From: Promethearchaeota archaeon | Lineage (GTDB): Archaea > Asgardarchaeota > Lokiarchaeia > Sigyniarchaeales > SOKP01 | Assembly: GCA_016839555.1 (NCBI GenBank) | Contig: JAEOUA010000012.1 | Coordinates: forward strand, 96,001 to 160,000 | DNA length: 64,000 nt | Reading direction: 5' to 3' | Part shown: in pieces, positions 1 to 64,000 of the stretch | Layout: each line of letters begins with the position of its first letter | Position numbering within the stretch: position 1 is the first letter of the stretch | Notes under the pieces: generated by a model | Told to the model about the DNA's origin: nothing | What the model saw: only the letters and a program-made list of their open reading frames with translations | Database searches by the model: none | Made by a program: the position numbers and the translations under genes

Positions 1-95
1 AAGAAATTAAAATGCTCAGTAAAAAAGCATTCGATATTGCGAAAGATCTTCGAAGTCAATTAAATCTTTGGCAATATGCTACTAAAATTGAATAA
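1..95 (+). CDS. 3' end of a CDS running in from the window edge (..EIKMLSKKAFDIAKDLRSQLNLWQYATKIE*)
   Basis: Open frame from base 3 to TAA at 93-95, followed by a T-tract; product not identifiable. Confidence 0.55.
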   Translation, partial: EIKMLSKKAFDIAKDLRSQLNLWQYATKIE

Positions 96-177
96 TTTTT
101 TTTTGATTATTATTTTGTTTTATTAATCTATTAATTCTTCATTTTATTGGAATTAATTAGAAAAAATTATATTCTTT

Positions 178-1140
178 TCATTTTTTTCGTAATGTTTCGA
201 AAGTTCCATATCCCCCTGAAAGATCATTAAGTTGAAATGATCCTATTGATTGAATCAAAATAGATTCATCACCCTCCTTTGTTTTAAAGGGAACAGGGAT
301 GATAGGGCCTGTTTGTGCTTTTAAGATATATTTTTCATTATTGAAGTCAATTAATTCCAACTCTGAACTTATTGGCATAATATTGTCTTTTCTGAACTGC
401 TGATCGAGAATCTTAATCGTTTTTAAAGGGATATTTTGTCCATTTTTGAAAATAAATCCTCCCGTAGACAGCCTTCCGTCATCAGATATTATCGCAGCAG
501 GATTAACCGCTAAATTTTCATTAAACCATATTACATAATATAACCAATTTCCCACTCCTGTCCAATCCCTTACACCATACGTATGATCCCTTTGTCCTAT
601 AATATCCTTGAAAGTATAACTTTTTTCTCCGATTTTTAAAATTCCAGAAATCTTCGCTATTTGCTCCCAATGTTTATCGCCTGCCTTTTTTCCTAGTTCT
701 AAAGATTCTTTTGACATATATTCACTATATTCGTATACCTCATTAATTGGATTAAAAGTTAAATCCATCTCAACTTTTTTTACTCCCTCAATTAATTGAG
801 GATTCTGACGGACATCCGGTAAATCTCCGGGATTTTTTACAATGATTAAATTTCCCTGGAACTTGTAATTCCATGTGCCGTTGTTATTCCATTGATGAGT
901 CATTCCAGCAACCGTTAGAGCTTCATTAAACTCTTTGATTTTTTTCTCTTGAAAATACCCTCCCGCAGAACCGTCAGGAAGAAACAGAAATAAAAAAGTC
1001 ATACCCTCTTGCTTATTTGGCTTGAATCCTAAACGAGAAACACCGCCTATTTTCTTATCCTTTGAATAAAATGCCAAATAATAAGATTCATTCCATTCTG
1101 GATGGTCATTAATCTGTTCGGGATGTATAATTTTTTCCAT
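178..1140 (-). CDS. Uncharacterised beta-rich protein, AttH/CrtC/tocopherol-cyclase-like (DUF7064/7065-like)
   Basis: WNESYY at the N-terminus, HWEQ and GQRDHTYGVRDW motifs; family name from recall. Confidence 0.55.
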   Translation of the reverse strand: MEKIIHPEQINDHPEWNESYYLAFYSKDKKIGGVSRLGFKPNKQEGMTFLFLFLPDGSAGGYFQEKKIKEFNEALTVAGMTHQWNNNGTWNYKFQGNLIIVKNPGDLPDVRQNPQLIEGVKKVEMDLTFNPINEVYEYSEYMSKESLELGKKAGDKHWEQIAKISGILKIGEKSYTFKDIIGQRDHTYGVRDWTGVGNWLYYVIWFNENLAVNPAAIISDDGRLSTGGFIFKNGQNIPLKTIKILDQQFRKDNIMPISSELELIDFNNEKYILKAQTGPIIPVPFKTKEGDESILIQSIGSFQLNDLSGGYGTFETLRKK

Positions 1141-1250
1141 AACAAAATCTCCATATTATCTCATAGAGGTAAGAACTATTCAATAATTTATATATTCAAA
1201 TGATGAGATCTTATTAAATCAATTTAATTAGGAAAAGTAAAAATAAAGAC

Positions 1251-3947
1251 TCATTTTATTCTAATCTGACCATCATATCCATTAATTTGGACCATTTGAC
1301 CGGTTTTGAATAATCTGCAAGCATTCGGAATGTTGGTCACCGCGGGGATTCCGTATTCGCGAGAAACAACCGCCCCATGCGATAAAATTCCTCCCGTCTC
1401 TGTAATTAATCCCCCTATTTTACTGAAAACGGTAGTCCATCCCGGATCTGTTCTCGGTACTACTAAAATCTCGTTTACCTGAACTTTTGGAATATCTTCG
1501 ATCTTTTGCAAGACGCGAATAAGACCTGTGACCAATCCTTGACTTGCCGCTATCCCTTGAAATACTTTACTACTTTCTTTGAAGTCTAGAGTATCATTAT
1601 ACTCCCTGTCACCAATTATAAATTTGGGAGGTAATTTGTTTTCATATTCAAAAAATTCTTTTTTTCTCTCGTTTATCATTGGTTTATATTTGTTAATTTG
1701 GGGGGAAGATATACCCTTTTCTATAATCTCCCTAATTTCCCTTTTTCGCAAAAAGAAAATATCAATGGGGTCATCAAGAAGATCTTTTTGCTGAAAAATC
1801 TCCCCAATATCCATAAACACCTTTCTATTGCGAGCGATCCATTTATCCAGATTATATCTCTGATTTTCCCGAAAGATAATATATCTTCTGCTAAAATTTA
1901 ATATAATAGATAAGATTTTCCATTTTAGATACCCCAAAAACTGAGACCTGATTTTTTTTTCCACTCGTCTTTCAATCAATTTTTTGAATTTTTCATTTTT
2001 TGCCTTTATTTTGTTTAATTTCTCTTCCTCCTCCGTTAGGAGGGATTGGATAATATCAAATACATATTCAGGAGCATCAGACCAGCGTGGATAATATGAC
2101 TCTCTCGTAAATCCCCTATCGCCTTGCTCTTTAATAAATTTATTAAATCGTTCCAGAAAGAGATTGATTTCTGGCTCCCGCTCTTCTAATAATCGCTGAT
2201 AAAGGTTTTTAGAATCTGTATTGAGAATAATAGATTTTAATTTTTCATCCTTTTGAGCGCTTATGGCAAGTTTATGTAATTGTTCATTTGTTTCGGTAAG
2301 TTTGTGATTTAATCCAGAGATTAAAATAGGGTAATATTTTACTGCATCTTCCTTTCCAATGAATCTTTTAAGGAGATATTGGACCATCAAATTCATACCG
2401 ATATTGTGGACAGGGATTCCATATCGAACTAATTTAAAATGATCTACCATTTTCTCATCTAAAGAGTTGGCTAATTCAAAAAGACTCTTGGCATCTCCCT
2501 TCTTATCTAACTTTTTCAACTCAGCATCAAAGAAGTCGCAAAATGGATTAAATTCTTCCTTGGTCCACTTTTCATACACCTTGTCGGTTTTCGTCATAGA
2601 TCCATTAGGATCGAAGATCCTGACCCGTAATTCTGCCACAATTCGATTTATTAAATGAAATGGTAAATCTTTTATGGTTTTTTTTCCAAATGGTCCTGCG
2701 CCTTTAGGAAAATAATTCAACACATCTTCATTACGCACAAATGTTGGAATTTCATTTTCTACCTTACGTTTTAAGACATTTAAATTAAAATATACATGTC
2801 CGTTATGGAGCTTTAGTAAGTTCGCCTGCATTTCTTTATAGCCCATTATTGAATTAAGGTGAATATTTACCACTTTCGTGAGCTGATCGCCAAGCAGATC
2901 GAAGAATAATGGGGTGACATTGTCATTCCAATAATCATCAGAATAGCCGCGCGAGAAAAGAATATCTTCTTCTTTCTTAAAAGAAGTTATTGGCCGTGAT
3001 TGTAATATAACAATTTGATTGGATTCTTCAATAGCCCATTCTATATCTTGTGGGGATTTGAAAGCCTGTTCAATATTAGCTCCTACTTCAGCAAGGTTTA
3101 ATATATCAGTATCCGTTAAAGAGGGTTCCGACCACTCATCTTCGGATAATCGAACCTTTTGTGTTCCACATTCATTCTCTACATCAGTGGGTTGGATAAT
3201 ATATTGTTTTCTCCCAATTTTTTTATTTAAAATCTCAAAAGAAGGGGTTTTTTTCTGCGTTTGTTTTAAAGTGAATTGATCTGGAGAACTAATTCCTCCC
3301 ACTACAGATTCACCCAACCCAAAATTAGATTCAATAAGCATTTCTGAGATTTCTGCTGAAAGCGGATTTTTGGTGAATAGAACGCCAGCAGCTTTAGCAG
3401 GAACCATTTTTTGGATAATAACCGCAATTTGAGCATTTTCATATGGGATATTATTTTTTAGTCTATATGCTATTGCTCTAGTTGTCCAGAGTGATGCATA
3501 GCATTCTTTAATATGATATATGATATCTTCAATACTTTTTAAATTCAGATAGGAATCATATTGTCCCGCAAAAGACGCAGATTCCAAATCTTCTGCGTTT
3601 GCTGAAGATCTCACGACATAACTATCGCAGGATAATGATTTATATACATTTTCAATTTCTGCCAATATTTCTCGAGGAATATCACCATTTTTAATGGCGG
3701 TTTGGATTTTTGCTGTAAATTTTTCAAGATTTTGATATTCAGAATCTTTAATCTCATATAAGGTGGTTTTAATAATATCATCGAGATCATTTTCCTTTAT
3801 AAATTTAGTATAGGCGTCTGTTGTAATACAAAAACCTTCAGGTACATTAAACTTATGTTTTATTAATTTTGCTAAATTGAAACCTTTTCCGCCTACTTTT
3901 CCACCTATTTGTTCATTAACACTATTTAAATTGATTGCGAAACCCAT
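1251..3947 (-). CDS. PEP-synthase-like / rifampicin-phosphotransferase-type phosphotransferase (ATP-grasp + central substrate domain + phospho-His domain)
   Basis: VGGKGFNL, VRSSANAED, SFAGQY, PQDIEWA, LQSRPIT; C-terminal TDPGWT..GGILSHGAVVSREYGIPAV. Confidence 0.85.
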   Translation of the reverse strand: MGFAINLNSVNEQIGGKVGGKGFNLAKLIKHKFNVPEGFCITTDAYTKFIKENDLDDIIKTTLYEIKDSEYQNLEKFTAKIQTAIKNGDIPREILAEIENVYKSLSCDSYVVRSSANAEDLESASFAGQYDSYLNLKSIEDIIYHIKECYASLWTTRAIAYRLKNNIPYENAQIAVIIQKMVPAKAAGVLFTKNPLSAEISEMLIESNFGLGESVVGGISSPDQFTLKQTQKKTPSFEILNKKIGRKQYIIQPTDVENECGTQKVRLSEDEWSEPSLTDTDILNLAEVGANIEQAFKSPQDIEWAIEESNQIVILQSRPITSFKKEEDILFSRGYSDDYWNDNVTPLFFDLLGDQLTKVVNIHLNSIMGYKEMQANLLKLHNGHVYFNLNVLKRKVENEIPTFVRNEDVLNYFPKGAGPFGKKTIKDLPFHLINRIVAELRVRIFDPNGSMTKTDKVYEKWTKEEFNPFCDFFDAELKKLDKKGDAKSLFELANSLDEKMVDHFKLVRYGIPVHNIGMNLMVQYLLKRFIGKEDAVKYYPILISGLNHKLTETNEQLHKLAISAQKDEKLKSIILNTDSKNLYQRLLEEREPEINLFLERFNKFIKEQGDRGFTRESYYPRWSDAPEYVFDIIQSLLTEEEEKLNKIKAKNEKFKKLIERRVEKKIRSQFLGYLKWKILSIILNFSRRYIIFRENQRYNLDKWIARNRKVFMDIGEIFQQKDLLDDPIDIFFLRKREIREIIEKGISSPQINKYKPMINERKKEFFEYENKLPPKFIIGDREYNDTLDFKESSKVFQGIAASQGLVTGLIRVLQKIEDIPKVQVNEILVVPRTDPGWTTVFSKIGGLITETGGILSHGAVVSREYGIPAVTNIPNACRLFKTGQMVQINGYDGQIRIK

Positions 3948-4233
3948 GATACATCAACTAGTTTAACTTTAATATATAAATTTATGAAATATTTTTTTTT
4001 ATTCAAAATCAATTTAGAATTCTTTCCATATAAAACTTATATTTTATTTGATTAAAATCATTATTTATTTGTTCCTAGAAGTATTTATCAAAATCTTATT
4101 ATTGAAATTATTAACGATCGGAAAAATTCTCAAAAATAAAGAATAGGATTCATTAAAATTCATTAAAATTTTATTTTATCTTTTCTTTTATACAACTAAG
4201 TAATAATATTATTGAAAATAAGTGAGATTTATT

Positions 4234-4533
4234 ATGGGACACAAAACGAAAAAAGTCGACATTACGGGGCGCTATGGGGCTCGTTATGGTGCAGTAAATA
4301 GGAAAAGGGCTCGAGATGTATTAGTCAAAATGAAAAGTAAATACATCATTTGTCCACAATGTAAAACAAAAGGCTCTGTTCATAGAATCTCCACAGGAAT
4401 TTGGTATTGTAGAAAATGTAAATCAAAATTCACTGGAGGAGCATATACCACTACAACATTACGGGGTTTGGAATCATTCAGAGTTTCTAAGCGAAAACAG
4501 CGTGAGATTGAATTAATTGAAGAGGAAGAATGA
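4234..4533 (+). CDS. rpl37ae: 50S ribosomal protein L37Ae (eL43)
   Basis: GRYGARYG, CPQC..GIWYCRKC zinc ribbon, FTGGAY; ATG at 4234 preferred over GTG at 4222. Confidence 0.96.
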   Translation: MGHKTKKVDITGRYGARYGAVNRKRARDVLVKMKSKYIICPQCKTKGSVHRISTGIWYCRKCKSKFTGGAYTTTTLRGLESFRVSKRKQREIELIEEEE

Positions 4534-4796
4534 ATAAATCTAATTTTTTTTCTCTCAAATCGTCAGTAGAATTTACTTTTGATGATCCTAAAATGAGAGA
4601 TTATTGCTATAACAGTTTTCTACCGGAATATGAGAAATTTACCAGTAAACGCTCAAAAATCATTATGAAAAAAGAAGGCAATAATATTCTCCATTTTATA
4701 ATTGAGAGCAAAGATATTACAGCATTTCGAGCATCAATAAATGATATTATAAGTTTCGGAAAAATAATAGAGAATGTCTCAATATTAACTAAATAG
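4530..4796 (+). CDS. pcc1: KEOPS complex subunit Pcc1
   Basis: IESKDITAFRASIN motif, size, conserved position between rpl37ae and prefoldin beta. Confidence 0.85.
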   Translation: MNKSNFFSLKSSVEFTFDDPKMRDYCYNSFLPEYEKFTSKRSKIIMKKEGNNILHFIIESKDITAFRASINDIISFGKIIENVSILTK

Positions 4797-4805
4797 TGTT
4801 CTTAT

Positions 4806-4825
4806 AGGCTTTAGAGCCTTTTTTT
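4806..4825 (+). terminator. Short hairpin plus T-tract after pcc1
   Basis: AGGCT-TTAG-AGCCT followed by a T run. Confidence 0.45.
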
Positions 4826-4930
4826 GGAAGAAGCTCTAAAAAAAAATTAATAAAATATAGAAAAAAATATTTTATTGACTTATAAACTTTTATAATTATA
4901 AACTTTTTAACAAAGGAAAAAGGAAAAGAT

Positions 4931-5296
4931 ATGACAATTAATTTTGATAAATTGGACGATGATTTAAAGAATAAGATTCAGCAGTTTCAGCAAATACAAA
5001 CCAATCTTGAATACATTATCAATCAGAGGCTACAATTAGAGACAAGATTACGAGAAACTGAATTAGCTGTGGAAGAATTAGAAAAGACGGGATCCGATGA
5101 GATTATCTATAAATCGATCGGTGGAATTATGGTGAAAAGCGAGCGAGATAAATTGTTAGCAGAGAAAAAGAGCCAAAAGACCAGTTTAGAAATGAAAATA
5201 AAGACATTAAAAAGTAAAGAAGAAAGAGCTCGTGGACAAATCGAGAATGTGAGTAAATCAATTCAATCAGATCTCCAACAAAAGCAATCCATGTAA
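4931..5296 (+). CDS. pfdB: Prefoldin beta subunit
   Basis: Coiled coil - IYKSIGGIMVK hairpin - coiled coil; conserved gene order. Confidence 0.93.
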   Translation: MTINFDKLDDDLKNKIQQFQQIQTNLEYIINQRLQLETRLRETELAVEELEKTGSDEIIYKSIGGIMVKSERDKLLAEKKSQKTSLEMKIKTLKSKEERARGQIENVSKSIQSDLQQKQSM

Positions 5297-5298
5297 GT

Positions 5299-6315
5299 AT
5301 GTTTCGATCAAAAATCCAATCTTATTTAAATTCTTTAAAAGGTAAAACAATTTTAATTACTACTCATGAATTAGCAGATTTAGATGGAGTTTCTTCATCA
5401 ATCGCTTTAAATTTTTTTTTAAAAAAATTAGTAAATGATATAAAAACTATTATTTATTTTTCTGGAATTTCGAAAAGAACAGAGCTTTTCTTGGAAAGAT
5501 TAAAGCAAAAATTTCCAGAATTTAATCCTATATTCGCAGAGTCATTTGAAAATAATAGTATTGATGTTTTTTTTATTTTAGATACCAATAAACTAAGTAA
5601 TGTGGATGAATTTCTGAAACTTAATCAAATCCAAAGAGAGCAACGTCATTTCTTTTTTATTGATCATCATTTTTCAGATGAAATGACCATAAATTCTAAA
5701 GAAAATATACAGGGAATTTGCTTAGATGAATATAGTTCGACTTGTGAAATTATTTTTGATCTTTTTGAAGAGTTCAAAGTATCATTTATAGATCCTATTA
5801 GATTTCTATTAATTGCTGGAATAATTACTGATTCTGGATATCTTAAATTTGCAAATAATCATACGATACAGGCGCTTGCAAAATTATTAAATGATAATAT
5901 AGAATATCAAGAACTCCGATTAATGCTCAAAACTGAGCCAGATATCTCCGAAAAAATTGCTCAAATAAAGGGCACTCAGAGAGCTGAAATGATAAAAGTC
6001 AAAAAATGGCTTATTGGTGTGTCTCAAGTAAGTAGTTTCGAGGCAAGTGCTGCAAATATATTAATTAAAATAGGATTTGATGTGGCAATGGTTATTTCAG
6101 AAAGAAAAGATGAATACAGAATTAGCGTCCGCGCTAAAAAGAGAGTTTGCCGAAAAACAGGATTACATTTAGGAAAGTTATTAGAAGAAATCTCGAGAGA
6201 TTATAATGCGAATGGAGGAGGTCATGATGGAGCAGCTTCCATTAATATAGCTAAAGAAGAGGGAACCCTTAAAGACGTCATTTTAGATAAAATTAAAGAA
6301 AATTTAAGTAAATAG
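5299..6315 (+). CDS. DHH/DHHA1 family phosphoesterase
   Basis: THELADLDG, LDT, IDHH, GIITDSG, GGGHDGAA. Confidence 0.9.
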   Translation: MFRSKIQSYLNSLKGKTILITTHELADLDGVSSSIALNFFLKKLVNDIKTIIYFSGISKRTELFLERLKQKFPEFNPIFAESFENNSIDVFFILDTNKLSNVDEFLKLNQIQREQRHFFFIDHHFSDEMTINSKENIQGICLDEYSSTCEIIFDLFEEFKVSFIDPIRFLLIAGIITDSGYLKFANNHTIQALAKLLNDNIEYQELRLMLKTEPDISEKIAQIKGTQRAEMIKVKKWLIGVSQVSSFEASAANILIKIGFDVAMVISERKDEYRISVRAKKRVCRKTGLHLGKLLEEISRDYNANGGGHDGAASINIAKEEGTLKDVILDKIKENLSK

Positions 6316-6370
6316 TAATTATTAATAATTATTAATTATTCAATACAAATCAAATGGCTTTTTTTTATCT

Positions 6371-7210
6371 ATGGCATTAATAACCTTTCAAAATTTTTCT
6401 TTTCGATATAAAAGAAGCGATATTTACGCGCTTAAAAACATTAATTTAGAAATAGAAACTAATGAATTCATTCTTTTGGCCGGCGAAACGGGTTCTGGAA
6501 AAACGACTTTAATTAGATGTATGAATGGATTGATCCCCCAATTTTATTCAGGGTATTATAAAGGGAAAATATTAGTTAATGGCAACGATACTACTAAAAT
6601 TTCCATAGCAGATTTATCTACGATTGTTGGAATTGTTTTTCAAACTCCAGAAAATCAACTTATTGCTATGAACGTAGAGTATGAAATAGCCTTTGGTATG
6701 GAAAATTTGGGTGTCCCAAGGGAATTAATTAAAGAAAAACTCGAGGAAGTTATTCGTTTAACTGAAATAGAAAATATTTTAGATAGAGCACCATTCGAAA
6801 TAAGTGGAGGAGAACAGCAAAGAGTCGCTATAGCTTCTATACTCGCCTTAGAACCTGAAATTCTTATTCTTGATGAACCTACAGCAAATTTAGATCCATT
6901 TTTTGCGGGAAAAATATTAAAACTCTTAAAAAAAATTCAGATAGAAAAAAAAATTACAATCATAATAATTGAACATCGTTTAGATTTGGTACTTCCATTT
7001 GTTGATGAAATAATTTTAATGAAAGAGGGAGAAATCTTACAAAAAGATGATAAGCAAAAAGTAATCAATGGTCCTATTTTTAAAAATTTAAATATCAATA
7101 AACCTTTGATATATTCCATATTTCTTCAATTAAAAGAAAATGATTTAATTAAAGAACCAATTCCCGTAAGTATACAAGAAGCGATCAATTTAATTAAACA
7201 AAAATTATAG
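6371..7210 (+). CDS. ecfA1: ECF transporter ATPase (EcfA1)
   Basis: GETGSGKT, ISGGEQQR, LDEPTANLDP, IEHR. Confidence 0.9.
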   Translation: MALITFQNFSFRYKRSDIYALKNINLEIETNEFILLAGETGSGKTTLIRCMNGLIPQFYSGYYKGKILVNGNDTTKISIADLSTIVGIVFQTPENQLIAMNVEYEIAFGMENLGVPRELIKEKLEEVIRLTEIENILDRAPFEISGGEQQRVAIASILALEPEILILDEPTANLDPFFAGKILKLLKKIQIEKKITIIIIEHRLDLVLPFVDEIILMKEGEILQKDDKQKVINGPIFKNLNINKPLIYSIFLQLKENDLIKEPIPVSIQEAINLIKQKL

Positions 7211-8062
7211 GTGATTATAGTGTCTGAGCCATTACCTCTTATTATAATGAATAATGTAAGCTATACTTATCCTAATGGAACTCAAGCGTTAAAAAATATC
7301 AGTTTAAATGTAAATTCTGGGGAAATTGTCGGAATAATGGGAAGTAATGGAGCAGGAAAGACCACGTTAATAAGAACGCTAAATGGATTGATACAACCAC
7401 AAAAAGGATTAATATTCATAGAAAACGGAAATATAAAATCAAAAACTATAGCCGAATTATCTACTTTTGTTGGTATAGTTTTCCAAAATCCCGAACATCA
7501 ATTATTTTCGAATAGTGTTCAAGAAGAAATAAAATTTTCTCTAAAAAATATTTATCCAGAGAATAAAATTCAAGAAAAAATAGATGAAACCTTAAGCATA
7601 TTTCAATTTGAAAAATATAAAGAAAAATCTCCATTGAATTTATCAGGAGGAGAGAAAAAAAAATTAGCATTAGCATCAATAATGTGTCGCAATCCAAAAA
7701 TCTTAATTTTTGATGAACCAACACTGGGACAAGATAAAAATGAAATAAATTTTCTGATTAATTTACTTGAGGAAGAGAAAAAAAAGAAAAAGACTATAAT
7801 TATTGTCACACATAATATAGAATTTGCCTATAAGCATATCCCTCGAATAATCTTAATGGCAGAGGGCAGAATCCTTGCGGATGGTCCAACCCATAAAATC
7901 TTATCTAATAAAAAATTACTAAAAAAAGCCTCCTTAATCTTACCTCAATTAATTGAACTAAAATCAACTCTTAAAACGATAGGTTTGGATATCCCAGAGA
8001 AAATTTACACACAAGAAGCCATAACAGCATTTTTAATGGATTATTTTAAAAAAAAATACTAA
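7211..8062 (+). CDS. ecfA2: ECF transporter ATPase (EcfA2)
   Basis: GSNGAGKT, FQNPEHQLF, LSGGEKKK, FDEPTLGQD. Confidence 0.9.
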   Translation: MIIVSEPLPLIIMNNVSYTYPNGTQALKNISLNVNSGEIVGIMGSNGAGKTTLIRTLNGLIQPQKGLIFIENGNIKSKTIAELSTFVGIVFQNPEHQLFSNSVQEEIKFSLKNIYPENKIQEKIDETLSIFQFEKYKEKSPLNLSGGEKKKLALASIMCRNPKILIFDEPTLGQDKNEINFLINLLEEEKKKKKTIIIVTHNIEFAYKHIPRIILMAEGRILADGPTHKILSNKKLLKKASLILPQLIELKSTLKTIGLDIPEKIYTQEAITAFLMDYFKKKY

Positions 8063-8077
8063 AAAGAAGGAAACACA

Positions 8078-8845
8078 ATGTCATTTAAATTTTTGGAAGC
8101 TTTTAGATTTTTAAAAAAAGATGCATTTTTACATAATCTTGATCCTCGGGTAAAATTATTTTTAGCCCTAATCTATACAATCTGCTCACTTTTATTTACA
8201 AATATAATCCCACTCTTATTGCTTTTTCTCACTCTTTTTCCATTAATTTTATTTGGAAGACTTTTTAGAGAATGGTTTAAAAGTATCCAAGGCTTATCCT
8301 TTCTATTTATATTAATAATCGTGCTTAATACATTTTTCTTATCATTCTCTTATGCAATAGGAATGATTATAAGAATAATAATTATGATATCATCATTCTC
8401 AATCTTTTTTCTTACAGTTGATCCCAATGAATTAACTTTATCATTAATTTCAATGAAAGTTCCCTTTGAATTTGCGTTTAGTTTTTCTCTTGCATTTCGA
8501 TTTGTGCCGACTATATCCATTGAGGCTCAAAACATTATCGATGCTCAACAGAGTAGAGGATATGAATTAAAAAAAAAAGGTATTATAACGCAAATAAAAA
8601 ATCTTTTTCCCTTATTAATCCCTCTCATTATTTGCTCTGTAAAAAGAGCTTTTAATGTGGCTGAAGCTTTGGAATCTAGAGCTTTTGGAAGTAGAAAAGA
8701 AAGAACTTACTATTTTACGATAAATTATACCTATAAAGATTGGATCATTACCTTCTATTTGTTAATTATATTAATTTTATCTATTTTAATTAAAATATAT
8801 TTTAATTTTATGCCTGATTGGTTCAGCTGGAAGTTGCCAATATAA
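8078..8845 (+). CDS. ecfT: ECF transporter transmembrane component T
   Basis: LDPRVKL, FRFVPT, AQQSRG, ALESRAF motifs. Confidence 0.92.
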   Translation: MSFKFLEAFRFLKKDAFLHNLDPRVKLFLALIYTICSLLFTNIIPLLLLFLTLFPLILFGRLFREWFKSIQGLSFLFILIIVLNTFFLSFSYAIGMIIRIIIMISSFSIFFLTVDPNELTLSLISMKVPFEFAFSFSLAFRFVPTISIEAQNIIDAQQSRGYELKKKGIITQIKNLFPLLIPLIICSVKRAFNVAEALESRAFGSRKERTYYFTINYTYKDWIITFYLLIILILSILIKIYFNFMPDWFSWKLPI

Positions 8846-8846
8846 T

Positions 8847-9494
8847 ATGATAAAACAAAATTTCTTCTTTTCAGAGCATGACTTAAGATTCACCATTATT
8901 GCTAATACAATAGAATTAAAAGAACAAAAAACCTCACTTGATCAATTGTTTGATATTTTAGAAGGGCTTCAAAATAAATATCTTAAGGCTGTAATTCAAT
9001 TTTTTAATCCTCAATATTTAATGGATAAAAATCATCTTTTTTATGCGATATATTTTACTCTAAAAGCATTTAAATATAAAAAAAATATTTCTCAAAAACC
9101 CAGCATAGAATTCTTATTATATTTATCAGCAAATCGGCAAATTCGAAAGGCTTTTAATTCCTTTGGGATAAAAGAAAACGATTTAAATATGGGAATGTTG
9201 AATTACTGTATCGCAGCAGATGAATCCACAGCTATTAAAATCAATGAAAAATTATTAGATCAATTTAACTTTATAGAGAAAAAGAATGAATATAATGAGA
9301 AATCAAAAAAGAAATATTTTCGATTAAAATATTTCTTTAATTTATCTGATAACCAGATTGATACTAGCTTACATACGTTAGGAGTTAAAAATACATTAGA
9401 TCCAAATAAAGCAGAAAATTTGAAACTTCTTTTTCAAGCGTTATCTGATTTAATAGTCGAGAAAATGGCTTTATTAAGCTTAGAAAACTATTAG
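8847..9494 (+). CDS. cgi121: KEOPS complex subunit Cgi121
   Basis: HLFYAIYFTLKAF..NIS..SIEFLLYLSANRQIRKAF..FGI. Confidence 0.85.
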   Translation: MIKQNFFFSEHDLRFTIIANTIELKEQKTSLDQLFDILEGLQNKYLKAVIQFFNPQYLMDKNHLFYAIYFTLKAFKYKKNISQKPSIEFLLYLSANRQIRKAFNSFGIKENDLNMGMLNYCIAADESTAIKINEKLLDQFNFIEKKNEYNEKSKKKYFRLKYFFNLSDNQIDTSLHTLGVKNTLDPNKAENLKLLFQALSDLIVEKMALLSLENY

Positions 9495-9601
9495 AACGTA
9501 AAAAAATAATTTAGAAATTCCTAAAAAGAATCTATATTTAAATAAAAGTTTAATATTTTAAAAAAATCAAATTATAAAAAAAAATTAAATTTTGAATTTC
9601 A

Positions 9602-10078
9602 ATGAAGAGTTTAATTGTATTCTATACTAGGACAGGAAATACAAAAAAAATTGCAGAATTGATAGCTAAAAGCCTTAATGCTGATTTAGATGAAATAATT
9701 GACCCAAAAAAGCGACTCGGAATCTTTGGATTCCTAAAAGCTGGATATGAAGCCACTATGAAAAAACTGACTGAGATCAAAGGAATTGAAAAAGATCCAT
9801 CGGATTATAAGCTTCTTGTTTTAGGTTCGCCAATCTGGAATAAACGAATGACCCCGGCACTCAGAACATATATCACAAGATATAAAGAAAAATTTAGTAA
9901 AATCGCAATATTTTGCTCCGCAGGTGGAAGGGGTGAAGAGCAAATGCTTGATAGTATTGCAGAATTATGTAATAAGAAACCCGTTGCGATGAAGGTATTT
10001 CTTGATAAGGATTTTGAACAGAATTTTGTGGAAAACAAGGTTGAACAATTTGTTAACGCAATTAAATCTAATTTTTAA
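9602..10078 (+). CDS. Flavodoxin-like protein
   Basis: YTRTGNTKKIA FMN-binding loop, LGSPIW. Confidence 0.88.
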   Translation: MKSLIVFYTRTGNTKKIAELIAKSLNADLDEIIDPKKRLGIFGFLKAGYEATMKKLTEIKGIEKDPSDYKLLVLGSPIWNKRMTPALRTYITRYKEKFSKIAIFCSAGGRGEEQMLDSIAELCNKKPVAMKVFLDKDFEQNFVENKVEQFVNAIKSNF

Positions 10079-10583
10079 GATTGCGATTCGTGGTTCTTAT
10101 TATATCCCCTTGTTCTAAAAAAGAGATACCACATACAGTATCCAACAATTCTATTCTAATTATCTTATCAGGATTTTCGAGATCAACTGGATTATTTAAA
10201 AGATTTGCGACCGTCTCGATTAGTGCATCTCTCTCAATTAATTTATTTTTTCTTCGTTTTAATGTTATTCTAAAAGAATCTTGTCTCTCAATATAAGTGC
10301 TATAATTTTCTTTTACTATTTTTTTTATTAATTCTAAATCTGTTTCACAAATAAACTGTATTGGCACAATTTTTAAAACATATTTAAAGAAATTAGGATC
10401 TTTCTCTAAAATTTCTTTTATTTTCTTTATGATTTCAAGTTCAGGCAAATTAGTGAAAGCAGTAATCAATCCTTGATATTCTAAATTAGAGATCACTGAA
10501 TATTTGTCTCCGCAGATTAATAGAACAAACCACAACTCCGCTTTTGCATCTGTTTCATTAAATCGCGGTGCCGATACCAGCAA
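10068..10583 (-). CDS. THUMP-domain tRNA-binding protein (Tan1-like)
   Basis: LKIVPI, SFRITLKRR, VDLENPDKIIRIE; true start may be upstream (see findings). Confidence 0.85.
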   Translation of the reverse strand: MLVSAPRFNETDAKAELWFVLLICGDKYSVISNLEYQGLITAFTNLPELEIIKKIKEILEKDPNFFKYVLKIVPIQFICETDLELIKKIVKENYSTYIERQDSFRITLKRRKNKLIERDALIETVANLLNNPVDLENPDKIIRIELLDTVCGISFLEQGDIIRTTNRNLKN

Positions 10584-10631
10584 ATTAAAATTTTTCAGAT
10601 TATATCCCCCTTTTCCAAAATTATTAAATAT

Positions 10632-11291
10632 TCATCCAGACAAGGCTTCATATATTTGTTCTCTGGTAATTTTACCTTCTCTGAGTATATCTATCTCGTG
10701 TTTTGTACAATCTACTATTGTAGTAGGAATTTTTGAGCGCGTCTCTCCGTTGTCTATGATAAAATCAATTGGATTTAAGAATTTTCTAGAAATTTCTTGC
10801 CCATCTGTTGATGGCTCTTCTCCAGCATAATTTGCCGATGTGCCAGCTATTCCTCCAAAATTCCCTTTCTTTTTTAATAAATTTAAAATTTCACGGATAA
10901 TTTCATTTTTTGGAACCCTTAATCCAATAGTCTCTTCGTTAGCACTCACCACAGGTGGAATAATGCATTGAGGTTTTCTTTTCAAAATTAATGATAATTC
11001 TCCAGGCCAGAATTGATCGGCTAACTTTCTGGCAGGATCATTGAATTCCGCAATCTTCTCTGCTTCTTGAATATCATACACGAGTAGTAAAAATCCTTTT
11101 GATGCATCTCTAAACTTGATATTAAATAATCTTTTAACAGCGTTAAGATTAGTTGGATCACATCCAAGTCCATATACAGAATCAGTAGGAAAAGCTATAA
11201 TATTACCATCAATGATGTTTTCTACGGCAATATCTAAAAAAACCTTTATGTCTTCAAGAGCTTTCCCAATTACTTTAACCAGAAATCCCAT
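10632..11291 (-). CDS. sua5: L-threonylcarbamoyladenylate synthase (Sua5/TsaC)
   Basis: AFPTDSVYGLGC, KFR, FWPGELS, GLRVP, TSAN. Confidence 0.93.
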   Translation of the reverse strand: MGFLVKVIGKALEDIKVFLDIAVENIIDGNIIAFPTDSVYGLGCDPTNLNAVKRLFNIKFRDASKGFLLLVYDIQEAEKIAEFNDPARKLADQFWPGELSLILKRKPQCIIPPVVSANEETIGLRVPKNEIIREILNLLKKKGNFGGIAGTSANYAGEEPSTDGQEISRKFLNPIDFIIDNGETRSKIPTTIVDCTKHEIDILREGKITREQIYEALSG

Positions 11292-11390
11292 TTCTAATTT
11301 TTATAATTCAATAAATCCAAAATAGTTAATTATCTAAAAGAAAGTATATTTTAATGACGCTTTTAAAATAATAATAAAATTTTAAAAATC

Positions 11391-12317
11391 TTATTGACAC
11401 CTAAGCTCGTTTTCAAGAGTTCTCCATTGTTTATCAATACGGTCTTGTAGTTCTATGAGTGCTTTCTCTGAAAGAGTAGAAAATCTTTTTTGAGTTTGGA
11501 CATAATCCATTAAAGGTAATCTTTTCTCTGGATCCAATAATCTCTTGCTTGCTTTTGAAAGAGTTTTCTTCCCATTCTCCACTTCATAAAGAATCCAAAA
11601 TCCACTTTTTACAGCCAATCTTGCAATCTCCACCGTATCTTCTGCCGGAAAGCCCCATCCAGGCGGGCAAGGTGCTAAAATATGAATATATCGACATCCC
11701 TTAATATTTTTTGCTTTTTTGAATTTCTCATATAGATCTAAGGGCTCTGAAATGCTACAAGTTGCCACATAGGGAATGTCATGCGCCTCCATTATACGTG
11801 GGACATCCTTTTTATACCTCTGTTTACCAAAGGGAGTGGTAGTTGTTTTTGCACCATGGGGTGTTGAACTGCTTCTCTGGATGCCGGTATTCATATACGC
11901 TTCATTATCATAACACACATAAAGTATATCTGAGTTTCGTTCAGCAGCACCGCTTAGTCCTTGTATTCCTATATCGGTAGTCCCTCCATCACCCGCGAAT
12001 ACTAAAGCTGTCATTTCATCCCATTTTCCCTCAGGAAATCGAAATGCTTTTGCCTTAAATGCGGCATCAAAGCCAGTAGCTGCTGCAGCGCCCGCTGCAA
12101 ATGCCATGTTAATAAATGGAAACTCTGGTGCTGTTTTTGGCCAAAGCCCCACAACTACATTCAAACAGGACGCAGGAGCGACTAAAGCGGTCTTGGGTCC
12201 TAAGGCTTTCATTGCCCAGCGAAGGGCTATTTCCAGACCACATCCCGCACAGCATGAATTTCCTGGAAGAAAATACTCTTCAGTTGCTTCCTCTAAAGCT
12301 TGTTTAAGACTAACCAT
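11391..12317 (-). CDS. porB: 2-oxoacid:ferredoxin oxidoreductase beta subunit (Por/Vor family, TPP-binding)
   Basis: CAGCG, GDGGTTDIG, YDNEAYMNTGIQRS, APCPPGW. Confidence 0.92.
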   Translation of the reverse strand: MVSLKQALEEATEEYFLPGNSCCAGCGLEIALRWAMKALGPKTALVAPASCLNVVVGLWPKTAPEFPFINMAFAAGAAAATGFDAAFKAKAFRFPEGKWDEMTALVFAGDGGTTDIGIQGLSGAAERNSDILYVCYDNEAYMNTGIQRSSSTPHGAKTTTTPFGKQRYKKDVPRIMEAHDIPYVATCSISEPLDLYEKFKKAKNIKGCRYIHILAPCPPGWGFPAEDTVEIARLAVKSGFWILYEVENGKKTLSKASKRLLDPEKRLPLMDYVQTQKRFSTLSEKALIELQDRIDKQWRTLENELRCQ

Positions 12318-13589
12318 TTATTTCACCTCTAATTTTCCATGCCAGAGAGTTCCATGAATTAAATCTTTTGGAAGCTCTCCAGTTTCATGCATTTTTACTA
12401 ATGTTTTTAATTGATCTTTTTGCTCTTCTAAACTCACTTCTCTTCCACCTAATCCTGAAATGATTGGCAATACTTGCGTTTTTATGCCCGTATTATAGAG
12501 GGAGGTCTTCACTTCACTGCTGACCGGACCACCTGTTGGTGAACCAAACGCTGTTGCGCGATCCACTACTCCTAAAACTTTTACCTTTTTTGCAGCTTTT
12601 CTTATATCTTCAACCGGAAACGGTCTAAAATGTCTCAATTTAAGCATTCCCACTTTATATCCTTCCTCTCTCAATTCATCTACTGCTTGCTCCATTTGTA
12701 ATGCTAAATCGCCATAAATAATAATACCAGCATCCGCATCATCTAAATGATATTCTTGAACTAATCCATTCCCGTAATTTCTCCCAAATTTTTTTTCAAA
12801 CTCTTTCGTCGCTTCCTTAATCTTTTCTTGGGCTTTCATCATCGCATCATGAATTTTTAATCGAAATTCGCTATAAAATCCAGATGGCATAATCAAATTT
12901 CCATGCATCATAGGTCTATCTGGATCAATGAAAATGTGAGGCCAGCCTTTTTCATCTGGTAAAGGTGGTAAATATTCGTCGACAATATCTTGATCTTCTA
13001 TGATAACTGGTTTAGAGGTATGTGATAGGATAAATCCACCATACGCAACAAATTTTGGTAAGAGAACATCATAATCTTCACAAACCTTATACGACATTAA
13101 AATTTCATCGTATATCTCTTGATGACTTGCCACGAAGGAACTTAACCATCCTGTATCTCTGGCCGCTATTACATCGGTGAAATCAGCCCAGATATTCCAT
13201 GGAGGCGCTACTCCGCGACTTACAATAGCTGTAACTATAGGTAGCCTACTAGAGCTCGCCCAATGAATCATTTCATACATGTAGAAAAGTCCCTGCCCCG
13301 CTGTTGCAGTAAATGTGCGTGTTCCTGCAATACTGGCTCCTACAATTGAAGCCATTACGGAGTGTTCACTCTCTACTTTAATATATTGAGTGCCTGGCAT
13401 TAATCCTCCATCGACGAATTCTGACAACTTTTCAACAACCGTAGTTTGGGGGGTAATAGGATAAGCACTAATGACTTGCACTCTAGCTGACTTAGCCGCA
13501 TAGGCTGTAGCTACATTTCCTTTTACAACTTTAATTTCCCTGTTTTGAATAAAATTTTTATGTTTCGCTTCAGTCATCTTCTGCTTCAC
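12318..13589 (-). CDS. porA: 2-oxoacid:ferredoxin oxidoreductase alpha subunit
   Basis: AYPITPQT, VESEHS, FTATAGQG, FRPFP, GLGGRE. Confidence 0.92.
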   Translation of the reverse strand: MKQKMTEAKHKNFIQNREIKVVKGNVATAYAAKSARVQVISAYPITPQTTVVEKLSEFVDGGLMPGTQYIKVESEHSVMASIVGASIAGTRTFTATAGQGLFYMYEMIHWASSSRLPIVTAIVSRGVAPPWNIWADFTDVIAARDTGWLSSFVASHQEIYDEILMSYKVCEDYDVLLPKFVAYGGFILSHTSKPVIIEDQDIVDEYLPPLPDEKGWPHIFIDPDRPMMHGNLIMPSGFYSEFRLKIHDAMMKAQEKIKEATKEFEKKFGRNYGNGLVQEYHLDDADAGIIIYGDLALQMEQAVDELREEGYKVGMLKLRHFRPFPVEDIRKAAKKVKVLGVVDRATAFGSPTGGPVSSEVKTSLYNTGIKTQVLPIISGLGGREVSLEEQKDQLKTLVKMHETGELPKDLIHGTLWHGKLEVK

Positions 13590-13923
13590 TCTCCCGAATC
13601 ATTTTAATATTGTTTGTCGGGCATTCTCTAGCGCAGATTCCACAGCCTTTACAATATATATAGTCTATTTCAAAGCTGCCATCCTCTTTTTTGCTAATAA
13701 TACCCTCTGGACAATATAACCAGCAAATCCCACATTTGTTACACCCTTCTAAAATTACAGGTCTGAACGTTCGCCAATCTCCCGTTATTCCTATACTCGC
13801 TTTTATTGGTAAAGAGATAGGAATTGGAGGCAGCTCTTTCCAATTTTTATATTCTTGAATTTCAGGCCTTTCTTCTCTGGATTTATTAATTTTTTTCCAT
13901 TTTTCTGTTTCTGATTTGCTCAT
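13570..13923 (-). CDS. porD: 2-oxoacid:ferredoxin oxidoreductase delta subunit (2x[4Fe-4S])
   Basis: TGDWRTFRP, CNKCGICWLYCP, YCKGCGICARECP. Confidence 0.93.
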   Translation of the reverse strand: MSKSETEKWKKINKSREERPEIQEYKNWKELPPIPISLPIKASIGITGDWRTFRPVILEGCNKCGICWLYCPEGIISKKEDGSFEIDYIYCKGCGICARECPTNNIKMIRESEAEDD

Positions 13924-14501
13924 TATTTAACCTCCTTAACTGAGTTAAAAGCCTCCTTGGCAACTTTCATGTTTAAAGTAGTTCGACTCTCCCCAAACTC
14001 TTTCATTAAGACTTTTTTCATGGTTTCAAGATCATAAAATCCCGTAATTTTGCCAAAAGCAGCTAACATAGGAACGTTTAATATCGGTCCGCTTGAAATC
14101 ATAAACTTATGTTCAATACATATTCCGGTGGCATCCACCATATATATCTTTAAATTTTCTGGTAATCCTTGTGTATCAATAGGTTTGTCGGTATTCACGA
14201 TTAATATTGTTCCTTCTTTTATACTCTCTCTTATTCTTGGAATCTCCAATAAGGTTGTATCAAAAATGAATTGATAATCTGGATGAGACACACTTTCATA
14301 TGCTTTTATTTGTTTTTCTTTTGAGATTTTAGTAAAGGCACTGATGGGGGCACCTCTACGTTCTGCTCCTATAATAGGAATAGCAAACACGTCAGTGAAT
14401 CCATTCTCAAAAGCAAATTTAGCCAAAAGCTGACTCGCGGTAACTGCTGTCTGTCCTCCGCGTCCAGCAAATGAAATCTCAATTATTCCGTTCGCCATCA
14501 A
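13923..14501 (-). CDS. porG: 2-oxoacid:ferredoxin oxidoreductase gamma subunit
   Basis: GRGGQ, GAERRGAP, VDATGI, NVPMLAA. Confidence 0.92.
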   Translation of the reverse strand: MMANGIIEISFAGRGGQTAVTASQLLAKFAFENGFTDVFAIPIIGAERRGAPISAFTKISKEKQIKAYESVSHPDYQFIFDTTLLEIPRIRESIKEGTILIVNTDKPIDTQGLPENLKIYMVDATGICIEHKFMISSGPILNVPMLAAFGKITGFYDLETMKKVLMKEFGESRTTLNMKVAKEAFNSVKEVK

Positions 14502-14548
14502 TTTTTTCCAACTTTTTCTTTTTGATTTTTAATAATATTTATTTAATC

Positions 14549-14596
14549 AATACAACCAAGAAAAAAAGTTCAAACCAAGATTTTTTTGGTTGTATT
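14549..14596 (-). promoter_or_regulatory. Putative attenuator hairpin/U-tract between the Ile/Leu/Val leader and porG
   Basis: Perfect 11-bp inverted repeat AATACAACCAA/TTGGTTGTATT overlapping the leader stop, enclosing a second TCTTGGTT copy and a T7 tract on the transcript strand. Confidence 0.6.
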
Positions 14597-14699
14597 ATAA
14601 AATTGAAATAATTACTACTACTTGTAGTAATAAAATTACAATACCTAATAATAATAAGTTTAGAACTGGTGCTGCATTATTATAGTCCATAGAAATCAT
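14595..14699 (-). CDS. Putative Ile/Leu/Val attenuation leader peptide MISMDYNNAAPVLNLLLLGIVILLLQVVVIISIL (34 aa)
   Basis: Translated by hand; 19 of the last 23 codons are I/L/V; co-oriented and about 94 nt upstream of porG; alternative ATG at 14690. Confidence 0.65.
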   Translation of the reverse strand: MISMDYNNAAPVLNLLLLGIVILLLQVVVIISIL

Positions 14700-14904
14700 A
14701 GTGTTCTAACCTTTAATTATTATTATATTATCTATTTTTAAGTGGTAAATTTTTTTTTAATTAAAAATTTTTTGATTAGATATGAAAAATTAAAGATAAT
14801 GATCAATTACCTATCTTAATCTGAAATGAATGTTATATTTTCTATAAAGATTTTTAAGATTTAATAGTAATTAATAATAAAAGTTTAAATCCCCTATAAA
14901 GTCA

Positions 14905-15432
14905 ATGAACACCTTACGCTGTCCCAAATGTAAAGAGGGAATAATAGAGATTTCCAAAACGATATATAATCTCCCGGATAATGACAAAATGCTTTTAATA
15001 AAATTAGAATGCAACAAGTGCGATTTTATTAATAAAGATATTATCCCAATAACAACTCGAACCGAACCGGGTATCTCACAATTAAAAATAACTAATGAAA
15101 AAGACCTTATATCTAAAGTGTATCGATCCCCCACAGCAAAAATAGAGATTCCTGAATTAGAACTAGAAGCTGAACCTGGCCCAGCAGCCCCTTTTTATTT
15201 CACCAATATTGAGGGAATATTAAATAGGTTTGAAAAAGCAGTAATTTCATATAAAAATGCATTAGTAGCAGATCAACTTGAAACTAAAGATATTGATGTA
15301 ATCCTTGAAAATATAAAAAAAGCGTATGATGGAAATTTTTCTTTTACCTTGAAAATTATCGACCAAAGTGGAGGAAGTTATATAATCCCGGAAGATAAAT
15401 CAAAATACAGTTTTATAAAACTTCACTCATAA
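14905..15432 (+). CDS. ZPR1 zinc-finger domain protein
   Basis: CPKC..CNKC, VYRSPTAKIEIPELELEAEPG, TNIEGIL, IIDQSGGSYI. Confidence 0.9.
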   Translation: MNTLRCPKCKEGIIEISKTIYNLPDNDKMLLIKLECNKCDFINKDIIPITTRTEPGISQLKITNEKDLISKVYRSPTAKIEIPELELEAEPGPAAPFYFTNIEGILNRFEKAVISYKNALVADQLETKDIDVILENIKKAYDGNFSFTLKIIDQSGGSYIIPEDKSKYSFIKLHS

Positions 15433-15542
15433 TTTCTTACGAATGATTATAAGTTGTTATTTTCAACAATAATAAGTGTTAGGAATTATATAAAAGTAAA
15501 ACTCTTCTAAGAATGTAGTAAATTATTAATAAGTGATAAAAT

Positions 15543-16382
15543 ATGTATAAATATGGCGTAAATCTATTATTATGGACAAGTTATTTTACTCAAAATAATT
15601 TAAATTTGTTTCCTCTCGTAAAAAGTTTAGGTTTAAATGTAGTAGAGATACCCTTGTTTAGTCCCGAAAAATTTCCTACAAAAAAAGTAAAAAAGGAGCT
15701 CGAAAAATATGATTTAGAAGCATGCGGGTGTTATGGATGTTCTGCTGATGCTGATATTGCTTCTCTTGATGAAGATGTTCGAAAAAGAGGCATTGAAAGG
15801 TTTAAATTGGCCATTGATAAAGCTCATATGATCGGTGCTAAAAAAATCGGAGGTGTATTATATAAAGCAGGGGGCATCTTTACAGGATCCGCACCAAGTA
15901 ATGAGGAATGGACTTCTTCTGTCAATTCAATGAAAGAAATTGCAAAGTATGCTTCTCAATATGATATTTCAATCTGTATTGAACCGGTTAATCGCTATGA
16001 AACTTATTTTATCAATACAGCAGAGGATGCGGTAAAATATTGTAAAGATGTAGGCGAGCCTAATATCTCAGTATTATTAGATACACATCATATGAATATA
16101 GAAGAATCTAACTTTAATGATCCAATTATAAACACCGATCATTATTTGGGACATTTTCATGCTTCTGAAAATAATCGTGGAATACCAGGCACAGGTCTCG
16201 TAGATTGGGTTCAAGTCTATAAGGCATTAAAACAAATTAAATATAAAGGAAGAGTGATAATAGAATCGTTTTATCTTGGTTTTGGAAATATCTGGAAGAA
16301 AGTTGCAAAATCACCCAAGATTTTGTTGACACAAGGATTGAAATTTCTTAAAAGCGTTGAGCAAGAAGTATTTCAAGAATAA
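15543..16382 (+). CDS. D-psicose/D-tagatose 3-epimerase family sugar epimerase
   Basis: EPVNRYET, LDTHHMNIEE, HFHASENNRGIPGTG, IESF. Confidence 0.88.
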   Translation: MYKYGVNLLLWTSYFTQNNLNLFPLVKSLGLNVVEIPLFSPEKFPTKKVKKELEKYDLEACGCYGCSADADIASLDEDVRKRGIERFKLAIDKAHMIGAKKIGGVLYKAGGIFTGSAPSNEEWTSSVNSMKEIAKYASQYDISICIEPVNRYETYFINTAEDAVKYCKDVGEPNISVLLDTHHMNIEESNFNDPIINTDHYLGHFHASENNRGIPGTGLVDWVQVYKALKQIKYKGRVIIESFYLGFGNIWKKVAKSPKILLTQGLKFLKSVEQEVFQE

Positions 16383-16632
16383 TTTTTAATTCTTAATTTC
16401 TGGTTAAAGTTTTTTAGAATTCAAATCTATAATAATTATAAAAGAGATTTATACTAAAATATAATATATTTTAATGTGAGTTGAATTATGAAATGGCGAA
16501 AAGAATGAATATTGGGATACTAAAATTCTTTATTTAGTTTAAATTTCTCCGTTTTCCCAAACATTTATTTAAAAGTTTTTTATTGCATGGTTAAAAATGT
16601 ATTTGATTAAAACCCAAAAAATAAAAGGAAAA

Positions 16633-17808
16633 TTATTTTTTAGATAAATATCGAATCTTGACCAACAATTCTCTCAGTTCCATTAAATCCTTATCCTCAT
16701 CAACATAACTTTTTTTAACTCCTTCTGAAAAAGGAAGATGCTTTATTTCTTTTCCCCTCAAAGAAACCATTTCACCAAAATTACCATTTAATACTAGATT
16801 CACAGCAGCGAGTCCAAAACGTAATCCTAAAATTCTATCAAAAGCATTTGGCGTTCCGGCTCTCATAGTATGTCCAAGTACAACACTTCTTATCTCAAGC
16901 TCCGTATCATTCTTCCTAAATTCTTCTTTTAAATCCATCCTGGATCTCAATTCCTCAACTAACAATTCTGAAATATTTAAATAGTTGAGTTTTGGGTTTC
17001 CAAATGGATCTTTTGGTAAATTATCAAGAGTTTCTTGAGAGATAGTAGTTAATTGGTTTTCTAATGAATTTTTAGAAGGATAAGCTCCTTCAGCACACGC
17101 AATTATATGATACTTATAACCTGCATTAACTCTTTCCTTAAGAACGTTAACAATATCTTTATTAAAATCGAATGCTTTTTCAGGAATTAATATAATATCA
17201 GCTCCCGCGGATAATCCACTGTATAAAGTTAAAAAGCCTGTATCTCTTCCAAAAATTTCTACAATAAACACTCTCTGGTGCGAACGAGCAGTAGTGGTTA
17301 AGTTATCTAAAATATTGGAAGCTAATTGAGTCCCACTCCAAAAACCAAAAGTGTAATCTGTTCCCTTAATATCGTTATCAATCGTCTTGGGGCAGCCCAC
17401 AACCTTAGCATTAGTATGTTTAAATAAGGTGGCTGCAACCCCTAAGGTATCATCCCCTCCAATTGCTATGAGCGCATCTATTCCCAGCTCTTCGAACTTT
17501 TGATGCATGGTTTGAGCTATTTCTTTCTCTTTTTCTTCTTTTTCCCTTTCGTTTTCTATTCCAAGGGTAGCCTTAAAAGGATTTGTTCTACTCGTATATA
17601 ATAGGGTCCCTCCTTTTGTGTGTAAATCATCTTGTTCAGCGATATTTAAGGGAATAGTGAGACTTTCCATGAATCCTTTCCATCCTTTCTCGATTCCCAC
17701 GCATTCAATATTTGAATCATAGGCTTTCAACATTGTGCCATATATGACTCCATTAAGGCCTGGAGCATCACCTCCGCCCGTTAATATACCAATTTTTTTA
17801 ATTGTCAT
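16633..17808 (-). CDS. pfkA: 6-phosphofructokinase, PfkA family, probably PPi-dependent
   Basis: TGGGDAPGLN, GGDDT, PKTIDND, LGHTMRAG; GGDD Asp and PKTIDND Lys are the PPi-type residues. Confidence 0.9.
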   Translation of the reverse strand: MTIKKIGILTGGGDAPGLNGVIYGTMLKAYDSNIECVGIEKGWKGFMESLTIPLNIAEQDDLHTKGGTLLYTSRTNPFKATLGIENEREKEEKEKEIAQTMHQKFEELGIDALIAIGGDDTLGVAATLFKHTNAKVVGCPKTIDNDIKGTDYTFGFWSGTQLASNILDNLTTTARSHQRVFIVEIFGRDTGFLTLYSGLSAGADIILIPEKAFDFNKDIVNVLKERVNAGYKYHIIACAEGAYPSKNSLENQLTTISQETLDNLPKDPFGNPKLNYLNISELLVEELRSRMDLKEEFRKNDTELEIRSVVLGHTMRAGTPNAFDRILGLRFGLAAVNLVLNGNFGEMVSLRGKEIKHLPFSEGVKKSYVDEDKDLMELRELLVKIRYLSKK

Positions 17809-18159
17809 ACAATCATTTGAGTTTTCTAATTATAATTGAATTATTTTACATTCGTAGAATATGCTTATTATTATAAAAATTTGTGTATTAATTCATAAAA
17901 AAGAGCCATAAAATAAGCTATTCTTCTTTTGTTTTATCTTATTTTTTCAATCTATAATAATAAAGATTCGTCAAATCCATTTTTACTACCTTCTGGAGCT
18001 ACTAATTCCAGAACCAATTCATTTCTTTCATCAAATTATTTGAAATATATTTAAATATAAATTAATCATTAAATAGAATCATATTTCATTCTATAAATTA
18101 GCAGTAATTGATATATAAAAATATTAAAGAAAATAAAAAATAATATTAATTATATCTAT

Positions 18160-19398
18160 TTACCCGTAATGTTTTTCATCTTCTGCTTCTGAGTCAATGG
18201 CATCTTGTTCCACATCTCTACCTAGCCATTTTTCGCTTAGAATTTCATTATAATATTCATGCTGGATGATTAATGACATTATTTCATTAGTACCCGTCCA
18301 TATCATACTTAATCTACCATCTCTTAAAAGACGTTCAATAGGATATACTGTGGTATAACCAATTCCTGCCATAATCTGCATAGCATTATTAATAACTTTC
18401 CAACAAGCTTCTGTAGAGAATTTTTTAGATTCAGATACCAATCTTCTCTGAATGTTAGGAGGAGCTCCTTTATCAATTGCTGTTGCGGTATTATAGACTT
18501 GTGATCTCGCAGCATCTAAAAGAGTAATGCTTTCTGCTATATTAAAGCTCACGGCTTCAAATTTTTTGATAATTCTACCAAAAGCCTTTCTTTTTGCGCT
18601 GTATTTTGTTGCAATTCTTAAACAAGCTCTTGCTGTTCCTAAGACCCCTGCTGCGGTCGTCATTCGTTCTGGCACCATCATCTGGTAGAAAATTTTGCCT
18701 CCATCTCCCTCATTTCCTATCATATTTTCCGCAGGAACCTTTACATTGGAAAATTTCAGCCTTCCTGCACCACCCCCACGAGTTCCCATTAATCCATATA
18801 TGTATTCGGTACTTACATTATCATCCTTATCAACAATAAATAAGCTGATTGATTCATGAGATCTGGCTTCTGGATCTGTTTTGGCATACACTAAAAAGAA
18901 ATCGGCTCCCTCTGCTCCGACCACAAATCGCTTTTCTCCATTTAAGATATAATAATCCCCTTCTCTAACTGCAGTAGTGGTTGCACCAAAGAAATCAGAT
19001 CCTCCACGTGGTTCTGTTAAGGCCTCTGCTGTATATAACTCCCCCTTTAACATGGGAACGAGATACTTCTGCTTTTGCTCCTCTGAACCAAACATGTTTA
19101 ACGCCTCTCCACATATGCTTACCAGAGAATAGAGACAGCCGAGCGACATTCCTAATACTCCAATTTCTTCTAAAGCTACTACTTCACTTCGCCAATTTAA
19201 GCCTCTTCCACCATATTCTTTTGGAAATCTCAATCCAATAAGATTGTATTGACCAAGCTTTTGCAAATATTCTGTTGGATACTGAATTTCATCCTTGTCC
19301 ATTTGTTTTAAAAGAGAATGAGGCACTTCATCTCTTACAAATGCTCTCGTCTCTTTCATTATTTGCTTTTCGGTCTCACTACTAATATACTCAAACAT
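18160..19398 (-). CDS. Acyl-CoA dehydrogenase
   Basis: [45 protein letters not shown]. Confidence 0.93.
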
Positions 19399-19570
19399 AT
19401 CTAATATTCCTCAAAAATCTTGATAGTTTTTAATATTAATATAATTTATTCGAAAAATTGAGTTATTACTTTAACAATATATAGTCCTTTTGCTAAAATA
19501 AGTTTTCTTAGAATATAGAATCTTTTTCGAATAATTTAATATTCAATAGGATTTAATGATAAATAAATCA

Positions 19571-19592
19571 TCGTGAAATTTCTGTTTCACGA
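19571..19592. promoter_or_regulatory. Palindrome upstream of acyl-CoA dehydrogenase / downstream of the tRNA (operator or terminator)
   Basis: TCGTGAAA-N6-TTTCACGA perfect 8-bp inverted repeat. Confidence 0.4.
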
Positions 19593-19649
19593 ATTATTAG
19601 CTATATTATGATAATATAATAAATTAATACAATTATTTAATAGAAAAAG

Positions 19650-19723
19650 TGGGAGAGACGGGATTCGAACCCGCGACCTCTCAGCCCCCAGCCGAGAATC
19701 ATACCAAGCTAGACTACCCTCCC
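19650..19723 (-). tRNA. tRNA-Pro (GGG), intronless, CCA not encoded
   Basis: Acceptor stem GGGAGGG/CTCTCCC, anticodon arm CTCGG-CTGGGGG-CTGAG, T-loop GGTTCGAATCC. Confidence 0.95.
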
Positions 19724-19936
19724 ACAGAATTGATAGGGATAGGACATCTGTTAATGAAAATTTACCGTAGCAAATAAAATTTGTTAATAAGATGGATAAT
19801 TAATCAAGCCTTAACTTTGTCAAAAAAAAATTTCTTTTCTATATTTCTATTTCAATTGATTTTATATTTCTAACTCATAATTTTTATATTATTTATTATG
19901 TTTTATTTCTTAAATACGGAAGAGTAAAGCTATATA

Positions 19937-20227
19937 ATGAGATCAAGAAAACCATTTATTATTATGTGGCCGCAATATTTTGAAGCGAAAAAAACGCGGA
20001 GCGAAGGAAGGCGCCTTCCACAAAATCTAGCTGTCGATAAGATTACGATAAAAGAAATCGTTAATGCTGCAAACAAATTAGGGTATGAAAACCAAGTTGA
20101 ACCCCATTTAAAATATCCGAAAGAATGGTGGGAAACTAGTGGTAGAATCCTTGTTAATACGAAAGGCAAGAAAAAATCAAAAGTATTAAAAGAAATAGCT
20201 AAAGAGATCAGAAAAAGTAGGGGATAG
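19937..20227 (+). CDS. srp19: Signal recognition particle protein SRP19
   Basis: WPQYF..KTRSEGRR, YPKEWW..SGRILV. Confidence 0.95.
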   Translation: MRSRKPFIIMWPQYFEAKKTRSEGRRLPQNLAVDKITIKEIVNAANKLGYENQVEPHLKYPKEWWETSGRILVNTKGKKKSKVLKEIAKEIRKSRG

Positions 20228-20238
20228 ATCTAATAGAT

Positions 20239-20610
20239 ATGCATGAATTTGCGTTCGCTCACAAAATTTATAAAATCGCTGAAGAAACAGCAAAGAAATA
20301 TAAAGCAAAAAAAATAACTGTTATTTATTTGGAGATTGGTGAATTAACTCTTATAATTCCAGAATTACTTAGAGAATCGTTTAAAATAGCAACATCAGGG
20401 ACTATTGCAGAAGGAGCTGAGCTAAAAATCGAGATTCTTCCGGGTAAAATAAAATGTAGAGCGTGTGGAAAAATATCAGAAATACAAATTACAAGAGAAG
20501 CAAAATTAACGGGTTTACAACTCTTTCAATGTAAATATTGTAAAAGTAAAAATACAGAAATCATATTTGGAAAGAGCGCCAATGTGAAAAATATTCAAAT
20601 ACAACAATAA
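20239..20610 (+). CDS. hypA: Hydrogenase nickel maturation factor HypA
   Basis: MHE N-terminus, IGELT, CRAC..CKYC. Confidence 0.92.
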   Translation: MHEFAFAHKIYKIAEETAKKYKAKKITVIYLEIGELTLIIPELLRESFKIATSGTIAEGAELKIEILPGKIKCRACGKISEIQITREAKLTGLQLFQCKYCKSKNTEIIFGKSANVKNIQIQQ

Positions 20611-20635
20611 TAATAGTTTTACGGGAATAAGTAAT

Positions 20636-21013
20636 TTAAATTAAAATACCATTTAATATACCATCTTGCCCAGGTCGGCTTGTAATTTTGACCTTTCCAA
20701 GTTCCGTATCAACAACTGCTCCTTTAGTAAGAATATGTCTACGATTAAGATCTTTAGTAGCTTTATTTTCTTCAAAATCTAATATTTTAACCTTTTGAGT
20801 TTTATGAGTACTTGGATCGGTAACATTTATATGGTTGCTTGAAAATAATTTGAGTTTATGATTTGCTCCCCAAGTTCTTTGACTTTTCTTTCTCTCAACA
20901 CCAATTTTGGTCTCAATTGGCGGTCGCTCTAAGTCTTTTTTTCGTTTTTTATGAAAACGTTTATATTTTTTTCCAGTATATTTTCTTTTACTTCTGTCGG
21001 TATCTCTGGCCAT
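20636..21013 (-). CDS. rps8e: 30S ribosomal protein S8e
   Basis: RSKRKYTG, ILTKGAVVDTELG, TSRPGQDG; ATG at 21013 preferred. Confidence 0.96.
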   Translation of the reverse strand: MARDTDRSKRKYTGKKYKRFHKKRKKDLERPPIETKIGVERKKSQRTWGANHKLKLFSSNHINVTDPSTHKTQKVKILDFEENKATKDLNRRHILTKGAVVDTELGKVKITSRPGQDGILNGILI

Positions 21014-21151
21014 GATATGCCACAATTATTTTTAATATCGTAATATAATTAATATAAAATTTCATAAAAATTTTATCGAAAAAACTAATTAAAGAAGGAA
21101 ATTTTATTTATAATATATTCAAAATAACTATTAATTAATAGCATCTTTTGT

Positions 21152-21814
21152 ATGACTATGATTGAGAAAAATATGAATCTTAAGAAATTAAACTTAGAAA
21201 ATTTGGATGAAGAAACCATCCAGAAGGCAGCTAAAACGGGAACAACAACGGTAGGCTTAATTTATAAAGATGGTGTCATAATTGGAACGGAATCGCAAGC
21301 TACAGCTGGATATGTAGTTGCCTCAAAAGTAGCTCAGAAATTGTTTGAAATTAATAAATTTACAGCAGCTACTATTTCTGGGGGAGTTGCAGATGCGCAA
21401 TATGTTATCAATCAACTTCAAGCATTATCACGATTACGAGAAGTAGAAAAAGGTGTAATTCCTGAACCAAAATATATCGCTAATATTACACGAAATATTC
21501 TCTTTTCTGGTCGATCTTATTATCTTGCGATGATGATAGTAGGAGGATATAGTACTTCTGAAAAGAAAGGAAAATTATATGGAATCGATCTATTAGGAGC
21601 TTTATTTGAGGAGGAAAGTTTTATATCATTTGGTTCCGGCTCTACTTATGCTCTTGGTCTTTTAGAAGCAGATTGGAAACCTGGGCTTTCTGAAGAAGAG
21701 GCCGTTGCTCTTATGAAGAATGCTATAAAAAGTTCTAAAGAACGAGATATTGCTTCTGGCTTTGAAATTCAATTATGTAAAGTTAATGAAAAAGGTTTTA
21801 CCAAAAGCCAATAA
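21152..21814 (+). CDS. psmB: Proteasome beta subunit with propeptide
   Basis: KTG|TTTVG autocleavage site, GSGS, RDIASG. Confidence 0.94.
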   Translation: MTMIEKNMNLKKLNLENLDEETIQKAAKTGTTTVGLIYKDGVIIGTESQATAGYVVASKVAQKLFEINKFTAATISGGVADAQYVINQLQALSRLREVEKGVIPEPKYIANITRNILFSGRSYYLAMMIVGGYSTSEKKGKLYGIDLLGALFEEESFISFGSGSTYALGLLEADWKPGLSEEEAVALMKNAIKSSKERDIASGFEIQLCKVNEKGFTKSQ

Positions 21815-21989
21815 TTTATATTTATTATTTAAATTTCAAATCTCTCTTATTTAAACTTTATTTTTGAGATTTATTGCATTATTTCTTTAAAATAAATTAT
21901 TATACTTAAAATTCTGTTATTAATTGGAGAAAGGAATAATTCTTATATTAAGATCTTAAAATTAGTAAATAGAATTTTTTTTACTCATT

Positions 21990-22478
21990 TTATTTTATAA
22001 TAACCTTTGTTTGAATGAATTCATTATTTAAATACATGAAAGCCTTTAGATCATTATTTTGCGATGCCATTATAGACCATATAACTCCTTTAAATGATTT
22101 TAATCCGCTGTTTTCCAGTCTTTTCATATAATTTTTATCAATTCCGCTGGGATAATTTGAATCACCTGGATGAGAATGAAAAATACTGAGAAGCCCCATA
22201 CTATGTTTTTTATAAGCTTTTGAATAAATTTTGTTTAATGTATCTAAATTATTAATCAAAAACGCAACAGGACTTTTTTTATCGGAGGTTATACATTTGA
22301 TTTTTTTTGCAAGATAATGATAAAAGAAATCATTTTCTTTCTCAGAATTTTCAATTTCTTTTTTCATCCCAAAAATCAAGCCACAAGCCTCATTAGGGGT
22401 GGCTTGTTTTACACATTCAATCGCTTTCTCTAAGATAGTATCAGAGAGAATTAATTTTATATCATTTTCTAATCTCAT
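21990..22478 (-). CDS. JAMM/MPN+ metalloprotease
   Basis: PNEACGLI, IFHSHP..PSGID (E..HxH..S..D). Confidence 0.9.
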   Translation of the reverse strand: MRLENDIKLILSDTILEKAIECVKQATPNEACGLIFGMKKEIENSEKENDFFYHYLAKKIKCITSDKKSPVAFLINNLDTLNKIYSKAYKKHSMGLLSIFHSHPGDSNYPSGIDKNYMKRLENSGLKSFKGVIWSIMASQNNDLKAFMYLNNEFIQTKVIIK

Positions 22479-22491
22479 AAGTAATACAAAC

Positions 22492-23181
22492 TTATTTAAT
22501 TAAAGTTAATGCTGAATTTAAAGTAGCTAATCGAGCGGTTTCAGAATCTTTTCCAAATCCAATAATCACTATATCCTCTTTTTCTAGCTCTGCATTATGA
22601 TCAGTGATTTTTGTTTTAAAATATTTTTGAACTCTTTTACTCAATTTTAATTCTTCATTATTTTGTGAAGCAGAGCTCGCAGGAAATATCAACTCTGAAC
22701 CATTGAATACCAAACAGGTGGCACCAGAACCATTAACTTTTATAGCAGCATCACGCTGTTCTATTCCGCTATTTAATTGTTCCGCTGCATTTTTCACAAG
22801 ACAAAAATAAATCATGTATTTTTCTTTTTCAATTATAATCTCCTCCAAAAATTTTGGATCTCCTTCCTCCAAAATGGGGATTTTTTTCTTAACCTTCTTC
22901 AAAAATTCTAATCCTTTTTCTGTAAGAATGTGCCCTTTTCTCTTATTATCTTCCGCTAATTTTATAAAATTCGTTTTTTCTTTTAATTTATTCACTAAAG
23001 AACGGGCTGTACCTGAACCAATAAGCAAATTTTTTTTTAATTTATATCTCCCGATTCCATCAGGATTTTTTGCAAAAATAATTAATGCTAAAATAATATG
23101 AACGATATCAAATGTGGGTCGAATAGTATCACTCTCAAATAATTTCTTCAGTTCTTCAAATATCTCATTCATATCATTCAT
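22492..23181 (-). CDS. Winged-helix protein, DUF4443/DUF2111-like
   Basis: IGRYKL..LLIGSGTARSL wHTH, SGIEQRDAAIK motif. Confidence 0.7.
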   Translation of the reverse strand: MNDMNEIFEELKKLFESDTIRPTFDIVHIILALIIFAKNPDGIGRYKLKKNLLIGSGTARSLVNKLKEKTNFIKLAEDNKRKGHILTEKGLEFLKKVKKKIPILEEGDPKFLEEIIIEKEKYMIYFCLVKNAAEQLNSGIEQRDAAIKVNGSGATCLVFNGSELIFPASSASQNNEELKLSKRVQKYFKTKITDHNAELEKEDIVIIGFGKDSETARLATLNSALTLIK

Positions 23182-23371
23182 TTATATAAAATACACTTTC
23201 TATAATAAATTATAGCTAATTTTACATAATTATATTTCCTAATAAAGATTCTAAAAAAGATATTATATTCTATTAAAAAAATTTGAAGATAGATACTGAA
23301 GAAAATAAAAAAAAAAAATAAAAAATTTGATGTAATTAATTAAATTTCTTAATCTTATTTGTTGAGACCCT

Positions 23372-23584
23372 TTAGAAGTATTTAATCGCTATTAGGATAT
23401 CATCTCGGGTGATCTTTTTTCTACCCGCATGTTTAGTCAATCGTAAAGCAACATCAGTTAAATTTTCGGCGCTTTTTTCAAGCCAACTAACTAATTCATC
23501 TACTGCATCTCTTGCAACTATTTCCGCTCCGTTATGCTTCATCAAGCGTCTAATAGGGCTCCAACTTATATATTCTCCTGCCAT
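23372..23584 (-). CDS. Archaeal histone (HMf-like)
   Basis: PIRRLMKHNGAEIVA..HAGRKKITRDDI histone fold. Confidence 0.93.
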   Translation of the reverse strand: MAGEYISWSPIRRLMKHNGAEIVARDAVDELVSWLEKSAENLTDVALRLTKHAGRKKITRDDILIAIKYF

Positions 23585-24202
23585 TTTATTTTTCCTCCAC
23601 TATTTTTTTAATTTATTATGAAATTATTTTTAATTATAAATTTCTTATAATAACATAGATCTTACCTATATTTAAAGATTATGGTTGTACCTTAATTTTT
23701 ATTGAAAAAAAATTAAAAATGATCAATTTTTTTGTCGAAGATGCACTCTATGATCAAGCTCAGACAAGATACGACAATTTGATCAAATTTTTGATTTCTT
23801 GTAATTCTACGATTTTAATATTATATAAGTTAAATTTAATTATCGTGAAAAGGTATATGCGTAATTAAATTGGATAATAATTGAAAATTTATTTAATATA
23901 ATAACGATGCAATCTATCATTTTTCATATTTTATAAGTTTATTATATCAATATCTTTTTAAAATTTAATCTCCCGCCGAAAAAAAATCATTAAAGTATGA
24001 AATAATAACAATTAAGTTATTAACCAATAATTATTAAATTATGATAATCGTTAAAAATATTTATCTATTAATTCTCGCAATCTCGGACCTTTAATATTTA
24101 AAAACATTATATACATTCTCACTTTTGACCTTGCTTAACAAAAATAATTAATTTTGACTCATAATAATAAATCTTTTTTTCAATATCTTCTAATTAAAAA
24201 TA

Positions 24203-25207
24203 ATGAAAGAAATATATCCCGGCATTTTTTTATCACGGGAAAAAGGCAGCCTTGGTGTAATTAAACCTCCCGAAAACATATATATTTTAGCGGGCAGAAA
24301 TGGGCTGATTTTCGATGCTGGCTATGGAAATATTTGGATTATCAAAAAGTTTTTAAAAGAATTTATAAAACTCAAAAAAATCTATGAAAAAAGAAATAAA
24401 TCTTTCAATATTACGAGAATTTTACCAAGTCATGTACATCCAGATCATTTCTCTGGATTGAAAAGATTGAAAAAATATCTGGGAGTACAAATTATTTTAA
24501 CCCAAAAAATGGCAGAAATTATAAAAAATAAAGAAACTTTCATTCAATATTATGAATCTGCTGATCCTCTAAAAGATGAATATCAAATCAAATCTACAAG
24601 AAATCTTCTTAGTAGCTATCTTCGAAAAATTATCTCACGGCTTTTCTTTAAACTAGTTTACGGATTATCATTTATTAAACAACCCGATATAATCATAGAA
24701 GAAAAGTCAAAAATTAGTATCAACGGTGAAGAATGGGAGATCTTTTCTTCTCCGGGGCATTCAAGCGATCATATCTCGCTTTATAATAAAGAAAAAGGTA
24801 TCTTATTTTCTGGAGATAATATTTTAAGAACCATAACAACCTGGTTAGGTCCTCCAAATTCAAATATAGAACATTATATTCGGTCTATAAAAAAGATTCA
24901 AAAGCTTCCCCACCTTAAGTTAATATTACCTGCTCATGGAAGTCCTATTAATGATCCAAAAAAAAGAATTAAAGAAATCTTATCCCATCGAAAAGAAAGA
25001 ACTGCTCAAGTTTTTAAATTAATTCAAAAAAACCCTGAAAAAGGTATCAGCCCAAATAGCATAATTAAAACGCTTTATCCGCAAGACGGAAGCTTTAAAC
25101 ATGGAGTAGCCCGAGGGTGGTGTTCGTTAACCTTAAAAATGTTAGCCTCTCAGAACCTTGTTTATTATAGAAAAAATGATAAAGAAATAAGGTTTTACCC
25201 TTTCTAA
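24203..25207 (+). CDS. MBL-fold metallo-hydrolase
   Basis: SHVHPDHFSG, PGHS, SGD, PAHG. Confidence 0.9.
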   Translation: MKEIYPGIFLSREKGSLGVIKPPENIYILAGRNGLIFDAGYGNIWIIKKFLKEFIKLKKIYEKRNKSFNITRILPSHVHPDHFSGLKRLKKYLGVQIILTQKMAEIIKNKETFIQYYESADPLKDEYQIKSTRNLLSSYLRKIISRLFFKLVYGLSFIKQPDIIIEEKSKISINGEEWEIFSSPGHSSDHISLYNKEKGILFSGDNILRTITTWLGPPNSNIEHYIRSIKKIQKLPHLKLILPAHGSPINDPKKRIKEILSHRKERTAQVFKLIQKNPEKGISPNSIIKTLYPQDGSFKHGVARGWCSLTLKMLASQNLVYYRKNDKEIRFYPF

Positions 25208-25349
25208 ATGATATTGTAGCATGTTTAGTATCTCATATTATTTATTATAACTATTACAATCTAAAAGCTTACTAAATATAAGCCTAAAGTATATAATCTT
25301 TACATAGTTTTTTCATATGGATGCATTATCTTATTAAATAACTCTTTTT

Positions 25350-25396
25350 CCATAGCTGCGTGAAAAAATACCTATTTTATGCAGTTATGGTTTTTT
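25350..25396 (+). terminator. Long hairpin plus T6 between convergent genes
   Basis: CCATAGCTGCGTGAAA / TTTTATGCAGTTATGG 16-bp stem (with G-U pairs on the + strand) followed by TTTTTT. Confidence 0.55.
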
Positions 25397-25487
25397 CTTA
25401 GATTCTACTTTATTGAATTTCTCCTTCTAATCATTAATATGAGAATGGAATAAAAAATATAAGAAATAAAAAAAAAATATGAATTTT

Positions 25488-26927
25488 TTAGAGTTTTCCC
25501 TCTTCTTCTAATTTTTTTAAAAATTTTTTTTCCTTTTCAAGATGGATTTCATGTAATTTCTTCTTTTGTTGTCTCCATTCACTTCCGTCTAAAGGATATT
25601 TAAACATAATTAATGCAGAAATTAATATCAGTATCGCTGGAACGATTGTGAACCCTATCATTATCCCTAAATCTACACTTGATGGTTGAACAAATAAACT
25701 CTCATCAAACCCAAAAGCACCTATTATTAAGAGAAAAAGCCATGGGGCCAGAGAATTTGTGGGTTTCGTAAGTAAAGCATTCATTCCGGCATAGCTAGTT
25801 TCCCTTCTTTTTCCCGTAAGGATTTCATCATTATCTATAATATCAGCCATAATCATCTGATTTGTAATCCAGTAGCCACTGAGCCCTATTCCCATTAATA
25901 TCATGGCAATTATTGCTAGCCCGAAATTCCAGCCGATTATAAATCCCACTATAAAGGCTCCGCTTGTGAAAAATAAACAGAAAATAAATGTCCTTTTCAA
26001 ACCCCATTTTTTTATTAAGCGACTATATACAGGAAAAAATAAGAAAACCATAATGAAAAACAAAAGCAATGGGACCATTGAGAGTATTCCACTAAGATCA
26101 AGCACGAAATCTATGTAATACAAGACTCCATTTGTTAATATAAATTGAGCTATAAGAAATATAAAGTTAGAACATTCAAATATTAAAAATGGTTTATTTT
26201 TCAAGGTTTCAACTAAACTGTCTTTATATCCAAGAGGTTCTTCAGTTATTGCATATTTGTTCTCCTTAATGAAATAACTGCTTATAAAGAGAATAATGCC
26301 TCCGATTATTCCAAAGATTATCATTATTATCCTAAAAATAGAAACTGCTGGATCATTTTGTATTGGTTCATCTCCAGTTAAGAAAAGCGCTGGTAATACA
26401 AAAGAAAGCAACATAGAAAAAGCACTTCCAATTGCTCCGAAAACCATTAAATTTGATCTTGCTTTTTCTGTAATTGCCATTTCTGCTGGAAGACTATAAC
26501 TAATTAAACCGATCATAGTAAATAATGTATCAAAAGTATATAACATGAAAAGTAAATTAAAGAATAACGCTAATTCAGTATTCCCAAATATAGGAAACCA
26601 ACTTAAAATAAATAATGCGGCATAAATAGGAGCCCCAAATCTGATATAAGGCACTCTTCTCCCATATTTTTCTGATCCCGTTCTTTCTTGAATGAATCCA
26701 ATAAGAGGATCATTTATCATATTCCACGCAATAAAGATTAACCATGCTAATCCAGTATAAAAAATATTTAATCCTAATTTAACATTGTAAAAATAAGTAA
26801 ATGTCGTAGCGATTACTAAACTAGAAAAAAATCCACTGGTAAAAGATATTCCACCGAAAGCTAATTTAGAACTAGTTGGTATTTCTTCTTCTATACTTTC
26901 TACATCTGATTTTGTGTTAGAACTCAT
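25488..26927 (-). CDS. MFS transporter, GPH (MelB-like) family
   Basis: WNMINDPLIG, GRRVPY, MADIIDNDE..TGKRRE; about 12 TM segments. Confidence 0.88.
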   Translation of the reverse strand: MSSNTKSDVESIEEEIPTSSKLAFGGISFTSGFFSSLVIATTFTYFYNVKLGLNIFYTGLAWLIFIAWNMINDPLIGFIQERTGSEKYGRRVPYIRFGAPIYAALFILSWFPIFGNTELALFFNLLFMLYTFDTLFTMIGLISYSLPAEMAITEKARSNLMVFGAIGSAFSMLLSFVLPALFLTGDEPIQNDPAVSIFRIIMIIFGIIGGIILFISSYFIKENKYAITEEPLGYKDSLVETLKNKPFLIFECSNFIFLIAQFILTNGVLYYIDFVLDLSGILSMVPLLLFFIMVFLFFPVYSRLIKKWGLKRTFIFCLFFTSGAFIVGFIIGWNFGLAIIAMILMGIGLSGYWITNQMIMADIIDNDEILTGKRRETSYAGMNALLTKPTNSLAPWLFLLIIGAFGFDESLFVQPSSVDLGIMIGFTIVPAILILISALIMFKYPLDGSEWRQQKKKLHEIHLEKEKKFLKKLEEEGKL

Positions 26928-27158
26928 TTTTATCAGTTTTGTTTAAGATATTATTAATATTTAGTTAATATTTTTAATAAAATGATTAATAAATCTTTGT
27001 GTTTCAAATTCTAATAAATTCATCTTTTTTAACTGATTTTTGAAAATACTTAAATTATTGAATGATAATTAATGAACTTTTTATTCTTTAAGGTAAATAT
27101 AATATTAAAAATTATTAATCCCTTTCTTTTTAAAAAAAGAATCTAATTTCTCATAATT

Positions 27159-29357
27159 ATGGGAAGTGAAACTAAAGGTAAAAGTGACAATAAGAGCGAA
27201 ACTGAAGAAGAAATACCAGAGTTCTATAATGATGAATTAATAAAGAAAAATATTATTCTATATCGACAATATCAGGAAAATATTGTAAAAAAATGCCGAA
27301 ACAAAAACTCTTTAGTAGTTCTTCCAACCGGCTTAGGGAAAACAATAATAGGGATAGTATTAATCGCAAAAAGGTTAAAGAAATATAAAACTCACGGAAA
27401 AGTTCTAATAGTAGCTCCGACACGGCCTTTAGTAGCACAGCACTTTTCAAGCTGTGAAAAATTTTTAAATATCCAAAAAGAAAACATTCAATTGCTTACG
27501 GGGAGAATTTCCCCCGAAAAACGAATTGTTCATTTTAATAAAGCGAGAATCATTATTTCAACACCTCAAGTAATAAAAAATGATGTGATGAGAGGGCGTT
27601 ATAGCTTAAATGAAGTGATTTTAACTATTTTTGATGAAGCTCATAGAACTAGGGGAAATTATGCGTATAATTTTCTCTCAAAGGAATATATGGAAAAATG
27701 TAGTGATCCATTAATTCTCGGACTCACGGCTTCTCCTGGAAAGAATTATGAAACCATCCAGGAATTATGTGATAATCTCTATATTGAAAATGTAGTATTT
27801 AAAACATATGATGATAAAGATGTGGAAAGTTATGTCCATAATATAGATATTTTTCTGGAAAAAGTGGAACTTCCCATTAAAATATTAGAAATAAGTCAAA
27901 TTATGGATGATCTTTTTCAAACCTATTTAAGATTCTTTATAGAGCGTGAGTTAATAAATCCCTATAAAACTTATTATTCGAAAGTCGATTTTTTGCATAT
28001 TGCTCAAGATTTAACTTTTTCTTTAAAATATGAGGATTTATTTACAAATGAAGCATGTAAAGAAGAGTTTTTTCAAGAACTACATTTTCATGACCCCCCG
28101 TTAATTACTATTGTTAGAAATAATGAATTAAACATTCATTCTATTTTTTCTTATTGTTCCAGTTGTATCTCCCTTCTACATGCGAAAGAACTATTAGAAA
28201 CCCAGCATATAAGTCTTTTTCAAACATTCTTAAAGAAATTACAATTCAAAGCAGAACATGATAATTTATCTGCTAAAAGAATCATTAATTCAGACCATTT
28301 TAAATTAATTAATTCCCTTATTGAGAAAGAAAATATGCTGGAATTAGATCATCCGAAAATTAATAAACTTCTTAATATAATTAGAGAAGAAATAAAAGAA
28401 TTTCGGAATAATAAAATTCTTGTTTTTACCCAATATCGAGAAATGGCAGATATTTTAAAAAAAGTAATTAACGAAGAATTTGAGAAAAAACTTATTGCTG
28501 AAAAATTCATAGGTCAATCGACGACAATTAATGAACAAGGCTTTTCTCAGAATCAGCAGATTGAAATTCTGAAAGATTTTAGAGAAGATAAAATCAATAT
28601 CTTAGCAGCAACAAGCGTCGCAGAAGAGGGATTAGATATTCCAAATGTAGATGCCATTATTTTTTATGAACCAGTAGCCTCTGAAATTAGGCATATTCAG
28701 AGAAGAGGAAGAACAGGACGGCAATCTCCAGGACGATGCTATATTCTAATAGCCAAAAATAGTTTGGATGTCCCTTTTTTTAAGGTTGCAAACAAAAAAG
28801 AGGATGCCATGAACGCTACTTTAATAGATTCTTCCCAATTAGATTTGGCTAATAATATAAATCGACAAGATATATGTTTCCCACTTAAAAAGGGAGCAAA
28901 AAAAGAATTTGAAATTATTAAAAATTATAGATCAAGAAGAAAAAAGGAAAAAGAATTATTAGCGAATCGCTCTATAGAAAAAATTATCGATAATATTGAT
29001 AAATTTTCCGAAAGTAAGAAATATAATAATTATAAGAACCATGGAATCACTTTTATTACTGATCTCATGCCATTAAATAAAAATAAATTAAAAACTAAGA
29101 TTATGAAAATGAAAAAGAATAATTCTCAAGAGAATAAGCCAAAAAAACAATATCTAAATCATAATGTAAAAACAATCATTAAATTGGTAGATACTTATAG
29201 TAAAAATGGAAAAATATCTTTTAATAAATTAAAGGAACTTGCCGAATTTGAGGATATTGTAGACAAGAAATTTTATATACATTTTAATCGAGCATGCTAT
29301 TTACATTATATTAAAAAAGAGGGAGAATTTGTGTATTTTTTAAAGTATTATGAATGA
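27159..29357 (+). CDS. hef: Hef/FANCM/Mph1-type SF2 helicase
   Basis: LPTGLGKT, DEAH, LTASPG, TSVAEEGLDIP, IQRRGRTGR. Confidence 0.88.
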   Translation: MGSETKGKSDNKSETEEEIPEFYNDELIKKNIILYRQYQENIVKKCRNKNSLVVLPTGLGKTIIGIVLIAKRLKKYKTHGKVLIVAPTRPLVAQHFSSCEKFLNIQKENIQLLTGRISPEKRIVHFNKARIIISTPQVIKNDVMRGRYSLNEVILTIFDEAHRTRGNYAYNFLSKEYMEKCSDPLILGLTASPGKNYETIQELCDNLYIENVVFKTYDDKDVESYVHNIDIFLEKVELPIKILEISQIMDDLFQTYLRFFIERELINPYKTYYSKVDFLHIAQDLTFSLKYEDLFTNEACKEEFFQELHFHDPPLITIVRNNELNIHSIFSYCSSCISLLHAKELLETQHISLFQTFLKKLQFKAEHDNLSAKRIINSDHFKLINSLIEKENMLELDHPKINKLLNIIREEIKEFRNNKILVFTQYREMADILKKVINEEFEKKLIAEKFIGQSTTINEQGFSQNQQIEILKDFREDKINILAATSVAEEGLDIPNVDAIIFYEPVASEIRHIQRRGRTGRQSPGRCYILIAKNSLDVPFFKVANKKEDAMNATLIDSSQLDLANNINRQDICFPLKKGAKKEFEIIKNYRSRRKKEKELLANRSIEKIIDNIDKFSESKKYNNYKNHGITFITDLMPLNKNKLKTKIMKMKKNNSQENKPKKQYLNHNVKTIIKLVDTYSKNGKISFNKLKELAEFEDIVDKKFYIHFNRACYLHYIKKEGEFVYFLKYYE

Positions 29358-29405
29358 TTTTTGTGAAAATATAGGAAAAAAGATAATTAATTTATAAAAA
29401 ACCTC

Positions 29406-32400
29406 TTATACTTCGTCTTTTTTCCTCCAAATAAGCAAATATATTATTCCCGTGATGATTAACCCAGGTATTATTAAACTCCATGGATTCCAATTGGTAA
29501 CGCGTAATAAATAGAAGGACAAAGTTAAGAAGCTTGCAAAAAATGCGATAATGGGATAATAATGTTTAGTAATATTTTTCAATCGATTTAGGAAACGATA
29601 GACCTTATAGTTCATAGATTTGATTACTTTTAGCTCATCCTCATCAAGCTTATCTAAGATTTCTGGGCTTTCATAATATATATTAAGTCTGGGATCATAT
29701 TTGCCTGGCAATTCTCCTGAACTTATTAAGGTAAGAAGATGATCTTGAATATTCTGTTTTTTAATCTTCAATTCCTTTTTAATGAACCCAATAGTAAGAA
29801 ATTCATTTGCCACCGCTTTAATTGCCATTTGAATGAAGCTTTTTAAAATCTCACTTTCCAGAGATTTTGATTTTTCACATAACACTACTTTGAATTCATT
29901 AATATATTTAGAGAAATCGATTAAAATATGCTTGTTTTTAGTTTCAAAATCTTTGGCTTGTTTATTGAATTCTCTTATTATTTTTCTTAACTGGGCATTA
30001 ATTTCATTAATTGTATCTTCAATATTTTCTACTCGTTTATCAAGTCTTAAATTAGCTCTTTTAAATTCATTAGTATCGATATAATCTTCAATCCTTGTTT
30101 GAAGTTTTCCTAATAAATGATTTAATTGTATTTTACTGGTATTAATATAATTAACTAAACTAGTGCGAAAGAGTTCATTTTTTTTTATTAAAAGGTTATG
30201 ATTAAGATTCTTCAATTCCTCATTAAATTTTATCATGAATTCCTCTTTTTTCCTAATAAAATGTTCGCGGATCTCAGGGCTTAATTTTTTTGTATTTTCA
30301 TCTTTTTCTAAGCTTTCATCCAACCTATCCAATATTTCTTCTTCAGTATTTTTAATCATGGAGTTATAATCTTCTTTTTTTTGTTCAAATTTCTCTTTAA
30401 TTAAGTTATAGGAGTCTGACTCTTCAATATTTTTATTCATGTTATTTACAAATGAGCTAAAATTTTCTTTTAATTGGGTAAATTTTTTATCTATAAAGCT
30501 CTGAAGATTCTTAAAAATTGTTAGATTATTTTCTATACTCTTAACTGCTAGGTCAGAATCTTTTACAATGTTTTGAAAGTAATTTTGTGATGCTTTAAAC
30601 TCTTTATTACTCTCAATATCAATGTCTAATTCTTTAACTTTATTTCTAAATCGTTCTCGCATAGCTTTATCGAAATCTTCTAAATCCTTAATTCTTTCTG
30701 CGAGTTCATTTAAATTTATCTTAAGGGTTCGATTTTTAATACATGAATCATAAAGAGCTAATGTTTTTCCTATTGTCTGATTATTGTATTGGATTATTTT
30801 ATTATTAATAAAATTCCGAAGTTCTTTATTTTTATAATAATGGTCTGTATAGAGCAAGAGAATTTTATCATCTTCAAGGAGTTTTCCATTAATTTTTGAG
30901 ATATCAATCAATTGCTTTATTCGCGGGACTGTGTCTTTCAGTTTCATCTCTATATATTTAGCTACATCCTTTATATCTAAATAAGAAGAATCACTTTTTT
31001 TGGCCAATAGCAGTACTTTATCATGAATAAAATCATTAATATATTCCTTCTTTAAATTTTTGATTTCATTTTCTATATATTCCTTAAATCTTTCCCATTG
31101 CATAATCGTTAGGTTTGATTTCTCATCAAAATTCTCTATTAAGCTCCTATTTTCTTTCAATTTCTCGTTATAAGAATTGTCATATTCATTATAATAAGTT
31201 AAAATCGCATTAAATCCATCAGAAATCTCTTTCACATTTAAATCAGATAAGTCTTTCTGATCTAACTCCTTTTTATAATCAATTAATTTGTTTCTACAAT
31301 CATTTATTTTTTCTGAAATAAAGGTATCAAATTGTTCAATTATAATCCTATTTCTCTCTTCTATTACCTTATGTTTAACATCTTGTATACCTTCGGCAAC
31401 TTTTTCGATAAGTTGTTCTTCTGATTCTTCTAATTTTTCTTGAAGATATCGAAAAAGAATATAAAGTTTTTGACGTGATCGACTCTCCTCTCTTACCTCT
31501 TTTTGTAATTCTAGAAGTTGTTCCAATTTATTGTCTATAAGCACATCTGACTCTTTTTTAATAAGTTCAAATGCTTCTTGAAATTGATTATTTCTTACTT
31601 TTTTCTTAGATTTATTTAATATAACTGATAGTTCATTATTTAATTCATTATCAATATTATTTAAAGTAGTCTCAATTTCCTTGAAAAAGTTTAATCCCTT
31701 AGAGTAATAATTAAAAACTTGGTTTAATTCATTTTTAATGCTAACCCAATATGATATTATTTCTTTATGCTTCTGATTAAGTTTTTTGTTCTTAGATGTT
31801 ATTTTTTGAGAAATAGCATAAATTTTTTCGTCAAATTTTTCCACTTCATTAATAATTTTGTTGTATTCTTCAAAAATTAAATTTAATTTCTCATCACTAA
31901 ATTCTTCTTCAAGTGTATCGCTAATAAAACTTCTGAATCCATCAATTCTTTTATTAAAATGATGCTCTAAATTTCTTAGTCTATTCTCCAGCTCATCTAA
32001 AATAATTTTATATTTTTGCAGTTCCTCTTTATTTGAGATTTTTTCTTTTAATTGTATATCAATTTCATTTAACTTTTTACTTAAAATGGAATATAGTTTA
32101 TGCCATTGCTTTATTTCATGAAATAAGGTGGCTTTAATACTAATATAATATAAATCTTCATTAAAAGAATTTTCAATATTTTCATTTAGAAAATCTGCTT
32201 CCATAAGTGCATTTCTTATGATATATTTTAACCTTTCTTTTGCTATTTCTATTTCATCAATAAGCAAATAACTTTCTATTTCTTCCTCTATCTGTGAAGC
32301 AATATTTTTTAATTTTAAAGTCATATTATAAATATCGTTTTTAATTTCATTTAGCACTTTTTTTTCTTCAAAAATTCTCTCAGAGTTAATTTTTATATCT

Positions 32401-33821
32401 GAAATAATTACTTTTTCTAAAAAAAAATCCAAATAAAAATAATATTTGGTTAAGATGAAGAATTTCCTTTTTTCTTTTATTTCTCCACTAATAAAGTGAT
32501 TATTAATCATACTAGTAATAATCGGACGAAAATCTCTGATTTTAACTTGATCCCTTGGATATTTTGAATTAAACTTATCCATAATATCTGTTAAGGATAC
32601 TATACTTTTTTCAGATAAACGCTCATAAAACTCCGAAGCTAAAATCTTTTCACGAGGCGTAAGATTGCGAAGATAGTTCTTAAATTCAATTTGATTATTT
32701 AAAATTTTTAAGTTAAAAGTATAATTTAAATTAATATAGGATATAATCTCATCAAGCACTTCATCTAATCCAAATAAACTATTAAGTTGATTTACATCTA
32801 TATACTCATTTTCTTCAATTTCCTTAAATATAACCCGCTCTATCTCCTCTATAAATTTTTTCCAGATTATGGAAAGAAGAATTATTAATTTTGAGAATTT
32901 GATTAACCCTATGGCATCCCATAGAGCTTTGGAAATTAAAATCCTATTTAAATTAATATTAATATAAGAATAGATTCCAGAAGGATTATAATCTAATAAC
33001 CAGGCGTAGTTTTCTAAAATATATGAAATCCAAAATGTTGTGTTAATTTTTCCTTTCTCTTTTTTAAAACTAAATCCACCATCATCCTTATGAAATTGGT
33101 GCAAATATTGGATAGAGTCTTCTTCCACCTTGTATTCCAAATCTAAATATTTAAGACAAAGTAATTTAAAAACAATGGAAGGTTCTGTTTTTAACCTATT
33201 TATATATAAGGAGAATTTTGATTTATAGGTTCTTACATCAATACCTAATATGGTAAATAGTTCCAAAACATAATAGAGGGTCCTTGCAGGAGATGCTTTT
33301 TTACATATTTCACAATTGTGCTCAAGACAATGAACAAATCTCTCATTTTTATCATGATTTTGAATAAATTCTTTTATTTGAGTTAAAATAACTTCTTCTC
33401 CTTTAGAATTTAAATAAATCTCTAAATATCCCATTAAATGAAGGGATATCATGGCAAAATATGTTGACCATAGATCAGCTTTTTTTTGTGGAGAATATGG
33501 TGATAATCGAAATCCTAATGAGCTTCCTTCAATTTTTTCACATTGTAAAATAAAATCATAAATCTGTTCCTTTATATTTTTTTGTAGATCTTTTTTCAAA
33601 TATTTTTTAAGTAGTAAAAACCAAAAAATGTGTTCCAAATTAAGGGAACTATTAAAAAGATTTTTCGTGAAATAAATGAAAAATTCACTTATATTTTCAT
33701 ATCTACTAAAAAAAAAGGATCCGATTGCTTTTCTCTTTATCAGAACAAACGATTCAAAGGGCTCCTTCTTAAATACTGTTATATAGGGGTACGCAGTTTT
33801 ATTTAATTGAGCAATCGTCAA
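29406..33821 (-). CDS. Large protein: N-terminal prenyltransferase-like repeats, long coiled coils, winged-helix (PCI-like) segments, 2 C-terminal TM helices
   Basis: ADLWSTYFA and FHKDDGGF repeats; heptad-rich E/K stretches; LISSGELPGKYD-type motifs; hydrophobic C-terminus. Confidence 0.6.
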   Translation of the reverse strand: MTIAQLNKTAYPYITVFKKEPFESFVLIKRKAIGSFFFSRYENISEFFIYFTKNLFNSSLNLEHIFWFLLLKKYLKKDLQKNIKEQIYDFILQCEKIEGSSLGFRLSPYSPQKKADLWSTYFAMISLHLMGYLEIYLNSKGEEVILTQIKEFIQNHDKNERFVHCLEHNCEICKKASPARTLYYVLELFTILGIDVRTYKSKFSLYINRLKTEPSIVFKLLCLKYLDLEYKVEEDSIQYLHQFHKDDGGFSFKKEKGKINTTFWISYILENYAWLLDYNPSGIYSYININLNRILISKALWDAIGLIKFSKLIILLSIIWKKFIEEIERVIFKEIEENEYIDVNQLNSLFGLDEVLDEIISYINLNYTFNLKILNNQIEFKNYLRNLTPREKILASEFYERLSEKSIVSLTDIMDKFNSKYPRDQVKIRDFRPIITSMINNHFISGEIKEKRKFFILTKYYFYLDFFLEKVIISDIKINSERIFEEKKVLNEIKNDIYNMTLKLKNIASQIEEEIESYLLIDEIEIAKERLKYIIRNALMEADFLNENIENSFNEDLYYISIKATLFHEIKQWHKLYSILSKKLNEIDIQLKEKISNKEELQKYKIILDELENRLRNLEHHFNKRIDGFRSFISDTLEEEFSDEKLNLIFEEYNKIINEVEKFDEKIYAISQKITSKNKKLNQKHKEIISYWVSIKNELNQVFNYYSKGLNFFKEIETTLNNIDNELNNELSVILNKSKKKVRNNQFQEAFELIKKESDVLIDNKLEQLLELQKEVREESRSRQKLYILFRYLQEKLEESEEQLIEKVAEGIQDVKHKVIEERNRIIIEQFDTFISEKINDCRNKLIDYKKELDQKDLSDLNVKEISDGFNAILTYYNEYDNSYNEKLKENRSLIENFDEKSNLTIMQWERFKEYIENEIKNLKKEYINDFIHDKVLLLAKKSDSSYLDIKDVAKYIEMKLKDTVPRIKQLIDISKINGKLLEDDKILLLYTDHYYKNKELRNFINNKIIQYNNQTIGKTLALYDSCIKNRTLKINLNELAERIKDLEDFDKAMRERFRNKVKELDIDIESNKEFKASQNYFQNIVKDSDLAVKSIENNLTIFKNLQSFIDKKFTQLKENFSSFVNNMNKNIEESDSYNLIKEKFEQKKEDYNSMIKNTEEEILDRLDESLEKDENTKKLSPEIREHFIRKKEEFMIKFNEELKNLNHNLLIKKNELFRTSLVNYINTSKIQLNHLLGKLQTRIEDYIDTNEFKRANLRLDKRVENIEDTINEINAQLRKIIREFNKQAKDFETKNKHILIDFSKYINEFKVVLCEKSKSLESEILKSFIQMAIKAVANEFLTIGFIKKELKIKKQNIQDHLLTLISSGELPGKYDPRLNIYYESPEILDKLDEDELKVIKSMNYKVYRFLNRLKNITKHYYPIIAFFASFLTLSFYLLRVTNWNPWSLIIPGLIITGIIYLLIWRKKDEV

Positions 33822-33978
33822 GAACTATTTTTCACCGATTTTTTTTGATAATAATAATAATTTAACTATATATTTTTCACTATTAAGATAAAAAACTCCT
33901 ATTTTAAACAAATAAAAAATTTTAAAATCTAAACTAAAAAAATAAAAAAAATAAAAATAAAAAGAAATTTTGAAGTTT

Positions 33979-34689
33979 TTATGGTTTTAATCCTAAATAT
34001 AAAAAGACTGCGGAAACGATAATAAACATTCGAACAATAGATAAGAATGCTCCTGGTGGTATTAATGTATCAAAGATAGCTGCTACTGGAAAAATAAGAA
34101 ATGCTAATCCTAAATAGATAAATTTTTTCTTTACTATTCCTGTAGATTCTCTTGCCTTTAGAAATGCCCCTAGACCATTAAATATTATAATTGTGAATAT
34201 TATAATCGCCAATGCATAAAATGTGAAAAACGCGAAATTTAAAGAAGTATCAATAATATTTTCTCCTGTTGGATATGGATCTGGATATATATATGAATCG
34301 TATGGAAATATCAGTAAGCCTATTTCAAATACTATGCCAACAACTAAAATAAATCCTAAGATATATTTCTTTTTATTAGGAGCAATTAATTCGGCTCCTA
34401 TATTCAAAGCTATGAAAATAGCAGGAGCAACCCAAATATAACTTGCATAGACATATATAAATTTTATATCTTCAGGAATATTTGTCCCCGTAAATAAAAT
34501 CTTGGTAAAATCTAAAGCAGGACCAGACCAAAGCAAACCAATCATTATTATCATTACACCAGCATATTTCAGTAATTTAGCATTTAATTTATAAGCTCGG
34601 TATACTATATAAATTCCAATAACTAGATCAATTATAAGTACCCCTAGTGCTGAAAGACCGTTTAAGTACCCATTTAAACTAAGAGCCAT
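33979..34689 (-). CDS. Uncharacterised ~7-TM membrane protein
   Basis: Seven hydrophobic segments, no soluble domain. Confidence 0.7.
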   Translation of the reverse strand: MALSLNGYLNGLSALGVLIIDLVIGIYIVYRAYKLNAKLLKYAGVMIIMIGLLWSGPALDFTKILFTGTNIPEDIKFIYVYASYIWVAPAIFIALNIGAELIAPNKKKYILGFILVVGIVFEIGLLIFPYDSYIYPDPYPTGENIIDTSLNFAFFTFYALAIIIFTIIIFNGLGAFLKARESTGIVKKKFIYLGLAFLIFPVAAIFDTLIPPGAFLSIVRMFIIVSAVFLYLGLKP

Positions 34690-34976
34690 TTAATTATTTC
34701 ACCATTTATATTAAATTTTTTAGATTTCAAAAAATAACTAATATAAAAATATGTTTTTAGTCTTTATAAAATATCCTTTATTTGAAAAAAATTCAAAACT
34801 AATTGTTTAAGATTGGTAAAATTAATATAATAAATTTTGCTAATTAATTGAATACCACCTTCTATTCAAGATATTAGATTTTTCAAGAGATAAATTCTTT
34901 AAGTTTTAAATTTTTTTATAATAAAAAGTGAGCTATTAATAATTTTTTGAAAATATTTTTGAATCAGTGAATTGAG

Positions 34977-36161
34977 ATGGTTTCAAGGAGATTAAAAGAT
35001 CTGCAGTATGCGATTAGGGATATAGGAGTTATCGCTGAAGAAGTCGAAAAAGCTGGAAAGCAAATTTATCATTTAAATATTGGAGATCCTGTGATATATG
35101 ATTTTAAAACACCAAATTATATTTCCCAAGCATTAGCTGATGCGACGTTTGCGGGGCAAAACTTTTATGTTAATTCTCTGGGTGTTCCAGAGTTAAGAGA
35201 AGAAGTATGTAGATATGAAAAAAATAAAAATTCTATTAATATCACACCCGATGATATCTTGATTACGAGCGGTGTTACAGAAGGAATTTTCTTCTTATTA
35301 GCAGGTTTATTGGAAAATAATGAAGAGATATTGGTACCAGGACCAACATATCCCGTATATCTCAATTATGCTCAATTTTTCGATGGAATCCCAGTAGAAT
35401 ATGAATTAAATGAAAAAAATGAATGGGAACCGAATATTGATGATATAAGAAAAAAGATTTCACCGAAAACAAAAGCCATTTTAATAAGCTCTCCGAATAA
35501 TCCAACTGGTACTTTATTTAGCAACAAAAAAATAAAACAAATAATTGATTTGGCAGGAGAATTTGATATTCCCATCCTTTCGGATGAAATTTATGATCAA
35601 ATTGTTTTTGAAAAACAATACACTTGTCCCGCTACACTCAGTAAAGATGTTCCCATTATAGGTTTAAATGGTTTCTCTAAAGCTCATTTGGCTACAGGTT
35701 GGAGGATGGGATACCTTTACTATTATGATCCGCAAAATAGACTCACAGAATTAAAAAAAGGAATCGAAAATATGGCTCGGGCAAGATTATGTGCCAATTC
35801 AATCGCTCAATATGCTGCAATTGAAGCATTAAAAAACCCGGGACCCCATACAGAGGAAATGGTAAAAAAATTACGAAAAAGAAGAGATTATTCCTATAAA
35901 AGATTACGTCAAATTGAGGGGCTTAATTGCATTAATGCAGATGGAGCTTTTTATCTATTTCCCAAAATAGATATTACTAGCTTTAAAAAATGGAAAAATG
36001 ACAAAGAATTTGTTATCGATTTGCTTAGAAATACTGGAGTTTGTGCCGTCTATGGATCAGGTTTTGGAACATACGGAAAAAACCACTTAAGATTAACATT
36101 TTTGCCAGATTTACATCTCCTTGAAAAAGTATATAATTTAATTGAAGATTTCTTAAAATAA
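34977..36161 (+). CDS. PLP aminotransferase class I/II (AlaA-like)
   Basis: LNIGDP, SPNNPTG, SDEIYD, FSKAHLATGWRMG. Confidence 0.92.
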   Translation: MVSRRLKDLQYAIRDIGVIAEEVEKAGKQIYHLNIGDPVIYDFKTPNYISQALADATFAGQNFYVNSLGVPELREEVCRYEKNKNSINITPDDILITSGVTEGIFFLLAGLLENNEEILVPGPTYPVYLNYAQFFDGIPVEYELNEKNEWEPNIDDIRKKISPKTKAILISSPNNPTGTLFSNKKIKQIIDLAGEFDIPILSDEIYDQIVFEKQYTCPATLSKDVPIIGLNGFSKAHLATGWRMGYLYYYDPQNRLTELKKGIENMARARLCANSIAQYAAIEALKNPGPHTEEMVKKLRKRRDYSYKRLRQIEGLNCINADGAFYLFPKIDITSFKKWKNDKEFVIDLLRNTGVCAVYGSGFGTYGKNHLRLTFLPDLHLLEKVYNLIEDFLK

Positions 36162-36229
36162 TTAAGTTTAATTATAAAAATTAGCAGAAATCATAAAAAA
36201 ATAGTATTTTACCATAAATTCCTTTTTTT

Positions 36230-37849
36230 CTACTTCTCAGTTTGTTTATAAGACTGTATCTTATTTAGTCCTTTCAATAATGCAAGCACACTACTCATTA
36301 CAATATCTTCATGTGTGGCGCTGGTCGTTACTATATAATGAGTATCTAAATCCATTAATTCTATCATTACATTTCCAAGAGCATCACTTCCACCGGTAAT
36401 AGCGTCGATATTATATTCAAGCAATTTTACTCTACTCATTGGTTCAAAACATTTAACTATGGCTTTTACAGAAGCATCTACAGGTCCAACACCGGTTGAT
36501 GATGCTAATTTTTCAATAAATTCTCCATTGTTTTTGATTTTAAGACGAACAGTGGAAGTAGGAGTTATAGAACCTGTTAATACTGTCAATTCATCGAGAA
36601 TAACATATTGTTCTTCTTCTGGAAGCTCTCCCATAACATCTTTCACGATTGCGAGAAAATCTTCTTCGGCAACTTCGTGCCCCTTATCTCCGTATCTTTT
36701 GACATTTGTAAATATCTTCTGAAATTGTTCATCTGAAGGATGAATCCCTAAGTCTTCTAATTTGGCTTTAAGCGCATGACCTCCTGTATGTTTTCCCAGC
36801 TTAATAGATTGTTTTACAATTTCTTCTACATTGTCTGTTCTTTTAATGCCGATTAATTCAGGAGTGATAGGCTCATATGCTCTCGCATTTTTGATCATTG
36901 CATGGGCATGAATTCCTGATTCGTGAGCAAAGGCATTCTGTCCTATTAAAGGTTGGAGACGACCAATTTTAATCTTGCCCCCGCAATAGCTTTCTATGAG
37001 TTTTGCGGTAGGAAATATTAATCTTGTATTTATATTCATTGGTACTTGATAAAGAGCATATAGAGACATCGCAGTTTCTTCAAAAGAAGCATTGCCAGCC
37101 CGCTCACCAAGCCCCATAATGGTTGTTTGAGCCTCTGACGCTCCATTTTCAAAACCTGCGATGGTGTTTGCTACAGCTAATCCAAAATCATTATGACAAT
37201 GAACTGCAATTCTAATATTTTTTGGTAAAGCTTCATAGTTTTGTCTAACAATAAATCCAAAGGCATTTGGGGAGATAGTGCCCACAGTATCAGGAATATT
37301 GACACGCGTGGCCCCATGCTCAATAGCTGTCTTATTCGCTTTTATTAAAAAATCAAGATCAGATCTCGTAGCATCTTCAGCTGAAAATAAAACTTTTTCA
37401 TAATGATCCTTCGCATAAGATACATGTTCAGCGATGCTCTCTATAACCTCTTGAGGGGTCATTTCTAGTTTTTCTCTCATATGTAATTCTGATGTGGCGA
37501 TAAAGACATGGATACTATCCATATCTGCCTCGATAACTTTATCTATATCCAATTTTTTCATCCGTGCTAATCCAATGATCTCGGAATTTAGTCCTAATTT
37601 TGAAATATCTCTACAAGCAGCAAAATCTCCCTCTGAGATTACGGGAAATCCTGCTTCAATAACATCAATTCCAAGCTCATTTAATGAGCTTGCTATTGAT
37701 AACTTCTCTTCGTGTGTGAACGATATGCCTGGAGTCTGCTCACCATCACGAAGAGTTGTATCAAAAAAATAAGCCTTATCAGGAAGCAATAGATTCTTCC
37801 TTAGCTTTTCCATCATAGTCGAAACATAAATTTCCTTCTTTTCCATCAT
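36230..37849 (-). CDS. leuA: 2-isopropylmalate synthase (LeuA/CimA family, with regulatory domain)
   Basis: DTTLRDGEQTPG, HCHNDFG, GERAGNA, HESGIH, GVGPVDA; upstream Leu-rich leader favours LeuA over CimA. Confidence 0.85.
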   Translation of the reverse strand: MMEKKEIYVSTMMEKLRKNLLLPDKAYFFDTTLRDGEQTPGISFTHEEKLSIASSLNELGIDVIEAGFPVISEGDFAACRDISKLGLNSEIIGLARMKKLDIDKVIEADMDSIHVFIATSELHMREKLEMTPQEVIESIAEHVSYAKDHYEKVLFSAEDATRSDLDFLIKANKTAIEHGATRVNIPDTVGTISPNAFGFIVRQNYEALPKNIRIAVHCHNDFGLAVANTIAGFENGASEAQTTIMGLGERAGNASFEETAMSLYALYQVPMNINTRLIFPTAKLIESYCGGKIKIGRLQPLIGQNAFAHESGIHAHAMIKNARAYEPITPELIGIKRTDNVEEIVKQSIKLGKHTGGHALKAKLEDLGIHPSDEQFQKIFTNVKRYGDKGHEVAEEDFLAIVKDVMGELPEEEQYVILDELTVLTGSITPTSTVRLKIKNNGEFIEKLASSTGVGPVDASVKAIVKCFEPMSRVKLLEYNIDAITGGSDALGNVMIELMDLDTHYIVTTSATHEDIVMSSVLALLKGLNKIQSYKQTEK

Positions 37850-37891
37850 TTTATTTTCCTATTCTAATTTAATTTAATTTAAAAATCAAAT

Positions 37892-37947
37892 GCCTTCTTA
37901 ATCGTATAAGATTTTTAGCCTCTAAATCTTATTACCAATTAAAAGGC
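37892..37947 (-). promoter_or_regulatory. Putative attenuator hairpin between the Leu leader and leuA
   Basis: GCCTTTTAATTGGTAATAAGATTT pairs with AAATCTTATACGATTAAGAAGGC (few bulges), followed by ATTTGATTTTT. Confidence 0.65.
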
Positions 37948-37950
37948 TCT

Positions 37951-38055
37951 TTATAATAATAAGAGTAGATTTAATATACTCAAAGATAAACTAAGGGATA
38001 AAATCTGTTTTAAATTTAGTTTTCTAAAAAGTATCGTGGTTTTCAATTGAAGCAT
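37951..38055 (-). CDS. Putative Leu attenuation leader peptide MLQLKTTILFRKLNLKQILSLSLSLSILNLLLLL (34 aa)
   Basis: Translated by hand; 15 of 34 residues Leu, ending in 5 consecutive Leu codons; AAGGA upstream of the ATG; about 100 nt before leuA. Confidence 0.72.
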   Translation of the reverse strand: MLQLKTTILFRKLNLKQILSLSLSLSILNLLLLL

Positions 38056-38261
38056 TTTTATTCCTTAGTAATATAATTGATATAAAAAATTAATTTTAGA
38101 ATTAAAAATTTATGATTCTTTTTTTCCTATTAAATCGAGCCTTCAGAATAAGTCATATGATTAATAAAAATTGGCTATTTGTTTCGTGTATGATAAAGTA
38201 TTAATATTAGATCATTATTAGTATAAATCAAACCAAAAAATTTAATAAAATTGTGATTATT

Positions 38262-38678
38262 ATGCCTAAAGCTGAAATAACAAAAGAAATTAAAGCATCT
38301 GCAGAGCGAATTTACTCGATATTAAAAGACAGAGAAGCAAATCCAGTTTGGAATATTACGGTAAACGAGGTCAATATACTCTCCGATACAAAAGCAAATT
38401 ATAAAACGACTGTCGGTGATTTAACACTTACCCTTACCGTAGATAAAAAGAATGAAAAGATTTTTAATGATGTAGAGGGAAATCCCTTAATGAAAACAAT
38501 GGAATATTCCATTAAAGCAAAAGGGGATATCTGTGATGTTACTATTGCCGCTGAATTTCCTGAACCAGACCAGGAACCTATATTAAGGACAGCGGGAGAT
38601 GTACTTTTAGTAAGTTTAAAAAAATATGCGGAATATTTAGAAGAAGGTGGAGATCCAAGCTCATATAAGAAAAAATAA
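38262..38678 (+). CDS. SRPBCC/START-like family protein
   Basis: IKASAERIYSIL..PVWN; C-terminal LKKYAE helix; paralog at 56334. Confidence 0.75.
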   Translation: MPKAEITKEIKASAERIYSILKDREANPVWNITVNEVNILSDTKANYKTTVGDLTLTLTVDKKNEKIFNDVEGNPLMKTMEYSIKAKGDICDVTIAAEFPEPDQEPILRTAGDVLLVSLKKYAEYLEEGGDPSSYKKK

Positions 38679-38749
38679 ATCTATTACAAAATCATATTTT
38701 TTTATTTTACTCTAATTTTTTAAATCTAAACCAAATTTTTTTGATTATA

Positions 38750-39937
38750 TTATAATCTTTTTTTTAAGATTTCCGCCATATCTTTTGAATTTAATTTCAC
38801 AGGATTGTTTTTTAAGCCAGTTAATTCAACTATTTTATCAATATCATCTTCGGTTATCCCATACTTTCCTAAGCTTTCTAAATGAAGTGTTTTTGTCCAG
38901 TTATCCAAATTAGTTATTAGAATCTCTAAATATTTTAACATTTCAGTATCTATGCTTCCTGATTCATTTGCAAGTAGCGCGCCTATTTTAGCATGCTTTT
39001 TCAAGGATTCTTTTCCCTTTTCACCCATTTCTTTTAATTTCTCTATATTCATATTTACCGCTTCCGCTAAAAGGGTTCCACATACAACTCCGTGAGGTAT
39101 CTCAAACAAACCACCAATGGAAGAAGCAAAACCATGAACAATTCCCAATCCTGCATTAGCAAGAGTAATCCCTGACATTAATGAACCATATGCTAAAGCT
39201 GTCCTTACTTTAATATTATCTTGAGCATTAGTGCATGCAGGAATGAGATTATCTTTCATATATTTCATACCACTATACGCTAAGGCATCAGTCATAGGAT
39301 TTGCCTTTGTAGATACATAAGAACCATAAAGTTGCGTAAACGCATCCATTCCGCAAGCGGCTGTTATAGAAGGAGGACAACTAAGTGTTAACTCGGGATC
39401 GATGATAGCTATGTTGGGGATGTAATTATCATGCCGTAAGGATTTCTTAAATCCATCCTCACCCACTTGGCTAATAACCGCATTTTTTGTTGCCTCGGAA
39501 CCGGTCCCTGAGGTCGTTGGAATCGCAATGAATGGTATTTTTTCTCCATCAGGTTTTTTGGTTCCAACTCCCTCTAAATAATTTTTTATTGAGTCTTGCT
39601 TTGGGATCATAGCTGATATTGCTTTTCCCGCATCTATTACAGACCCTCCTCCAATAGATACGATTACATCCAAGCTTTCTCTCCTGTATTGCATAGCATA
39701 TTCATCAACCAAGGAAGGGGATGGTTCACTTGAGACTGAAACATGAGAAGAAGTTATTCCCAATGTTTCCATATTTTCTATGATTTTTTCCCACGTGCCA
39801 GATTTTTTTAAAGAACTTTCACCAATTACAAAAAGTACATTATTTCCGAAAGAAGGTATTATATTGAATAAATCTGAAAGTTTTCCTGGCCCAAATATTA
39901 TTTTTGGAATACTTGCAAATTCAAAAGGTAAGATCAT
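38750..39937 (-). CDS. Iron-containing alcohol dehydrogenase
   Basis: GGGSVIDAGK, PTTSGTGSEAT, GMDAFTQ, HG..HGVVC; ATG at 39937 preferred over TTG at 39976. Confidence 0.92.
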   Translation of the reverse strand: MILPFEFASIPKIIFGPGKLSDLFNIIPSFGNNVLFVIGESSLKKSGTWEKIIENMETLGITSSHVSVSSEPSPSLVDEYAMQYRRESLDVIVSIGGGSVIDAGKAISAMIPKQDSIKNYLEGVGTKKPDGEKIPFIAIPTTSGTGSEATKNAVISQVGEDGFKKSLRHDNYIPNIAIIDPELTLSCPPSITAACGMDAFTQLYGSYVSTKANPMTDALAYSGMKYMKDNLIPACTNAQDNIKVRTALAYGSLMSGITLANAGLGIVHGFASSIGGLFEIPHGVVCGTLLAEAVNMNIEKLKEMGEKGKESLKKHAKIGALLANESGSIDTEMLKYLEILITNLDNWTKTLHLESLGKYGITEDDIDKIVELTGLKNNPVKLNSKDMAEILKKRL

Positions 39938-40427
39938 AATAAACTCATCATAAAGGTTTGAATATATTTTTTTCAATTAACTAATAAATATAATTGCTTG
40001 TCTTTTTTATATCTTTTAGATCATCTTTAGAATCACAAAAATAGATTAAGAACTATAGAAAAATTGTATTTTAATATTTAGATTAATCTAAAAATAATTC
40101 GGAAGAGATTTAGGTTATTTTTTTCCTTTAAATTGAGTTAGAACCTTTTTAAGAATAAGGACACGTTAATAAATGTGATTTATTTTCTAAATTTAAATTA
40201 GATGTCAAAGTTTTCCTTAACCCTTTTTATATATTTTTTTTAAACCAACGAACTCTGGTTTATAATTATAAAGATTTGCTTTTTATAAATTTAAATTCTT
40301 ATTCCTAAATATGTGATGCTGATACATACATAATTTTATGAAAATTCATTTCTATATGAATAGTTATAGCTTAAAAAATTAGAATTCTCGTAAAAATATA
40401 CATTCTCTATAGAAAAATTATTTTAAT

Positions 40428-40652
40428 TTGAAAAAATCAATTTTAATGATATTGAATCAAAATACTATTGAAATTTCAGAAATGCTTGATTTTTCTGATC
40501 AAGAATTAAATACTTTAGATAATGTCTTTTCCGATATAGATTTAACACCATTTTTCATTGGAAGCAAATGGGATATATTTAAAGCCACCATGAAACTAAT
40601 GTTTAAAGAAGGGGGAATAAAAAAATGGAAATTTTTAAAACGATTGTTATAA
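40428..40652 (+). pseudogene. Short ORF, possibly the C-terminal remnant of a larger gene
   Basis: Protein-like composition (LDFSDQELNTLDNVFSDIDL) but weak TTG start just after an in-frame stop. Confidence 0.3.
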
Positions 40653-40785
40653 TCTAAGATTTAAATTTTACCTGAAAGGATCATTCATTTCTCATTAAAA
40701 AATGAAAAATAGAAAAAGATACAAAAGAAACAAAAAAATAAAATATATTAAAAAAATAATCGATTTTTATTTGTTATAGTGTATT

Positions 40786-42321
40786 TTATTGTTTTTTGGT
40801 ATTTAATTCAATTATTTCTTTTGATGGTTCTTCTACCACTTCAAGTAGATCATATTTCGAAATCATTTCAAGAATTCCCAGTACATCTAACTGATGATCA
40901 TACAGTTCATTCGCATCTGAAAGATTCCTCCAGCAGAAGGGGCATTCAGTCGTTAAGATATCCGCTTCTACAGCATTAGCCTCGTCACATCGCAAACTTG
41001 CTGTACGTAATGAGAAATCAGGATATCCCGCTCGTACTCCGCCGCCTGCACCGCAGCACATCGAATTCTCCTTGATACGGTACATCTCAACGAATATAAT
41101 TCCTACATCTTCTTTTAATTTTCGAAGAATTACACGTGGTTTCTCAAACCACTTTTCAGCTTTTTCGTCGAGTAGTCGTATATCAAACATTAAATTATCA
41201 CTATTATTGATAATTTCTTGTTCAAAGCCCAGATAAAAGTGCCTTCCTGTGTGGCAAGGGTCGTGGTAAGTAACTTTTTTTCCTTTTAGTTCTTTGTTTG
41301 GTTTAAATTTGATTTCCCCAGTTAAATCCTTGATTTGATTATACTCCGCTTCTAAGTCTTCTAAAGTAGCTTTCAACCGTCTATTATCGGGATCTTTGTT
41401 AAGTTTCGCTTTTAGTTCTTTAATTTGTCCCGGGTATTCTCTTTTCTTTTGAGGAATTGAAATCATTTCAGAAATTAACTCAAACGCATGCTTGGTGATA
41501 AAAGGAAGTTCTTCACCTTCTCCCATCCATTTAGGATAGTCCACATAAAATGTTCTATAACATCCCGCACAAGAGAAAAACACTACATCATACGGTTTAA
41601 AATTCTCAAGATTTTTTTTCATTAATTCTTGCGCAGTATCTACGGAACCAATTCTAAAGAACGGACTACCACAGCATACTTCATCGCCCACAAGCGTAAA
41701 GTCAACTCCTAATTGTTCGAAAATCTTACAAGTTGCAATTGCAATGTTTGTTTGACGATAACTCGCGGTACATCCTACATAATACGCATATTTTGCGCCC
41801 TTATTGTCTATATATTTCTCAAGCCCCGAATCTTTTGCCCATTTAAATCTATCTTTAGCCTCTCCACCGTAAGGATTATTTCTCTCTTTCACTAATCTAT
41901 CAACAAATTCGTGCTTGTCAATCATAGGTATGCCAGCTTCTTTACATGCTGCTCGTAGGGACTCAATAATATCTACGGTTTGAACCTTATTCTCGCACTG
42001 TACGGCACACATACCACACGTAATGCAAGGCATAAACACATCGCGTACAGACTCACTAAATTCTAAATCGCCATCCATTATCGCCCTAGCAATCCACATT
42101 TTTCCCGCATTCCAGAAGGCTTCCCAACCATATTCTATTCCCGCAGGACAAGAATCAACCATACCTTCGTAAAGAACGGTTTGTTGTTTGCCTTTATATT
42201 CACCAATTCCTTCTCTACTTGGATCTCCAGAATACGTAAACTTACACGCTTTACAATGAATACAGCGGTATATATCTACTTTTAATTCTTCTAATCTATC
42301 CATTCCAGTTATATTTGACAT
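40786..42321 (-). CDS. Fe-S oxidoreductase, HdrD/GlpC-like (ferredoxin + two CCG domains)
   Basis: CIHCKAC, CITCGMCAVQC, YVGC, CCGSP, YHDPCH, CCGAGGG, ECPFC. Confidence 0.9.
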   Translation of the reverse strand: MSNITGMDRLEELKVDIYRCIHCKACKFTYSGDPSREGIGEYKGKQQTVLYEGMVDSCPAGIEYGWEAFWNAGKMWIARAIMDGDLEFSESVRDVFMPCITCGMCAVQCENKVQTVDIIESLRAACKEAGIPMIDKHEFVDRLVKERNNPYGGEAKDRFKWAKDSGLEKYIDNKGAKYAYYVGCTASYRQTNIAIATCKIFEQLGVDFTLVGDEVCCGSPFFRIGSVDTAQELMKKNLENFKPYDVVFFSCAGCYRTFYVDYPKWMGEGEELPFITKHAFELISEMISIPQKKREYPGQIKELKAKLNKDPDNRRLKATLEDLEAEYNQIKDLTGEIKFKPNKELKGKKVTYHDPCHTGRHFYLGFEQEIINNSDNLMFDIRLLDEKAEKWFEKPRVILRKLKEDVGIIFVEMYRIKENSMCCGAGGGVRAGYPDFSLRTASLRCDEANAVEADILTTECPFCWRNLSDANELYDHQLDVLGILEMISKYDLLEVVEEPSKEIIELNTKKQ

Positions 42322-42342
42322 TTTTTTTCAACCTCTTTTAAA

Positions 42343-43830
42343 TTAAGGAAGAGCTAATCTTCCAGGATGCATTATCATATTAGGATCAACTAACTTTTTA
42401 AAAGCTCTCAAATATTTCCAGTACATTCCCGCTTTGCTATATGTTAACGGTGCATGAATATAAGGATCAGGTCTATAATTAAGCCATCCTTGTTCTAATC
42501 CATATTCTGTGGTCTCTCTGTTGAGTTCTTGTACTCTTTCAAAATCTTCAGGATTAGTGGAATCAAAGCATATAATTGGCATGCAAATCGCTTGTCTACC
42601 ACGTTCAATGGAAGCAACCCACATTGTAGGGGGAAAACCGTATTTCTCCATCGCATTACAATACATTTCTGAGAAATGTGCACATTCATTCCAAGGAGTA
42701 TACCAAGTGATAAAGAGGAATCCCGCATCATAGAAGCTATAAGGAATCGCAATTTTATTAGGTTTCCTTAATCTGCTTGCGATCTGTTTCGGATGGAGTT
42801 CCCACTTCTTTATTGCATCAGGATCTTTTGCTCTATTTTCTTTATAATCCTTTGCCATTTTATCAATTCTATCTGTCACATAATCCAATTCTTCTTGGGT
42901 TTGTGCCCAGCATTCAAAATTCATCCACCACTTAGAAATTCCAATCTTTTCATAGAATTCATAATTTTGAGGGATTTTTTCTTTTGGCCAGCGAGTCATA
43001 ATCAATGGATAATTTCCTCCCTGAACCATAACTGTATTATGTGCTATTCCAAATTCTTGTTTCTGGATCTCTAGGGTTAGGTCTTGCATATCGTAAGGAT
43101 TAGACATGCCCCAAGCAACTACAGTTTTAAATTCTGGATGCGGATAAATCTTTACCGCAACTTTAGTAATCACGCCAAATGCTCCTTGGCTTCCCATTAA
43201 TAATGACCACATATCAGGGCCTATCCCATATTTATAGAAAGGTTTAGAACCAGGAAGCGCCCAAGATCCAGTCCTTAAAATATCTCCGTTTGGAAATACT
43301 ACTTCTGCGCACATAAAATTATCTCCCTGGGGTCCTACGCTTGAAGTATATAGGGAAAATCCCCTATCAATCGCGTCTCCCATAACAGTTGATGCTGGTG
43401 GAGCTCCATCCGGTATAGGTGGTGCCCAATCAGGAGTATGCTTATGCATCCAAGCCCATAATCTTCCAATAGTTACTCCTGGTTCCACAATCGCATATCG
43501 ATTTTCTTCGTCAACTTCAAGAATTCTATCCATTCGACTTAAATCCAACATAACTCCCGCCGGGTTAATGGTTGGACATGCAAACCCTCCAGAGAGTCCT
43601 CCAGAGATAGGAGAGACAGCAATCTTTTCTTCTGAACAATAAACCAAAATCTTTCTAATTTCTTCCACGTATTTTGGTCGCAACACGATATCGGGAATCT
43701 GAGATTCCAAGCCCATTACGGATTTTGAGAGATAAGATGCTGTAATGGCTTCATCCATCGATGCGTAGGCCTTACCCACAAACGATTGTAATGCCGAAAA
43801 GTCCTTTTCAGTAGGTGCTTTATAACTCAT
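42343..43830 (-). CDS. FAD-binding oxidoreductase (GlcD/VAO-PCMH family)
   Basis: PDIVLRP, LDLSRMDRILEVD, VEPGVT, GSQGAFGVITK, DPNMIMHPG. Confidence 0.88.
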   Translation of the reverse strand: MSYKAPTEKDFSALQSFVGKAYASMDEAITASYLSKSVMGLESQIPDIVLRPKYVEEIRKILVYCSEEKIAVSPISGGLSGGFACPTINPAGVMLDLSRMDRILEVDEENRYAIVEPGVTIGRLWAWMHKHTPDWAPPIPDGAPPASTVMGDAIDRGFSLYTSSVGPQGDNFMCAEVVFPNGDILRTGSWALPGSKPFYKYGIGPDMWSLLMGSQGAFGVITKVAVKIYPHPEFKTVVAWGMSNPYDMQDLTLEIQKQEFGIAHNTVMVQGGNYPLIMTRWPKEKIPQNYEFYEKIGISKWWMNFECWAQTQEELDYVTDRIDKMAKDYKENRAKDPDAIKKWELHPKQIASRLRKPNKIAIPYSFYDAGFLFITWYTPWNECAHFSEMYCNAMEKYGFPPTMWVASIERGRQAICMPIICFDSTNPEDFERVQELNRETTEYGLEQGWLNYRPDPYIHAPLTYSKAGMYWKYLRAFKKLVDPNMIMHPGRLALP

Positions 43831-44170
43831 TTTTTTCAGCTTTTTCTTTTTTTTTTCAGTTACTATTATATAATATAAATATTAATTATAGAAATTAACA
43901 ACAAAATTTTAAGATTATCAAAATGCTTTTAATAAAAAGAGTAATAATTTCTTATAATTTCAATCATATAGATTTAAAAGGGAAGTGAAAGTCTAACTTA
44001 TAAATTCTAATGGGGTGTTTTATAAAAAAAGAAAAAATGAACTAAAATTATCGATTTTTCTGTCTGCTTAACGTATATAAGGCAAATTCTTATTTAATCG
44101 GTAGCTTTTGTCATGTCTGTTATTATTTTTCCTGCTTGAAAGTAAAGTCTTCATTTACCATTAAAATATC

Positions 44171-44629
44171 TCATGAAGCACATTCAGAGCATAAATTCTC
44201 TTTTTTATTCCAACATTTATCACAGACATACCTCTGACACTTTGGGCAAAGATTAAAATGCTCTTTTGCTTTTTCCTGACTTTCATTGAACACTTTTTCA
44301 TGTTCTTCATGCCATTTATCGGACATACCTACATATTTTTTTTCAAGAGCGTTAGTACCGGTCCTAATTGCTGTTCTGACTCCTCTTCTAACTGCATATG
44401 AAGTGGTTCCTCTTAATACACCTCTAGTTCCTCTTCTAATTGCACTTGATGTGGCTAAAGATGCTGCAGCTCCAAGCCCTTTAATGAGTTTTCCTTTCTT
44501 GCCTGTTTTTGCTTTTATAAATTCTGTTTTATAACCAATTCCACCACACAAATCACAAAGGAATGTAAATTGAAATCCTTTTTCATTACTCTCATCTTGA
44601 TAATTTTTTGTAAAAGGTGTTAATGCCAT
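44171..44629 (-). CDS. Zinc-ribbon protein with Gly/Arg-rich central helix
   Basis: FQFTFLCDLCG..., CPKCQRYVCDKCWN..LCSEC. Confidence 0.75.
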   Translation of the reverse strand: MALTPFTKNYQDESNEKGFQFTFLCDLCGGIGYKTEFIKAKTGKKGKLIKGLGAAASLATSSAIRRGTRGVLRGTTSYAVRRGVRTAIRTGTNALEKKYVGMSDKWHEEHEKVFNESQEKAKEHFNLCPKCQRYVCDKCWNKKENLCSECAS

Positions 44630-44983
44630 TTTATTTCACTTTTTTTAATACAATATTGTTTAGTGTTTATTATATTTTTGATATATGTTAAAGTTAGAAA
44701 GGATATACCCATTATTAAATGTTTTCATAGGAATCTAAAGGTCAATTTAATTCTTTTCATGGCTTTAATATAGATGTTTTTCATGTAAATCAGTTTTTTA
44801 AAAGTTTTTTACTCAAAAATTAAAAAAAATGGTTTTCAATCAAAAAAGTTGATATAGATAATAGCTTTATCGCGTTGGAATCATTTATAATTTATTAAAG
44901 ATTTTCCCGTTAAAAATAAAAAGTAAAAAAGGAGAAACTTATAATTTCTAATAGGAATTTTATATTATAGAGAAAAAAAAGGC

Positions 44984-45433
44984 TTAAAAATCATCTTTTT
45001 CACTACTGAGAGGTTTTACTCCCGTAGCTAAGGAGCTCACATTAAAGAGTTTCCAGTATCCATCTTTATTTTTTTTGAGATGTACCGGACTTGCAAAGTC
45101 TTTACCTCCACTTTGCACAAAAATTTTAGACTTTTTTGCCCCTCGTTTAGAAGAATCTTCCACTATTATAGGATCATTATCATAGGAATAGGCATAATCA
45201 TTATCGGGTGTCCCTCCCAAATATGAGCCGGTATTATGCTTATCAAATTGATATTGCAAATAGTATTTTACATTAGAACTTATTTTATTTTTTGGTAGAG
45301 TCATTGCAATCATTTTTTCAGCATTCTCATTCCCATCTAAATATTCTAAGACTCCCATTAAAAAACATTTTATAGTTCCCTCTTCTGTAGTTCCTAATTC
45401 GTTCCACTTTGATTCAAATTCTGCAAATTTCAT
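44984..45433 (-). CDS. Conserved hypothetical protein (DUF6935-like)
   Basis: SYLGGTPDNDY, KIFVQSGGKD..PVHL..YWKL; family name from recall. Confidence 0.6.
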   Translation of the reverse strand: MKFAEFESKWNELGTTEEGTIKCFLMGVLEYLDGNENAEKMIAMTLPKNKISSNVKYYLQYQFDKHNTGSYLGGTPDNDYAYSYDNDPIIVEDSSKRGAKKSKIFVQSGGKDFASPVHLKKNKDGYWKLFNVSSLATGVKPLSSEKDDF

Positions 45434-45626
45434 AATTCATCTTACCAATTTTTTTTTTAATAAAATAAGGAGTATGAATAAATAAAAACTATTCTTTTTT
45501 TCTATTTTGATGTTGGTGTTTAAAATCTCTTTCTTAATAAAACCATTTGATAGAAATATCGGCATCTATGTAAATCCATACAATATTGAATATATAAAAT
45601 TCACTCTAAATAGTAGCTGTTGAAAT

Positions 45627-46448
45627 CTACGTTAATCTTTTTGTTTTTGCGAATTCATTTCCCAAATATGCTCCACCTAGCGAAGCTATTGCAACAAATG
45701 GCAGAAATGAAAGTATGGGATAAATTAAAATAGAAGCTATCGCACCAAGGGCAAAAAGATGAGCTATTATTATCAAGATAAAATATATAATTGCGTTAAG
45801 GATACTTACCTTTAAATTTAGTAATATATACCCTGAAATAAAGTTTCCTATGCCAAACAAAATTATAAGCTCAGCAAATAGTCCTAGTACTAATATCGGT
45901 ATGGTTTGTTTAACCAAATTTTCAGGTGTTATATATATTGGGATATTTCTTAAAATAAAATTCGCAAAAACCCATATATTTATTATTGTCAGAACAACAC
46001 CTATGCCTATTAATACGATAATAGATATAATGAATCTCAAAAGAAGTGAAGAGGTCCCTCTTCTTCTTAAATTGTCTTTTATTATATCATCCATTTTCTC
46101 TCGATTTTTCACTAATTCAAGATCGTAAGCCGGCGAAAATTCATCAATGAAATCCGTCAACAGAGTTTTTAATATTGTTTTAACCAATCCATTATTATCT
46201 TTTATACTGACAATTGCGGCTCCAAAAATATTTTCTTGAGTATTTAATTCGAATATTACTTTGCTATCTTTACCAAGGTCGACAAAATCTACAATACTCT
46301 CTAATCCTTCTCGGCTAAAATTCACGACGGAACTGAAAAAGCCCAATATTAAATTTTCATCAAAAGGTTGCTTAATAAAGCTCTCTGAATATAATAGCAT
46401 ACCATTTCGACGCAATATATATAAACTTTTAATCAATTTTCTTCTCAC
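45627..46448 (-). CDS. Longin-like N-terminal domain fused to ~4 TM helices
   Basis: SLYILRRNGMLLYS..DENLILGFFSSVVNFSRE longin-type pattern; hydrophobic C-terminal half. Confidence 0.65.
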   Translation of the reverse strand: MRRKLIKSLYILRRNGMLLYSESFIKQPFDENLILGFFSSVVNFSREGLESIVDFVDLGKDSKVIFELNTQENIFGAAIVSIKDNNGLVKTILKTLLTDFIDEFSPAYDLELVKNREKMDDIIKDNLRRRGTSSLLLRFIISIIVLIGIGVVLTIINIWVFANFILRNIPIYITPENLVKQTIPILVLGLFAELIILFGIGNFISGYILLNLKVSILNAIIYFILIIIAHLFALGAIASILIYPILSFLPFVAIASLGGAYLGNEFAKTKRLT

Positions 46449-46457
46449 TTTTACTTA

Positions 46458-48170
46458 TTATATTAATTTTAAATATTCGATATAATCCCTTAAATTACAT
46501 TTTACGATTTCGAAATTTATTAATTCAGAACCAAATAAATGAACAATTTTTTTAATTACTTGGGTTGCATCCTTTTTTGGAAATATTTTATATTTCTCAT
46601 TCCTACGCTCTTCAATAATTATTACCGAATCAAGATTAAATAATGTTTTTAGAGTCTCTTCCGTTGGATAATTTAATTCAATTTTTATGATTTCTCCCTC
46701 TTGAGGAACTTGGCATGTCAACTCGTCTACAATTCCAACCTCTGTTTTTTTGTCAGTTATAGTAATTACTTTGTCGCAATTTTCTACAAACTCTTCAGGC
46801 CCTTCTACCAAGAATATTACATGAAATTCTTTTTTAATATTATCTAATGCGTTTTTGAATTCCTTATATTGTAATCTGTTAAATATTTCTTCTTGCATTG
46901 AAAACATTATGATATCAGCAGATTGTATAAGAGCTCTTGCGATTGAAAAAAGTAAGAAGTCTATTGGTTCTAAATCTTTTACTTTTTGATTTTCTTTAAA
47001 TGTTAATCCTGTTAATTGGAGTATTTTTTTAATAAAATCCCGTTTCTTCTTGAATTTTTTTAGAAAAGTAATGAATTTCCAAAAATATCCTTTAGTAATC
47101 AATTCATCGATTAGAGTTGATAATCCAGCTTCTTGTATTTTAGTTCTTAATTCCTCATCCTCAAAACTCGATTCAAATTTAATCTTTATGTTAGATTTTA
47201 TTGCATCCTTGACTTTCTGGTTGGAAATTTTTGGTTCGATTGGTTTAGGTAACACGAAGATTCTCTTTTGATCTTCTTGAGAGAGTAATTGTACAAATTT
47301 TCCAAAAAATTTTATAGTTCCAGAGAAAACTTGCTCTTTACCCGCTATAGCATTATATAATTTCATTACATTTGCCTTTTCAATAAATTCCTCTTTTTTG
47401 GTATTGAATAAAATTCCTATTGATTGCCCTCTATGTACTTTAAGCGAGATATTATTAATTAATTGCCCAGTTGAAACTTTTTTTAATAATAAGATTTGAT
47501 ATTTTTTATAATACTCCACCAACCTTAATAGCTTTAGAATATAATTAATTAAGTGGTCTATTATATCTGTGATATGAGGTGGGTTTAATTCCTCCCAATT
47601 TCTTAATTCCTCAAAATCCAAAAAAGTTTCTAAGTTGATAATTTTTAAAAGGTTTCTTGAAAAGTAAAAAGTAGGTTTTAAAGGATACTTTTCAAGATCC
47701 ACCTTTAATTCCGTAGAAAACTCAGGAAAATATAGTATGATCTCCCTAAAATATGGAATATTATCGATAGCATAATTTTCAAATCTTTGGTCTATTAATT
47801 TTACCTCCATATCTAATATTTTTAAATGATATTGGAATTCCCGTTCTATTAACTCATCAATCCGATTAATAATTTTCATTGGACTTATCAACCCGTCATC
47901 ATCAAAATCGGGATCTATCAAAACATCATTAAAATCAACTTCCGTCTCAATTGGGGTATATATTTCTAAGATGGGCATTGCTTTCTCCAAAACATCCTGA
48001 TTAGGAAAGAATAATATCTCAATATAGCTCCTTTTATAATCCAAATCCAAAATGGTTGATACTCCGAAAGTATCTTTTTTATAAATCATCCAATAATGCT
48101 CAGAATGTCTGATAGTAGTATTTATTTTTTCCCGAATTAACTCTAATTCTTCCTTTCTAGTTCTATTCAA
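46458..48170 (-). CDS. UBC/RWD-like domain(s) fused to a degenerate ABC ATPase
   Basis: DLEKYPLKP..LRNW..NPPHITDII; then ISLKVHRGQSIGIL with no Walker A lysine motif, and SIARALIQSADIIMFS in place of Walker B. Confidence 0.6.
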   Translation of the reverse strand: MNRTRKEELELIREKINTTIRHSEHYWMIYKKDTFGVSTILDLDYKRSYIEILFFPNQDVLEKAMPILEIYTPIETEVDFNDVLIDPDFDDDGLISPMKIINRIDELIEREFQYHLKILDMEVKLIDQRFENYAIDNIPYFREIILYFPEFSTELKVDLEKYPLKPTFYFSRNLLKIINLETFLDFEELRNWEELNPPHITDIIDHLINYILKLLRLVEYYKKYQILLLKKVSTGQLINNISLKVHRGQSIGILFNTKKEEFIEKANVMKLYNAIAGKEQVFSGTIKFFGKFVQLLSQEDQKRIFVLPKPIEPKISNQKVKDAIKSNIKIKFESSFEDEELRTKIQEAGLSTLIDELITKGYFWKFITFLKKFKKKRDFIKKILQLTGLTFKENQKVKDLEPIDFLLFSIARALIQSADIIMFSMQEEIFNRLQYKEFKNALDNIKKEFHVIFLVEGPEEFVENCDKVITITDKKTEVGIVDELTCQVPQEGEIIKIELNYPTEETLKTLFNLDSVIIIEERRNEKYKIFPKKDATQVIKKIVHLFGSELINFEIVKCNLRDYIEYLKLI

Positions 48171-51100
48171 TTTTTGGAACCTCCATTGCTTTGTATCTAA
48201 AATATTCTTCCATTTTACTATCAGATTGATTTATTCCCAATATAGAATTATCTCCAAACTCTTCTCCAACTTCCTTCCTGAGTTTAATTTTAGGCAAATT
48301 AGATAAAATTATATAGTCTGTACCTACCTTATTTTCCAGTGCTTTTTTAATTCCTTCTATTGCTTCTAATCTTTCTATGGCATCATCTTGGGGATCATAG
48401 AAAAATAATTCTAATGATCTTCCACCGCCTGGGAGTTGAGATAATAATTCTCTAGGTGTTCCGAAATCTATCATACCACGCCCTCTACCAAAAATAACAA
48501 CTTTATTACAAAACTTAGATTCTTCGGGATAATGGGAAATAACTAATAAAGTGGTATTAAATTTTTCATTAATTTTAGTAAGAGATAGCCATAATCTTTC
48601 TCTCACCACAGGATCTAAACCACTCGTAGGTTCATCAAGGATACAAAAAACTGGATTATGAATTAAAGACATTGCAATGCTTACCCTTCGTTTTTCCCCA
48701 CCAGATAAGTTCTTTAATTTTTCATTTATTTTATCCTCAATTTCAAGACTTCTTAAGGTTCGTTTTGCTTTGCTAACTATTTCTTTTTCAGTCATTCCAT
48801 ATTGTTTTCCAAAATAGATTAAATTTTGAAGAGTAGTAAAGTTCAAATATATTTTTCCTAAATCTTGTGGGACATATCCATAGATCGATCTAAATTTTCT
48901 CTTATTTCTTTTAGCATCCATGCCATAGATTTCGCATATTCCTTTATATTTATGCATTCCTAAAACAGCTTTAATAAAAGTAGATTTTCCAGCGCCACTT
49001 TCTCCTAATATACCCAGAATTTCACCATGTTCTATTTTTAAGGAAACATCATTAACAATCAATTTTCGTCTTATATAGATGTTTAAATTTTCACAATATA
49101 AGGTGGGAAATTTCTTCAAATAGTCTCTACTTAGTTTATCTTTGAAACCGAAAGTAGTTCTTATTTTTTTGACTATATAATTTTTTAAATAATAGAAAAT
49201 ATTAATCAAAATTAATAAAACTAAAAGAAGGCCTTCAGATATGGATAAAAAAGCTAATAAATTATTCCATGGGGTAGGATCAAAGGCTTGATCATATCTT
49301 ATTTCATCAATAAATACTAATGCATAAGCGATATTTCTTAGATCTCCCCCAAAAAAAGCATCATCACCAACTCCACCCGTTGTTTGGCTAATGCAGAATC
49401 GAAACCATCTCACTAAATTTTTTATATGTTCTGGCTGCAAATTATACTCATATAAGGCAATTGATCCAAAATAGGTTCCTAAAAATGAAGATGGTAAATC
49501 CAAAAGCGATGAGAGATATGGTATTACATTAAAACCTCCATCATTAGATTGTGCATTTTTGAGAAATTCCATCGCAGCCATTTCTGATAATGGTTCAATA
49601 CCCAAAAAATTTAGCAATGTTAATCCATAATATGTCGAAATTACATCCGAATGAAACCCATAAAATATTCCAAATCCTCCGTCTGCATTTTGAGAGGAAA
49701 CAAGCCAATGTCTTAAACTTATTGGATTTATGAGGGTTATAGCTTTCAAGCTTGTCAAACTATATACCGCCCAATAAGTACTTTCAATAGTAGATATATT
49801 TGAGTTTACAACATCTAATAAAGGTTCATAAGCAGCACCGAAATAAGAAATAATTATATCCAAGTCTTCAGTTAACTTAAAACCTCCATCGGGATTTTGT
49901 AAGGAAGCTAAATATCGTGCTGTAGCAGTTTCATTATTAATCCAGGTTCTAGTATAAGGTAAGAATAATTGACTTATATAAACTGCACAATAAGTAGAAA
50001 AAACACTAGAATTATATCCTGGTTGAGAACCATAACCTCCATCTACAACATTATAGCATGAATTCACGAAATTTGCTATGCTATTTATATTTATAAATAA
50101 TGGAAATTTAGAACCGGCATAATTATAAATAGATTTTACTCCTAAATAATTACTCAATAGAGAAATCTCCCCAATTAATCCATTCATCGCTTGATGATCA
50201 TATAACCAATTATAATAATTTATTTTTACCGTATCACTTATATTTAAGGAAGGTGAAGCATTATTTTCCAATAACCGGATTGAATTCATGGCAGCCCATC
50301 CTGATTTAAAGTCTGACGTTATATTTGAAAAGGAATGAGATCCGAATCCTCCATCAGTATTTTGACAACTAAGTATATAATTTTTAGTACGATTTTCAGA
50401 TGATGGTGTACTATTAAAATGATATATTGACCATAATGAATAATAGGTAGAACTTATATCAGAAAGACTGGCACTTGATGGAGTTGCTCTATATCCTCCA
50501 TCTAATATATTATATAAAGTAGTAAAATATGTTTTAATCCAAGATTCTTCTGTAGAATTATAAGTATTATTCAACTCTAAATAAGCTTTAATTCCAAAAT
50601 AAGTTGTTTCTGCCGTAATAGTATATGTACGATTAGAAAACCTATAATTCCCAAAAAATGCGATTGTATGATTTCCTAACTCTTTTATATAATTTGTTAG
50701 ACTCTCGTTATTATTTTCCAAAATAGAATTAAAATTTAATAATTTTGCTAATCTTATTCCATAATACGTGGAAATTATATCTGCTTCTTCCGCCTCTTCA
50801 TTGTATTTAAAACCATAGCCATTTTCTGCTAAAGAATCCTTAAGATACTCCTTTATTCTATAAATTCTAATTTGATGAGCGGGATTTTCTAAAAATGAAT
50901 CGCTTAAAAGATTAATTGTTTGTATTGCTTTATAAGTGGAATACATATTGCCTAAACCATTTATATCTGAATATGAACCGTCATCATTCTGTTTTTCGAA
51001 TAAATAATCTAAAAAAAATTGTTTCCTGAAAAAAATTAAATGCGGATTCTTATTAGGATTTATTAAACTAGAATTACTAAATGCGATACTTGAAAAATTA

Positions 51101-51336
51101 ATAGAATCAATCGCTCTATAGTTTGCTACTATAGTGGGTTCAACAAACAAACGACTTGAAGGATTTTGATGGGTATATGCAAAATAGAACATATCAGTTT
51201 TATAAGCCTCAACCTCATTTTCTTCGAAATATATTATAAACTGAGAATTAATTATGAAATAAGTTACTAATTGGCTAAAATAAAGCGCAATAATTATTAT
51301 AACATACGTTAATTGGCGTTTCTTTCTTCTATCCAA
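48163..51336 (-). CDS. Membrane protein: TM - prenyltransferase/squalene-cyclase-like repeats - TM - ABC ATPase
   Basis: About 10 QNxDGGF-type repeats; GESGAGKS, LSGGEKRR, LDEPTSGLDP, ISH. Confidence 0.85.
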   Translation of the reverse strand: MDRRKKRQLTYVIIIIALYFSQLVTYFIINSQFIIYFEENEVEAYKTDMFYFAYTHQNPSSRLFVEPTIVANYRAIDSINFSSIAFSNSSLINPNKNPHLIFFRKQFFLDYLFEKQNDDGSYSDINGLGNMYSTYKAIQTINLLSDSFLENPAHQIRIYRIKEYLKDSLAENGYGFKYNEEAEEADIISTYYGIRLAKLLNFNSILENNNESLTNYIKELGNHTIAFFGNYRFSNRTYTITAETTYFGIKAYLELNNTYNSTEESWIKTYFTTLYNILDGGYRATPSSASLSDISSTYYSLWSIYHFNSTPSSENRTKNYILSCQNTDGGFGSHSFSNITSDFKSGWAAMNSIRLLENNASPSLNISDTVKINYYNWLYDHQAMNGLIGEISLLSNYLGVKSIYNYAGSKFPLFININSIANFVNSCYNVVDGGYGSQPGYNSSVFSTYCAVYISQLFLPYTRTWINNETATARYLASLQNPDGGFKLTEDLDIIISYFGAAYEPLLDVVNSNISTIESTYWAVYSLTSLKAITLINPISLRHWLVSSQNADGGFGIFYGFHSDVISTYYGLTLLNFLGIEPLSEMAAMEFLKNAQSNDGGFNVIPYLSSLLDLPSSFLGTYFGSIALYEYNLQPEHIKNLVRWFRFCISQTTGGVGDDAFFGGDLRNIAYALVFIDEIRYDQAFDPTPWNNLLAFLSISEGLLLVLLILINIFYYLKNYIVKKIRTTFGFKDKLSRDYLKKFPTLYCENLNIYIRRKLIVNDVSLKIEHGEILGILGESGAGKSTFIKAVLGMHKYKGICEIYGMDAKRNKRKFRSIYGYVPQDLGKIYLNFTTLQNLIYFGKQYGMTEKEIVSKAKRTLRSLEIEDKINEKLKNLSGGEKRRVSIAMSLIHNPVFCILDEPTSGLDPVVRERLWLSLTKINEKFNTTLLVISHYPEESKFCNKVVIFGRGRGMIDFGTPRELLSQLPGGGRSLELFFYDPQDDAIERLEAIEGIKKALENKVGTDYIILSNLPKIKLRKEVGEEFGDNSILGINQSDSKMEEYFRYKAMEVPKIE

Positions 51337-52437
51337 TTATATACCACCACTCTTCTCTGATTTCTCGTTTTCAGTATTTTTTAAGTGTTCTTCCTCTTCT
51401 TTAGTTTCTCCAATTTTTATTTCTTGTTCTCTTTCCTTTTCTTCTTCTTCTTGAATTCTAATTTGGAAATATCTTCTAAAATTAGCGCTGTCTCTACTCA
51501 TTGAAATAATTTTTATTCCTTTTTCAAATAAATAATCAATAAATGGATTAATGTTTTTTCCAAAATCATATAAAAAGACCTCTATATTAATATTTCCTAC
51601 TCTCGAAATTCTTTCACAATATTCAAATGCTTTTATTATATCTATTTTCTCTTGAGTTAAATCTTGAATTGTTAATCTGACCAATAAGCCATTACTTGGG
51701 AGTGTTTGGATTAAATTATGGGGGCTATCAAATGCTAATAATTCTCCTTCTCGTAAAATGGCAGTTTTATCACAAATTAGAGCAGCTTCAAGATCATGAG
51801 TAATTATGAACATTGTTGTCCCCAATTTTCTATTAAGTATTTTGAGATAATTTAATATATCGTATCGCTTATTTGCATCAACTCCTGTTGTTGGTTCATC
51901 AAGAAATAACACTTCTGGATTATGAATGAGCCCTATTGCCATAGAAACTCTTTTTTTTTCACCGCCACTCAGCTTTTTTAAAGCATTTTTCCATGTGTCT
52001 TCTGGAATATCTAATATTGAAAATAATTCCTCTGCAACCTCTTTAGCTTTTTCTTTTTTCATTCCATAATTAGAAGCAAATGTTTCAACATTTACTAAAG
52101 GAGATAATTCATAATAGAGATTTAATAATTCTAATTGAGGCACATACCCGATTCTACTCAATATTTTTTGATGGTTTTTCTCTTTTGCTGGATTTAAATG
52201 AGTTACTAACACATCTCCAGTCCAGTTTTTACTTTTAATCTGACAAGTCAACACCCTTATGATAGTAGTTTTTCCTGCACCTGAAATTCCAAATAATCCT
52301 ATTATTTCACCTTTCCTAACTTCAAAGGAGACATCATGAATGATGTGTGCCTTTCCAAATGTGACATTCAAACCCTGTACCTTAACTACTATCTCATTTG
52401 AATTTAATTCTTTTATGATATCCACCTCATACTTCAT
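51337..52437 (-). CDS. ABC-2 type exporter ATPase
   Basis: GISGAGKT, LSGGEKKR, LDEPTTGVD, ITHD. Confidence 0.92.
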   Translation of the reverse strand: MKYEVDIIKELNSNEIVVKVQGLNVTFGKAHIIHDVSFEVRKGEIIGLFGISGAGKTTIIRVLTCQIKSKNWTGDVLVTHLNPAKEKNHQKILSRIGYVPQLELLNLYYELSPLVNVETFASNYGMKKEKAKEVAEELFSILDIPEDTWKNALKKLSGGEKKRVSMAIGLIHNPEVLFLDEPTTGVDANKRYDILNYLKILNRKLGTTMFIITHDLEAALICDKTAILREGELLAFDSPHNLIQTLPSNGLLVRLTIQDLTQEKIDIIKAFEYCERISRVGNINIEVFLYDFGKNINPFIDYLFEKGIKIISMSRDSANFRRYFQIRIQEEEEKEREQEIKIGETKEEEEHLKNTENEKSEKSGGI

Positions 52438-53593
52438 ATCTCCTTCTATAAAAAAAAATAAATGTGAAAATATTTAATATTAGACTTACTGCAAGTAGCA
52501 TATAAAAATGGAATCCAAAAACTGAAACTCCTTTTGTAAGAATTGATTGTATCATTGGACCACCGTGAGATAGAGGTAAAATATATGAAATTGCTTGAAG
52601 ATAAATGGGCATACTCTCTATTGGTACAAATGATCCAGATAACAAAATAATAATAACAAAGGAGGCCAAAAATAACTGGTTTGCCTCGGTTTTGGTCTTA
52701 CTTACGGAACTAATGAATGTCCCAATGCTTAAACCGCTATATCCAATCATATATATAGCTAAGAATAAATTTATTATTGTTCCTTTAACGAATAAACCAC
52801 CAAACAAGGCGGCAAGGACTATTCCTAGCTCTTGGATAAATAAAATAATCGAAAATGTTAGGAATTTCGCGAAAAGTATTTCTTTTCTCTTTATGGGTGT
52901 TAATAAGAGTCTCGGAATAGGTTTTTCTTTTACTATAATCAATATCGTTAAGACATTCGCAATACCAAATACCATTAGAGGAAGCATAACAACTAATGTT
53001 GAATTGAAGCCCTCATTGTATTCTTTGGGAATTGAAAATGGAGTAAAAGCATTAAGTTTTACTTGAGGGGTCAAATTATTATCATTAGTAAAAATTTTAA
53101 TTGAATCATATACTGCATTAAGATTATTTTGAATATCTGTAATTCGAGATGAATCGGGGATACAATTAATCAACCCCGGAAGCCCATTTACGAGCATTTC
53201 AGTAAAATCCACGGGTATTACAATTATACATTTTATTTCAGAATATAATAGTTGTTGTCTTGCTAATTCCATAGCATAAGGATACTTACTCGTATTATAA
53301 ATAGCTTTTGGAAATAAGTAAAAGGATTTAATTACAGCATCAATATAAGGTTTCGTATAATTATCAACTGCTATTTCCGTAAAATTATTCGGATTTATAT
53401 AAGCGTTGGAATCATTAGAGACAATAGCAACCGGTAATGGGGAAAAAGTAACTTTTTCTTGCTCCATTGATGAAAGCAATATAATTATACCCGGAGGTAA
53501 TAAAAGAGCTATTATTATATTCCAAGGATCTGTTCTTATTAATCTGAATTCTTTTTTAATCATTTTAAAAAATCTATAGGAACTATGTTTCAT
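52427..53593 (-). CDS. ABC-2 type permease
   Basis: KKEFRLIRTD, extracellular loop, RLLLTP, LLSGSFVPIESMP..LPLSH. Confidence 0.9.
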   Translation of the reverse strand: MKHSSYRFFKMIKKEFRLIRTDPWNIIIALLLPPGIIILLSSMEQEKVTFSPLPVAIVSNDSNAYINPNNFTEIAVDNYTKPYIDAVIKSFYLFPKAIYNTSKYPYAMELARQQLLYSEIKCIIVIPVDFTEMLVNGLPGLINCIPDSSRITDIQNNLNAVYDSIKIFTNDNNLTPQVKLNAFTPFSIPKEYNEGFNSTLVVMLPLMVFGIANVLTILIIVKEKPIPRLLLTPIKRKEILFAKFLTFSIILFIQELGIVLAALFGGLFVKGTIINLFLAIYMIGYSGLSIGTFISSVSKTKTEANQLFLASFVIIILLSGSFVPIESMPIYLQAISYILPLSHGGPMIQSILTKGVSVFGFHFYMLLAVSLILNIFTFIFFYRRRYEV

Positions 53594-53659
53594 ATTCCTG
53601 AAAGTTTCCTTGGTTTTACGAATTAATTTCTCCTTTATCTCATTTATATCGGGGATAAA

Positions 53660-54814
53660 TTACACCTCCACTTTTTTAAATAAAAATATTATATACGATA
53701 AAATGAGATATACACTACTTAAAATTAATAAACCTAAAAATGCCATTAGATTTAATGGTAATCCCTTAAACGTAATATCGTAAATGAGGGGGATGGCATG
53801 AGCTAAGGGAAATATATATACAATTGCTCGCATAATAGTGGGCAATCCTTCTGGATCAATGTAAATACCAGAAAATAGCATGATTACCACGAAAAGGATC
53901 ATATATAATTGATTCGCTTGCTGTTCCGTACCACTAAGTGAAGATATAAACAAACCTATTGATACCCCTGCCAGCCCCACGCCAAGTAGGACTAAAAGCA
54001 ACTCAAATAAGGAACCAAGAGCATATAATCCAAATAACGCTGTGCCTATAAAAATTTCACCTGCTTGTAATACCATAATCAGAACATTCGCAATTAATTT
54101 ACTTAAGACAATGGAACCTTTTGAGGCAGGAGTAATTAACATTCTTGGTAATGGTTCATCAGATACTATTGAAAGACATGCTAAATTCATTGTTGTCCCA
54201 ATAATAATTAGGGGAATGGTTAATGGAAACGCATAATTTAGCGTTTGTTTTTCCCAAAAGGGGACTTCAAATTCTAAATAAGGTATAACAGCAGTTAAAT
54301 TCTCCGTTATCTCTATCTTTTGCCTAAAAGAAGCTATAGGTTCTTGCATTGCAACTTGAATGGCATCAGTAGCTTGTGAATCAGATCCATCAACAAAATA
54401 TGCGATATAACTTGAAGTTTTATTTTCAATGCTTTCAGAAAAATCTTCTGGTAATACTAAAAAGACATCAATTTCTTCATTTTGAAGTAAATCCATATTC
54501 TTTTCATATGCATATAAAAATAGCGCTCCAGATGAGCAAGGATAATAGCCTTGGAAGCCAAAGGAACCAAGGCCCTCTACAAAGACTTTGGCAAAATCAT
54601 CCTCATATTCGGAAGTATTAGAGGGGTAATTACCATAAGTAGGCATCTCATCTATCGAAATAATGCTCGCATTGAAAAATTTGGTAACACTTCCCCCCGT
54701 AGTTAATCCAAAAATAACAATTAAAATGATAGGAATTGAGAATAATAATATAAGGGAGCGCTTATCTGCTCTGATTCTCCCAAGTTCCTTTCGTACTAAG
54801 GTGCTGAGCTTCAT
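53660..54814 (-). CDS. ABC-2 type permease
   Basis: RKELGRIRAD, RMLITP, FSGIYID..LP..FPLAH. Confidence 0.9.
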   Translation of the reverse strand: MKLSTLVRKELGRIRADKRSLILLFSIPIILIVIFGLTTGGSVTKFFNASIISIDEMPTYGNYPSNTSEYEDDFAKVFVEGLGSFGFQGYYPCSSGALFLYAYEKNMDLLQNEEIDVFLVLPEDFSESIENKTSSYIAYFVDGSDSQATDAIQVAMQEPIASFRQKIEITENLTAVIPYLEFEVPFWEKQTLNYAFPLTIPLIIIGTTMNLACLSIVSDEPLPRMLITPASKGSIVLSKLIANVLIMVLQAGEIFIGTALFGLYALGSLFELLLVLLGVGLAGVSIGLFISSLSGTEQQANQLYMILFVVIMLFSGIYIDPEGLPTIMRAIVYIFPLAHAIPLIYDITFKGLPLNLMAFLGLLILSSVYLILSYIIFLFKKVEV

Positions 54815-54990
54815 ATTAGAATTAATAATTAATAATTAATAATAAAAGACAAATGATAAAAAATAAAAATTAATTTAATTATAAAATTCGAAATTAAAAA
54901 TTTTGTCTTCTCTTATTCCACACTCATATTTCAAATATTTAATTGAAATTCCATTTCTATTATATAAAAAACCTAGAAAGATACTCTTAA

Positions 54991-56121
54991 TTATAGAATG
55001 GACTTTCTATTCTGAAATTTATGAAGTCTCTTTAAAGCTTCTAATTTTTCTTGCTTTTCTAAACGAGACTGATCAATGGCATCTTTTAATATTTGTGCGC
55101 ATTTTTCCATTCTTTGTAGATTAACCGGATAAGGGATACCATCTTTTCCTCCTACTGCATAGCTATATTTTGCTGGATCCTTCCAACTTGGAGCTTCTCC
55201 CCAAATAAATTCTGAGATTAAAGCTAAGGCCCTAATCATTCCAGGTCCTAAACCTTCAATTTTCAATAAATCAGTATAGTCGTTTAATCCGATTTGCTTT
55301 GCCATATCAACGCTTTCCCATTTTAGAGTGAAAGGAATTGGCATATCGAGACGAGGAATCTTTTTTACCTTAATTGCTTTTTCTGGCATAGCAAAATCAT
55401 AAAGGCTTTTTTGTGAAGTGTCTTTTAACCTATGGAGATATCTTTTAATTCTCTTCGCTCCTTCATTAATTAAATCTAGAGACACCTTTCGAGATTCATG
55501 ACTTTTGGAACTTACCATATCCAAAACTTTATTTTTATAGACTTCTGTTGTAATATCTTTATGAGGATCATCAATAAAACTCTTAAGTCCTGAATGCCAA
55601 TGATATCTTCTCGCTTTCTTAATAGTTCCATCAAGACCTTGTTGAACAATCCCCCATTTATCTTCCGAAACAATCATGAGGTGATGGTATAATGAAAAGC
55701 CATCTTGCAGAGCAACATTATCAATCTTAGCAACTAATCGACTAATTTCGGCCAAATCATTCACATTATCTTCATTATAATCTAAAATATTAGCATTTTT
55801 ATTTAGATGCTCCCTAACTTTTGTAGCATTTTTCCCTTTTCCACCCGCTATAATTAATCCATGCTCCTTAGGCTTTATTATTTGCTTGAGAATACCTCCC
55901 AATACCGTTGTGCATCCGCTTGAATGCCAATCAAAGCCTAAAATACACGCTAGCCCTTGAAACCAATAAGTGTCAGATAAGCGCTTAATAATTCCATTGG
56001 GCCCCTCAAAATCATATAAGATATCAAAAATAGGTTTTCCTAAGGATATCATCCTCCTCAATAACCAGTGAGGCGCCTTAGAGCTATGTAATGGAAGCGT
56101 TGCTATCCCTACTTTACTCAT
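54991..56121 (-). CDS. DUF763 domain protein
   Basis: LPLH..KAP.WL, GFDWHSSG.TT, QDGFSLYHH, ARRYHW, YAVGGKDG.PYPV. Confidence 0.88.
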   Translation of the reverse strand: MSKVGIATLPLHSSKAPHWLLRRMISLGKPIFDILYDFEGPNGIIKRLSDTYWFQGLACILGFDWHSSGCTTVLGGILKQIIKPKEHGLIIAGGKGKNATKVREHLNKNANILDYNEDNVNDLAEISRLVAKIDNVALQDGFSLYHHLMIVSEDKWGIVQQGLDGTIKKARRYHWHSGLKSFIDDPHKDITTEVYKNKVLDMVSSKSHESRKVSLDLINEGAKRIKRYLHRLKDTSQKSLYDFAMPEKAIKVKKIPRLDMPIPFTLKWESVDMAKQIGLNDYTDLLKIEGLGPGMIRALALISEFIWGEAPSWKDPAKYSYAVGGKDGIPYPVNLQRMEKCAQILKDAIDQSRLEKQEKLEALKRLHKFQNRKSIL

Positions 56122-56333
56122 AATAATATACTAAAACAAGCTTTTATTTACTATAATTTTTTATTAATCCAAATTATAATAGCCTATAAAAGTATTAAAA
56201 AGCCCAGATACTAAGGAATTTGTAATTTACCTTCATTTTTATGTTTTTTAGAAATTTATTTAAGTTATATTAAAATACTTAAGTATTGAAATCAATTTTT
56301 TTTGATTTAAAAAAAATCAAATGGGATGAATTT

Positions 56334-56750
56334 ATGGTACATATAGAAAGAAAGATAGAAATTAACGCACCTGTAAATGGAGTGTTTGATATTTTGGATG
56401 AGCCCGAGAAATTTGCCATTTGGAATATTACAGTAAATTCTGTTGACATAATTGAGCCTAAGAAGTCAGGATTTGTCAAATCTACTGTTGGAGATTTTAC
56501 ATCCACTAGATATGAGGTTGTTAAAAATGATAGAATATTTTATAATATAGAAGGTGGTGTCTTTGATAAAATGGGATATTCATTGAAAATAAAGGGAGAT
56601 GGAACTGAAGCAACCCTCTGGGCAGAATTTAAGGATGAGAGCAAAGAGAAAATGCTCCTGAAAGCTGGGGAAATACTATTAGATTGTCTCAAGAAATATG
56701 CCGAGTTTTTAGAAAGCGGTGGAAATCCTGCAGAGTATAAAAAAAAATAA
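56334..56750 (+). CDS. SRPBCC/START-like family protein
   Basis: IEINAPVNGVFDIL, WNITVN, LKKYAEFLESGG; ATG at 56334 preferred. Confidence 0.78.
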   Translation: MVHIERKIEINAPVNGVFDILDEPEKFAIWNITVNSVDIIEPKKSGFVKSTVGDFTSTRYEVVKNDRIFYNIEGGVFDKMGYSLKIKGDGTEATLWAEFKDESKEKMLLKAGEILLDCLKKYAEFLESGGNPAEYKKK

Positions 56751-57129
56751 GGTTCTTGAATTCTGTGTAATTTTAAATCCTCTTTTTTTTATTTATTGAT
56801 AAAAAAAATTAAGCTTTTTCCTTTTCCAGTAGCTCATCAATACTAAAATTCCTATCACTAAAATTGCTATTATTAATTAGTAATTTTAAATTTCTATATT
56901 TCTAAGAAATTTTTAAACCTCTTTATTCATATAACTTCATTTTTTATAGATAAAAATAAATTTAATTCAAAATTAGTATTTTTTATTTTTAACTTTAATT
57001 ATAATCTAAAAAAAGGAGATAAGCAGATTTTAAATTAAAATGCAATAATAATATTTTTAGGATTTTTATAATTATCTTTATGAGATTAGATTATAAACAA
57101 ATAATAATAGTATTTATGTCGGTGAATAT

Positions 57130-58074
57130 ATGGATTTTTTTACACATTTAGTTATTGGAGCACTTGTATATGCGATTTTCTTCAAGGGAATTACCTGGAA
57201 TTACTTATTTTATGCAATTTTTTTCGCAATTTTACCTGATTTAGATATTTTCCTTTCCCCTTTAAAACGGAAATTCAAATCTGTTTATCTTGAGCATCGT
57301 TCGGGTTCCCATTCTTATGTTATAGGGACTATTGCATCCGCATTAATAGGTGGTATATATTCTCTTTTCACAAACCAGTCATTTTTGATTATTTGGATGA
57401 TTGGAACAATTTTTTATGGAATTCATGTATCTCTTGATTTACTCACGACTACAAAAATCCCCTGTTTTTATCCCTTTTCCAAGAAGGAATTTTGTTTTTA
57501 TGCGGAAAAGGCTGGGAGCTCATTTACTTTAATAATTTCTTTGATCTTTCTAGTAAATATAGCAATAGTATATTTTAATAGCCCAAATAAATCAACTTCC
57601 TTTTTAGTAATTAATATCTATACTTATTTTTTCCTAATTTACTATCTCTATCGGATAATAACAAAATTCTGGATTGATCATCATTTAAATGAAGATCAGA
57701 AATACATTCCGGGAATTTTACCCATTTATTTCTATATTTTTGAAAAAAAGATAATTGACAATACATTATCATTTTCTCTTAAGAAAAAGTCTCATTTTTC
57801 ACGAACTAAATTAATTTATAAGAATAATTCAAACTTAACACCTCAGGAAATGATGCTTTTCTCAAGAGGAATGGAACTCTGTTCAGAAGATTATTATTTG
57901 GCAAAATGGACTGCATTTCCAGAATTTTTAAGAATGGATGGTATATTTTCTATTAAATTTTTCTTCTTAGAACCTATGACTCGCTTAAAAGCGATGTATC
58001 TTCAAATTGATTTTGATGTAGATACTGGACAGATATATAGTTTAAATCAAAAGTTTGGACCAATTAAAACATGA
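57130..58074 (+). CDS. Membrane-bound metal-dependent hydrolase (YdjM-like)
   Basis: MDFFTH, LPDLD, HRSGSHS, HVSLDLLT. Confidence 0.85.
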   Translation: MDFFTHLVIGALVYAIFFKGITWNYLFYAIFFAILPDLDIFLSPLKRKFKSVYLEHRSGSHSYVIGTIASALIGGIYSLFTNQSFLIIWMIGTIFYGIHVSLDLLTTTKIPCFYPFSKKEFCFYAEKAGSSFTLIISLIFLVNIAIVYFNSPNKSTSFLVINIYTYFFLIYYLYRIITKFWIDHHLNEDQKYIPGILPIYFYIFEKKIIDNTLSFSLKKKSHFSRTKLIYKNNSNLTPQEMMLFSRGMELCSEDYYLAKWTAFPEFLRMDGIFSIKFFFLEPMTRLKAMYLQIDFDVDTGQIYSLNQKFGPIKT

Positions 58075-58108
58075 TTTTTCTTTCAGAATTTCCTTCTAAT
58101 CATTATTA

Positions 58109-58237
58109 TTATGTTGCTAAGACATGTTTTTTTAAATTATATTTTTCCACTAGATATTTATAAAACCCAAATATTTTTTTCAAATTTAATGCCCCTAACT
58201 TCTCAATATGGATGTCAAAATCAAGATTTTCTTCCAT
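58109..58237 (-). pseudogene. Truncated 5' gene fragment after the Trp leader (possibly trpE-like)
   Basis: MEENLDFDIHIEKLGALNLKKIFGFYKYLVEKYNLKKHVLAT then stacked stops; shares DFDI(H/N)IEK with the gene start behind the trpA fragment. Confidence 0.45.
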
Positions 58238-58373
58238 TCTTTTTCATTCATTTCTTTTTTTCCTTAATTTTTATTAAAATTAATACAATCTCTTGTTTTA
58301 TAGATTAAAATTATAAAAAATATAACAGAAAATTATTCAATATAAAAATTCATAATTAGCCATTGCACACGTT

Positions 58374-58427
58374 CTATTCGTGCCAACGCCAAGCCCAAAA
58401 CCAAGTTTCGTTAAAAAAATAGGTCAT
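58374..58427 (-). CDS. Putative Trp attenuation leader peptide MTYFFNETWFWAWRWHE (17 aa)
   Basis: Four TGG codons within seven codons; local GC spike; hairpin spans the last Trp codons with the stop in its loop. Confidence 0.75.
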   Translation of the reverse strand: MTYFFNETWFWAWRWHE

Positions 58428-58752
58428 TTTTTTTATTGAAATATTATATCATATTCTTGGTTTGTTTATTCTATGGAATAAAGGTAGCTTGAATTGATAT
58501 TTTATTAAATAATAACAATTTTAGTTGATGATGATTTTTTAAAATGTGATTACAATTATCAATTAAATTAAAATCAAAGATTTACAAAAAGAATGCAAAT
58601 AATTAAATAAATTCTTTATTATATATGAAGAAATCTTAAATTTAAATATCCAAAGGAACTTTATGCGAACTCTAGAGTTCATAGTTAAAAATTGAACTAC
58701 TAAAACTGTTTTTACATAAAATTAAAATATAGAAATATGAGGTGATAAATGA

Positions 58753-59427
58753 ATGTCTTATGTATATATGAAAGCTTTGGAAAATAAAGCCGAAAAATAT
58801 GATAAAGGAATAAAACTGTTAACATTAGGTAAGTTGCCTAAAATTAAGCAAGAGATTGTTGATAATTACATTGAAAAAAATAATATTTTATTAGATATAG
58901 GTATGGGAACGGGAACATTTACAATTTTATGTGCTAAAAAAGGAGCTCAAGTGACAGGTATTGATTTCTCAGAAAAAATGCTTGAAATAGCGAATAGACA
59001 CATAAAAGATGAAGAATTAAATGGAACAATTAATATTATTAAAATGCCTATTGTTAATTTAGATAAACAATTTTCAGATAATTCATTTGACAAAATTACG
59101 TCGATTTTGTGTTTTAGCGAATTATATCAAAAAGAACAAGATTATGCTTTAGATCAAATTGCGAGGATACTGAAGGATAATGGCGAATTTATTTTAGTTG
59201 ATGAGGTCAAACCTAAGAATATATTGAAAAAGATACTATATTTTATGATACGAATACCAATTTCACTCATAAATTTTCTAAAAGCTCATATTTCTACTAA
59301 ACCATTAAAAAATTTTGAGGAAAAAATTAGTGAACATAATTTTCAGGTAATAGAAGAAAAATTATACTTACTTGACACATTAAAACTTATACGAATAAAA
59401 AAAAATTTAGCTAATAAGGAGGATTAG
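58753..59427 (+). CDS. Class I SAM methyltransferase, corrinoid-protein-associated (CpaM-like)
   Basis: MSYVYMKALE..KYDKGIKLLTLG N-terminus, LDIGMGTG; abuts the HgcAB-like gene. Confidence 0.8.
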   Translation: MSYVYMKALENKAEKYDKGIKLLTLGKLPKIKQEIVDNYIEKNNILLDIGMGTGTFTILCAKKGAQVTGIDFSEKMLEIANRHIKDEELNGTINIIKMPIVNLDKQFSDNSFDKITSILCFSELYQKEQDYALDQIARILKDNGEFILVDEVKPKNILKKILYFMIRIPISLINFLKAHISTKPLKNFEEKISEHNFQVIEEKLYLLDTLKLIRIKKNLANKED

Positions 59428-59429
59428 AA

Positions 59430-60521
59430 TTGAGTTTAAAATCAACATTAAAGTTATTTCTAGCATATTTTTTTCGCTTTGTTGGCTTTCCCGTTGAGCC
59501 AGAGTTAAGGAAAATTGGGAATCCCAATCAGCACAGTCCCGTTCTAGTTACTGCAAATTTTAATTTAACAGTAAAAAGACTGTTAAAGAAATTGAAGGGA
59601 TTAGATTGTTATCTTCTAATTGCCCCTTCGAATGGAATAAATGTGTGGTGTGGAGCGTGCGGAGGTGATTTTACTACAGATTCCGTAATCTCGATTATTA
59701 AAACAAGTGGGATAGATCAGCTTGTTTCTCACCGAACATTAATTCTACCTCAATTAAGCGCTTCAGGTATTGATCCTACAATCTTAAAAAAAGAATTAGG
59801 TTGGGATGCAAAATTTGGAACTGTATATGCAAAGGATATTAAAGAATATTTTAAAAATAATTTTAAAAAAACAGACACTCAGAGGAGGATACGATTTCCT
59901 TTAAAAAAAAGACTTGAAATGGCGAATGCATATTATTTCATCTTACTCATACTATTCTCAATCCCATATTGGATTTTTGCAATATTTTTCTCAAGTTTAG
60001 ATTGGATACTTTATTTAGATACACTATTAATCGGTTTTATTATCGTATATGGCTCTCTTGCCATATTACCGAGCATCCCCTCTAACTCAGGGAAAGCAAA
60101 AGTATTGATATTTGGAGCTGGAATCCTTATCCTTATAGTTCTCTTATATATGTTTGTTTATAACAATTTATTTTATTTAATTTGGAATATTATTACTGTC
60201 TTATTTGTAACCCTCGTTATGGCAGAAGATTTTCATGGAATAACACCAATATATAAGAGTGATCTAGGAGAGAAATCGTGGAAAAAGGGAAAAAATAAGA
60301 TGAAGATGATTTTCGGGACATTTAAACTTCAACCTTATGGAGATCTCAAATTAATTAGGGAAGAATGTATTGGCTGCAAAGTATGTATAGATGTTTGTCC
60401 AAGGGAAGTCTATATGTTTAATGAGATAGACAAAAAAGTTGATATAAATAACCCAAATAGATGTATTAATTGCAATGCATGTATTAAGCGATGTTTAGCT
60501 CAATGTCTTAAAATTGTTTAA
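59430..60521 (+). CDS. HgcAB-like fusion (corrinoid domain + TM helices + 2x[4Fe-4S] ferredoxin)
   Basis: SPVLVTANFNLT, GINVWCGACGG, LILPQLSASG; CIGCKVCIDVCP, CINCNACIKRC. Confidence 0.85.
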   Translation: MSLKSTLKLFLAYFFRFVGFPVEPELRKIGNPNQHSPVLVTANFNLTVKRLLKKLKGLDCYLLIAPSNGINVWCGACGGDFTTDSVISIIKTSGIDQLVSHRTLILPQLSASGIDPTILKKELGWDAKFGTVYAKDIKEYFKNNFKKTDTQRRIRFPLKKRLEMANAYYFILLILFSIPYWIFAIFFSSLDWILYLDTLLIGFIIVYGSLAILPSIPSNSGKAKVLIFGAGILILIVLLYMFVYNNLFYLIWNIITVLFVTLVMAEDFHGITPIYKSDLGEKSWKKGKNKMKMIFGTFKLQPYGDLKLIREECIGCKVCIDVCPREVYMFNEIDKKVDINNPNRCINCNACIKRCLAQCLKIV

Positions 60522-60619
60522 ATTATAATGTATCTGATATTCTAATAGTATTAAATTCATAAAACTTTTAATATAGAAAACAATTAAGATTTTTTCTATA
60601 TTTATATCAAAATCCATAA

Positions 60620-60865
60620 CTAATTCTCCTTCTTTATAGTAGTTTTTATACGAAAAACAAATTTTACCATTTTAATTTCCATTTTTTGGAAATCTTTTAA
60701 ATTTTCCTTAATAATATGAACCATAGCAGAGCCTATAATAACTCCATTAGCTCCCGTGCTTATTATCGTGCGTGCATGTTCGGGTTTTGAACTACCAAAA
60801 CCAATAAATATAAGTAATTTCTCTTGAATCTTATGTTTAATTCTCTGAATAATAAAGGGTTGAAA
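60620..60865 (-). pseudogene. trpA: Tryptophan synthase alpha C-terminal fragment
   Basis: Start-less frame ..IQRIKHKIQEKLLIFIGFGSSKPEHARTIISTGANGVIIGSAMVHIIKENL..* matches the TrpA GFGI..PE..ADGVIVGSA pattern with decay substitutions. Confidence 0.8.
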
Positions 60866-60866
60866 A

Positions 60867-61448
60867 CTATCCCAATTTATATATTTTCCAATAACTCATT
60901 AAAACTAATAAATAATGAATTACTATGCAGAAAATTAATCCCAAATGAAACAAAATAAATGCATTTAAGAGCCCTAGAAGAAAAGTATAAACCAGATAGA
61001 CACATACAATTTTTATATCTTTAAGGACAAACCATATATAAATATGATATATAGAAAAAATAATACTTGATAAAATAATTACATTTATCATTTCTAAATA
61101 TTGAATTAATGCTCCTGCTATGTAAAATCTGAAAATCATTTCATCTATTATCATTGATAATAAAAAACTTCTATAAAGTGCTTTATAGTTCTTATTAATA
61201 AAGGCTTTAACAACCTCATGCTTCTTCATCTTTTCAAAGTGCTGAGTCTTAAAAAAAGGCGTTAAAAATAAGATTCCAAAGATAAGAAGAAATATTATCC
61301 CTAAAATAATTATAATAAGATCCACTAATGAAATATTGCTGGGAAAAATAAACTCTTTATTAAATCCAAAAATAAGAGGGATTATTAAAATAATAACAAT
61401 TATAAGCTTAATTCTATAATCTAGGTTGATATTATCTGACTCGCTCAA
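60867..61448 (-). CDS. CPBP (CAAX prenyl protease/Abi) family intramembrane protease
   Basis: DEMIFR (EExxxR variant), FSIYH, IVIH; multi-TM. Confidence 0.75.
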   Translation of the reverse strand: MSESDNINLDYRIKLIIVIILIIPLIFGFNKEFIFPSNISLVDLIIIILGIIFLLIFGILFLTPFFKTQHFEKMKKHEVVKAFINKNYKALYRSFLLSMIIDEMIFRFYIAGALIQYLEMINVIILSSIIFSIYHIYIWFVLKDIKIVCVYLVYTFLLGLLNAFILFHLGLIFCIVIHYLLVLMSYWKIYKLG

Positions 61449-61521
61449 GGTTTTATCTTATAGTTTATATGAAATCAATAGTAGAACTATTATATATCTA
61501 AATATCTTATTATAATTTAAT

Positions 61522-63030
61522 ATGTCTACAATTTATAATGAATTAAAAAAAGTAGTTTCAGAGAAATATATCTCAAATAGCATCTATATTAGACATGCAT
61601 ATTCGAGAGTTGTAGATCCTGTCTTACAAGGTATTCCCGATATCGTTATTAGACCAAAAGATGCGCATGAAATCTCCGAGATCCTTAAAATAGCTAATTC
61701 CAATAATGTTCCAGTTTTACCTAGAGGTGGTGGATGTGGTGAATTTGGAGGAGCTAAACCCATTAAAGATGGAGGTATTGTATTAGATTTAAAACGTATG
61801 GAAAATATCATTGATTTCGATCAAGATAATCTTATAGTAACCGTCGAAGCTGGTATATCATGGGGGAAATTGAATGAGTATTTATCTGATTTTGGTTTAT
61901 ACACAGGTTGTCTTGGTCCAGGAAGTGGTATGACGGCATCTGTAGGAGGTGGAATTTCCCATCATTCAGTTGGAGGAGGAGGATGTGCGAAATATGGAGC
62001 TTGTACAAATCATTTAGTGGGTTTAGAAGTCGTTTTACCGACTGGTGAGATAATTGAGACCGCTTCAAAAGCTAATAAATTTACTAAATTTCCTTTTAAT
62101 CGTTTCGGGAATGGTCCTGATTTAACCGGACTATTTTGTGGAGATAATGGTATATTGGGAGTAAAAACTAAAGCCTCATTAAAAGCTTATCCAAAACCTC
62201 AATTTGCTGCTTATAAAACCTTTCTGATGCCACGTAAATCTATGGAATTATCATCTGAAATCTTTTTAGAAATGCGAAAGAAAGGTCTAGATGTGTATGA
62301 TTCAATGTACTTTATGGATTTACTAGTGGCTGTCGGATGTGAGCATGGTCTATTTCCAATGTGGGAGGATTTAAAACGAAAAAGAGGCATAATGTTCTAT
62401 ACTGTTGAGGCAAATTCTGAGAAAGAACTAAGTGAGAAAGTGGAACAATTAGATAAATTATTCATAGAAAGAAAAGCAACAGAATTGGGACCAGAAATCG
62501 CTGATGGAAATATTGCTAAATGGGATTATGAGGAACAAGGACATTGGCTAATTGCTCATAATTTGTGGGGACTTATCCCTGGCTTTTCACCTTTAGATGC
62601 TGAGTGTCATACTGCCATTAATACATATCCATCAATCATGAAAGATGTAGAACTATGGGATATGGAACATTCAGAGGATATGAATAAGGTACTCGAAATA
62701 ACTGGTATGCGACCAATTTCCGGAACAGGACCTGTAATATTAATTAAAGATAATAATGTGGAATTAACCACAGGATTTACAAGTTTTGAAAGTTATTATG
62801 AGGGTAAATATCATGAAGAACTTAGAGAAATTAATTTAAAACTTTGGAAATCCATGCTAAAAAGAATTACTAAACATGGTGTATCTTGGTATATGATGGG
62901 AGATATTCTGAGCAGACTTCTCGTTGAAATTGGAGCGTTTAGAACGGAATATTTCAATTTATTGAAGCTTTTAAAAAATACCCTCGATCCTAGGCATATA
63001 TTAAGCAGAGGTAAATTTAACTTTTGGTAG
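61522..63030 (+). CDS. FAD-binding oxidoreductase (GlcD/VAO family)
   Basis: PDIVIRP, PRGGG, LDLKRME, VEAGI, GLEVVLPTGE, LDPRHIL. Confidence 0.88.
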   Translation: MSTIYNELKKVVSEKYISNSIYIRHAYSRVVDPVLQGIPDIVIRPKDAHEISEILKIANSNNVPVLPRGGGCGEFGGAKPIKDGGIVLDLKRMENIIDFDQDNLIVTVEAGISWGKLNEYLSDFGLYTGCLGPGSGMTASVGGGISHHSVGGGGCAKYGACTNHLVGLEVVLPTGEIIETASKANKFTKFPFNRFGNGPDLTGLFCGDNGILGVKTKASLKAYPKPQFAAYKTFLMPRKSMELSSEIFLEMRKKGLDVYDSMYFMDLLVAVGCEHGLFPMWEDLKRKRGIMFYTVEANSEKELSEKVEQLDKLFIERKATELGPEIADGNIAKWDYEEQGHWLIAHNLWGLIPGFSPLDAECHTAINTYPSIMKDVELWDMEHSEDMNKVLEITGMRPISGTGPVILIKDNNVELTTGFTSFESYYEGKYHEELREINLKLWKSMLKRITKHGVSWYMMGDILSRLLVEIGAFRTEYFNLLKLLKNTLDPRHILSRGKFNFW

Positions 63031-63038
63031 AGGGAACT

Positions 63039-63992
63039 TCATCTCTGTATCTCTGCGGGAAGATAGAAAGGATAATTTTTTCTTAATATTTTAGTATGGA
63101 TAAATCTATCTAATTTTCGAACTCTTTGAAAAATTTCCCACATATTCGCATCACTTTTATAATAATCAAATATTTCTTGCCCCTCTATGGGAGTAAGTTC
63201 GTGGTCAGCAGCTTCTTCTCTTAAAAATGTGTTCGCAAGATCTATTAAGGTAGGAATAAATTCAGGTAATTGCTCCTTATAAAAATTTGCGATTAAATCG
63301 ATAATGACCCTTCGAAAATCATAATATCTATCCACAGTATCTTGAAGAAATAAGGCTTTAAGGAGCCAACGTAAAAAAGAGGGAGCGCTTTTAAGTAGTA
63401 ATTCGGGCTCCATCGCTTCATTACCATTTATTCTAAATAAAGGTGTACTGGTATCTAAATATCCAAGTTTAGTATTTTTTTCGATTTTTGGATTATTCAT
63501 ATTATAATCAATCACTATGAAATTAGAAATCTGCCCATCTAATGCCACTTCATAAGTTTGGCTCTTTTTATTAAAATCCCAAACTTTTTTCATTTCCCTT
63601 AATACGAGAAGGACTAAAAGCTTCACTTGTTCCTTTGATAGGTGATGAATGATTTTATCTCCAACAGAATTAACATCAATCATTTCTTGAATACAATAAA
63701 ATTGTATTTTTCCCATATCGTCTTTAAACCATGCAACATCATAATCAGGCAACTTTAACCCTATTTTTTCAAGCAATTCATTATAGGTTTTATAAGCCCA
63801 AACATGTCTTTTAACTTGACTTTCGTTATCAAAAATAGGGATTCTTTTATACGCTACATTCTGTCCTTTTATGGAAAATACAAGGCTTATCTCACCATAG
63901 CCCAGAATGTTGATAGGAATCTTACCGCGTTCTGGGTGAACGGTATCCAATGTTTTTTCAAATTCTTTTAATAATTCAATATCAATTTTCAT
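63039..63992 (-). CDS. Kinase-like hypothetical protein (DUF6206-like)
   Basis: LGYGEIS, AYKR, DGQISN, YLDTSTP, DLIANFYKE; family name from recall. Confidence 0.7.
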   Translation of the reverse strand: MKIDIELLKEFEKTLDTVHPERGKIPINILGYGEISLVFSIKGQNVAYKRIPIFDNESQVKRHVWAYKTYNELLEKIGLKLPDYDVAWFKDDMGKIQFYCIQEMIDVNSVGDKIIHHLSKEQVKLLVLLVLREMKKVWDFNKKSQTYEVALDGQISNFIVIDYNMNNPKIEKNTKLGYLDTSTPLFRINGNEAMEPELLLKSAPSFLRWLLKALFLQDTVDRYYDFRRVIIDLIANFYKEQLPEFIPTLIDLANTFLREEAADHELTPIEGQEIFDYYKSDANMWEIFQRVRKLDRFIHTKILRKNYPFYLPAEIQR

Positions 63993-64000
63993 GCTACATC

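Follow-up and report, generated by a model that had tools for sequence, protein, structure and literature searches.

Candidate amino-acid-sensing leader peptides upstream of leuA, a 2-oxoacid:ferredoxin oxidoreductase operon and a trp remnant in a Promethearchaeota archaeon

Leader-peptide sensing of amino-acid supply is a textbook mode of bacterial gene regulation. In the enterobacterial attenuators (leuL, ilvL/ivbL, trpL) a short upstream ORF (uORF) with a run of cognate codons lies immediately ahead of the cognate gene and is followed by RNA structure that switches between 1:2, 2:3 and 3:4 alternatives. In E. coli tnaC it is the nascent peptide that senses free tryptophan, and the operon induced is catabolic, with Rho as the termination factor. 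Archaeal RNA polymerase terminates at oligo-dT, and a hairpin is not required. The polycysteine leaderless short ORFs of mycobacteria are Cys-responsive translational attenuators that have no intrinsic terminator (bioRxiv 10.1101/834739). A full-text literature search retrieved no report of leader-peptide amino-acid sensing in Archaea.

Three short minus-strand uORFs, each enriched in the residues linked to its locus and ending 95-140 nt ahead of a downstream start, had been picked out in a preliminary description of the window (the entire 64,000-nt stretch of DNA analysed here). They exist as claimed, at the distances claimed, and the lineage is indeed Asgard (Promethearchaeota). uORF1 (14595..14699, minus strand; 34 codons, MISMDYNNAAPVLNLLLLGIVILLLQVVVIISIL) stops 93-96 nt short of the TTG/ATG start (14501/14498) of an oxidoreductase operon, uORF2 (37951..38055, minus strand; 34 codons) 101 nt short of leuA, and uORF3 (58374..58427, minus strand; 17 codons, MTYFFNETWFWAWRWHE) 136 nt short of a 42-codon fragment of trpE. 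Ile, Leu and Val make up 20 of the 34 residues of uORF1, in the codon blocks LLLL-IVILLL-VVVII-IL, then stop; uORF2 has 15 Leu and ends ..ILNLLLLL before its stop; uORF3 has 4 Trp and reads W-F-W-A-W-R-W-H-E-stop.

The comparison set comprised 402 ATG uORFs that are 25-45 aa in length and lie ahead of long ORFs (intergenic background 20% GC). In it uORF1 ranks first by I+L+V fraction and uORF2 first by Leu fraction, so that two of the three are genome extremes; 4 Trp are found in only 3 of 2100 uORFs, one of these three lying ahead of trpB2. Elsewhere in this genome, cognate leaders also precede trpB2 (Trp), cimA (Ile) and ilvE (Ala/Ile/Val/Leu), those of cimA and ilvE being conserved and paralogue-specific, and the strongest C-terminal enrichments of the genome sit before cognate genes (W-trpB2, A/I/V-ilvE, L-leuA and I-cimA). 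Chance seems to account for the remaining top matches: a Phe-rich one upstream of larC, enrichment in Thr upstream of an mtaA-like gene and in Ile upstream of a proteasome chaperone, and an Asn-rich ORF opposite cimA. No leaders were found in the source genome ahead of ilvD (two copies), ilvC-like genes (two copies) or four ilvB-like genes. A search for His leaders near hisG, extended to 20 relatives, gave none in the source genome; a match in G025 was dismissed as lying inside another ORF, and in G012 a His8 run precedes hisIE-hisG but has no in-frame ATG.

All three leaders recur at orthologous loci with their codons and position conserved. The Leu leader precedes leuA (36230..37849, minus strand; 2-isopropylmalate synthase, NF002085, E 8e-172) in 50 Promethearchaeota loci, and is kept in 17 of 17 f1+f2 leuA loci. 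In the 50 leaders Leu fills 421 of the 600 positions formed by the last 12 codons and 87% of those formed by the last six, and the run is encoded by six synonymous codons. The N-terminus is not conserved (identity 0.11, vs 0.55 for the C-terminal part), and the distance from stop to ATG is tightly held (median 93 nt, IQR 91-96). In 50 of 50 leaders a hairpin sets in 0-6 nt past the stop. In the window this hairpin (37892..37947, minus strand; -17.1 kcal/mol, z -4.1) is long, with a pyrimidine-rich 5' arm and a purine-rich, Shine-Dalgarno (SD)-like 3' arm; it begins 3 nt past the uORF2 stop, and TTTGATTTTT (37881-37890) follows it. Covariation supports the leuA hairpin, with compensatory change in 20 of its 21 pairs among 35 sequences (score 0.405 vs 0.239 shuffled) in a covariance-model alignment that is fitted to the model, so that pair counts lean towards the structure. 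(Consensus folding on the MAFFT alignment alone yields the outer stem only; the covariance-model alignment is needed for more.) The leuA and oxidoreductase hairpins end about 42-50 nt from the downstream start, in agreement with the approximately 45 nt first noted. Closer to leuA lies an SD-like AGGA (37857..37860, minus strand), which is AGGT in most orthologues at -11..-8; this is the SD position of the genome, strongest in intra-operon genes, and gives indirect support to leader and leuA sharing a transcript. A possible pairing of the Leu run with the inner 5' arm (UCUUAUUA:UAAUAAGA) in the source genome was dropped because it is not kept in other genera (e.g. L007).

The stop codon of uORF1 lies within the stem of its hairpin (14548..14597, minus strand; -13.8 kcal/mol, z -4.1), in which an A7 of the 5' arm is paired with a T7 (14561-14567) inside the 3' arm. 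Orthologous oxidoreductase leaders have the same hairpin design, GC(A/G)ACCAA-A(5-7)...T(5-8)-TTGGTTGC. The peptide pattern ..LLLS.(I/V)ILLL(Q/R)(V/I)VVI..L-stop is kept in 12 of the 18 loci of the family and is found in additional Promethearchaeota MAGs; the other six loci of the 18 have no detectable Ile/Leu/Val leader. The operon that follows (11391..14501, minus strand) is assigned by profile matches to the POR/VOR family of 2-oxoacid:ferredoxin oxidoreductases and comprises four genes (gamma, delta, alpha, beta). Its beta subunit scores 393.6 bits against NF008818 vs 382.9 against PorB (both just below the cut-off of 405), its alpha subunit 412.8 against PorA_Arch vs 377.5 against VOR alpha (all below cut-off). 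It is a putative 2-oxoisovalerate enzyme, the leader being the sole hint of substrate. Since the architecture is identical to that of the leuA leader, the operon would be induced on Ile/Leu/Val shortage, and such induction suggests that the enzyme makes branched-chain 2-oxoacids by reductive carboxylation; its role is probably anabolic.

In the hairpin of uORF3 (58356..58392, minus strand; -11.7 kcal/mol, z only -1.6) the final Trp codons fall within the 5' arm and the loop holds the stop codon, and a block TGGCGTTGGCACG..TAGA.CGTG.GCAATGG at this leader is kept in three genera. Trp leaders also have extra conserved long-range complements. The trp remnant region of the preliminary description is real: it contains a trpE 5' fragment (58109..58237, minus strand), in which 42 codons are followed by a stop and unrelated sequence, and a trpA C-terminal fragment (60656..60850, minus strand; residues 206-270, 54% identity). 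Homologues of uORF3 precede intact trpE in the relatives G010 and G005 and trpD in G009; more broadly, the motif W-x-W-R-W occurs ahead of trp genes in relatives, and four families of the order have W-x-W leaders ahead of trpB2, among them loci whose upstream DNA has 45% GC (three trpB2 loci have no detectable leader). The leader in the window once preceded trpE, which is still intact behind the homologous leader in close relatives. uORF3 is the relic of a deleted trpE, lost recently and in this genome specifically, of which only the 42 codons are left, and it controls no gene now.

All of these leaders share a design: promoter-like and SD-like signals of their own, a variable N-terminus, the cognate codon run last, a stop, and a hairpin. 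The 5' arm begins 0-6 nt past the stop in the Leu, Ile/Leu/Val, Ile and Ala/Ile/Val/Leu leaders, and overlaps the last Trp codons in the Trp leaders. Sequence comparison supports their being amino-acid-specific leader peptides and not chance ORFs. Very probably uORFs 1-3 allow the ribosome to gauge amino-acid supply in the manner known from bacteria; that they gauge charged tRNA for their cognate amino acid(s), as part of a lineage-wide set that includes the trpB2, cimA and ilvE leaders, is the likely reading. A ribosome lingering on the terminal run would sit on or against the 5' arm and hold the single hairpin open; closure would follow once the ribosome had completed the leader and departed. 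(A ribosome on the last Leu codon would reach only the lowest few bp of the ~21-bp leuA hairpin, a caveat to the footprint argument.) Starvation has to raise the output of leuA, cimA, ilvE and the trp genes, so that closure of the hairpin is expected to turn them off.

The likeness to the enterobacterial attenuators extends to the short upstream ORF, the cognate run directly before the cognate gene and the RNA structure behind it, to the composition of the Ile/Leu/Val leader, which resembles ilvL, and to the placing of specific leaders on committed steps (leuA, cimA) and multivalent ones on shared steps (ilvE, oxidoreductase). The differences are the archaeal host, the lack of a sequence or Rfam (Leu_leader, Trp_leader) match, the run at the extreme C-terminus, the fixed leuA stop-to-start distance and the conserved leuA SD. 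With the mycobacterial polyCys ORFs the leaders share a short first ORF that carries a run of cognate codons, and uORFs close behind a promoter. The polyCys structure, however, lowers SD availability, whereas the leuA SD lies ~28 nt outside the hairpin, with no sequestering partner found; sequestration of a downstream SD or start, as in erm/cat-type and polyCys leaders, is thus not seen at leuA. It was not adopted, even though the two arms resemble an anti-SD (5') and an SD (3'), there being no start codon behind the 3' arm either and the A:B hairpin being the thermodynamic winner in every case. At leuA no element was found that the closed hairpin would block. As in tnaC, sensing codons and a stalled ribosome at the stop would cover the RNA just downstream, and this might conceivably shield it from FttA/aCPSF1 in place of Rho.

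The preliminary description took the arrangement for a bacterial attenuator, a hairpin and U-rich tract at each stop. Hairpins are indeed present at all three stops, but the reading of them as terminators is not supported. If attenuation were of the classical bacterial type, the stop-adjacent hairpin and U-tract would form an intrinsic terminator whose formation is prevented by stalling, and transcription and translation would have to be coupled. Every leader spacer of the source genome does have at least one T5+ tract (at leuA, the hairpin with its TTTGATTTTT, an arrangement present here alone), and in all five families such tracts, where present, are concentrated 20-38 nt past the stop, with 8 of 9 oxidoreductase leaders (1.4 expected) and 13 of 14 trpB2 leaders (9.1 expected) having one; the Trp leader of G009, which is up to ~430 nt from trpD, would suit control at a distance. 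Against this, the leuA spacers have T5+ tracts in only 14 of 50 cases (9.9 expected from shuffles), mostly inside the hairpin and almost never 3' of it, on which grounds a conserved hairpin and U-tract terminator was rejected for leuA. The T-run of the oxidoreductase leaders is accounted for by its pairing with the 5'-arm A-run, and archaeal RNA polymerase has no need of a hairpin at oligo-dT. The attenuator layout calls for terminator/antiterminator alternatives, none of which was found conserved; in the leuA, oxidoreductase and cimA leaders one stop-adjacent hairpin is the single dominant structure, and the Trp leaders have in addition the long-range complements noted above. An Rfam search of the whole window matched only a tRNA, with no leader family at gathering score. 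Classical attenuation is therefore unlikely. For leuA, conservation of the SD, a fixed distance from stop to ATG and the lack of a U-tract point instead to translation control or factor-dependent termination; the conserved oligo-U 20-38 nt past the stop of oxidoreductase and Trp leaders could be an archaeal terminator or pause.

It is quite improbable that each uORF makes up, together with its hairpin, a small transcript apart from the gene (a small protein gene or a dual-function RNA), with the genes on spacer promoters of their own and any effect exerted in trans or by promoter interference. Between hairpin and start, leuA loci commonly have a TATA-like, A/T-rich box (GTTAAATA / ATTTAAATA), upstream of the SD and in a geometry resembling that of the TATA-like box ahead of the uORF itself, and the orphan Trp leader has outlasted its gene. 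A promoter in the spacer would, however, place the transcription start ~7 nt ahead of the ATG, and the mRNA would lack the conserved AGGT; the agreement of amino acid and downstream pathway in five independent families and the tight stop-to-ATG spacing argue for action in cis, and the orphan is a recent loss confined to this genome. The hydrophobic Ile/Leu/Val and Leu uORFs might, with a probability that is smaller still and very slight, be small membrane proteins or chance AT-rich products that sense nothing: their C-terminal halves would form a transmembrane helix, and spacers of 20% GC commonly contain codons for Ile, Leu and Phe. Yet both are genome-wide extremes, leaders occur also where the upstream DNA has 40-47% GC, conservation is limited to cognate residues, with synonymous codons turning over and the N-termini varying freely, Trp leaders do not form hydrophobic helices, and cognate pairing recurs in five families.

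With leader peptides as the preferred reading, a wider proposal may tentatively be made, which we consider possible but short of probable: that Promethearchaeota, and perhaps other archaeal phyla, have a regulon of ribosome-mediated amino-acid sensors distinct in design from bacterial attenuators (C-terminal codon run, stop, single adjacent hairpin), whose output would be control of translation initiation or re-initiation, or factor-dependent (FttA/aCPSF1) termination, rather than intrinsic termination, and which would also switch on a ferredoxin-dependent oxidoreductase as an anabolic branched-chain route. The candidate set is coherent within one genome (Leu, Ile, Trp twice, Ile/Leu/Val, Ala/Ile/Val/Leu) and conserved across an order that belongs to the nearest archaeal relatives of eukaryotes. 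As annotation, the Ile/Leu/Val leader identifies a POR/VOR-type oxidoreductase as an enzyme of branched-chain amino acids with a probably anabolic role, and the orphan Trp leader records that tryptophan synthesis was lost recently while trpB2 was kept. The leaders offer short, testable elements for functional coupling of the archaeal ribosome and RNA polymerase, and bear on how a translating ribosome can regulate archaeal termination or initiation and on possible archaeal antecedents of eukaryotic uORF control.

The window, G000:C12:96001-160000, belongs to a genome of 3.74 Mb and 30% GC; the closest relatives of this genome carry Promethearchaeota/Promethearchaeia MAG labels and are thus Asgard archaea. 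Three short minus-strand ORFs proposed in the preliminary description as bacterial-type leader peptides lie exactly where it had placed them. uORF1 (MISMDYNNAAPVLNLLLLGIVILLLQVVVIISIL; 14595..14699, minus strand) ends 93-96 nt upstream of a POR/VOR-family 2-oxoacid:ferredoxin oxidoreductase operon with the gene order gamma-delta-alpha-beta (family models do not separate POR from VOR for this enzyme), uORF2 (MLQLKTTILFRKLNLKQILSLSLSLSILNLLLLL; 37951..38055, minus strand) ends 101 nt upstream of leuA, and uORF3 (MTYFFNETWFWAWRWHE; 58374..58427, minus strand), which precedes a trpE fragment, is flanked by two plus-strand genes. The hairpins that had been noted at or over the stop codons are recovered for each (uORF1, -13.8 kcal/mol, z -4.1; uORF2, -17.1 kcal/mol, z -4.1; uORF3, -11.7 kcal/mol, z -1.6), as are T-rich tracts downstream of all three in the source genome. 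An Rfam scan of the window matched a single tRNA and no leader family. (The window also holds two very long minus-strand ORFs, at 29406-33821 (1471 aa) and 48163-51336 (1057 aa), and two ORFs, at 46458-48170 and 45627-46448, that have no Pfam match.)

Intergenic DNA of this genome is 20% GC, so that ORFs rich in Ile, Leu and Phe are common. A background set was compiled by crude long-ORF calling and listing of every upstream ATG uORF. Among its 402 members of 25-45 aa, uORF1 has the top I+L+V fraction and uORF2 the top Leu fraction, which bears out the suggestion of cognate enrichment for both. When all uORFs are ranked instead by single-residue enrichment in the last 12 codons, four leaders head the list: those before trpB2 (Trp-rich, MAINKISFWNAQWPWRWQNR; 133 nt upstream), ilvE (Ala/Ile/Val-rich; 161 nt upstream), leuA (uORF2) and the citramalate synthase gene cimA (Ile-rich, MNIKIIPLEIILIIIGII; 116 nt upstream). 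The remaining high-ranked uORFs sit before unrelated genes and look like noise. The source genome therefore has five cognate leader-gene pairs, together with uORF3.

The leuA leader is conserved. Among 30 relatives, an ATG uORF with a terminal Leu run is found 82-132 nt upstream of leuA in all 17 f1 and f2 family loci, and is absent upstream of four leuA orthologues from GC-richer families; a species-level genome collection yields it at 50 Promethearchaeota loci with distinct spacers. Leu accounts for 421 of the last 600 codons (12 per leader) and for 262/300 of the last six in these 50 loci, with all six Leu codons used in the runs. Mean identity is 11% for N-terminal residues versus 55% for the last 12. 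Although uORF length ranges between 18 and 89 codons, the distance from the uORF stop to the leuA ATG is nearly constant (median 93 nt, IQR 91-96). Altiarchaeota leuA loci (L178, L179, L184; also L182, L186), on contigs with 40-47% upstream GC, have uORFs with the endings ..LLLLLLRQRA, ..LLLLLRLRA and ..LLLLLLLRLRE located 77-175 nt upstream, and Leu leaders may therefore extend beyond Asgard archaea.

The other leaders are also kept in orthologues. The oxidoreductase leader recurs as ..LLLS.(I/V)ILLL(Q/R)(V/I)VVI..L-stop, a pattern shared by 12 of 18 family loci and by additional MAGs; it was not found at more distant homologues. Most trpB2 loci across four families are preceded by W-x-W-x-W(R)W uORFs, among them loci with an upstream GC of 41-48%. 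The cimA and ilvE leaders are likewise conserved, the latter being specific to one of two paralogue groups. In the ilvE leader (G000:C10:222934-223100, locus L212, source genome) Ala is as abundant as Ile/Val/Leu (..VALAMAIAIAAAVLVL), also in orthologues; judged by composition, this leader may report alanine too, or may point to an alanine-linked transaminase role. A separate observation concerns one relative (G012:C16; L258 1-170 / L278), in which eight His codons (CAT and CAC mixed) and a stop lie 78 nt upstream of a hisIE-like gene and hisG; the only start codon in frame with the run is TTG, 63 codons upstream of it, and the +1 frame reads MYRNLMYITTITIIIK.

All leader families share an anatomy in which the uORF ends in the cognate run and its stop marks the start of a hairpin. 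The leuA hairpins, in all 50 leaders, begin 0-6 nt past the stop and extend to about +50 to +60. Ten sequences were used to build a covariance model, which retrieved 35 leaders; of the 21 pairs in their alignment, 20 have compensatory changes. The covariation score of 0.405 (shuffled alignments give 0.239, and 0/500 attain 0.405; slid partners give 0.14-0.19) comes from an alignment fitted to that model and thus biased towards the structure. The stop codon of the oxidoreductase leader lies inside its hairpin, in which an A-run is base-paired to a T-run; long hairpins begin at +1 to +5 in the cimA and ilvE leaders; and the 5' arm of the Trp-leader hairpins contains the last Trp codons, the loop the stop. 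The polarity of the leuA hairpin (window 37892-37947, and orthologues) is constant, with a pyrimidine-rich 5' arm resembling the 16S 3' end (ACCUUCU/ACCUCC) and an SD-like 3' arm (GGAAGGU, GGAGG), and GGTTAAA is found past the hairpin and again at the true SD.

A ribosome stalled at the terminal run would occupy or abut the 5' arm; the hairpin would therefore stay open during stalling and close after prompt termination on the leader, the closed form presumably being inhibitory for biosynthetic genes. The preliminary description had proposed hairpin and U-tract terminators, and for leuA the main comparative test goes against this: T5+ tracts occur in just 14 of 50 spacers (9.9 expected from shuffles) and mostly lie within the hairpin, which is followed by A-rich sequence. 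T-tracts 20-38 nt after the stop are conserved in oxidoreductase (8/9 versus 1.4 expected) and trpB2 leaders (13/14 versus 9.1 expected), so that oligo-U termination or pausing is possible at these two. Where present in the five leader families, T5+ tracts cluster 17-38 nt past the uORF stop; an RNA polymerase at this position would be in contact with a ribosome translating the leader's last codons.

Transcription from a promoter within the A/T-rich spacer before leuA is possible, but such an mRNA would lack the SD. AGGT is kept at -11..-8 of leuA, a position that is G-enriched genome-wide and most strongly in intra-operon genes, and its placement as an SD points to a leadered and probably shared transcript for leuA. 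The analysis found no partner with which the leuA hairpin could mask the SD. Full-text literature searches returned bacterial attenuators only, with no archaeal leader peptide described; the mycobacterial polycysteine system (bioRxiv 10.1101/834739) is a terminator-free, translational precedent. Since the oxidoreductase leader shares the layout and spacing of the leuA leader, we infer the same sense of control by analogy: the oxidoreductase would be switched on at Ile/Leu/Val shortage, which fits an anabolic 2-oxoisovalerate-type enzyme.

uORF3 has homologues before intact genes. One (MNGKGKYTRFLPITWFWAWRWRA) lies ~430 nt upstream of an intact trpD-C-F-B-A-E operon in the relative G009 (DNA search), where a ~62-codon ORF (MKEYKCIICLYSRFSNLIGKNRKK...; L065 1206-1400) separates the Trp leader from trpD; another (MNDLNESTGFCKSTWFWAWRWHV) is 144 nt upstream of trpE in the relative G010. 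The reading of the source locus as a trp remnant was correct, and tryptophan synthesis is in decay in this genome: a trpE head (a 42-codon ORF at 58109..58237, minus strand, that runs into a stop and then unrelated sequence) and a trpA tail (60656-60850, minus strand) remain, and tblastn did not find trpD, trpC, trpF or trpB1 in the source genome. uORF3 is thus an orphan, without any gene left to control. The loss of trpE is recent, because a relative of the same genus (G005) retains an intact trpE with its Trp leader. trpB2 is intact at C5:556444-557847, with a Trp leader of its own, and, by its gene content, the organism probably depends on external indole or tryptophan.

Follow-up and report, generated by a model that had tools for sequence, protein, structure and literature searches.

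An Ile/Leu/Val-rich leader peptide with a stop-adjacent, terminator-less hairpin: most likely bacterial-style amino acid sensing upstream of a 2-oxoacid:ferredoxin oxidoreductase operon in Asgard archaea

Leader-peptide attenuation is a textbook mechanism of bacterial gene regulation, and in Escherichia coli short upstream open reading frames (uORFs) with runs of cognate codons stand before the branched-chain operons (ilvL-ilvGMEDA, ivbL-ilvBN and leuL). The trpY leader of Methanothermobacter thermautotrophicus contains a Met-Trp minigene, which resembles the uORF described here in being archaeal and in offering a cognate codon within an amino acid leader; it has two codons, is linked to the TrpY repressor and is not known to have a codon run or a stop-adjacent hairpin. 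Mycobacterial polycysteine sORFs act as attenuators in a "Cys ribulon", where an RNA structure hides the downstream ribosome-binding site (10.1101/834739). In archaea, U-tract termination by aCPSF1/FttA has been described for gene ends (PMC8716108; reviewed in PMC13675443), and the Loki-aCPSF1 is active, terminates at U-tracts and needs U-rich RNA but not a hairpin (PMC8716108); regarding a link with attenuation and uORFs, neither source mentions attenuation. No report of an archaeal leader-peptide attenuator was found in the open-access literature, whose coverage is incomplete and which is therefore not proof.

The stretch of DNA analyzed here (the window) comprises 64,000 nucleotides of a Promethearchaeota archaeon (G000:C12:96001-160000; assembly of 3.74 Mb in 12 contigs, 92% complete). 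On its minus strand, a four-gene operon encodes the gamma (porG/vorC type, 13923-14498, with an alternative TTG start at 14501), delta (ferredoxin-like, 13570-13923), alpha (12318-13589) and beta (11391-12317) subunits of a 2-oxoacid:ferredoxin oxidoreductase, the alpha subunit being 91% identical to those of the closest named Promethearchaeota/Promethearchaeia (Lokiarchaeia, Asgard) MAGs. A 34-codon uORF with an ATG start (14595-14699, minus strand) precedes the operon, its stop ending 96 nt upstream of the porG ATG. Following a variable N-terminal third, its translation runs into Ile, Leu and Val (ILV) codons that reach the stop; as counted in a preliminary description of this DNA, the last 23 codons (14598-14666) hold 19 I/L/V and no Phe, Ala or Met, and the A7 and T7 tracts noted there are present. 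In a blind ranking of the 5,144 intergenic uORFs of the genome, this one is the best enriched in ILV (best-window binomial P 7e-7, uncorrected). About 10 nt 5' of its ATG lies a conserved AAAG(G/T)T(A/G)GA-like motif (14704-14714), which recurs before porG and is probably a weak ribosome-binding site; the genome-wide Shine-Dalgarno sequence is GGTGA-like, and no 16S 3' end was found in the 92%-complete assembly. A candidate TATA-like box (14733-14742) was identified by eye about 40 nt 5' of the ATG, here and in several close orthologs. A ZPR1-like gene (14905-15432, plus strand) diverges from the leader, and 3' of the operon, on its strand (10068-11291), are TsaC/Sua5 (t6A synthesis) and a THUMP-domain gene.

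The preliminary description had suggested looking for the uORF upstream of orthologous operons, and relatives indeed keep it at a fixed place. An ILV-rich uORF followed by a stop-adjacent hairpin lies upstream of the orthologous gamma gene at 35 Promethearchaeia loci from four families (28 in the window genome's family and 7 of 7 sampled from three more distant ones), and genome G120 carries a looser copy beyond these 35. The leaders are 29-38 codons long, end 82-151 nt upstream of the gamma start and have about 15-19 ILV codons each, reaching the stop. Their N-terminal third varies freely, the last 20 residues are 78% I/L/V (Phe 3%, Ala 1%), and the last five positions are ILV at a frequency of 0.94-1.0. 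Leaders of the window genome's family prefer GTA for Val (90%, genome 35%) and TTA for Leu (77%, genome 51%), and those of the distant families CTT for Leu and GTT and GTC for Val; because the codons change between families and the residues stay ILV, selection acts on the amino acid. No ILV leader was found at 14 loci from two further families belonging to this order, nor at 14 homologous loci in other Asgard classes, a negative control in which the best 16 residues hold 3-8 ILV versus 10-15 in real leaders. A covariance model of the leader, searched against its own genome, matched only its own locus and the reverse strand of that locus, and against Rfam the best E was 1.1, every match falling far under the gathering cut-off. 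One close relative with leuA (L004, G001:C209) has no leader and an unrelated porG upstream region with a repeated GC-richer element, which may reflect rearrangement, insertion or misassembly.

The genome contains further leaders of this kind. When uORFs were ranked per residue, the first for Leu lay before leuA (67% L), for Ile before cimA (60% I), for Trp before trpB2 (31% W) and for Ala before an ilvE paralog (41% A), all four being conserved in relatives with the matching residue. The Leu-rich uORF with its own stop-adjacent hairpin (37951-38055, minus strand) is in the window, 101 nt upstream of leuA (36230-37849); it is kept in about 26 of 30 loci, another family included, where a complete 6.0-Mb genome (G055) carries it; its 3' arm is purine-rich without a U-tract, and it matches the por leader in geometry and in median spacer (94 nt). 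The Trp leader (L032, G000:C5:557981-558043, minus strand) is found in about 18 of 30 loci; by eye, the spacing between its last Trp codon and a conserved GCATTGG seems to vary less than the spacing between the stop and that segment, and the GCATTGG segment can pair with a conserved downstream hairpin. A 17-codon uORF with four alternating Trp codons, a pattern as in the trpB2 leader, lies in the window at 58374-58427 (minus strand). The Ala/Val/Leu leader (L031, G000:C10:223095-223196, minus strand) precedes one of two ilvE-like genes, occurs in about 10 loci and has two apparently exclusive helices 3' of its stop. The Ile leader (L033, G000:C1, ending at 99406, plus strand) precedes the citramalate synthase gene, and in another family an Ile leader also stands before an internal gene of a leu-cim-ilv cluster (L151-L153). 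Together, the fixed place of the uORF, the ILV kept in orthologs and the cognate sister leaders support the core of the preliminary description, an ILV-sensing leader peptide controlling the operon, and on this comparative evidence we regard the element as very probably a ribosome sensor.

The second conserved feature is a hairpin whose 5' arm (14581-14597) starts at the stop codon and whose 3' arm (14548-14567) includes a U7 (14567-14561), both arms resting on folding and covariation. This is the far hairpin of the preliminary description, and it is borne out (-14.1 kcal/mol, z = -4.2 versus shuffles); among 65-nt windows at 462 convergent gene ends, only 1.3% fold to -14 or below. In 35 of 35 leaders the start of the hairpin falls at -3 to +4 nt relative to the end of the stop codon, and the hairpin ends at least 45 nt upstream of the operon start. 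Across 20 copies from the window genome's family, its pairing amounts to 83.7%, 9 of 17 pairs have changed on both sides, and it shows a covariation of 0.214 against 0.133 for shuffled controls (0 of 500 reach it) and at most 0.107 for slid registers, a score inflated by related rows and tested with controls of a type that yields some false positives. The arm sequences are wholly unlike between families; the 3' arm is U-rich only in the window genome's family and purine-rich, mostly G-rich, in most copies of the other three. Bacterial-type terminators (a GC-rich hairpin followed by a U-run) number 0 sites, the U-run lying inside the 3' arm instead, and no U-tract 3' of the hairpin was found in the window genome's family, so that, given the family-specific U-rich arm, no single U-tract rule fits all copies. 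Furthermore, hairpins of -12 or below occur at 2.6% of convergent gene ends in this genome, and long hairpins being rare there, a hairpin is not its usual terminator.

The preliminary description had embedded this hairpin in a two-state switch, in which a near AACCAA/TTGGTT hairpin would leave the T7 free and the far one would mask it. This part does not hold. The near hairpin folds to -4.0 kcal/mol (z = -1.35), its partner TTGGTT (14573-14578) lies within the loop of the far hairpin and is not conserved, and of 20 orthologs only L001 and L002, this genome and its nearest relative, form it firmly, with weak versions in L006 and L007. Moreover, the two hairpins share a 5' arm, so that a ribosome has no way to favor one over the other, and masking or freeing of T7 is unsupported given the purine-rich 3' arm in most copies elsewhere and in the leuA leader. 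The TTACTAC/GTAGTAA hairpin placed inside the control codons (14612-14630) does exist (z = -1.9) but only modestly beats synonymous recodings (mean z of -1.15 across 20 orthologs). The window genome's family yielded no conserved alternative helix; two copies in family f6 have a strong competing downstream helix. Readthrough or hungry-codon frameshifting was also considered and rejected, no conserved open frame continuing past the stop: the open length there has a median of 43-45 nt in all three frames, and the stop-to-start phase varies.

The reading we favor, and consider probable, is that of a cis-acting sensor of ribosome dwell that reports charged tRNA-Ile, tRNA-Leu and tRNA-Val, the closed hairpin ending the transcript early and starvation giving readthrough. 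The uORF would be translated and, with ILV plentiful, quickly cleared by the ribosome, so that the hairpin would close; the transcript would then end early in the untranslated spacer of about 95 nt, most likely through aCPSF1/FttA. With ILV scarce, ribosomes lingering on the run would keep the hairpin from closing or the factor from loading, and RNA synthesis would continue into the operon. The placement of the elements is consistent with this: a ribosome standing on one of the last two codons or on the stop covers the start of the hairpin. When the footprint is modeled as reaching +15 from the P site, the basal helix drops to 0.02 when the stop is in the A site, 0.28 one codon upstream and 0.61 two codons upstream. 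Further upstream it stays at 0.85-0.90; a point against the reading is that most control codons sit too far 5' to touch the hairpin. Because the hairpin is clear of the ribosome-binding site and no open frame continues past the stop, an output step preceding porG translation is favored and seems rather more plausible than a later one. Starvation turning the operon on is the likely polarity, since the leuA leader has the same geometry and spacer and the por leader would be starvation-on likewise. aCPSF1 scores above cut-off in 54 of 61 relatives; in the 92%-complete assembly of the window genome, the full-length protein was not found, only a shorter paralog without KH domains (L193).

The sign of the hairpin is the least settled part. 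The last two codons, at which a stall would open the helix, are strictly ILV, and this suggests that the closed hairpin is the OFF state, which we put at even chances; the large number of control codons further 5' and the U-rich arm speak for a protective role, in our view a tangible minority prospect, and a mere pause or timing element appears improbable. In its specific form, the protective alternative keeps sensor and polarity: with a lagging, starved ribosome the helix would form and cover the U-rich 3' arm, and a ribosome reaching the stop would melt the helix and expose the U-run to aCPSF1. This alternative is the nearest viable form of the model in the preliminary description. Indeed, the modeled helix disappears only for a ribosome on the stop or a single codon upstream of it, most control codons lie three or more codons upstream, 80% of the copies in the family have a run of at least 5 U in the spacer, and in the two f6 copies the competing downstream helix wins once the 5' arm is masked. 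Against this, the strictest ILV is in the last five codons, yet a stall on the last two would mimic the fed state, and the 3' arms of most copies in other families and of the leuA leaders are purine-rich. A six-U run also occurs at 57% of ordinary convergent gene ends and is thus not distinctive. We therefore regard this form as unlikely, though the strongest of the competing explanations.

What the sensor might control depends on the operon enzyme, whose HMM scores and PDB comparison do not separate pyruvate (POR) from 2-oxoisovalerate-type (VOR) oxidoreductases. The gamma and delta subunits are above cut-off for TIGR02175 and TIGR02179, respectively. Its four-subunit gamma-delta-alpha-beta organization resembles that of Thermococcales VOR, and beta (VOR 393.6, PorB 382.9 bits) and delta (VOR 105.6, POR 98) score slightly better with VOR models; all alpha (PorA 412.8, VorA 377.5 bits) and beta scores are under both the POR and VOR cut-offs. 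After the conserved Arg, the alpha subunit has a loop that the clade keeps and that differs from its counterpart in 9bt4_B, a pyruvate enzyme of solved structure. The genome has eight POR-domain genes. Methanogens have an anabolic VOR.

The distribution of the leader is more informative. Among 53 genomes in which the states of leader, leuA and the acetohydroxyacid synthase (AHAS) small subunit could all be read, and in which kin are not independent, the leader is present in 26 of 28 with leuA and no detectable AHAS small subunit, in 0 of 18 without leuA (one with an N gap there) and in 0 of 7 with both, a class confounded with clade, its seven genomes being confined to two families in one tree region where the leader is missing anyway. 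The exceptions are G001 and G040, which have leuA without the leader, and G069 (81% complete), which has the leader and in which leuA was not found. A later check showed leuA in G120, the sole sampled member of its genus to keep the leader; the same check on five leaderless genomes turned up none. Start-less remnants of the leader persist in leuA-less genera, and on the gamma-subunit tree the leader label needs 6 changes, 4 of them forced by strong branches. Six decayed leaders (L016, L021, L022, L024, L025 and L027) have an ILV-rich frame without an in-frame ATG and a weak hairpin, one being frameshifted, and leuA was not found in any of their genomes. In the leader- and leuA-bearing genera g3 and g6, ilvC and ilvD were not found in 4 of 4 genomes each (up to 100% complete). 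Both genera have cimA, with its Ile leader, and leuA, the AHAS small subunit likewise not being found, and possibly they route 2-oxobutanoate to Ile through acyl-CoA carboxylation. The window genome has two tandem ilvC-like genes (L224, G000:C10:44859-47085, minus strand), both under the TIGR00465 cut-off and apart from other ilv genes.

The occurrence of the leader with leuA and without the AHAS small subunit points to an enzyme that makes branched-chain 2-oxoacids and is switched on by starvation. On these genomic grounds, the likeliest product of the operon is a branched-chain 2-oxoacid:ferredoxin oxidoreductase working in the synthase direction (acyl-CoA plus CO2), and the simplest reading is that, in genomes lacking the AHAS route, its reductive carboxylation would feed LeuA and a transaminase. 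The opposite polarity would make it a catabolic VOR of peptide fermentation, on with plentiful ILV, starvation sparing the 2-oxoacid precursors. VOR does oxidize branched-chain 2-oxoacids in Pyrococcus (PMC3942289), the por operon is retained in genomes without leuA, and in the window genome's family the arm composition of the hairpin mirrors that of the leuA hairpin. However, the geometry and the 94-nt median spacer match those of the leuA leader, which must be starvation-on, the por hairpin resembles the leuA hairpin in other families, and genomes with AHAS lack the leader, which does occur in genomes in which ilvC and ilvD were not found; together, these points make a fed-on operon quite improbable.

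More doubtful still is translational attenuation, for which the mycobacterial poly-Cys sORFs are a precedent (10.1101/834739): once the 5' arm is masked, the 3' arm would pair with a conserved A-rich segment ahead of porG (14508-14527) and block initiation. This pairing looks attractive in the window genome, where it is predicted at 0.81 with the stop in the A site (mean 0.55), yet it was rejected, there being no covariation (0.079 versus 0.078 shuffled), the native partner ranking at the median 26th percentile of 500 random 5' UTRs and purine-rich arms being unable to form it; we consider this reading very improbable. Least probable of all is that the uORF encodes a stable membrane microprotein of the single-pass type, for which the hairpin would serve as 3'-end signal: the last 20 residues have a mean KD of 1.9-3.6 and membrane-spanning length, and this length is conserved, but, in line with the contrast to Phe-rich transmembrane helices drawn in the preliminary description, Phe makes up 12.6% of the 1,529 transmembrane-like 20-mers of the genome against 3.7% in leaders, none of these 20-mers holds 17 ILV and 0.3% lack F/A/M/W/Y, orthologs do not use Phe or Ala freely, no charged flank follows the run, sister leaders switch residue with the downstream gene, leader loss tracks leuA, and no family match was found.

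The favored ribosome-dwell sensor thus shares with enterobacterial attenuators a uORF of cognate codons and an RNA structure within reach of the translating ribosome, but its control codons run to the stop instead of being set back from it, its host is archaeal and its target a ferredoxin oxidoreductase. Having no intrinsic terminator, no conserved antiterminator and no Rfam match, it is not classed as a member of the ilvL type: it would work like ilvL without being one. With the poly-Cys sORFs it would share a control that needs no terminator and depends on ribosomes occupying a run of codons, with several loci per genome answering to amino acid supply; unlike in those, the start site is not hidden by the hairpin and the uORF has a short leader motif.

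Together, these observations most likely represent leader-peptide sensing in the bacterial style, with a terminator-less stop-adjacent hairpin, in Asgard archaea. A broader picture, which we offer tentatively and regard as rather unlikely in full, is of genome-wide leader-peptide sensors in Promethearchaeia that dispense with a terminator/antiterminator pair, a ribosome at one stop-adjacent hairpin gating cleavage by aCPSF1, and, at the present locus, of an oxidoreductase that replaces AHAS-IlvC-IlvD by carboxylating branched acyl-CoAs. A conserved archaeal case, in a class with cultured relatives of eukaryotes, would provide a short, testable read-out of the coupling of translation to transcription or RNA decay, and it would link uORF control to aCPSF1, a homolog of the eukaryotic CPSF73. 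The leader also doubles as annotation, since it suggests which of the POR-domain genes serves branched-chain amino acids, and it suggests that the oxidoreductase may work as a synthase in organisms commonly portrayed as fermenters of peptides.

Follow-up and report, generated by a model that had tools for sequence, protein, structure and literature searches.

The window, the 64,000-nt stretch of archaeal DNA analyzed here, carries leuA, encoding 2-isopropylmalate synthase, on its reverse strand. In this genome leuA is monocistronic, with a convergent aminotransferase gene as its downstream neighbor. A 403-bp divergent intergenic region lies upstream of leuA and contains a short, leucine-rich leader ORF. 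The LeuA N terminus (M-x-E-K-x-[ED]-I-x-V-S) is kept among relatives while its codons change synonymously, which argues that the ATG at 37849 is the real start; 101 nt separate it from the leader stop codon. A LeuA/homocitrate-synthase-like paralogue with 33% identity to LeuA is found on contig C6 of the same genome (C6:114125-115324), and its reading contains one in-frame TGA, which may point to a pseudogene, to two separate genes, or to recoding. The features of the leuA locus, in the order in which they would be transcribed, are as follows.

38101..38111, reverse strand: BRE/TATA-like box AAATTTTTAAT, about 46–57 nt upstream of the leader ORF ATG, a putative promoter element
38061..38066, reverse strand: Shine–Dalgarno (SD)-like AAGGAA of the leader ORF, 5 nt before its ATG; GGGAT/AAGGAAT in orthologues
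37951..38055, reverse strand: leader ORF, 34 codons plus stop, MLQLKTTILFRKLNLKQILSLSLSLSILNLLLLL, with 15 Leu and ending in LLLLL before the stop, read from the sequence and from orthologous upstream ORFs (uORFs)
37954..38001, reverse strand: Leu-rich putative sensor track, the last 16 codons, between a weak 5′ hairpin region and the stop
37892..37947, reverse strand: hairpin B, outer stem GCCUUUUAAUUGG/CGAUUAAGAAGGC and inner stem AAUAAGAUUU/AAAUCUUAU, from folding and covariation
37881..37891, reverse strand: AUUUGAUUUUU directly after hairpin B, specific to the window copy
37850..37891, reverse strand: A-rich linker with the leuA ribosome-binding site AGGA (37860..37857), at conserved spacing
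36230..37849, reverse strand: leuA, 2-isopropylmalate synthase, 539 aa (NF002085, 572 bits against a cut-off of 517)

The leader ORF and its hairpin

Fifteen of the 34 leader codons specify leucine and are written as TTA (seven), CTT (three), TTG and CTA (two each), and CTC (one). Over its final third, the ORF consists almost purely of Leu codons. The initial annotation of this DNA had described the ORF in these terms, with five different Leu codons and an AAGGA ahead of the ATG, and the sequence bears it out. GGGAT/AAGGAAT is kept at positions −13 to −8 of the orthologous uORFs, and AGGA and AGGT are about two-fold enriched at −16 to −6 of genes in this genome. Further upstream, a AAATTTTTAA / ATATTTTTAAA motif stands at equal distance (about 50 nt before the uORF) in most orthologous leaders, and a transcript start is predicted some 20–25 nt before the uORF.

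The genome has a G+C content of 29.6%, and junk ORFs rich in Leu, Ile, Lys, or Phe are therefore common. A leucine content of 44%, as in the leader ORF, is reached by only 4 of its 9,390 ATG-initiated ORFs of 25–50 aa. When intergenic short ORFs ending in at least four identical residues were collected (n = 26), the strongest downstream hairpin of the set was that of the leader ORF, which was also the sole case to combine a Leu run and a hairpin with a gene about 100 nt further on. The leader ORF and its hairpin are thus not a product of chance.

Hairpin B follows the leader stop after a spacer of 3 nt (AGA), as expected from the earlier description of an approximately 22-bp hairpin at this distance. 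It spans 56 nt and contains 12 + 9 pairs, 21 in all, with a folding energy of −17.1 kcal/mol (z −3.45). None of 200 dinucleotide shuffles folded as well, and none of 400 gene-downstream 60-mers sampled from this genome reached −15 kcal/mol. As for hungry-codon frameshifting through the hairpin, both other frames stop inside hairpin B in the window copy.

Conservation, covariation, and a product-matched isoleucine leader

leuA orthologues were gathered from related Promethearchaeota/Promethearchaeia (Asgard) MAGs and yielded 54 distinct upstream sequences. These sequences share one layout: a promoter-like box, an SD, the uORF, a terminal Leu run with its stop, the hairpin, and an A-rich linker with an SD before leuA. 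An alignment of leuA upstream regions had been proposed with the initial annotation, and across these Asgard sequences the frame, the Leu content, and the positions of uORF and hairpin are all kept. The orthologous uORFs have 25–49 codons (mostly 31–38) and end in 4–7 Leu codons, which adjoin the stop or are separated from it by no more than two other codons. Codon and linker composition were counted in 46 of the 54 sequences. Leucine makes up 87% of the last 6 codons, with 2% for Ile, Val, Phe, and Met together, and 61% of the last 16 codons against 14% in the remaining peptide; at codons −16 to −7 the figure is 45%. All six synonymous Leu codons are used. A Leu-only tail written with six synonymous codons argues for selection on the codons rather than on a hydrophobic peptide. 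U accounts for 51% of the Leu track, which has a hairpin on either side.

Hairpin B starts 1–7 nt (median 3) past the stop in 54 of 54 sequences, with a length of about 54 nt, a median folding energy of −19 kcal/mol, and a z-score of −4.5. RNAalifold returned no structure on the plain MAFFT alignment of the leaders. A 15-pair consensus for hairpin B, built by mapping single-sequence folds onto the alignment columns, scored above every shuffle and every slid control on the same plain alignment. The leaders were then re-aligned with a covariance model, which gave compensatory changes in 15 of 15 pairs, 104 double-change cells compared with 48.8 ± 8.2 in shuffles (0 of 500 shuffles as high), and a covariation score of 0.341 compared with 0.13–0.21 for slid partners, all figures that lean high because the alignment is fitted to the structure and the sequences are kin. 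U–G pairs are frequent in hairpin B on the sense strand, which is the strand that G–U pairing fits. In the outer stem, the six core pairs invariably have a pyrimidine (C or U) on the 5′ side and a purine (G or A; AAGARGG-like) on the 3′ side; strand flips do occur in the inner stem. The loop sequences show no conservation among relatives. By these comparisons, hairpin B is a real RNA structure.

A second helix, hairpin A, lies within the uORF. GCUUCA (codons 3–5, often together with the AUG) pairs with UGAAGC about 45 nt downstream (codons ~14–19), and the two segments covary, although the hairpin is weak in the window's own copy. The N-terminal motif MK-LQ of the uORF is conserved, as would follow from this RNA pairing. 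When the hairpin arms, the Leu track, and the linker/SD were tested against each other, A5:A3 and B5:B3 were the only pairings above shuffles across relatives. The pairings A3:B5, A5:B3, Leu:B3, and Leu:R1 remained at shuffle level (z between −0.6 and +0.2), as did Leu:A3 and Y2:R2, and B5:SD, A5:SD, Y2:SD, and A3:linker had z-scores of about 0. Two competing folds had been suggested in the initial annotation. The first, between the Leu-codon segment and the hairpin's 5′ half, finds no support in relatives, where Leu:R1 has a mean z of 0.16, the level of shuffles. The AGCCU/AGGCU competitor, in which the first strand of the hairpin pairs with its own inner 5′ arm, does recur, but its strength is modest (Y1:R1 z −1.35; 41% of sequences below −1.5). 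Among the pairings tested, no mutually exclusive antiterminator helix (2:3 versus 3:4) is conserved.

Nor did these pairings include a conserved structure that occludes the leuA SD or AUG. The predicted unpaired probability of the leuA SD is 0.44 in the free leader and 0.48–0.55 under ribosome masks; whole-leader MFE folds under such masks are noisy in this AT-rich RNA. A role of the Leu codons as an anti-SD for leuA was rejected: pairing of the Leu run with the linker/SD reaches −6.8 kcal/mol compared with −8.3 kcal/mol in shuffles, and no covariation is seen. Some clades write the run with UUA only, and these runs cannot pair with the G residues of the SD since they contain no C. Pairing of the 5′ UTR with the leuA SD, present in one MFE fold, was likewise discarded, as inspection found no covariation. 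A cmscan of positions 37000–39000 against Rfam, with E-values up to 10, gave two chance-level matches to unrelated families, and Leu_leader (RF00512) was not matched. For a T-box or other riboswitch, the same search gave no family match, and the loops of hairpin B are unconserved.

In 50 of 54 sequences, 33–48 nt (median 37 nt) separate the hairpin end from the leuA ATG; insertions of 20–35 nt occur in the linker of three lineages. The linker, in our reading unstructured and about 40 nt long, is 53% A and 4% C, and the first 10 nt past the hairpin are 44% A and 38% U. In relatives, AGGU stands 8–9 nt before the leuA ATG within a shared motif, AAAUUUAAAUAGGUUAAA. The U-rich tract reported earlier behind the hairpin is present in the window copy (AUUUGAUUUUU), but it is not a conserved feature: a run of five or more T occurs in only 3 of 46 linkers, and such a run is found within 60 nt downstream of 52% of long ORFs in this genome, so that its presence here lies within chance. 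A simple consensus terminator scan found no site in the window copy, and gene ends in this genome carry T runs and no hairpins. These gene ends agree with published archaeal terminators, which are U tracts without hairpins that are read by aCPSF1; aCPSF1 binds U tracts, and its Lokiarchaeota orthologue does the same (PMC8716108). The linker also holds a TTTAAATA-like motif, whose reading as a second promoter was rejected because its transcript start would fall inside leuA, whose N terminus is conserved as protein.

A covariance-model search of this genome found exactly one copy of the element, at leuA. Across the class, the element occurs in 57 of 151 genomes, once per genome and only next to leuA, and 55 of these 57 genomes belong to the window's own family. 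Genomes of the class that have no leuA orthologue gave no covariance-model match. The element is absent from the leuA loci of the G+C-rich families of the same order and from those of Hydrothermarchaeota, Hadarchaeota, Methanocella, Nitrososphaeria, Altiarchaeales, and Bathyarchaeia. At one locus (L019/L073, genome G039, contig C95), the Leu leader and hairpin lie 362 nt upstream of leuA, not ~95 nt; a run of N and a duplicated A-rich segment stand in between, probably reflecting an assembly gap or an insertion.

The genome of the window encodes citramalate synthase (cimA; TIGR00977, 666 bits; L118:524-2122), and a comparable leader precedes this gene.

L118:309-407 (contig C1, about 99308-99406), upstream of cimA: Ile-rich leader ORF MLKYLSNHFLFFITMNIKIIPLEIILIIIGII, then stop

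A hairpin follows this ORF immediately (87 nt, −18 kcal/mol, z −5.5) and is itself followed by a linker of about 30 nt. The design recurs before cimA in about 20 relatives, where the ORF ends in IIGII(I) and the stop, for example MKKIIPINVIGIIAIIGII, and where the linkers measure about 30–48 nt. The stem AGAAAUUUUAAAC/GUUUAAAAUUUCU of the cimA leader is highly conserved in sequence, and its loop is U-rich. A Leu run before a leucine enzyme and an Ile run before an isoleucine-branch enzyme form the strongest argument that the codons are the sensor. No convincing third leader was found before the acetolactate-synthase-like genes of this genome. Two further ORFs of the window were noted in passing. 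A short ORF at 58372-58425 on the reverse strand, MTYFFNETWFWAWRWHE, has four TGG codons among 17 in a genome of 30% G+C and is a candidate Trp leader. The ORF at 14595-14699 on the reverse strand, MISMDYNNAAPVLNLLLLGIVILLLQVVVIISIL, has runs of Leu, Val, and Ile and is followed by hairpins of about −15 kcal/mol over 90 nt.

A probable ribosome-read sensor and its possible output

We consider it highly probable that the element is a cis-acting leucine sensor for leuA that is read by the ribosome. We infer that the leader ORF is translated and that a shortage of charged tRNA-Leu delays ribosomes along the Leu run, and likewise in which direction leuA responds and at which step. The tight distance of 1–7 nt from stop to hairpin leads us to propose that closed hairpin B is the OFF state and that a ribosome holds its foot open. 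The leading edge of a ribosome lies ~12 nt past the first base of the A-site codon, and at this spacing the foot of B can be reached while the stop or the final Leu codon is being decoded. Under a shortage of charged tRNA-Leu, a ribosome would crawl through the terminal Leu run or park there, its front edge at the foot of B. Parked over the final Leu codons, it would hold the bottom 3–7 pairs open and thereby relieve the repression. When leucine is plentiful, the ribosome would reach the stop and be released, B would close fully, and leuA expression would be lowered.

For the output, we tentatively favor co-transcriptional formation of a premature 3′ end behind B, by termination or cleavage in the all-A/U stretch that follows the hairpin. 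This step taken alone has somewhat less than an even chance of being correct, and much the same holds for the whole scheme of sensor, closed B as OFF, and parked ribosome opening the foot, which is nonetheless the best explanation that we have. As no antiterminator helix was found, the leader ribosome itself would act as the antiterminator. Hairpin A may shut the leader's own start after the first ribosome and so, as in trp, restrict translation of the leader to an early round, which would fit a one-off co-transcriptional decision. The A/U-rich first 8–10 nt past B also count for a co-transcriptional readout. Several observations stand against this scheme. The U tract after B is unconserved, gene ends here have no hairpins, and hairpin A is weak in the window copy. 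A stall would have to occur within the final one to three Leu codons to reach B; at the Leu codons before these (45% at −16 to −7), a ribosome would be held too far back, which should favor closure of B. In addition, B is covered further when a ribosome stands at the stop than when it stalls, and the scheme therefore needs fast release.

A translational output of the same leucine sensor is less likely, yet it is the foremost competitor. Here, the position or dwell time of the leader ribosome would alter initiation at leuA without any terminator, either because the purine-rich, SD-like 3′ strand of B is exposed as a landing site or through steric interplay across the hairpin. The strong conservation of the leuA SD and of the 36–37-nt spacing from B speaks for this output. 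So does the pyrimidine/purine asymmetry of the outer stem, which never flips in the six core pairs and suggests that a strand of B has a role when unpaired. No terminator is conserved, and terminator-free precedents exist in bacteria (bioRxiv 10.1101/834739; PMC1262725). What weighs against a translational output is that no conserved structure hides the leuA SD or AUG, predicted SD access shifting from 0.44 to 0.55 at most under masks, and that three lineages tolerate 20–35-nt insertions in the linker. Moreover, the sign comes out wrong: most simple coupling or reinitiation schemes would give more LeuA at plentiful leucine, and a biosynthetic gene needs the opposite.

Cleavage or altered stability of the RNA as the output of the same sensor appears improbable. 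An RNase III-family enzyme could cut closed B, which with about 21 pairs comprises roughly two helical turns, or aCPSF1/RNase J could cut the exposed Leu track, 51% U and set between two hairpins; a parked ribosome would shorten the helix or cover the track and so stabilize the leuA mRNA. This genome does encode an RNase III-domain protein (C11:207797-208336, L145/L146; a 253-aa ORF; PF00636, 58 bits against a cut-off of 27), and aCPSF1 binds U tracts, as does the Lokiarchaeota orthologue (PMC8716108). Of the 151 genomes of the class, 133 have the RNase III domain, as against 0 of 4 control model archaea, but the domain is present with or without the leader, and its co-occurrence with the leader is uninformative since the enzyme is near-universal in the class. 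Hairpin B has internal loops and no known cleavage motif, and a 5′ hairpin remaining after a cut should shield the RNA behind it instead of exposing it.

Finally, it is very improbable that the ORF encodes a small hydrophobic (membrane) peptide, or is untranslated, beside an independent hairpin (a protein-binding site or an upstream transcript end) with only a coincidental link to leucine: its C-terminal half would indeed be hydrophobic, its translation is putative, and MK-LQ is conserved, but the tail is Leu-only, with 2% Ile, Val, Phe, and Met in the last 6 codons, unlike membrane helices, MK-LQ is explained by the covarying GCUUCA/UGAAGC pairing, there is a single copy of the element per genome, always before leuA, a paralogous isoleucine enzyme is preceded by a leader of like design with an Ile run, and promoter and SD are kept before the uORF, not before leuA alone.

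Relation to known leaders

Ribosome-mediated attenuation is a textbook bacterial mechanism that requires coupled transcription and translation, and bacterial leader attenuation needs a terminator and a competing antiterminator. The Asgard element shares with enterobacterial leuL and with the his, phe, thr, ilv, and trp leaders a short ORF before the first gene of the pathway that is enriched in codons for the product. The control codons come late in the peptide, as they do in hisL and pheL, and as in classical attenuators, a stable hairpin stands between leader and gene and the leader start region is sequestered by a hairpin. The differences from classical attenuators are equally clear. The Asgard element is archaeal and has no conserved U tract, no 2:3 antiterminator, and no Rfam match; its leader ORF stops at the hairpin foot and not between regions 1 and 2, and the leuA ribosome-binding site is open, ~37 nt past the hairpin. 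The initial annotation had likened the locus to bacterial leuL, in which case a conserved U tract, hairpin terminators at gene ends, a conserved competitor formed by the Leu codons, or an Rfam match would be expected, and none of these was found.

Two terminator-free bacterial systems come closer. The LEU element upstream of leuA in Actinobacteria has a leader ORF with a Leu run and no obvious terminator, and its Leu codons pair with the leuA SD as the base stem of a pseudoknot (Seliverstov et al. 2005, PMC1262725). Like the Asgard element, it combines a leuA-specific Leu-run ORF with a compact structure between the Leu run and the leuA SD. In contrast, Leu:SD pairing is no better than shuffles in the Asgard leaders, and their structure is a simple two-part hairpin. 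In mycobacterial leaderless sORFs with poly-Cys runs, a stalled ribosome blocks a duplex that hides the downstream ribosome-binding site (Canestrari et al., bioRxiv 10.1101/834739). A run of codons for a single amino acid in a short upstream ORF, a stalled ribosome as the signal, and the lack of a terminator are common to that design and the one proposed here; however, no such duplex is conserved in the Asgard leaders, and the Asgard uORF, with its SD and 5′ UTR, is not of the leaderless kind.

In E. coli, the leaders of pyrBI and tna rely on the ribosome as the direct block of a terminator hairpin or of a factor-loading site; their signals are UTP or free tryptophan, and their termination is bacterial, either intrinsic or Rho-dependent. 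The logic proposed for the foot of B resembles theirs in that the position of a ribosome near the end of the leader ORF would be the switch, with no alternative helix. To our knowledge, Archaea have no Rho. Known archaeal terminators are U tracts read with aCPSF1/FttA (PMC8716108). The element thus lacks the terminator, antiterminator, and Rfam signature of the classical family, and it also lacks the SD occlusion of the sequestration type.

Full-text literature searches found no archaeal leader-peptide attenuator, and archaeal Ribo-seq papers only remark that sORFs in 5′ UTRs might act as uORFs. The balance of the evidence tips slightly toward the view that this Asgard class runs product-matched, ribosome-read gauges (Leu for leuA, Ile for cimA) of a design unlike every bacterial attenuator, as the first case of leader-peptide attenuation in Archaea and with an output step so far undescribed. 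Such an output could be, for example, the ribosome as antiterminator against an archaeal termination/cleavage factor, or an RNase III-type cut. With the classical RNA switch missing, the leaders would point to a new kind of output step. At ~260 nt, the element is small and can be tested in reporters, in vitro, or in the few cultured Lokiarchaeia. The leaders would offer a cis element with which to study how transcription is coupled to translation, and how transcripts end prematurely or are processed, in a setting with aCPSF1/FttA and a polymerase of eukaryote-like type. If such a conserved, product-matched leader pair operates in these archaea, the prokaryotes most closely related to eukaryotes, it would show that Archaea, too, use the translating ribosome as an amino-acid sensor.

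Follow-up and report, generated by a model that had tools for sequence, protein, structure and literature searches.

A tryptophan-codon-rich leader that outlived its trp operon in a Lokiarchaeia genome, and the family of candidate attenuators to which it belongs

The window, by which we mean the whole stretch of 64,000 nucleotides analysed here, which belongs to an Asgard archaeon of the Lokiarchaeia, or Promethearchaeia, is AT-rich (about 29% GC) and comes from a metagenome-assembled genome (MAG) of 3.74 Mb in 12 contigs that is 92% complete. On its minus strand, direct reading gives a leader ORF of 17 codons plus TAG at 58374..58427, which runs from the ATG at 58427 to the TAG at 58376..58374 and encodes MTYFFNETWFWAWRWHE. 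Codons 9, 11, 13 and 15 of this ORF are TGG (58403-01, 58397-95, 58391-89 and 58385-83), which is the arrangement of four alternating Trp codons in a short ORF that the original prediction had reported. The 64-kb window has a single copy of the four-TGG pattern TGGNNNTGGNNNTGGNNNTGG, which is absent from all 100 dinucleotide shuffles of the window, and the 3.74-Mb genome holds four copies where base composition would lead one to expect 0.026.

The end of the ORF overlaps a hairpin, P1 (58356..58392, minus strand), that is part of the minimum-energy fold. The 5' arm of P1, UUGGCGUUGGCACG, contains Trp codons 3 and 4, the UAG stop codon lies in the loop, and the 3' arm is CGUGUGCAAUGGC; the helix includes G-U pairs and one bulge. 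The 30 nt on the 3' side of the hairpin are 57% U and include a U5 run, and thus the hairpin with G-U pairs, a TAG in its loop and U-rich RNA behind it is found in the fold as it had been proposed. Compared with shuffled sequences, the window hairpin shows no excess stability (z = -0.37 for this single sequence), and it is therefore the conservation of the hairpin in homologues, described below, that argues for it. Searches against Rfam, which included RF00513, other leaders and T-boxes, gave no leader match in the window at E values up to 10 and no match in four homologous loci at E values up to 1, and a tRNA scan returned nothing at the leader locus.

Most of the genes that flank the leader are unrelated to tryptophan. 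A YdjM-like gene (57130-58074, plus strand) is convergent with the leader, and a methyltransferase gene (58753-59427, plus strand), a CdhD-like/ferredoxin gene (59430-60521, plus strand) and a DUF763 gene (54991-56121, minus strand) lie around it. Farther away, an ORF of 1057 amino acids (48163-51336, minus strand) has a long N-terminal repeat region and, in its C-terminal translation, the Walker A and signature motifs of an ABC ATPase; more ABC and permease genes follow it.

Pieces of trp genes are also present on the strand of the leader. A 42-codon ORF (58109..58237, minus strand), whose start lies 136 nt downstream of the leader stop codon and which reads MEENLDFDIHIEKLG...KKHVLAT followed by its stop codon, is homologous to TrpE residues 1 to ~38 (E = 6.8e-9 and 68% identity to residues 1-37, with zero internal stops), and the deletion breakpoint falls just past ...KKHVL, at about 58118. 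The 3' remnant of trpA (60620..60850, minus strand) comprises the last 76 codons and the native stop codon, comes directly after the stop codon of an Rce1-like gene, and is 56% identical to TrpA residues 204-279 (E = 4e-27) with no internal stop. The trpA remnant that the original prediction had placed 2.2 kb from the leader on the same strand is thus real, and its position is upstream of the leader rather than downstream. Two nt after the trpA stop codon begins a second fragment of a trpE start, MDFDINIEKI, of 10 codons (60588..60617, minus strand); it agrees with the trpE start of relative G021 at 27 of 30 nt when compared by eye and is too short for statistics. The junction of trpA stop and trpE start is the same as in the intact trpA-trpE operons of relatives. 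The second trpE start implies either that the ancestor had a trpA-trpE junction together with a separate leader-trpE unit or that a rearrangement of the locus preceded the deletions. In relative G005, trpA and the leader are separated by a gene that has no relation to those found at that place in the window.

The runs that match the locus are all marine-sediment metagenomes, with no RNA run among them. A contig from the probable source run spans 57600-58402 with zero differences, and so the junction of stub and leader is contiguous in that run; as this contig probably has the same source as the MAG, it is not an independent confirmation. The DNA contigs that cover the locus all belong to the probable source study, and among them the trpE stub is bridged in the probable source run only. 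Several other contigs from the same sediment runs match only the 50-nt core of the leader (58358-58407), with 1-5 differences, which indicates that other Lokiarchaeia in the sediment sample carry the leader core.

A DNA search of relatives located the core, ACUUGGUUUUGGGCUUGGCGUUGGCACGCAUAGAACGUGCGCAAUGGC, in genera g1, g4, g5, g6, g9 and g10, and 16 distinct leaders of this kind (type 1) were identified. They are 21-26 codons long, mostly 23, and carry four alternating UGG codons within their last ten codons. Their N-terminal parts are unrelated sequences, while the C-terminus reads ...TWFWxW(R/C/P/S)W(H/R)(A/V/E) up to the stop codon, typically ...TWFWxWRWHA. The original prediction had also raised the possibility that the leader senses aromatic amino acids in general, with regard to its three Phe codons and one Tyr codon, but these lie mostly in the N-terminal part that is not conserved among the homologues and hence give that idea no support. 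A second type of leader has the pattern WxWxWxWxW (e.g., MATVNNWAWRWQWPWRWR before its stop codon), occurs in about 27 genomes and has up to six UGG codons. At all 21 loci that were fetched, both types included, trpD, trpE, trpA or trpB2 lies 145-510 nt downstream, so that the check that had been suggested at the outset, to look for W-rich upstream ORFs before the intact trp genes of relatives, came out in favor of the proposal. The operons behind the leaders are trpDCFBAEG, trpEG, trpAEG or trpB2, and since four different genes occupy the downstream position, synteny alone cannot explain the linkage to trp genes. The type-1 leaders thus form open short ORFs rich in the cognate codon, with four UGG codons in the last 10, and leaders are positioned on the same strand upstream of trp genes at the 21 loci; in the window, only the trpE stub occupies that place.

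These data refute the simplest alternative, namely that the ORF arose by chance in an AT-rich spacer or is a fragment of a decayed longer coding sequence. The failure of the window hairpin to stand out on the window sequence alone would be in keeping with a chance ORF, but the four-TGG pattern did not arise in any shuffle and the 16 homologues are all short ORFs before trp genes rather than pieces of a longer one, which leaves this explanation a negligible probability. A RiPP precursor and a C/D-box or other small RNA were likewise considered as identities for the element and were dropped because the homologues are short ORFs that always precede trp genes.

Several members of the family deserve separate mention. 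In the closed genomes of a sister family, shorter leaders ending in ...KAWPWH, ...KAWPWHKL, ...ITWPWHLL or ...FMAWHSL at the stop codon lie upstream of trpB2 and trpD (L177:about 1050-1200, minus strand; L182, minus strand; L178:about 1110-1260, plus strand; L179:about 940-1100, plus strand). Behind each of these leaders lies a 13-bp hairpin, GCUCUAAUUAGCA..UGCUAGUUAGAGC, which the stop codon abuts in leaders of the ...AWPWH kind, and a U4-U5 run comes next in three of the four loci. The sister family shares with type 1 the principle of an ORF end, a hairpin and a U run in succession. Two copies of the leader, one before trpD in G010 (G010b, L020:2395-2460, plus strand) and one in G054 (G054:C21:79626-79647), end in ...TWFCICCWHA; UGU (Cys) takes the place of two of the four UGG codons in these copies, leaving two Trp codons, which is a point against the mechanism proposed below; the U-G-N pattern and the pairing in the RNA persist. 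In G021, a gene for an AsnC/Lrp-type HTH regulator (L018:1782-2273, plus strand) is located directly upstream of the leader and trpDCFBAEG, and close homologues of this gene occur in the window genome (G000). It is possible that this regulator adds a layer of transcriptional control.

The reading frame of the leader appears in the homologues as something that selection has kept open. Across the 12 variable codons that precede the Trp block in 14 homologues, the leader frame has 0 stop codons and the other two frames have 23 and 23, which indicates that the leader ORF is maintained by selection and argues against an RNA that is purely a protein-binding site. This count bears on the possibility that the UGG repeats, spaced 6 nt apart, are sites for a Trp-activated, TRAP-like RNA-binding protein and that the ORF is incidental. 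The spacing of the UGG triplets is indeed regular, and a further conserved AUGG follows the hairpin. Against this, an ATG and an open frame are found in every homologue, and a search for the TRAP family PF02081 in 26 genomes of the order returned nothing, although it did pick up the Bacillus subtilis control. We therefore give a TRAP-like protein only a very slim chance of being the sensor.

The leader RNA in the homologues has a consistent anatomy. A TATA box lies ~55-60 nt before the ATG of type-1 leaders, from which the transcript would be predicted to begin ~30 nt before the mini-ORF. An element in the 5' UTR, CAAAAUCAAGUUG, is complementary to AACUUGGUUUUGG, which comprises Trp codons 1 and 2, and the two can form a helix, P0, of -9 to -16 kcal/mol. 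The GC-rich hairpin P1 has the same layout in the homologues as in the window, where Trp codons 3 and 4 belong to the 5' arm and the loop carries the stop codon; 95-96% of its pair cells are paired in 15 homologues. For P0 and P1 jointly, 89% of pair cells are complementary, compared with 28-47% when the partners are slid against each other. U makes up 40-63% of the 30 nt behind P1, where runs of U2-U6 occur. Farther on lies P3 (UUAGAAUUUCU / AGAAAUUCUAA), a second hairpin; of the 15 intact homologues, 12 can pair 9-11 of its 11 positions, and ten of these have a stretch of five or more U, mostly U6-U10, 19-22 nt past the 3' arm of P3. From the U6-10 run it is a further 45-60 nt to the trp start codon, and the last 40-70 nt ahead of that codon show little conservation and do not pair with the leader. 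Covariation, which the original prediction had named as a check, is not significant in P0 and P1: two pairs show double changes, a number that 73 of 500 shuffles also reach. The core is too conserved for this test to be informative, and the compensatory changes seen in G014, G009 and G015 are isolated.

The type-2 leaders (L049, L054, L038, L039 and G000:C5 near 558050/557960) are arranged differently, in that the 5'-UTR element pairs with RNA 10-20 nt past the stop codon. The helix of these leaders therefore encloses the whole mini-ORF. The complementary pairs come in three different versions, AUGGUUUAG/UUAAACCAU, AUAUGAUUUA/UAAAUCAUAU and AAUAGUCC/GGACUAUU, which looks like real covariation when the sequences are compared by eye.

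Another question is whether the conserved part of the leader is the RNA or the peptide. One could imagine that the Trp-rich peptide is itself the product, in the manner of a RiPP or antimicrobial peptide, or that it is an arrest peptide that senses free Trp in the exit tunnel as TnaC does. The last ten residues are conserved and end right at the stop codon, in the fashion of an arrest peptide, but the positions other than Trp vary (A/V/D/K/I, R/C/P/S, H/R and A/E/V) and conservation tracks the RNA pairing. The peptide varies where the RNA is unpaired, for example with A/V/D/K/I between Trp codons 2 and 3, and since variation is confined to such unpaired positions, the conserved peptide is largely a shadow of the UGG codons and the helices. 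Moreover, the neighbors are always trp genes, no modifying enzymes or exporters were found near the leaders, and a TnaC-like sign of regulation, on at high Trp, would be wrong for biosynthetic genes. We consider a function of the peptide as such to be highly improbable.

When set against this anatomy, the window copy appears partly degraded at its 5' side and downstream of P1, and well preserved in its core. A TATA-like box, TTTAATAAAATAT (58497..58509, minus strand), lies ~30 nt upstream of the 5'-UTR element and matches the TATAAATA box of the homologues in position, which makes it a putative promoter. The remnant of the 5'-UTR element, E0 (AAACCAAG; 58456..58463, minus strand), is complementary to CUUGGUUU, which consists of Trp codon 1 and the next Phe codon, and the two form the window version of P0. 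E0 is displaced and weakened in the window: 27 nt separate its end from the ATG, where 6-14 nt are usual, and the P0 duplex (-10.4 kcal/mol, compared with -9.4 to -16.4 in intact homologues) has a large internal loop. By our reading of the alignment, the segment at 58428..58470 (minus strand) is the disrupted 5' part of the ancestral leader: the start codon of the homologues has its aligned counterpart in the ATG at 58462..58460, and the next codons are ATA TAA. From this ATG to the ACU-UGG there are 46 nt instead of the 39 nt of the homologues, so that it is out of frame. The shift of frame and the TAA together explain why the 17-codon ORF starts at a downstream ATG. P3 persists as a degenerate remnant (58283..58354, minus strand; arms UAUGAAUUUUU / AGAGAUUGUAU) in which 7 of 11 positions are able to pair, and the U6-10 run of the homologues is absent. 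The core of the window leader agrees with the 15 intact homologues at each of their 24 invariant columns and differs at two of the 41 columns that are conserved in at least 13 of the 15.

The state of the trp genes in the genome fits the description of an attenuator that has outlived its operon, as the original prediction put it. Only the 42-codon trpE stub follows the leader, and searches of the 92%-complete MAG with a full set of Trp proteins (tblastn) did not find trpD, trpC, trpF, trpG or trpB1. An intact trpB2, 78% identical to that of a relative, is retained in the same genome (C5:557847..556522), and 133 nt upstream of it lies its own Trp-rich leader of type 2 (MAINKISFWNAQWPWRWQNR up to the stop codon; G000:C5:557981-558043, minus strand). 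It seems probable that this genome makes Trp only from indole, with the retained trpB2 serving indole salvage and the leader system still in use at trpB2. Of the six other genomes of the genus, two have TrpE; three, which are 93-98% complete, yielded neither TrpE nor a type-1 relic in our searches. The genus is thus losing the synthesis of tryptophan from anthranilate and keeping trpB2.

The absence of internal stop codons from both the trpE stub and the trpA remnant suggests that the operon was lost recently, and the window copy looks like the product of a recent deletion in which decay is just beginning. Because the loss appears recent, the survival of the leader core is not evidence that its function has been kept. 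It might nevertheless be asked whether the relic has a function of its own, either as a trans-acting small RNA or peptide or through a Trp-dependent antisense transcript that runs into the convergent ydjM-like gene. Such a function would account for the invariant columns having stayed unchanged despite loss of the operon and for the persistence of the TATA-like box, read-through would be antisense to the gene at 57130-58074, and trans functions of a trp attenuator have a precedent in the work reported in PMC7298713 and PMC7968998, as far as those accounts go. However, decay has spared the trpE stub and the trpA remnant just as much, such that the conservation is accounted for by a recent deletion; degeneration has already set in at E0, P3, the U run and the ancestral start region; and no type-1 relic was found in the three same-genus genomes that gave no TrpE. 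For these reasons we see only a slim chance that the relic retains a function. We believe instead that the window element is the surviving 5' regulatory module of a deleted trp operon, and most likely a relic of a ribosome-mediated Trp attenuator.

What is the mechanism by which leaders of this family, which are homologous, linked to trp genes, kept open as ORFs and conserved in their RNA complementarity, might regulate the genes behind them? We propose that the pace at which a ribosome passes the UGG codons of the mini-ORF serves as a readout of how much charged tRNA-Trp is available. At low Trp, a ribosome held up on Trp codons 2-4 would keep P1, and P0, open and RNA polymerase would continue into the trp genes. 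At high Trp, the ribosome would reach the stop codon and leave, P1 would form, and transcription would end within the U tracts, short of the first trp gene. In the window, the module would now control nothing beyond the 42-codon trpE stub.

Both the stalling and premature termination through direct occlusion of P1 are steps that we infer, the output step in particular since no antiterminator was found and covariation was not significant. To mimic a ribosome on the leader, its footprint was masked in folds of 14 leaders, with the ribosome placed on Trp codon 1, 3 or 4 or on the stop codon; no switch between terminator and antiterminator emerged, and P3 was unaffected by the masks. The freed 3' arm of P1 pairs with the downstream RNA no better than with shuffled RNA (z -1.1 to +1.4), and the same holds for the freed 5' element (mean z +0.6). 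A classical four-segment attenuator was therefore rejected, as neither the masked folds nor the pairing tests show mutually exclusive structures. Direct occlusion is favored because P0 and P1 are the only structures that a stalled ribosome can affect.

Termination in archaea relies on oligo-U together with factors and not on a hairpin that abuts a U run. In the window genome, runs of T5 or longer stand at 51% after the stop codons of long ORFs versus 19% inside ORFs, an enrichment after genes that fits oligo-U termination. The U runs right after P1 are short (U2-U6), which is a limit of the model of direct occlusion, and the best run, of U6-10, lies ~100 nt farther on, past P3, at a site that a stalled ribosome has no evident way to affect. 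In addition, at Trp excess a ribosome on the stop codon would itself cover P1, and the model thus needs either fast release of the ribosome or pausing of the polymerase.

An alternative is that the same sensor, a ribosome stalled on UGG codons, has a different output and acts on mRNA stability (e.g., by blocking 5'-to-3' decay), on translation or on processing, with no premature termination. The lack of a terminator/antiterminator alternative would be expected in that case, the very 5' end of the transcript is sequestered in P0, and P3 with its U6-10 run is conserved even though it is seemingly beyond the reach of a ribosome on the leader. On the other hand, conservation is low in the 40-70 nt ahead of the trp start codons, which are not paired with the leader, and the overlap of the ORF end with a hairpin, followed by U-rich RNA, occurs in both families of the order. 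We regard an altered output as unlikely, though it carries appreciable weight. On balance, we lean toward the view that the W-rich mini-ORFs of Lokiarchaeia are true ribosome-dependent sensors of Trp that set the premature termination of trp transcription, with the stalled ribosome occluding the hairpin that holds the stop codon and with no antiterminator.

Leader-peptide attenuation is a textbook mechanism of bacteria and needs a ribosome that follows close behind RNA polymerase. A full-text literature search found no publication that describes either leader-peptide attenuation or Trp leaders for archaea, the Asgard archaea included, and the leader family described here points to bacterial-style sensing of Trp by the ribosome in archaea. 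If this is true, the closest prokaryotic relatives of eukaryotes would use coupled translation as a metabolic sensor, and leader-peptide attenuation would exist in the Archaea in a form built unlike the bacterial version. The leader family also provides a concrete, mutable element with which to probe coupling and termination in Asgard archaea. What the window itself adds to the family is the relic state: the locus may be viewed as an evolutionary snapshot in which the regulatory front end has been caught after deletion of the operon and before decay and, if our reading is true, it would mark the module as a self-contained unit, able to persist after its operon has been deleted.

Several known systems resemble these leaders in part. 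The Bacillus TRAP system has a Trp-responsive 5' leader with repeated triplets, (G/U)AG, whereas the repeats of the archaeal leaders are in-frame UGG codons within an ORF that is selected to remain open, and TRAP was not found in the 26 genomes that were searched. TnaC is also a Trp-responsive leader with a conserved nascent peptide that ends at the stop codon, but its genes are on at high Trp, which is the opposite regulatory sign; we set TnaC apart on the basis of this logic and not on that of its defining residues. Leader peptides for Trp and other amino acids in Actinobacteria and the poly-Cys uORF attenuators of mycobacteria use runs of cognate codons in a tiny uORF as the sensor, and some of them, as outlined in these reports, also do without a canonical terminator (PMC1262725; bioRxiv 10.1101/834739). 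Those attenuators are bacterial and, in the form in which they are presented there, have sequences and structures unrelated to those of the archaeal leaders. The trpL of Sinorhizobium meliloti gives rise to a trans-acting RNA, rnTrpL, and a trans-acting peptide, peTrpL (PMC7298713, PMC7968998), and is, by these accounts, an example of an attenuator module with a life apart from its genes, which bears on the window relic. Unlike S. meliloti trpL, the window relic is partly degenerate, and a trans function for it is purely conjectural.

The closest parallel is with enterobacterial trpL (RF00513). In both cases, a short ORF with Trp codons near its end immediately precedes genes for Trp biosynthesis, this end lies within a region of RNA secondary structure with a U-rich stretch behind it, and reading by a transcription-coupled ribosome is presumed. 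The archaeal leaders depart from trpL in that they have no detectable 2:3 antiterminator and carry four alternating UGG codons, or up to six in type 2, where trpL has two adjacent ones. Moreover, the host is an archaeon, and the Trp codons of its leaders lie inside helices, with the stop codon in the loop of a hairpin.
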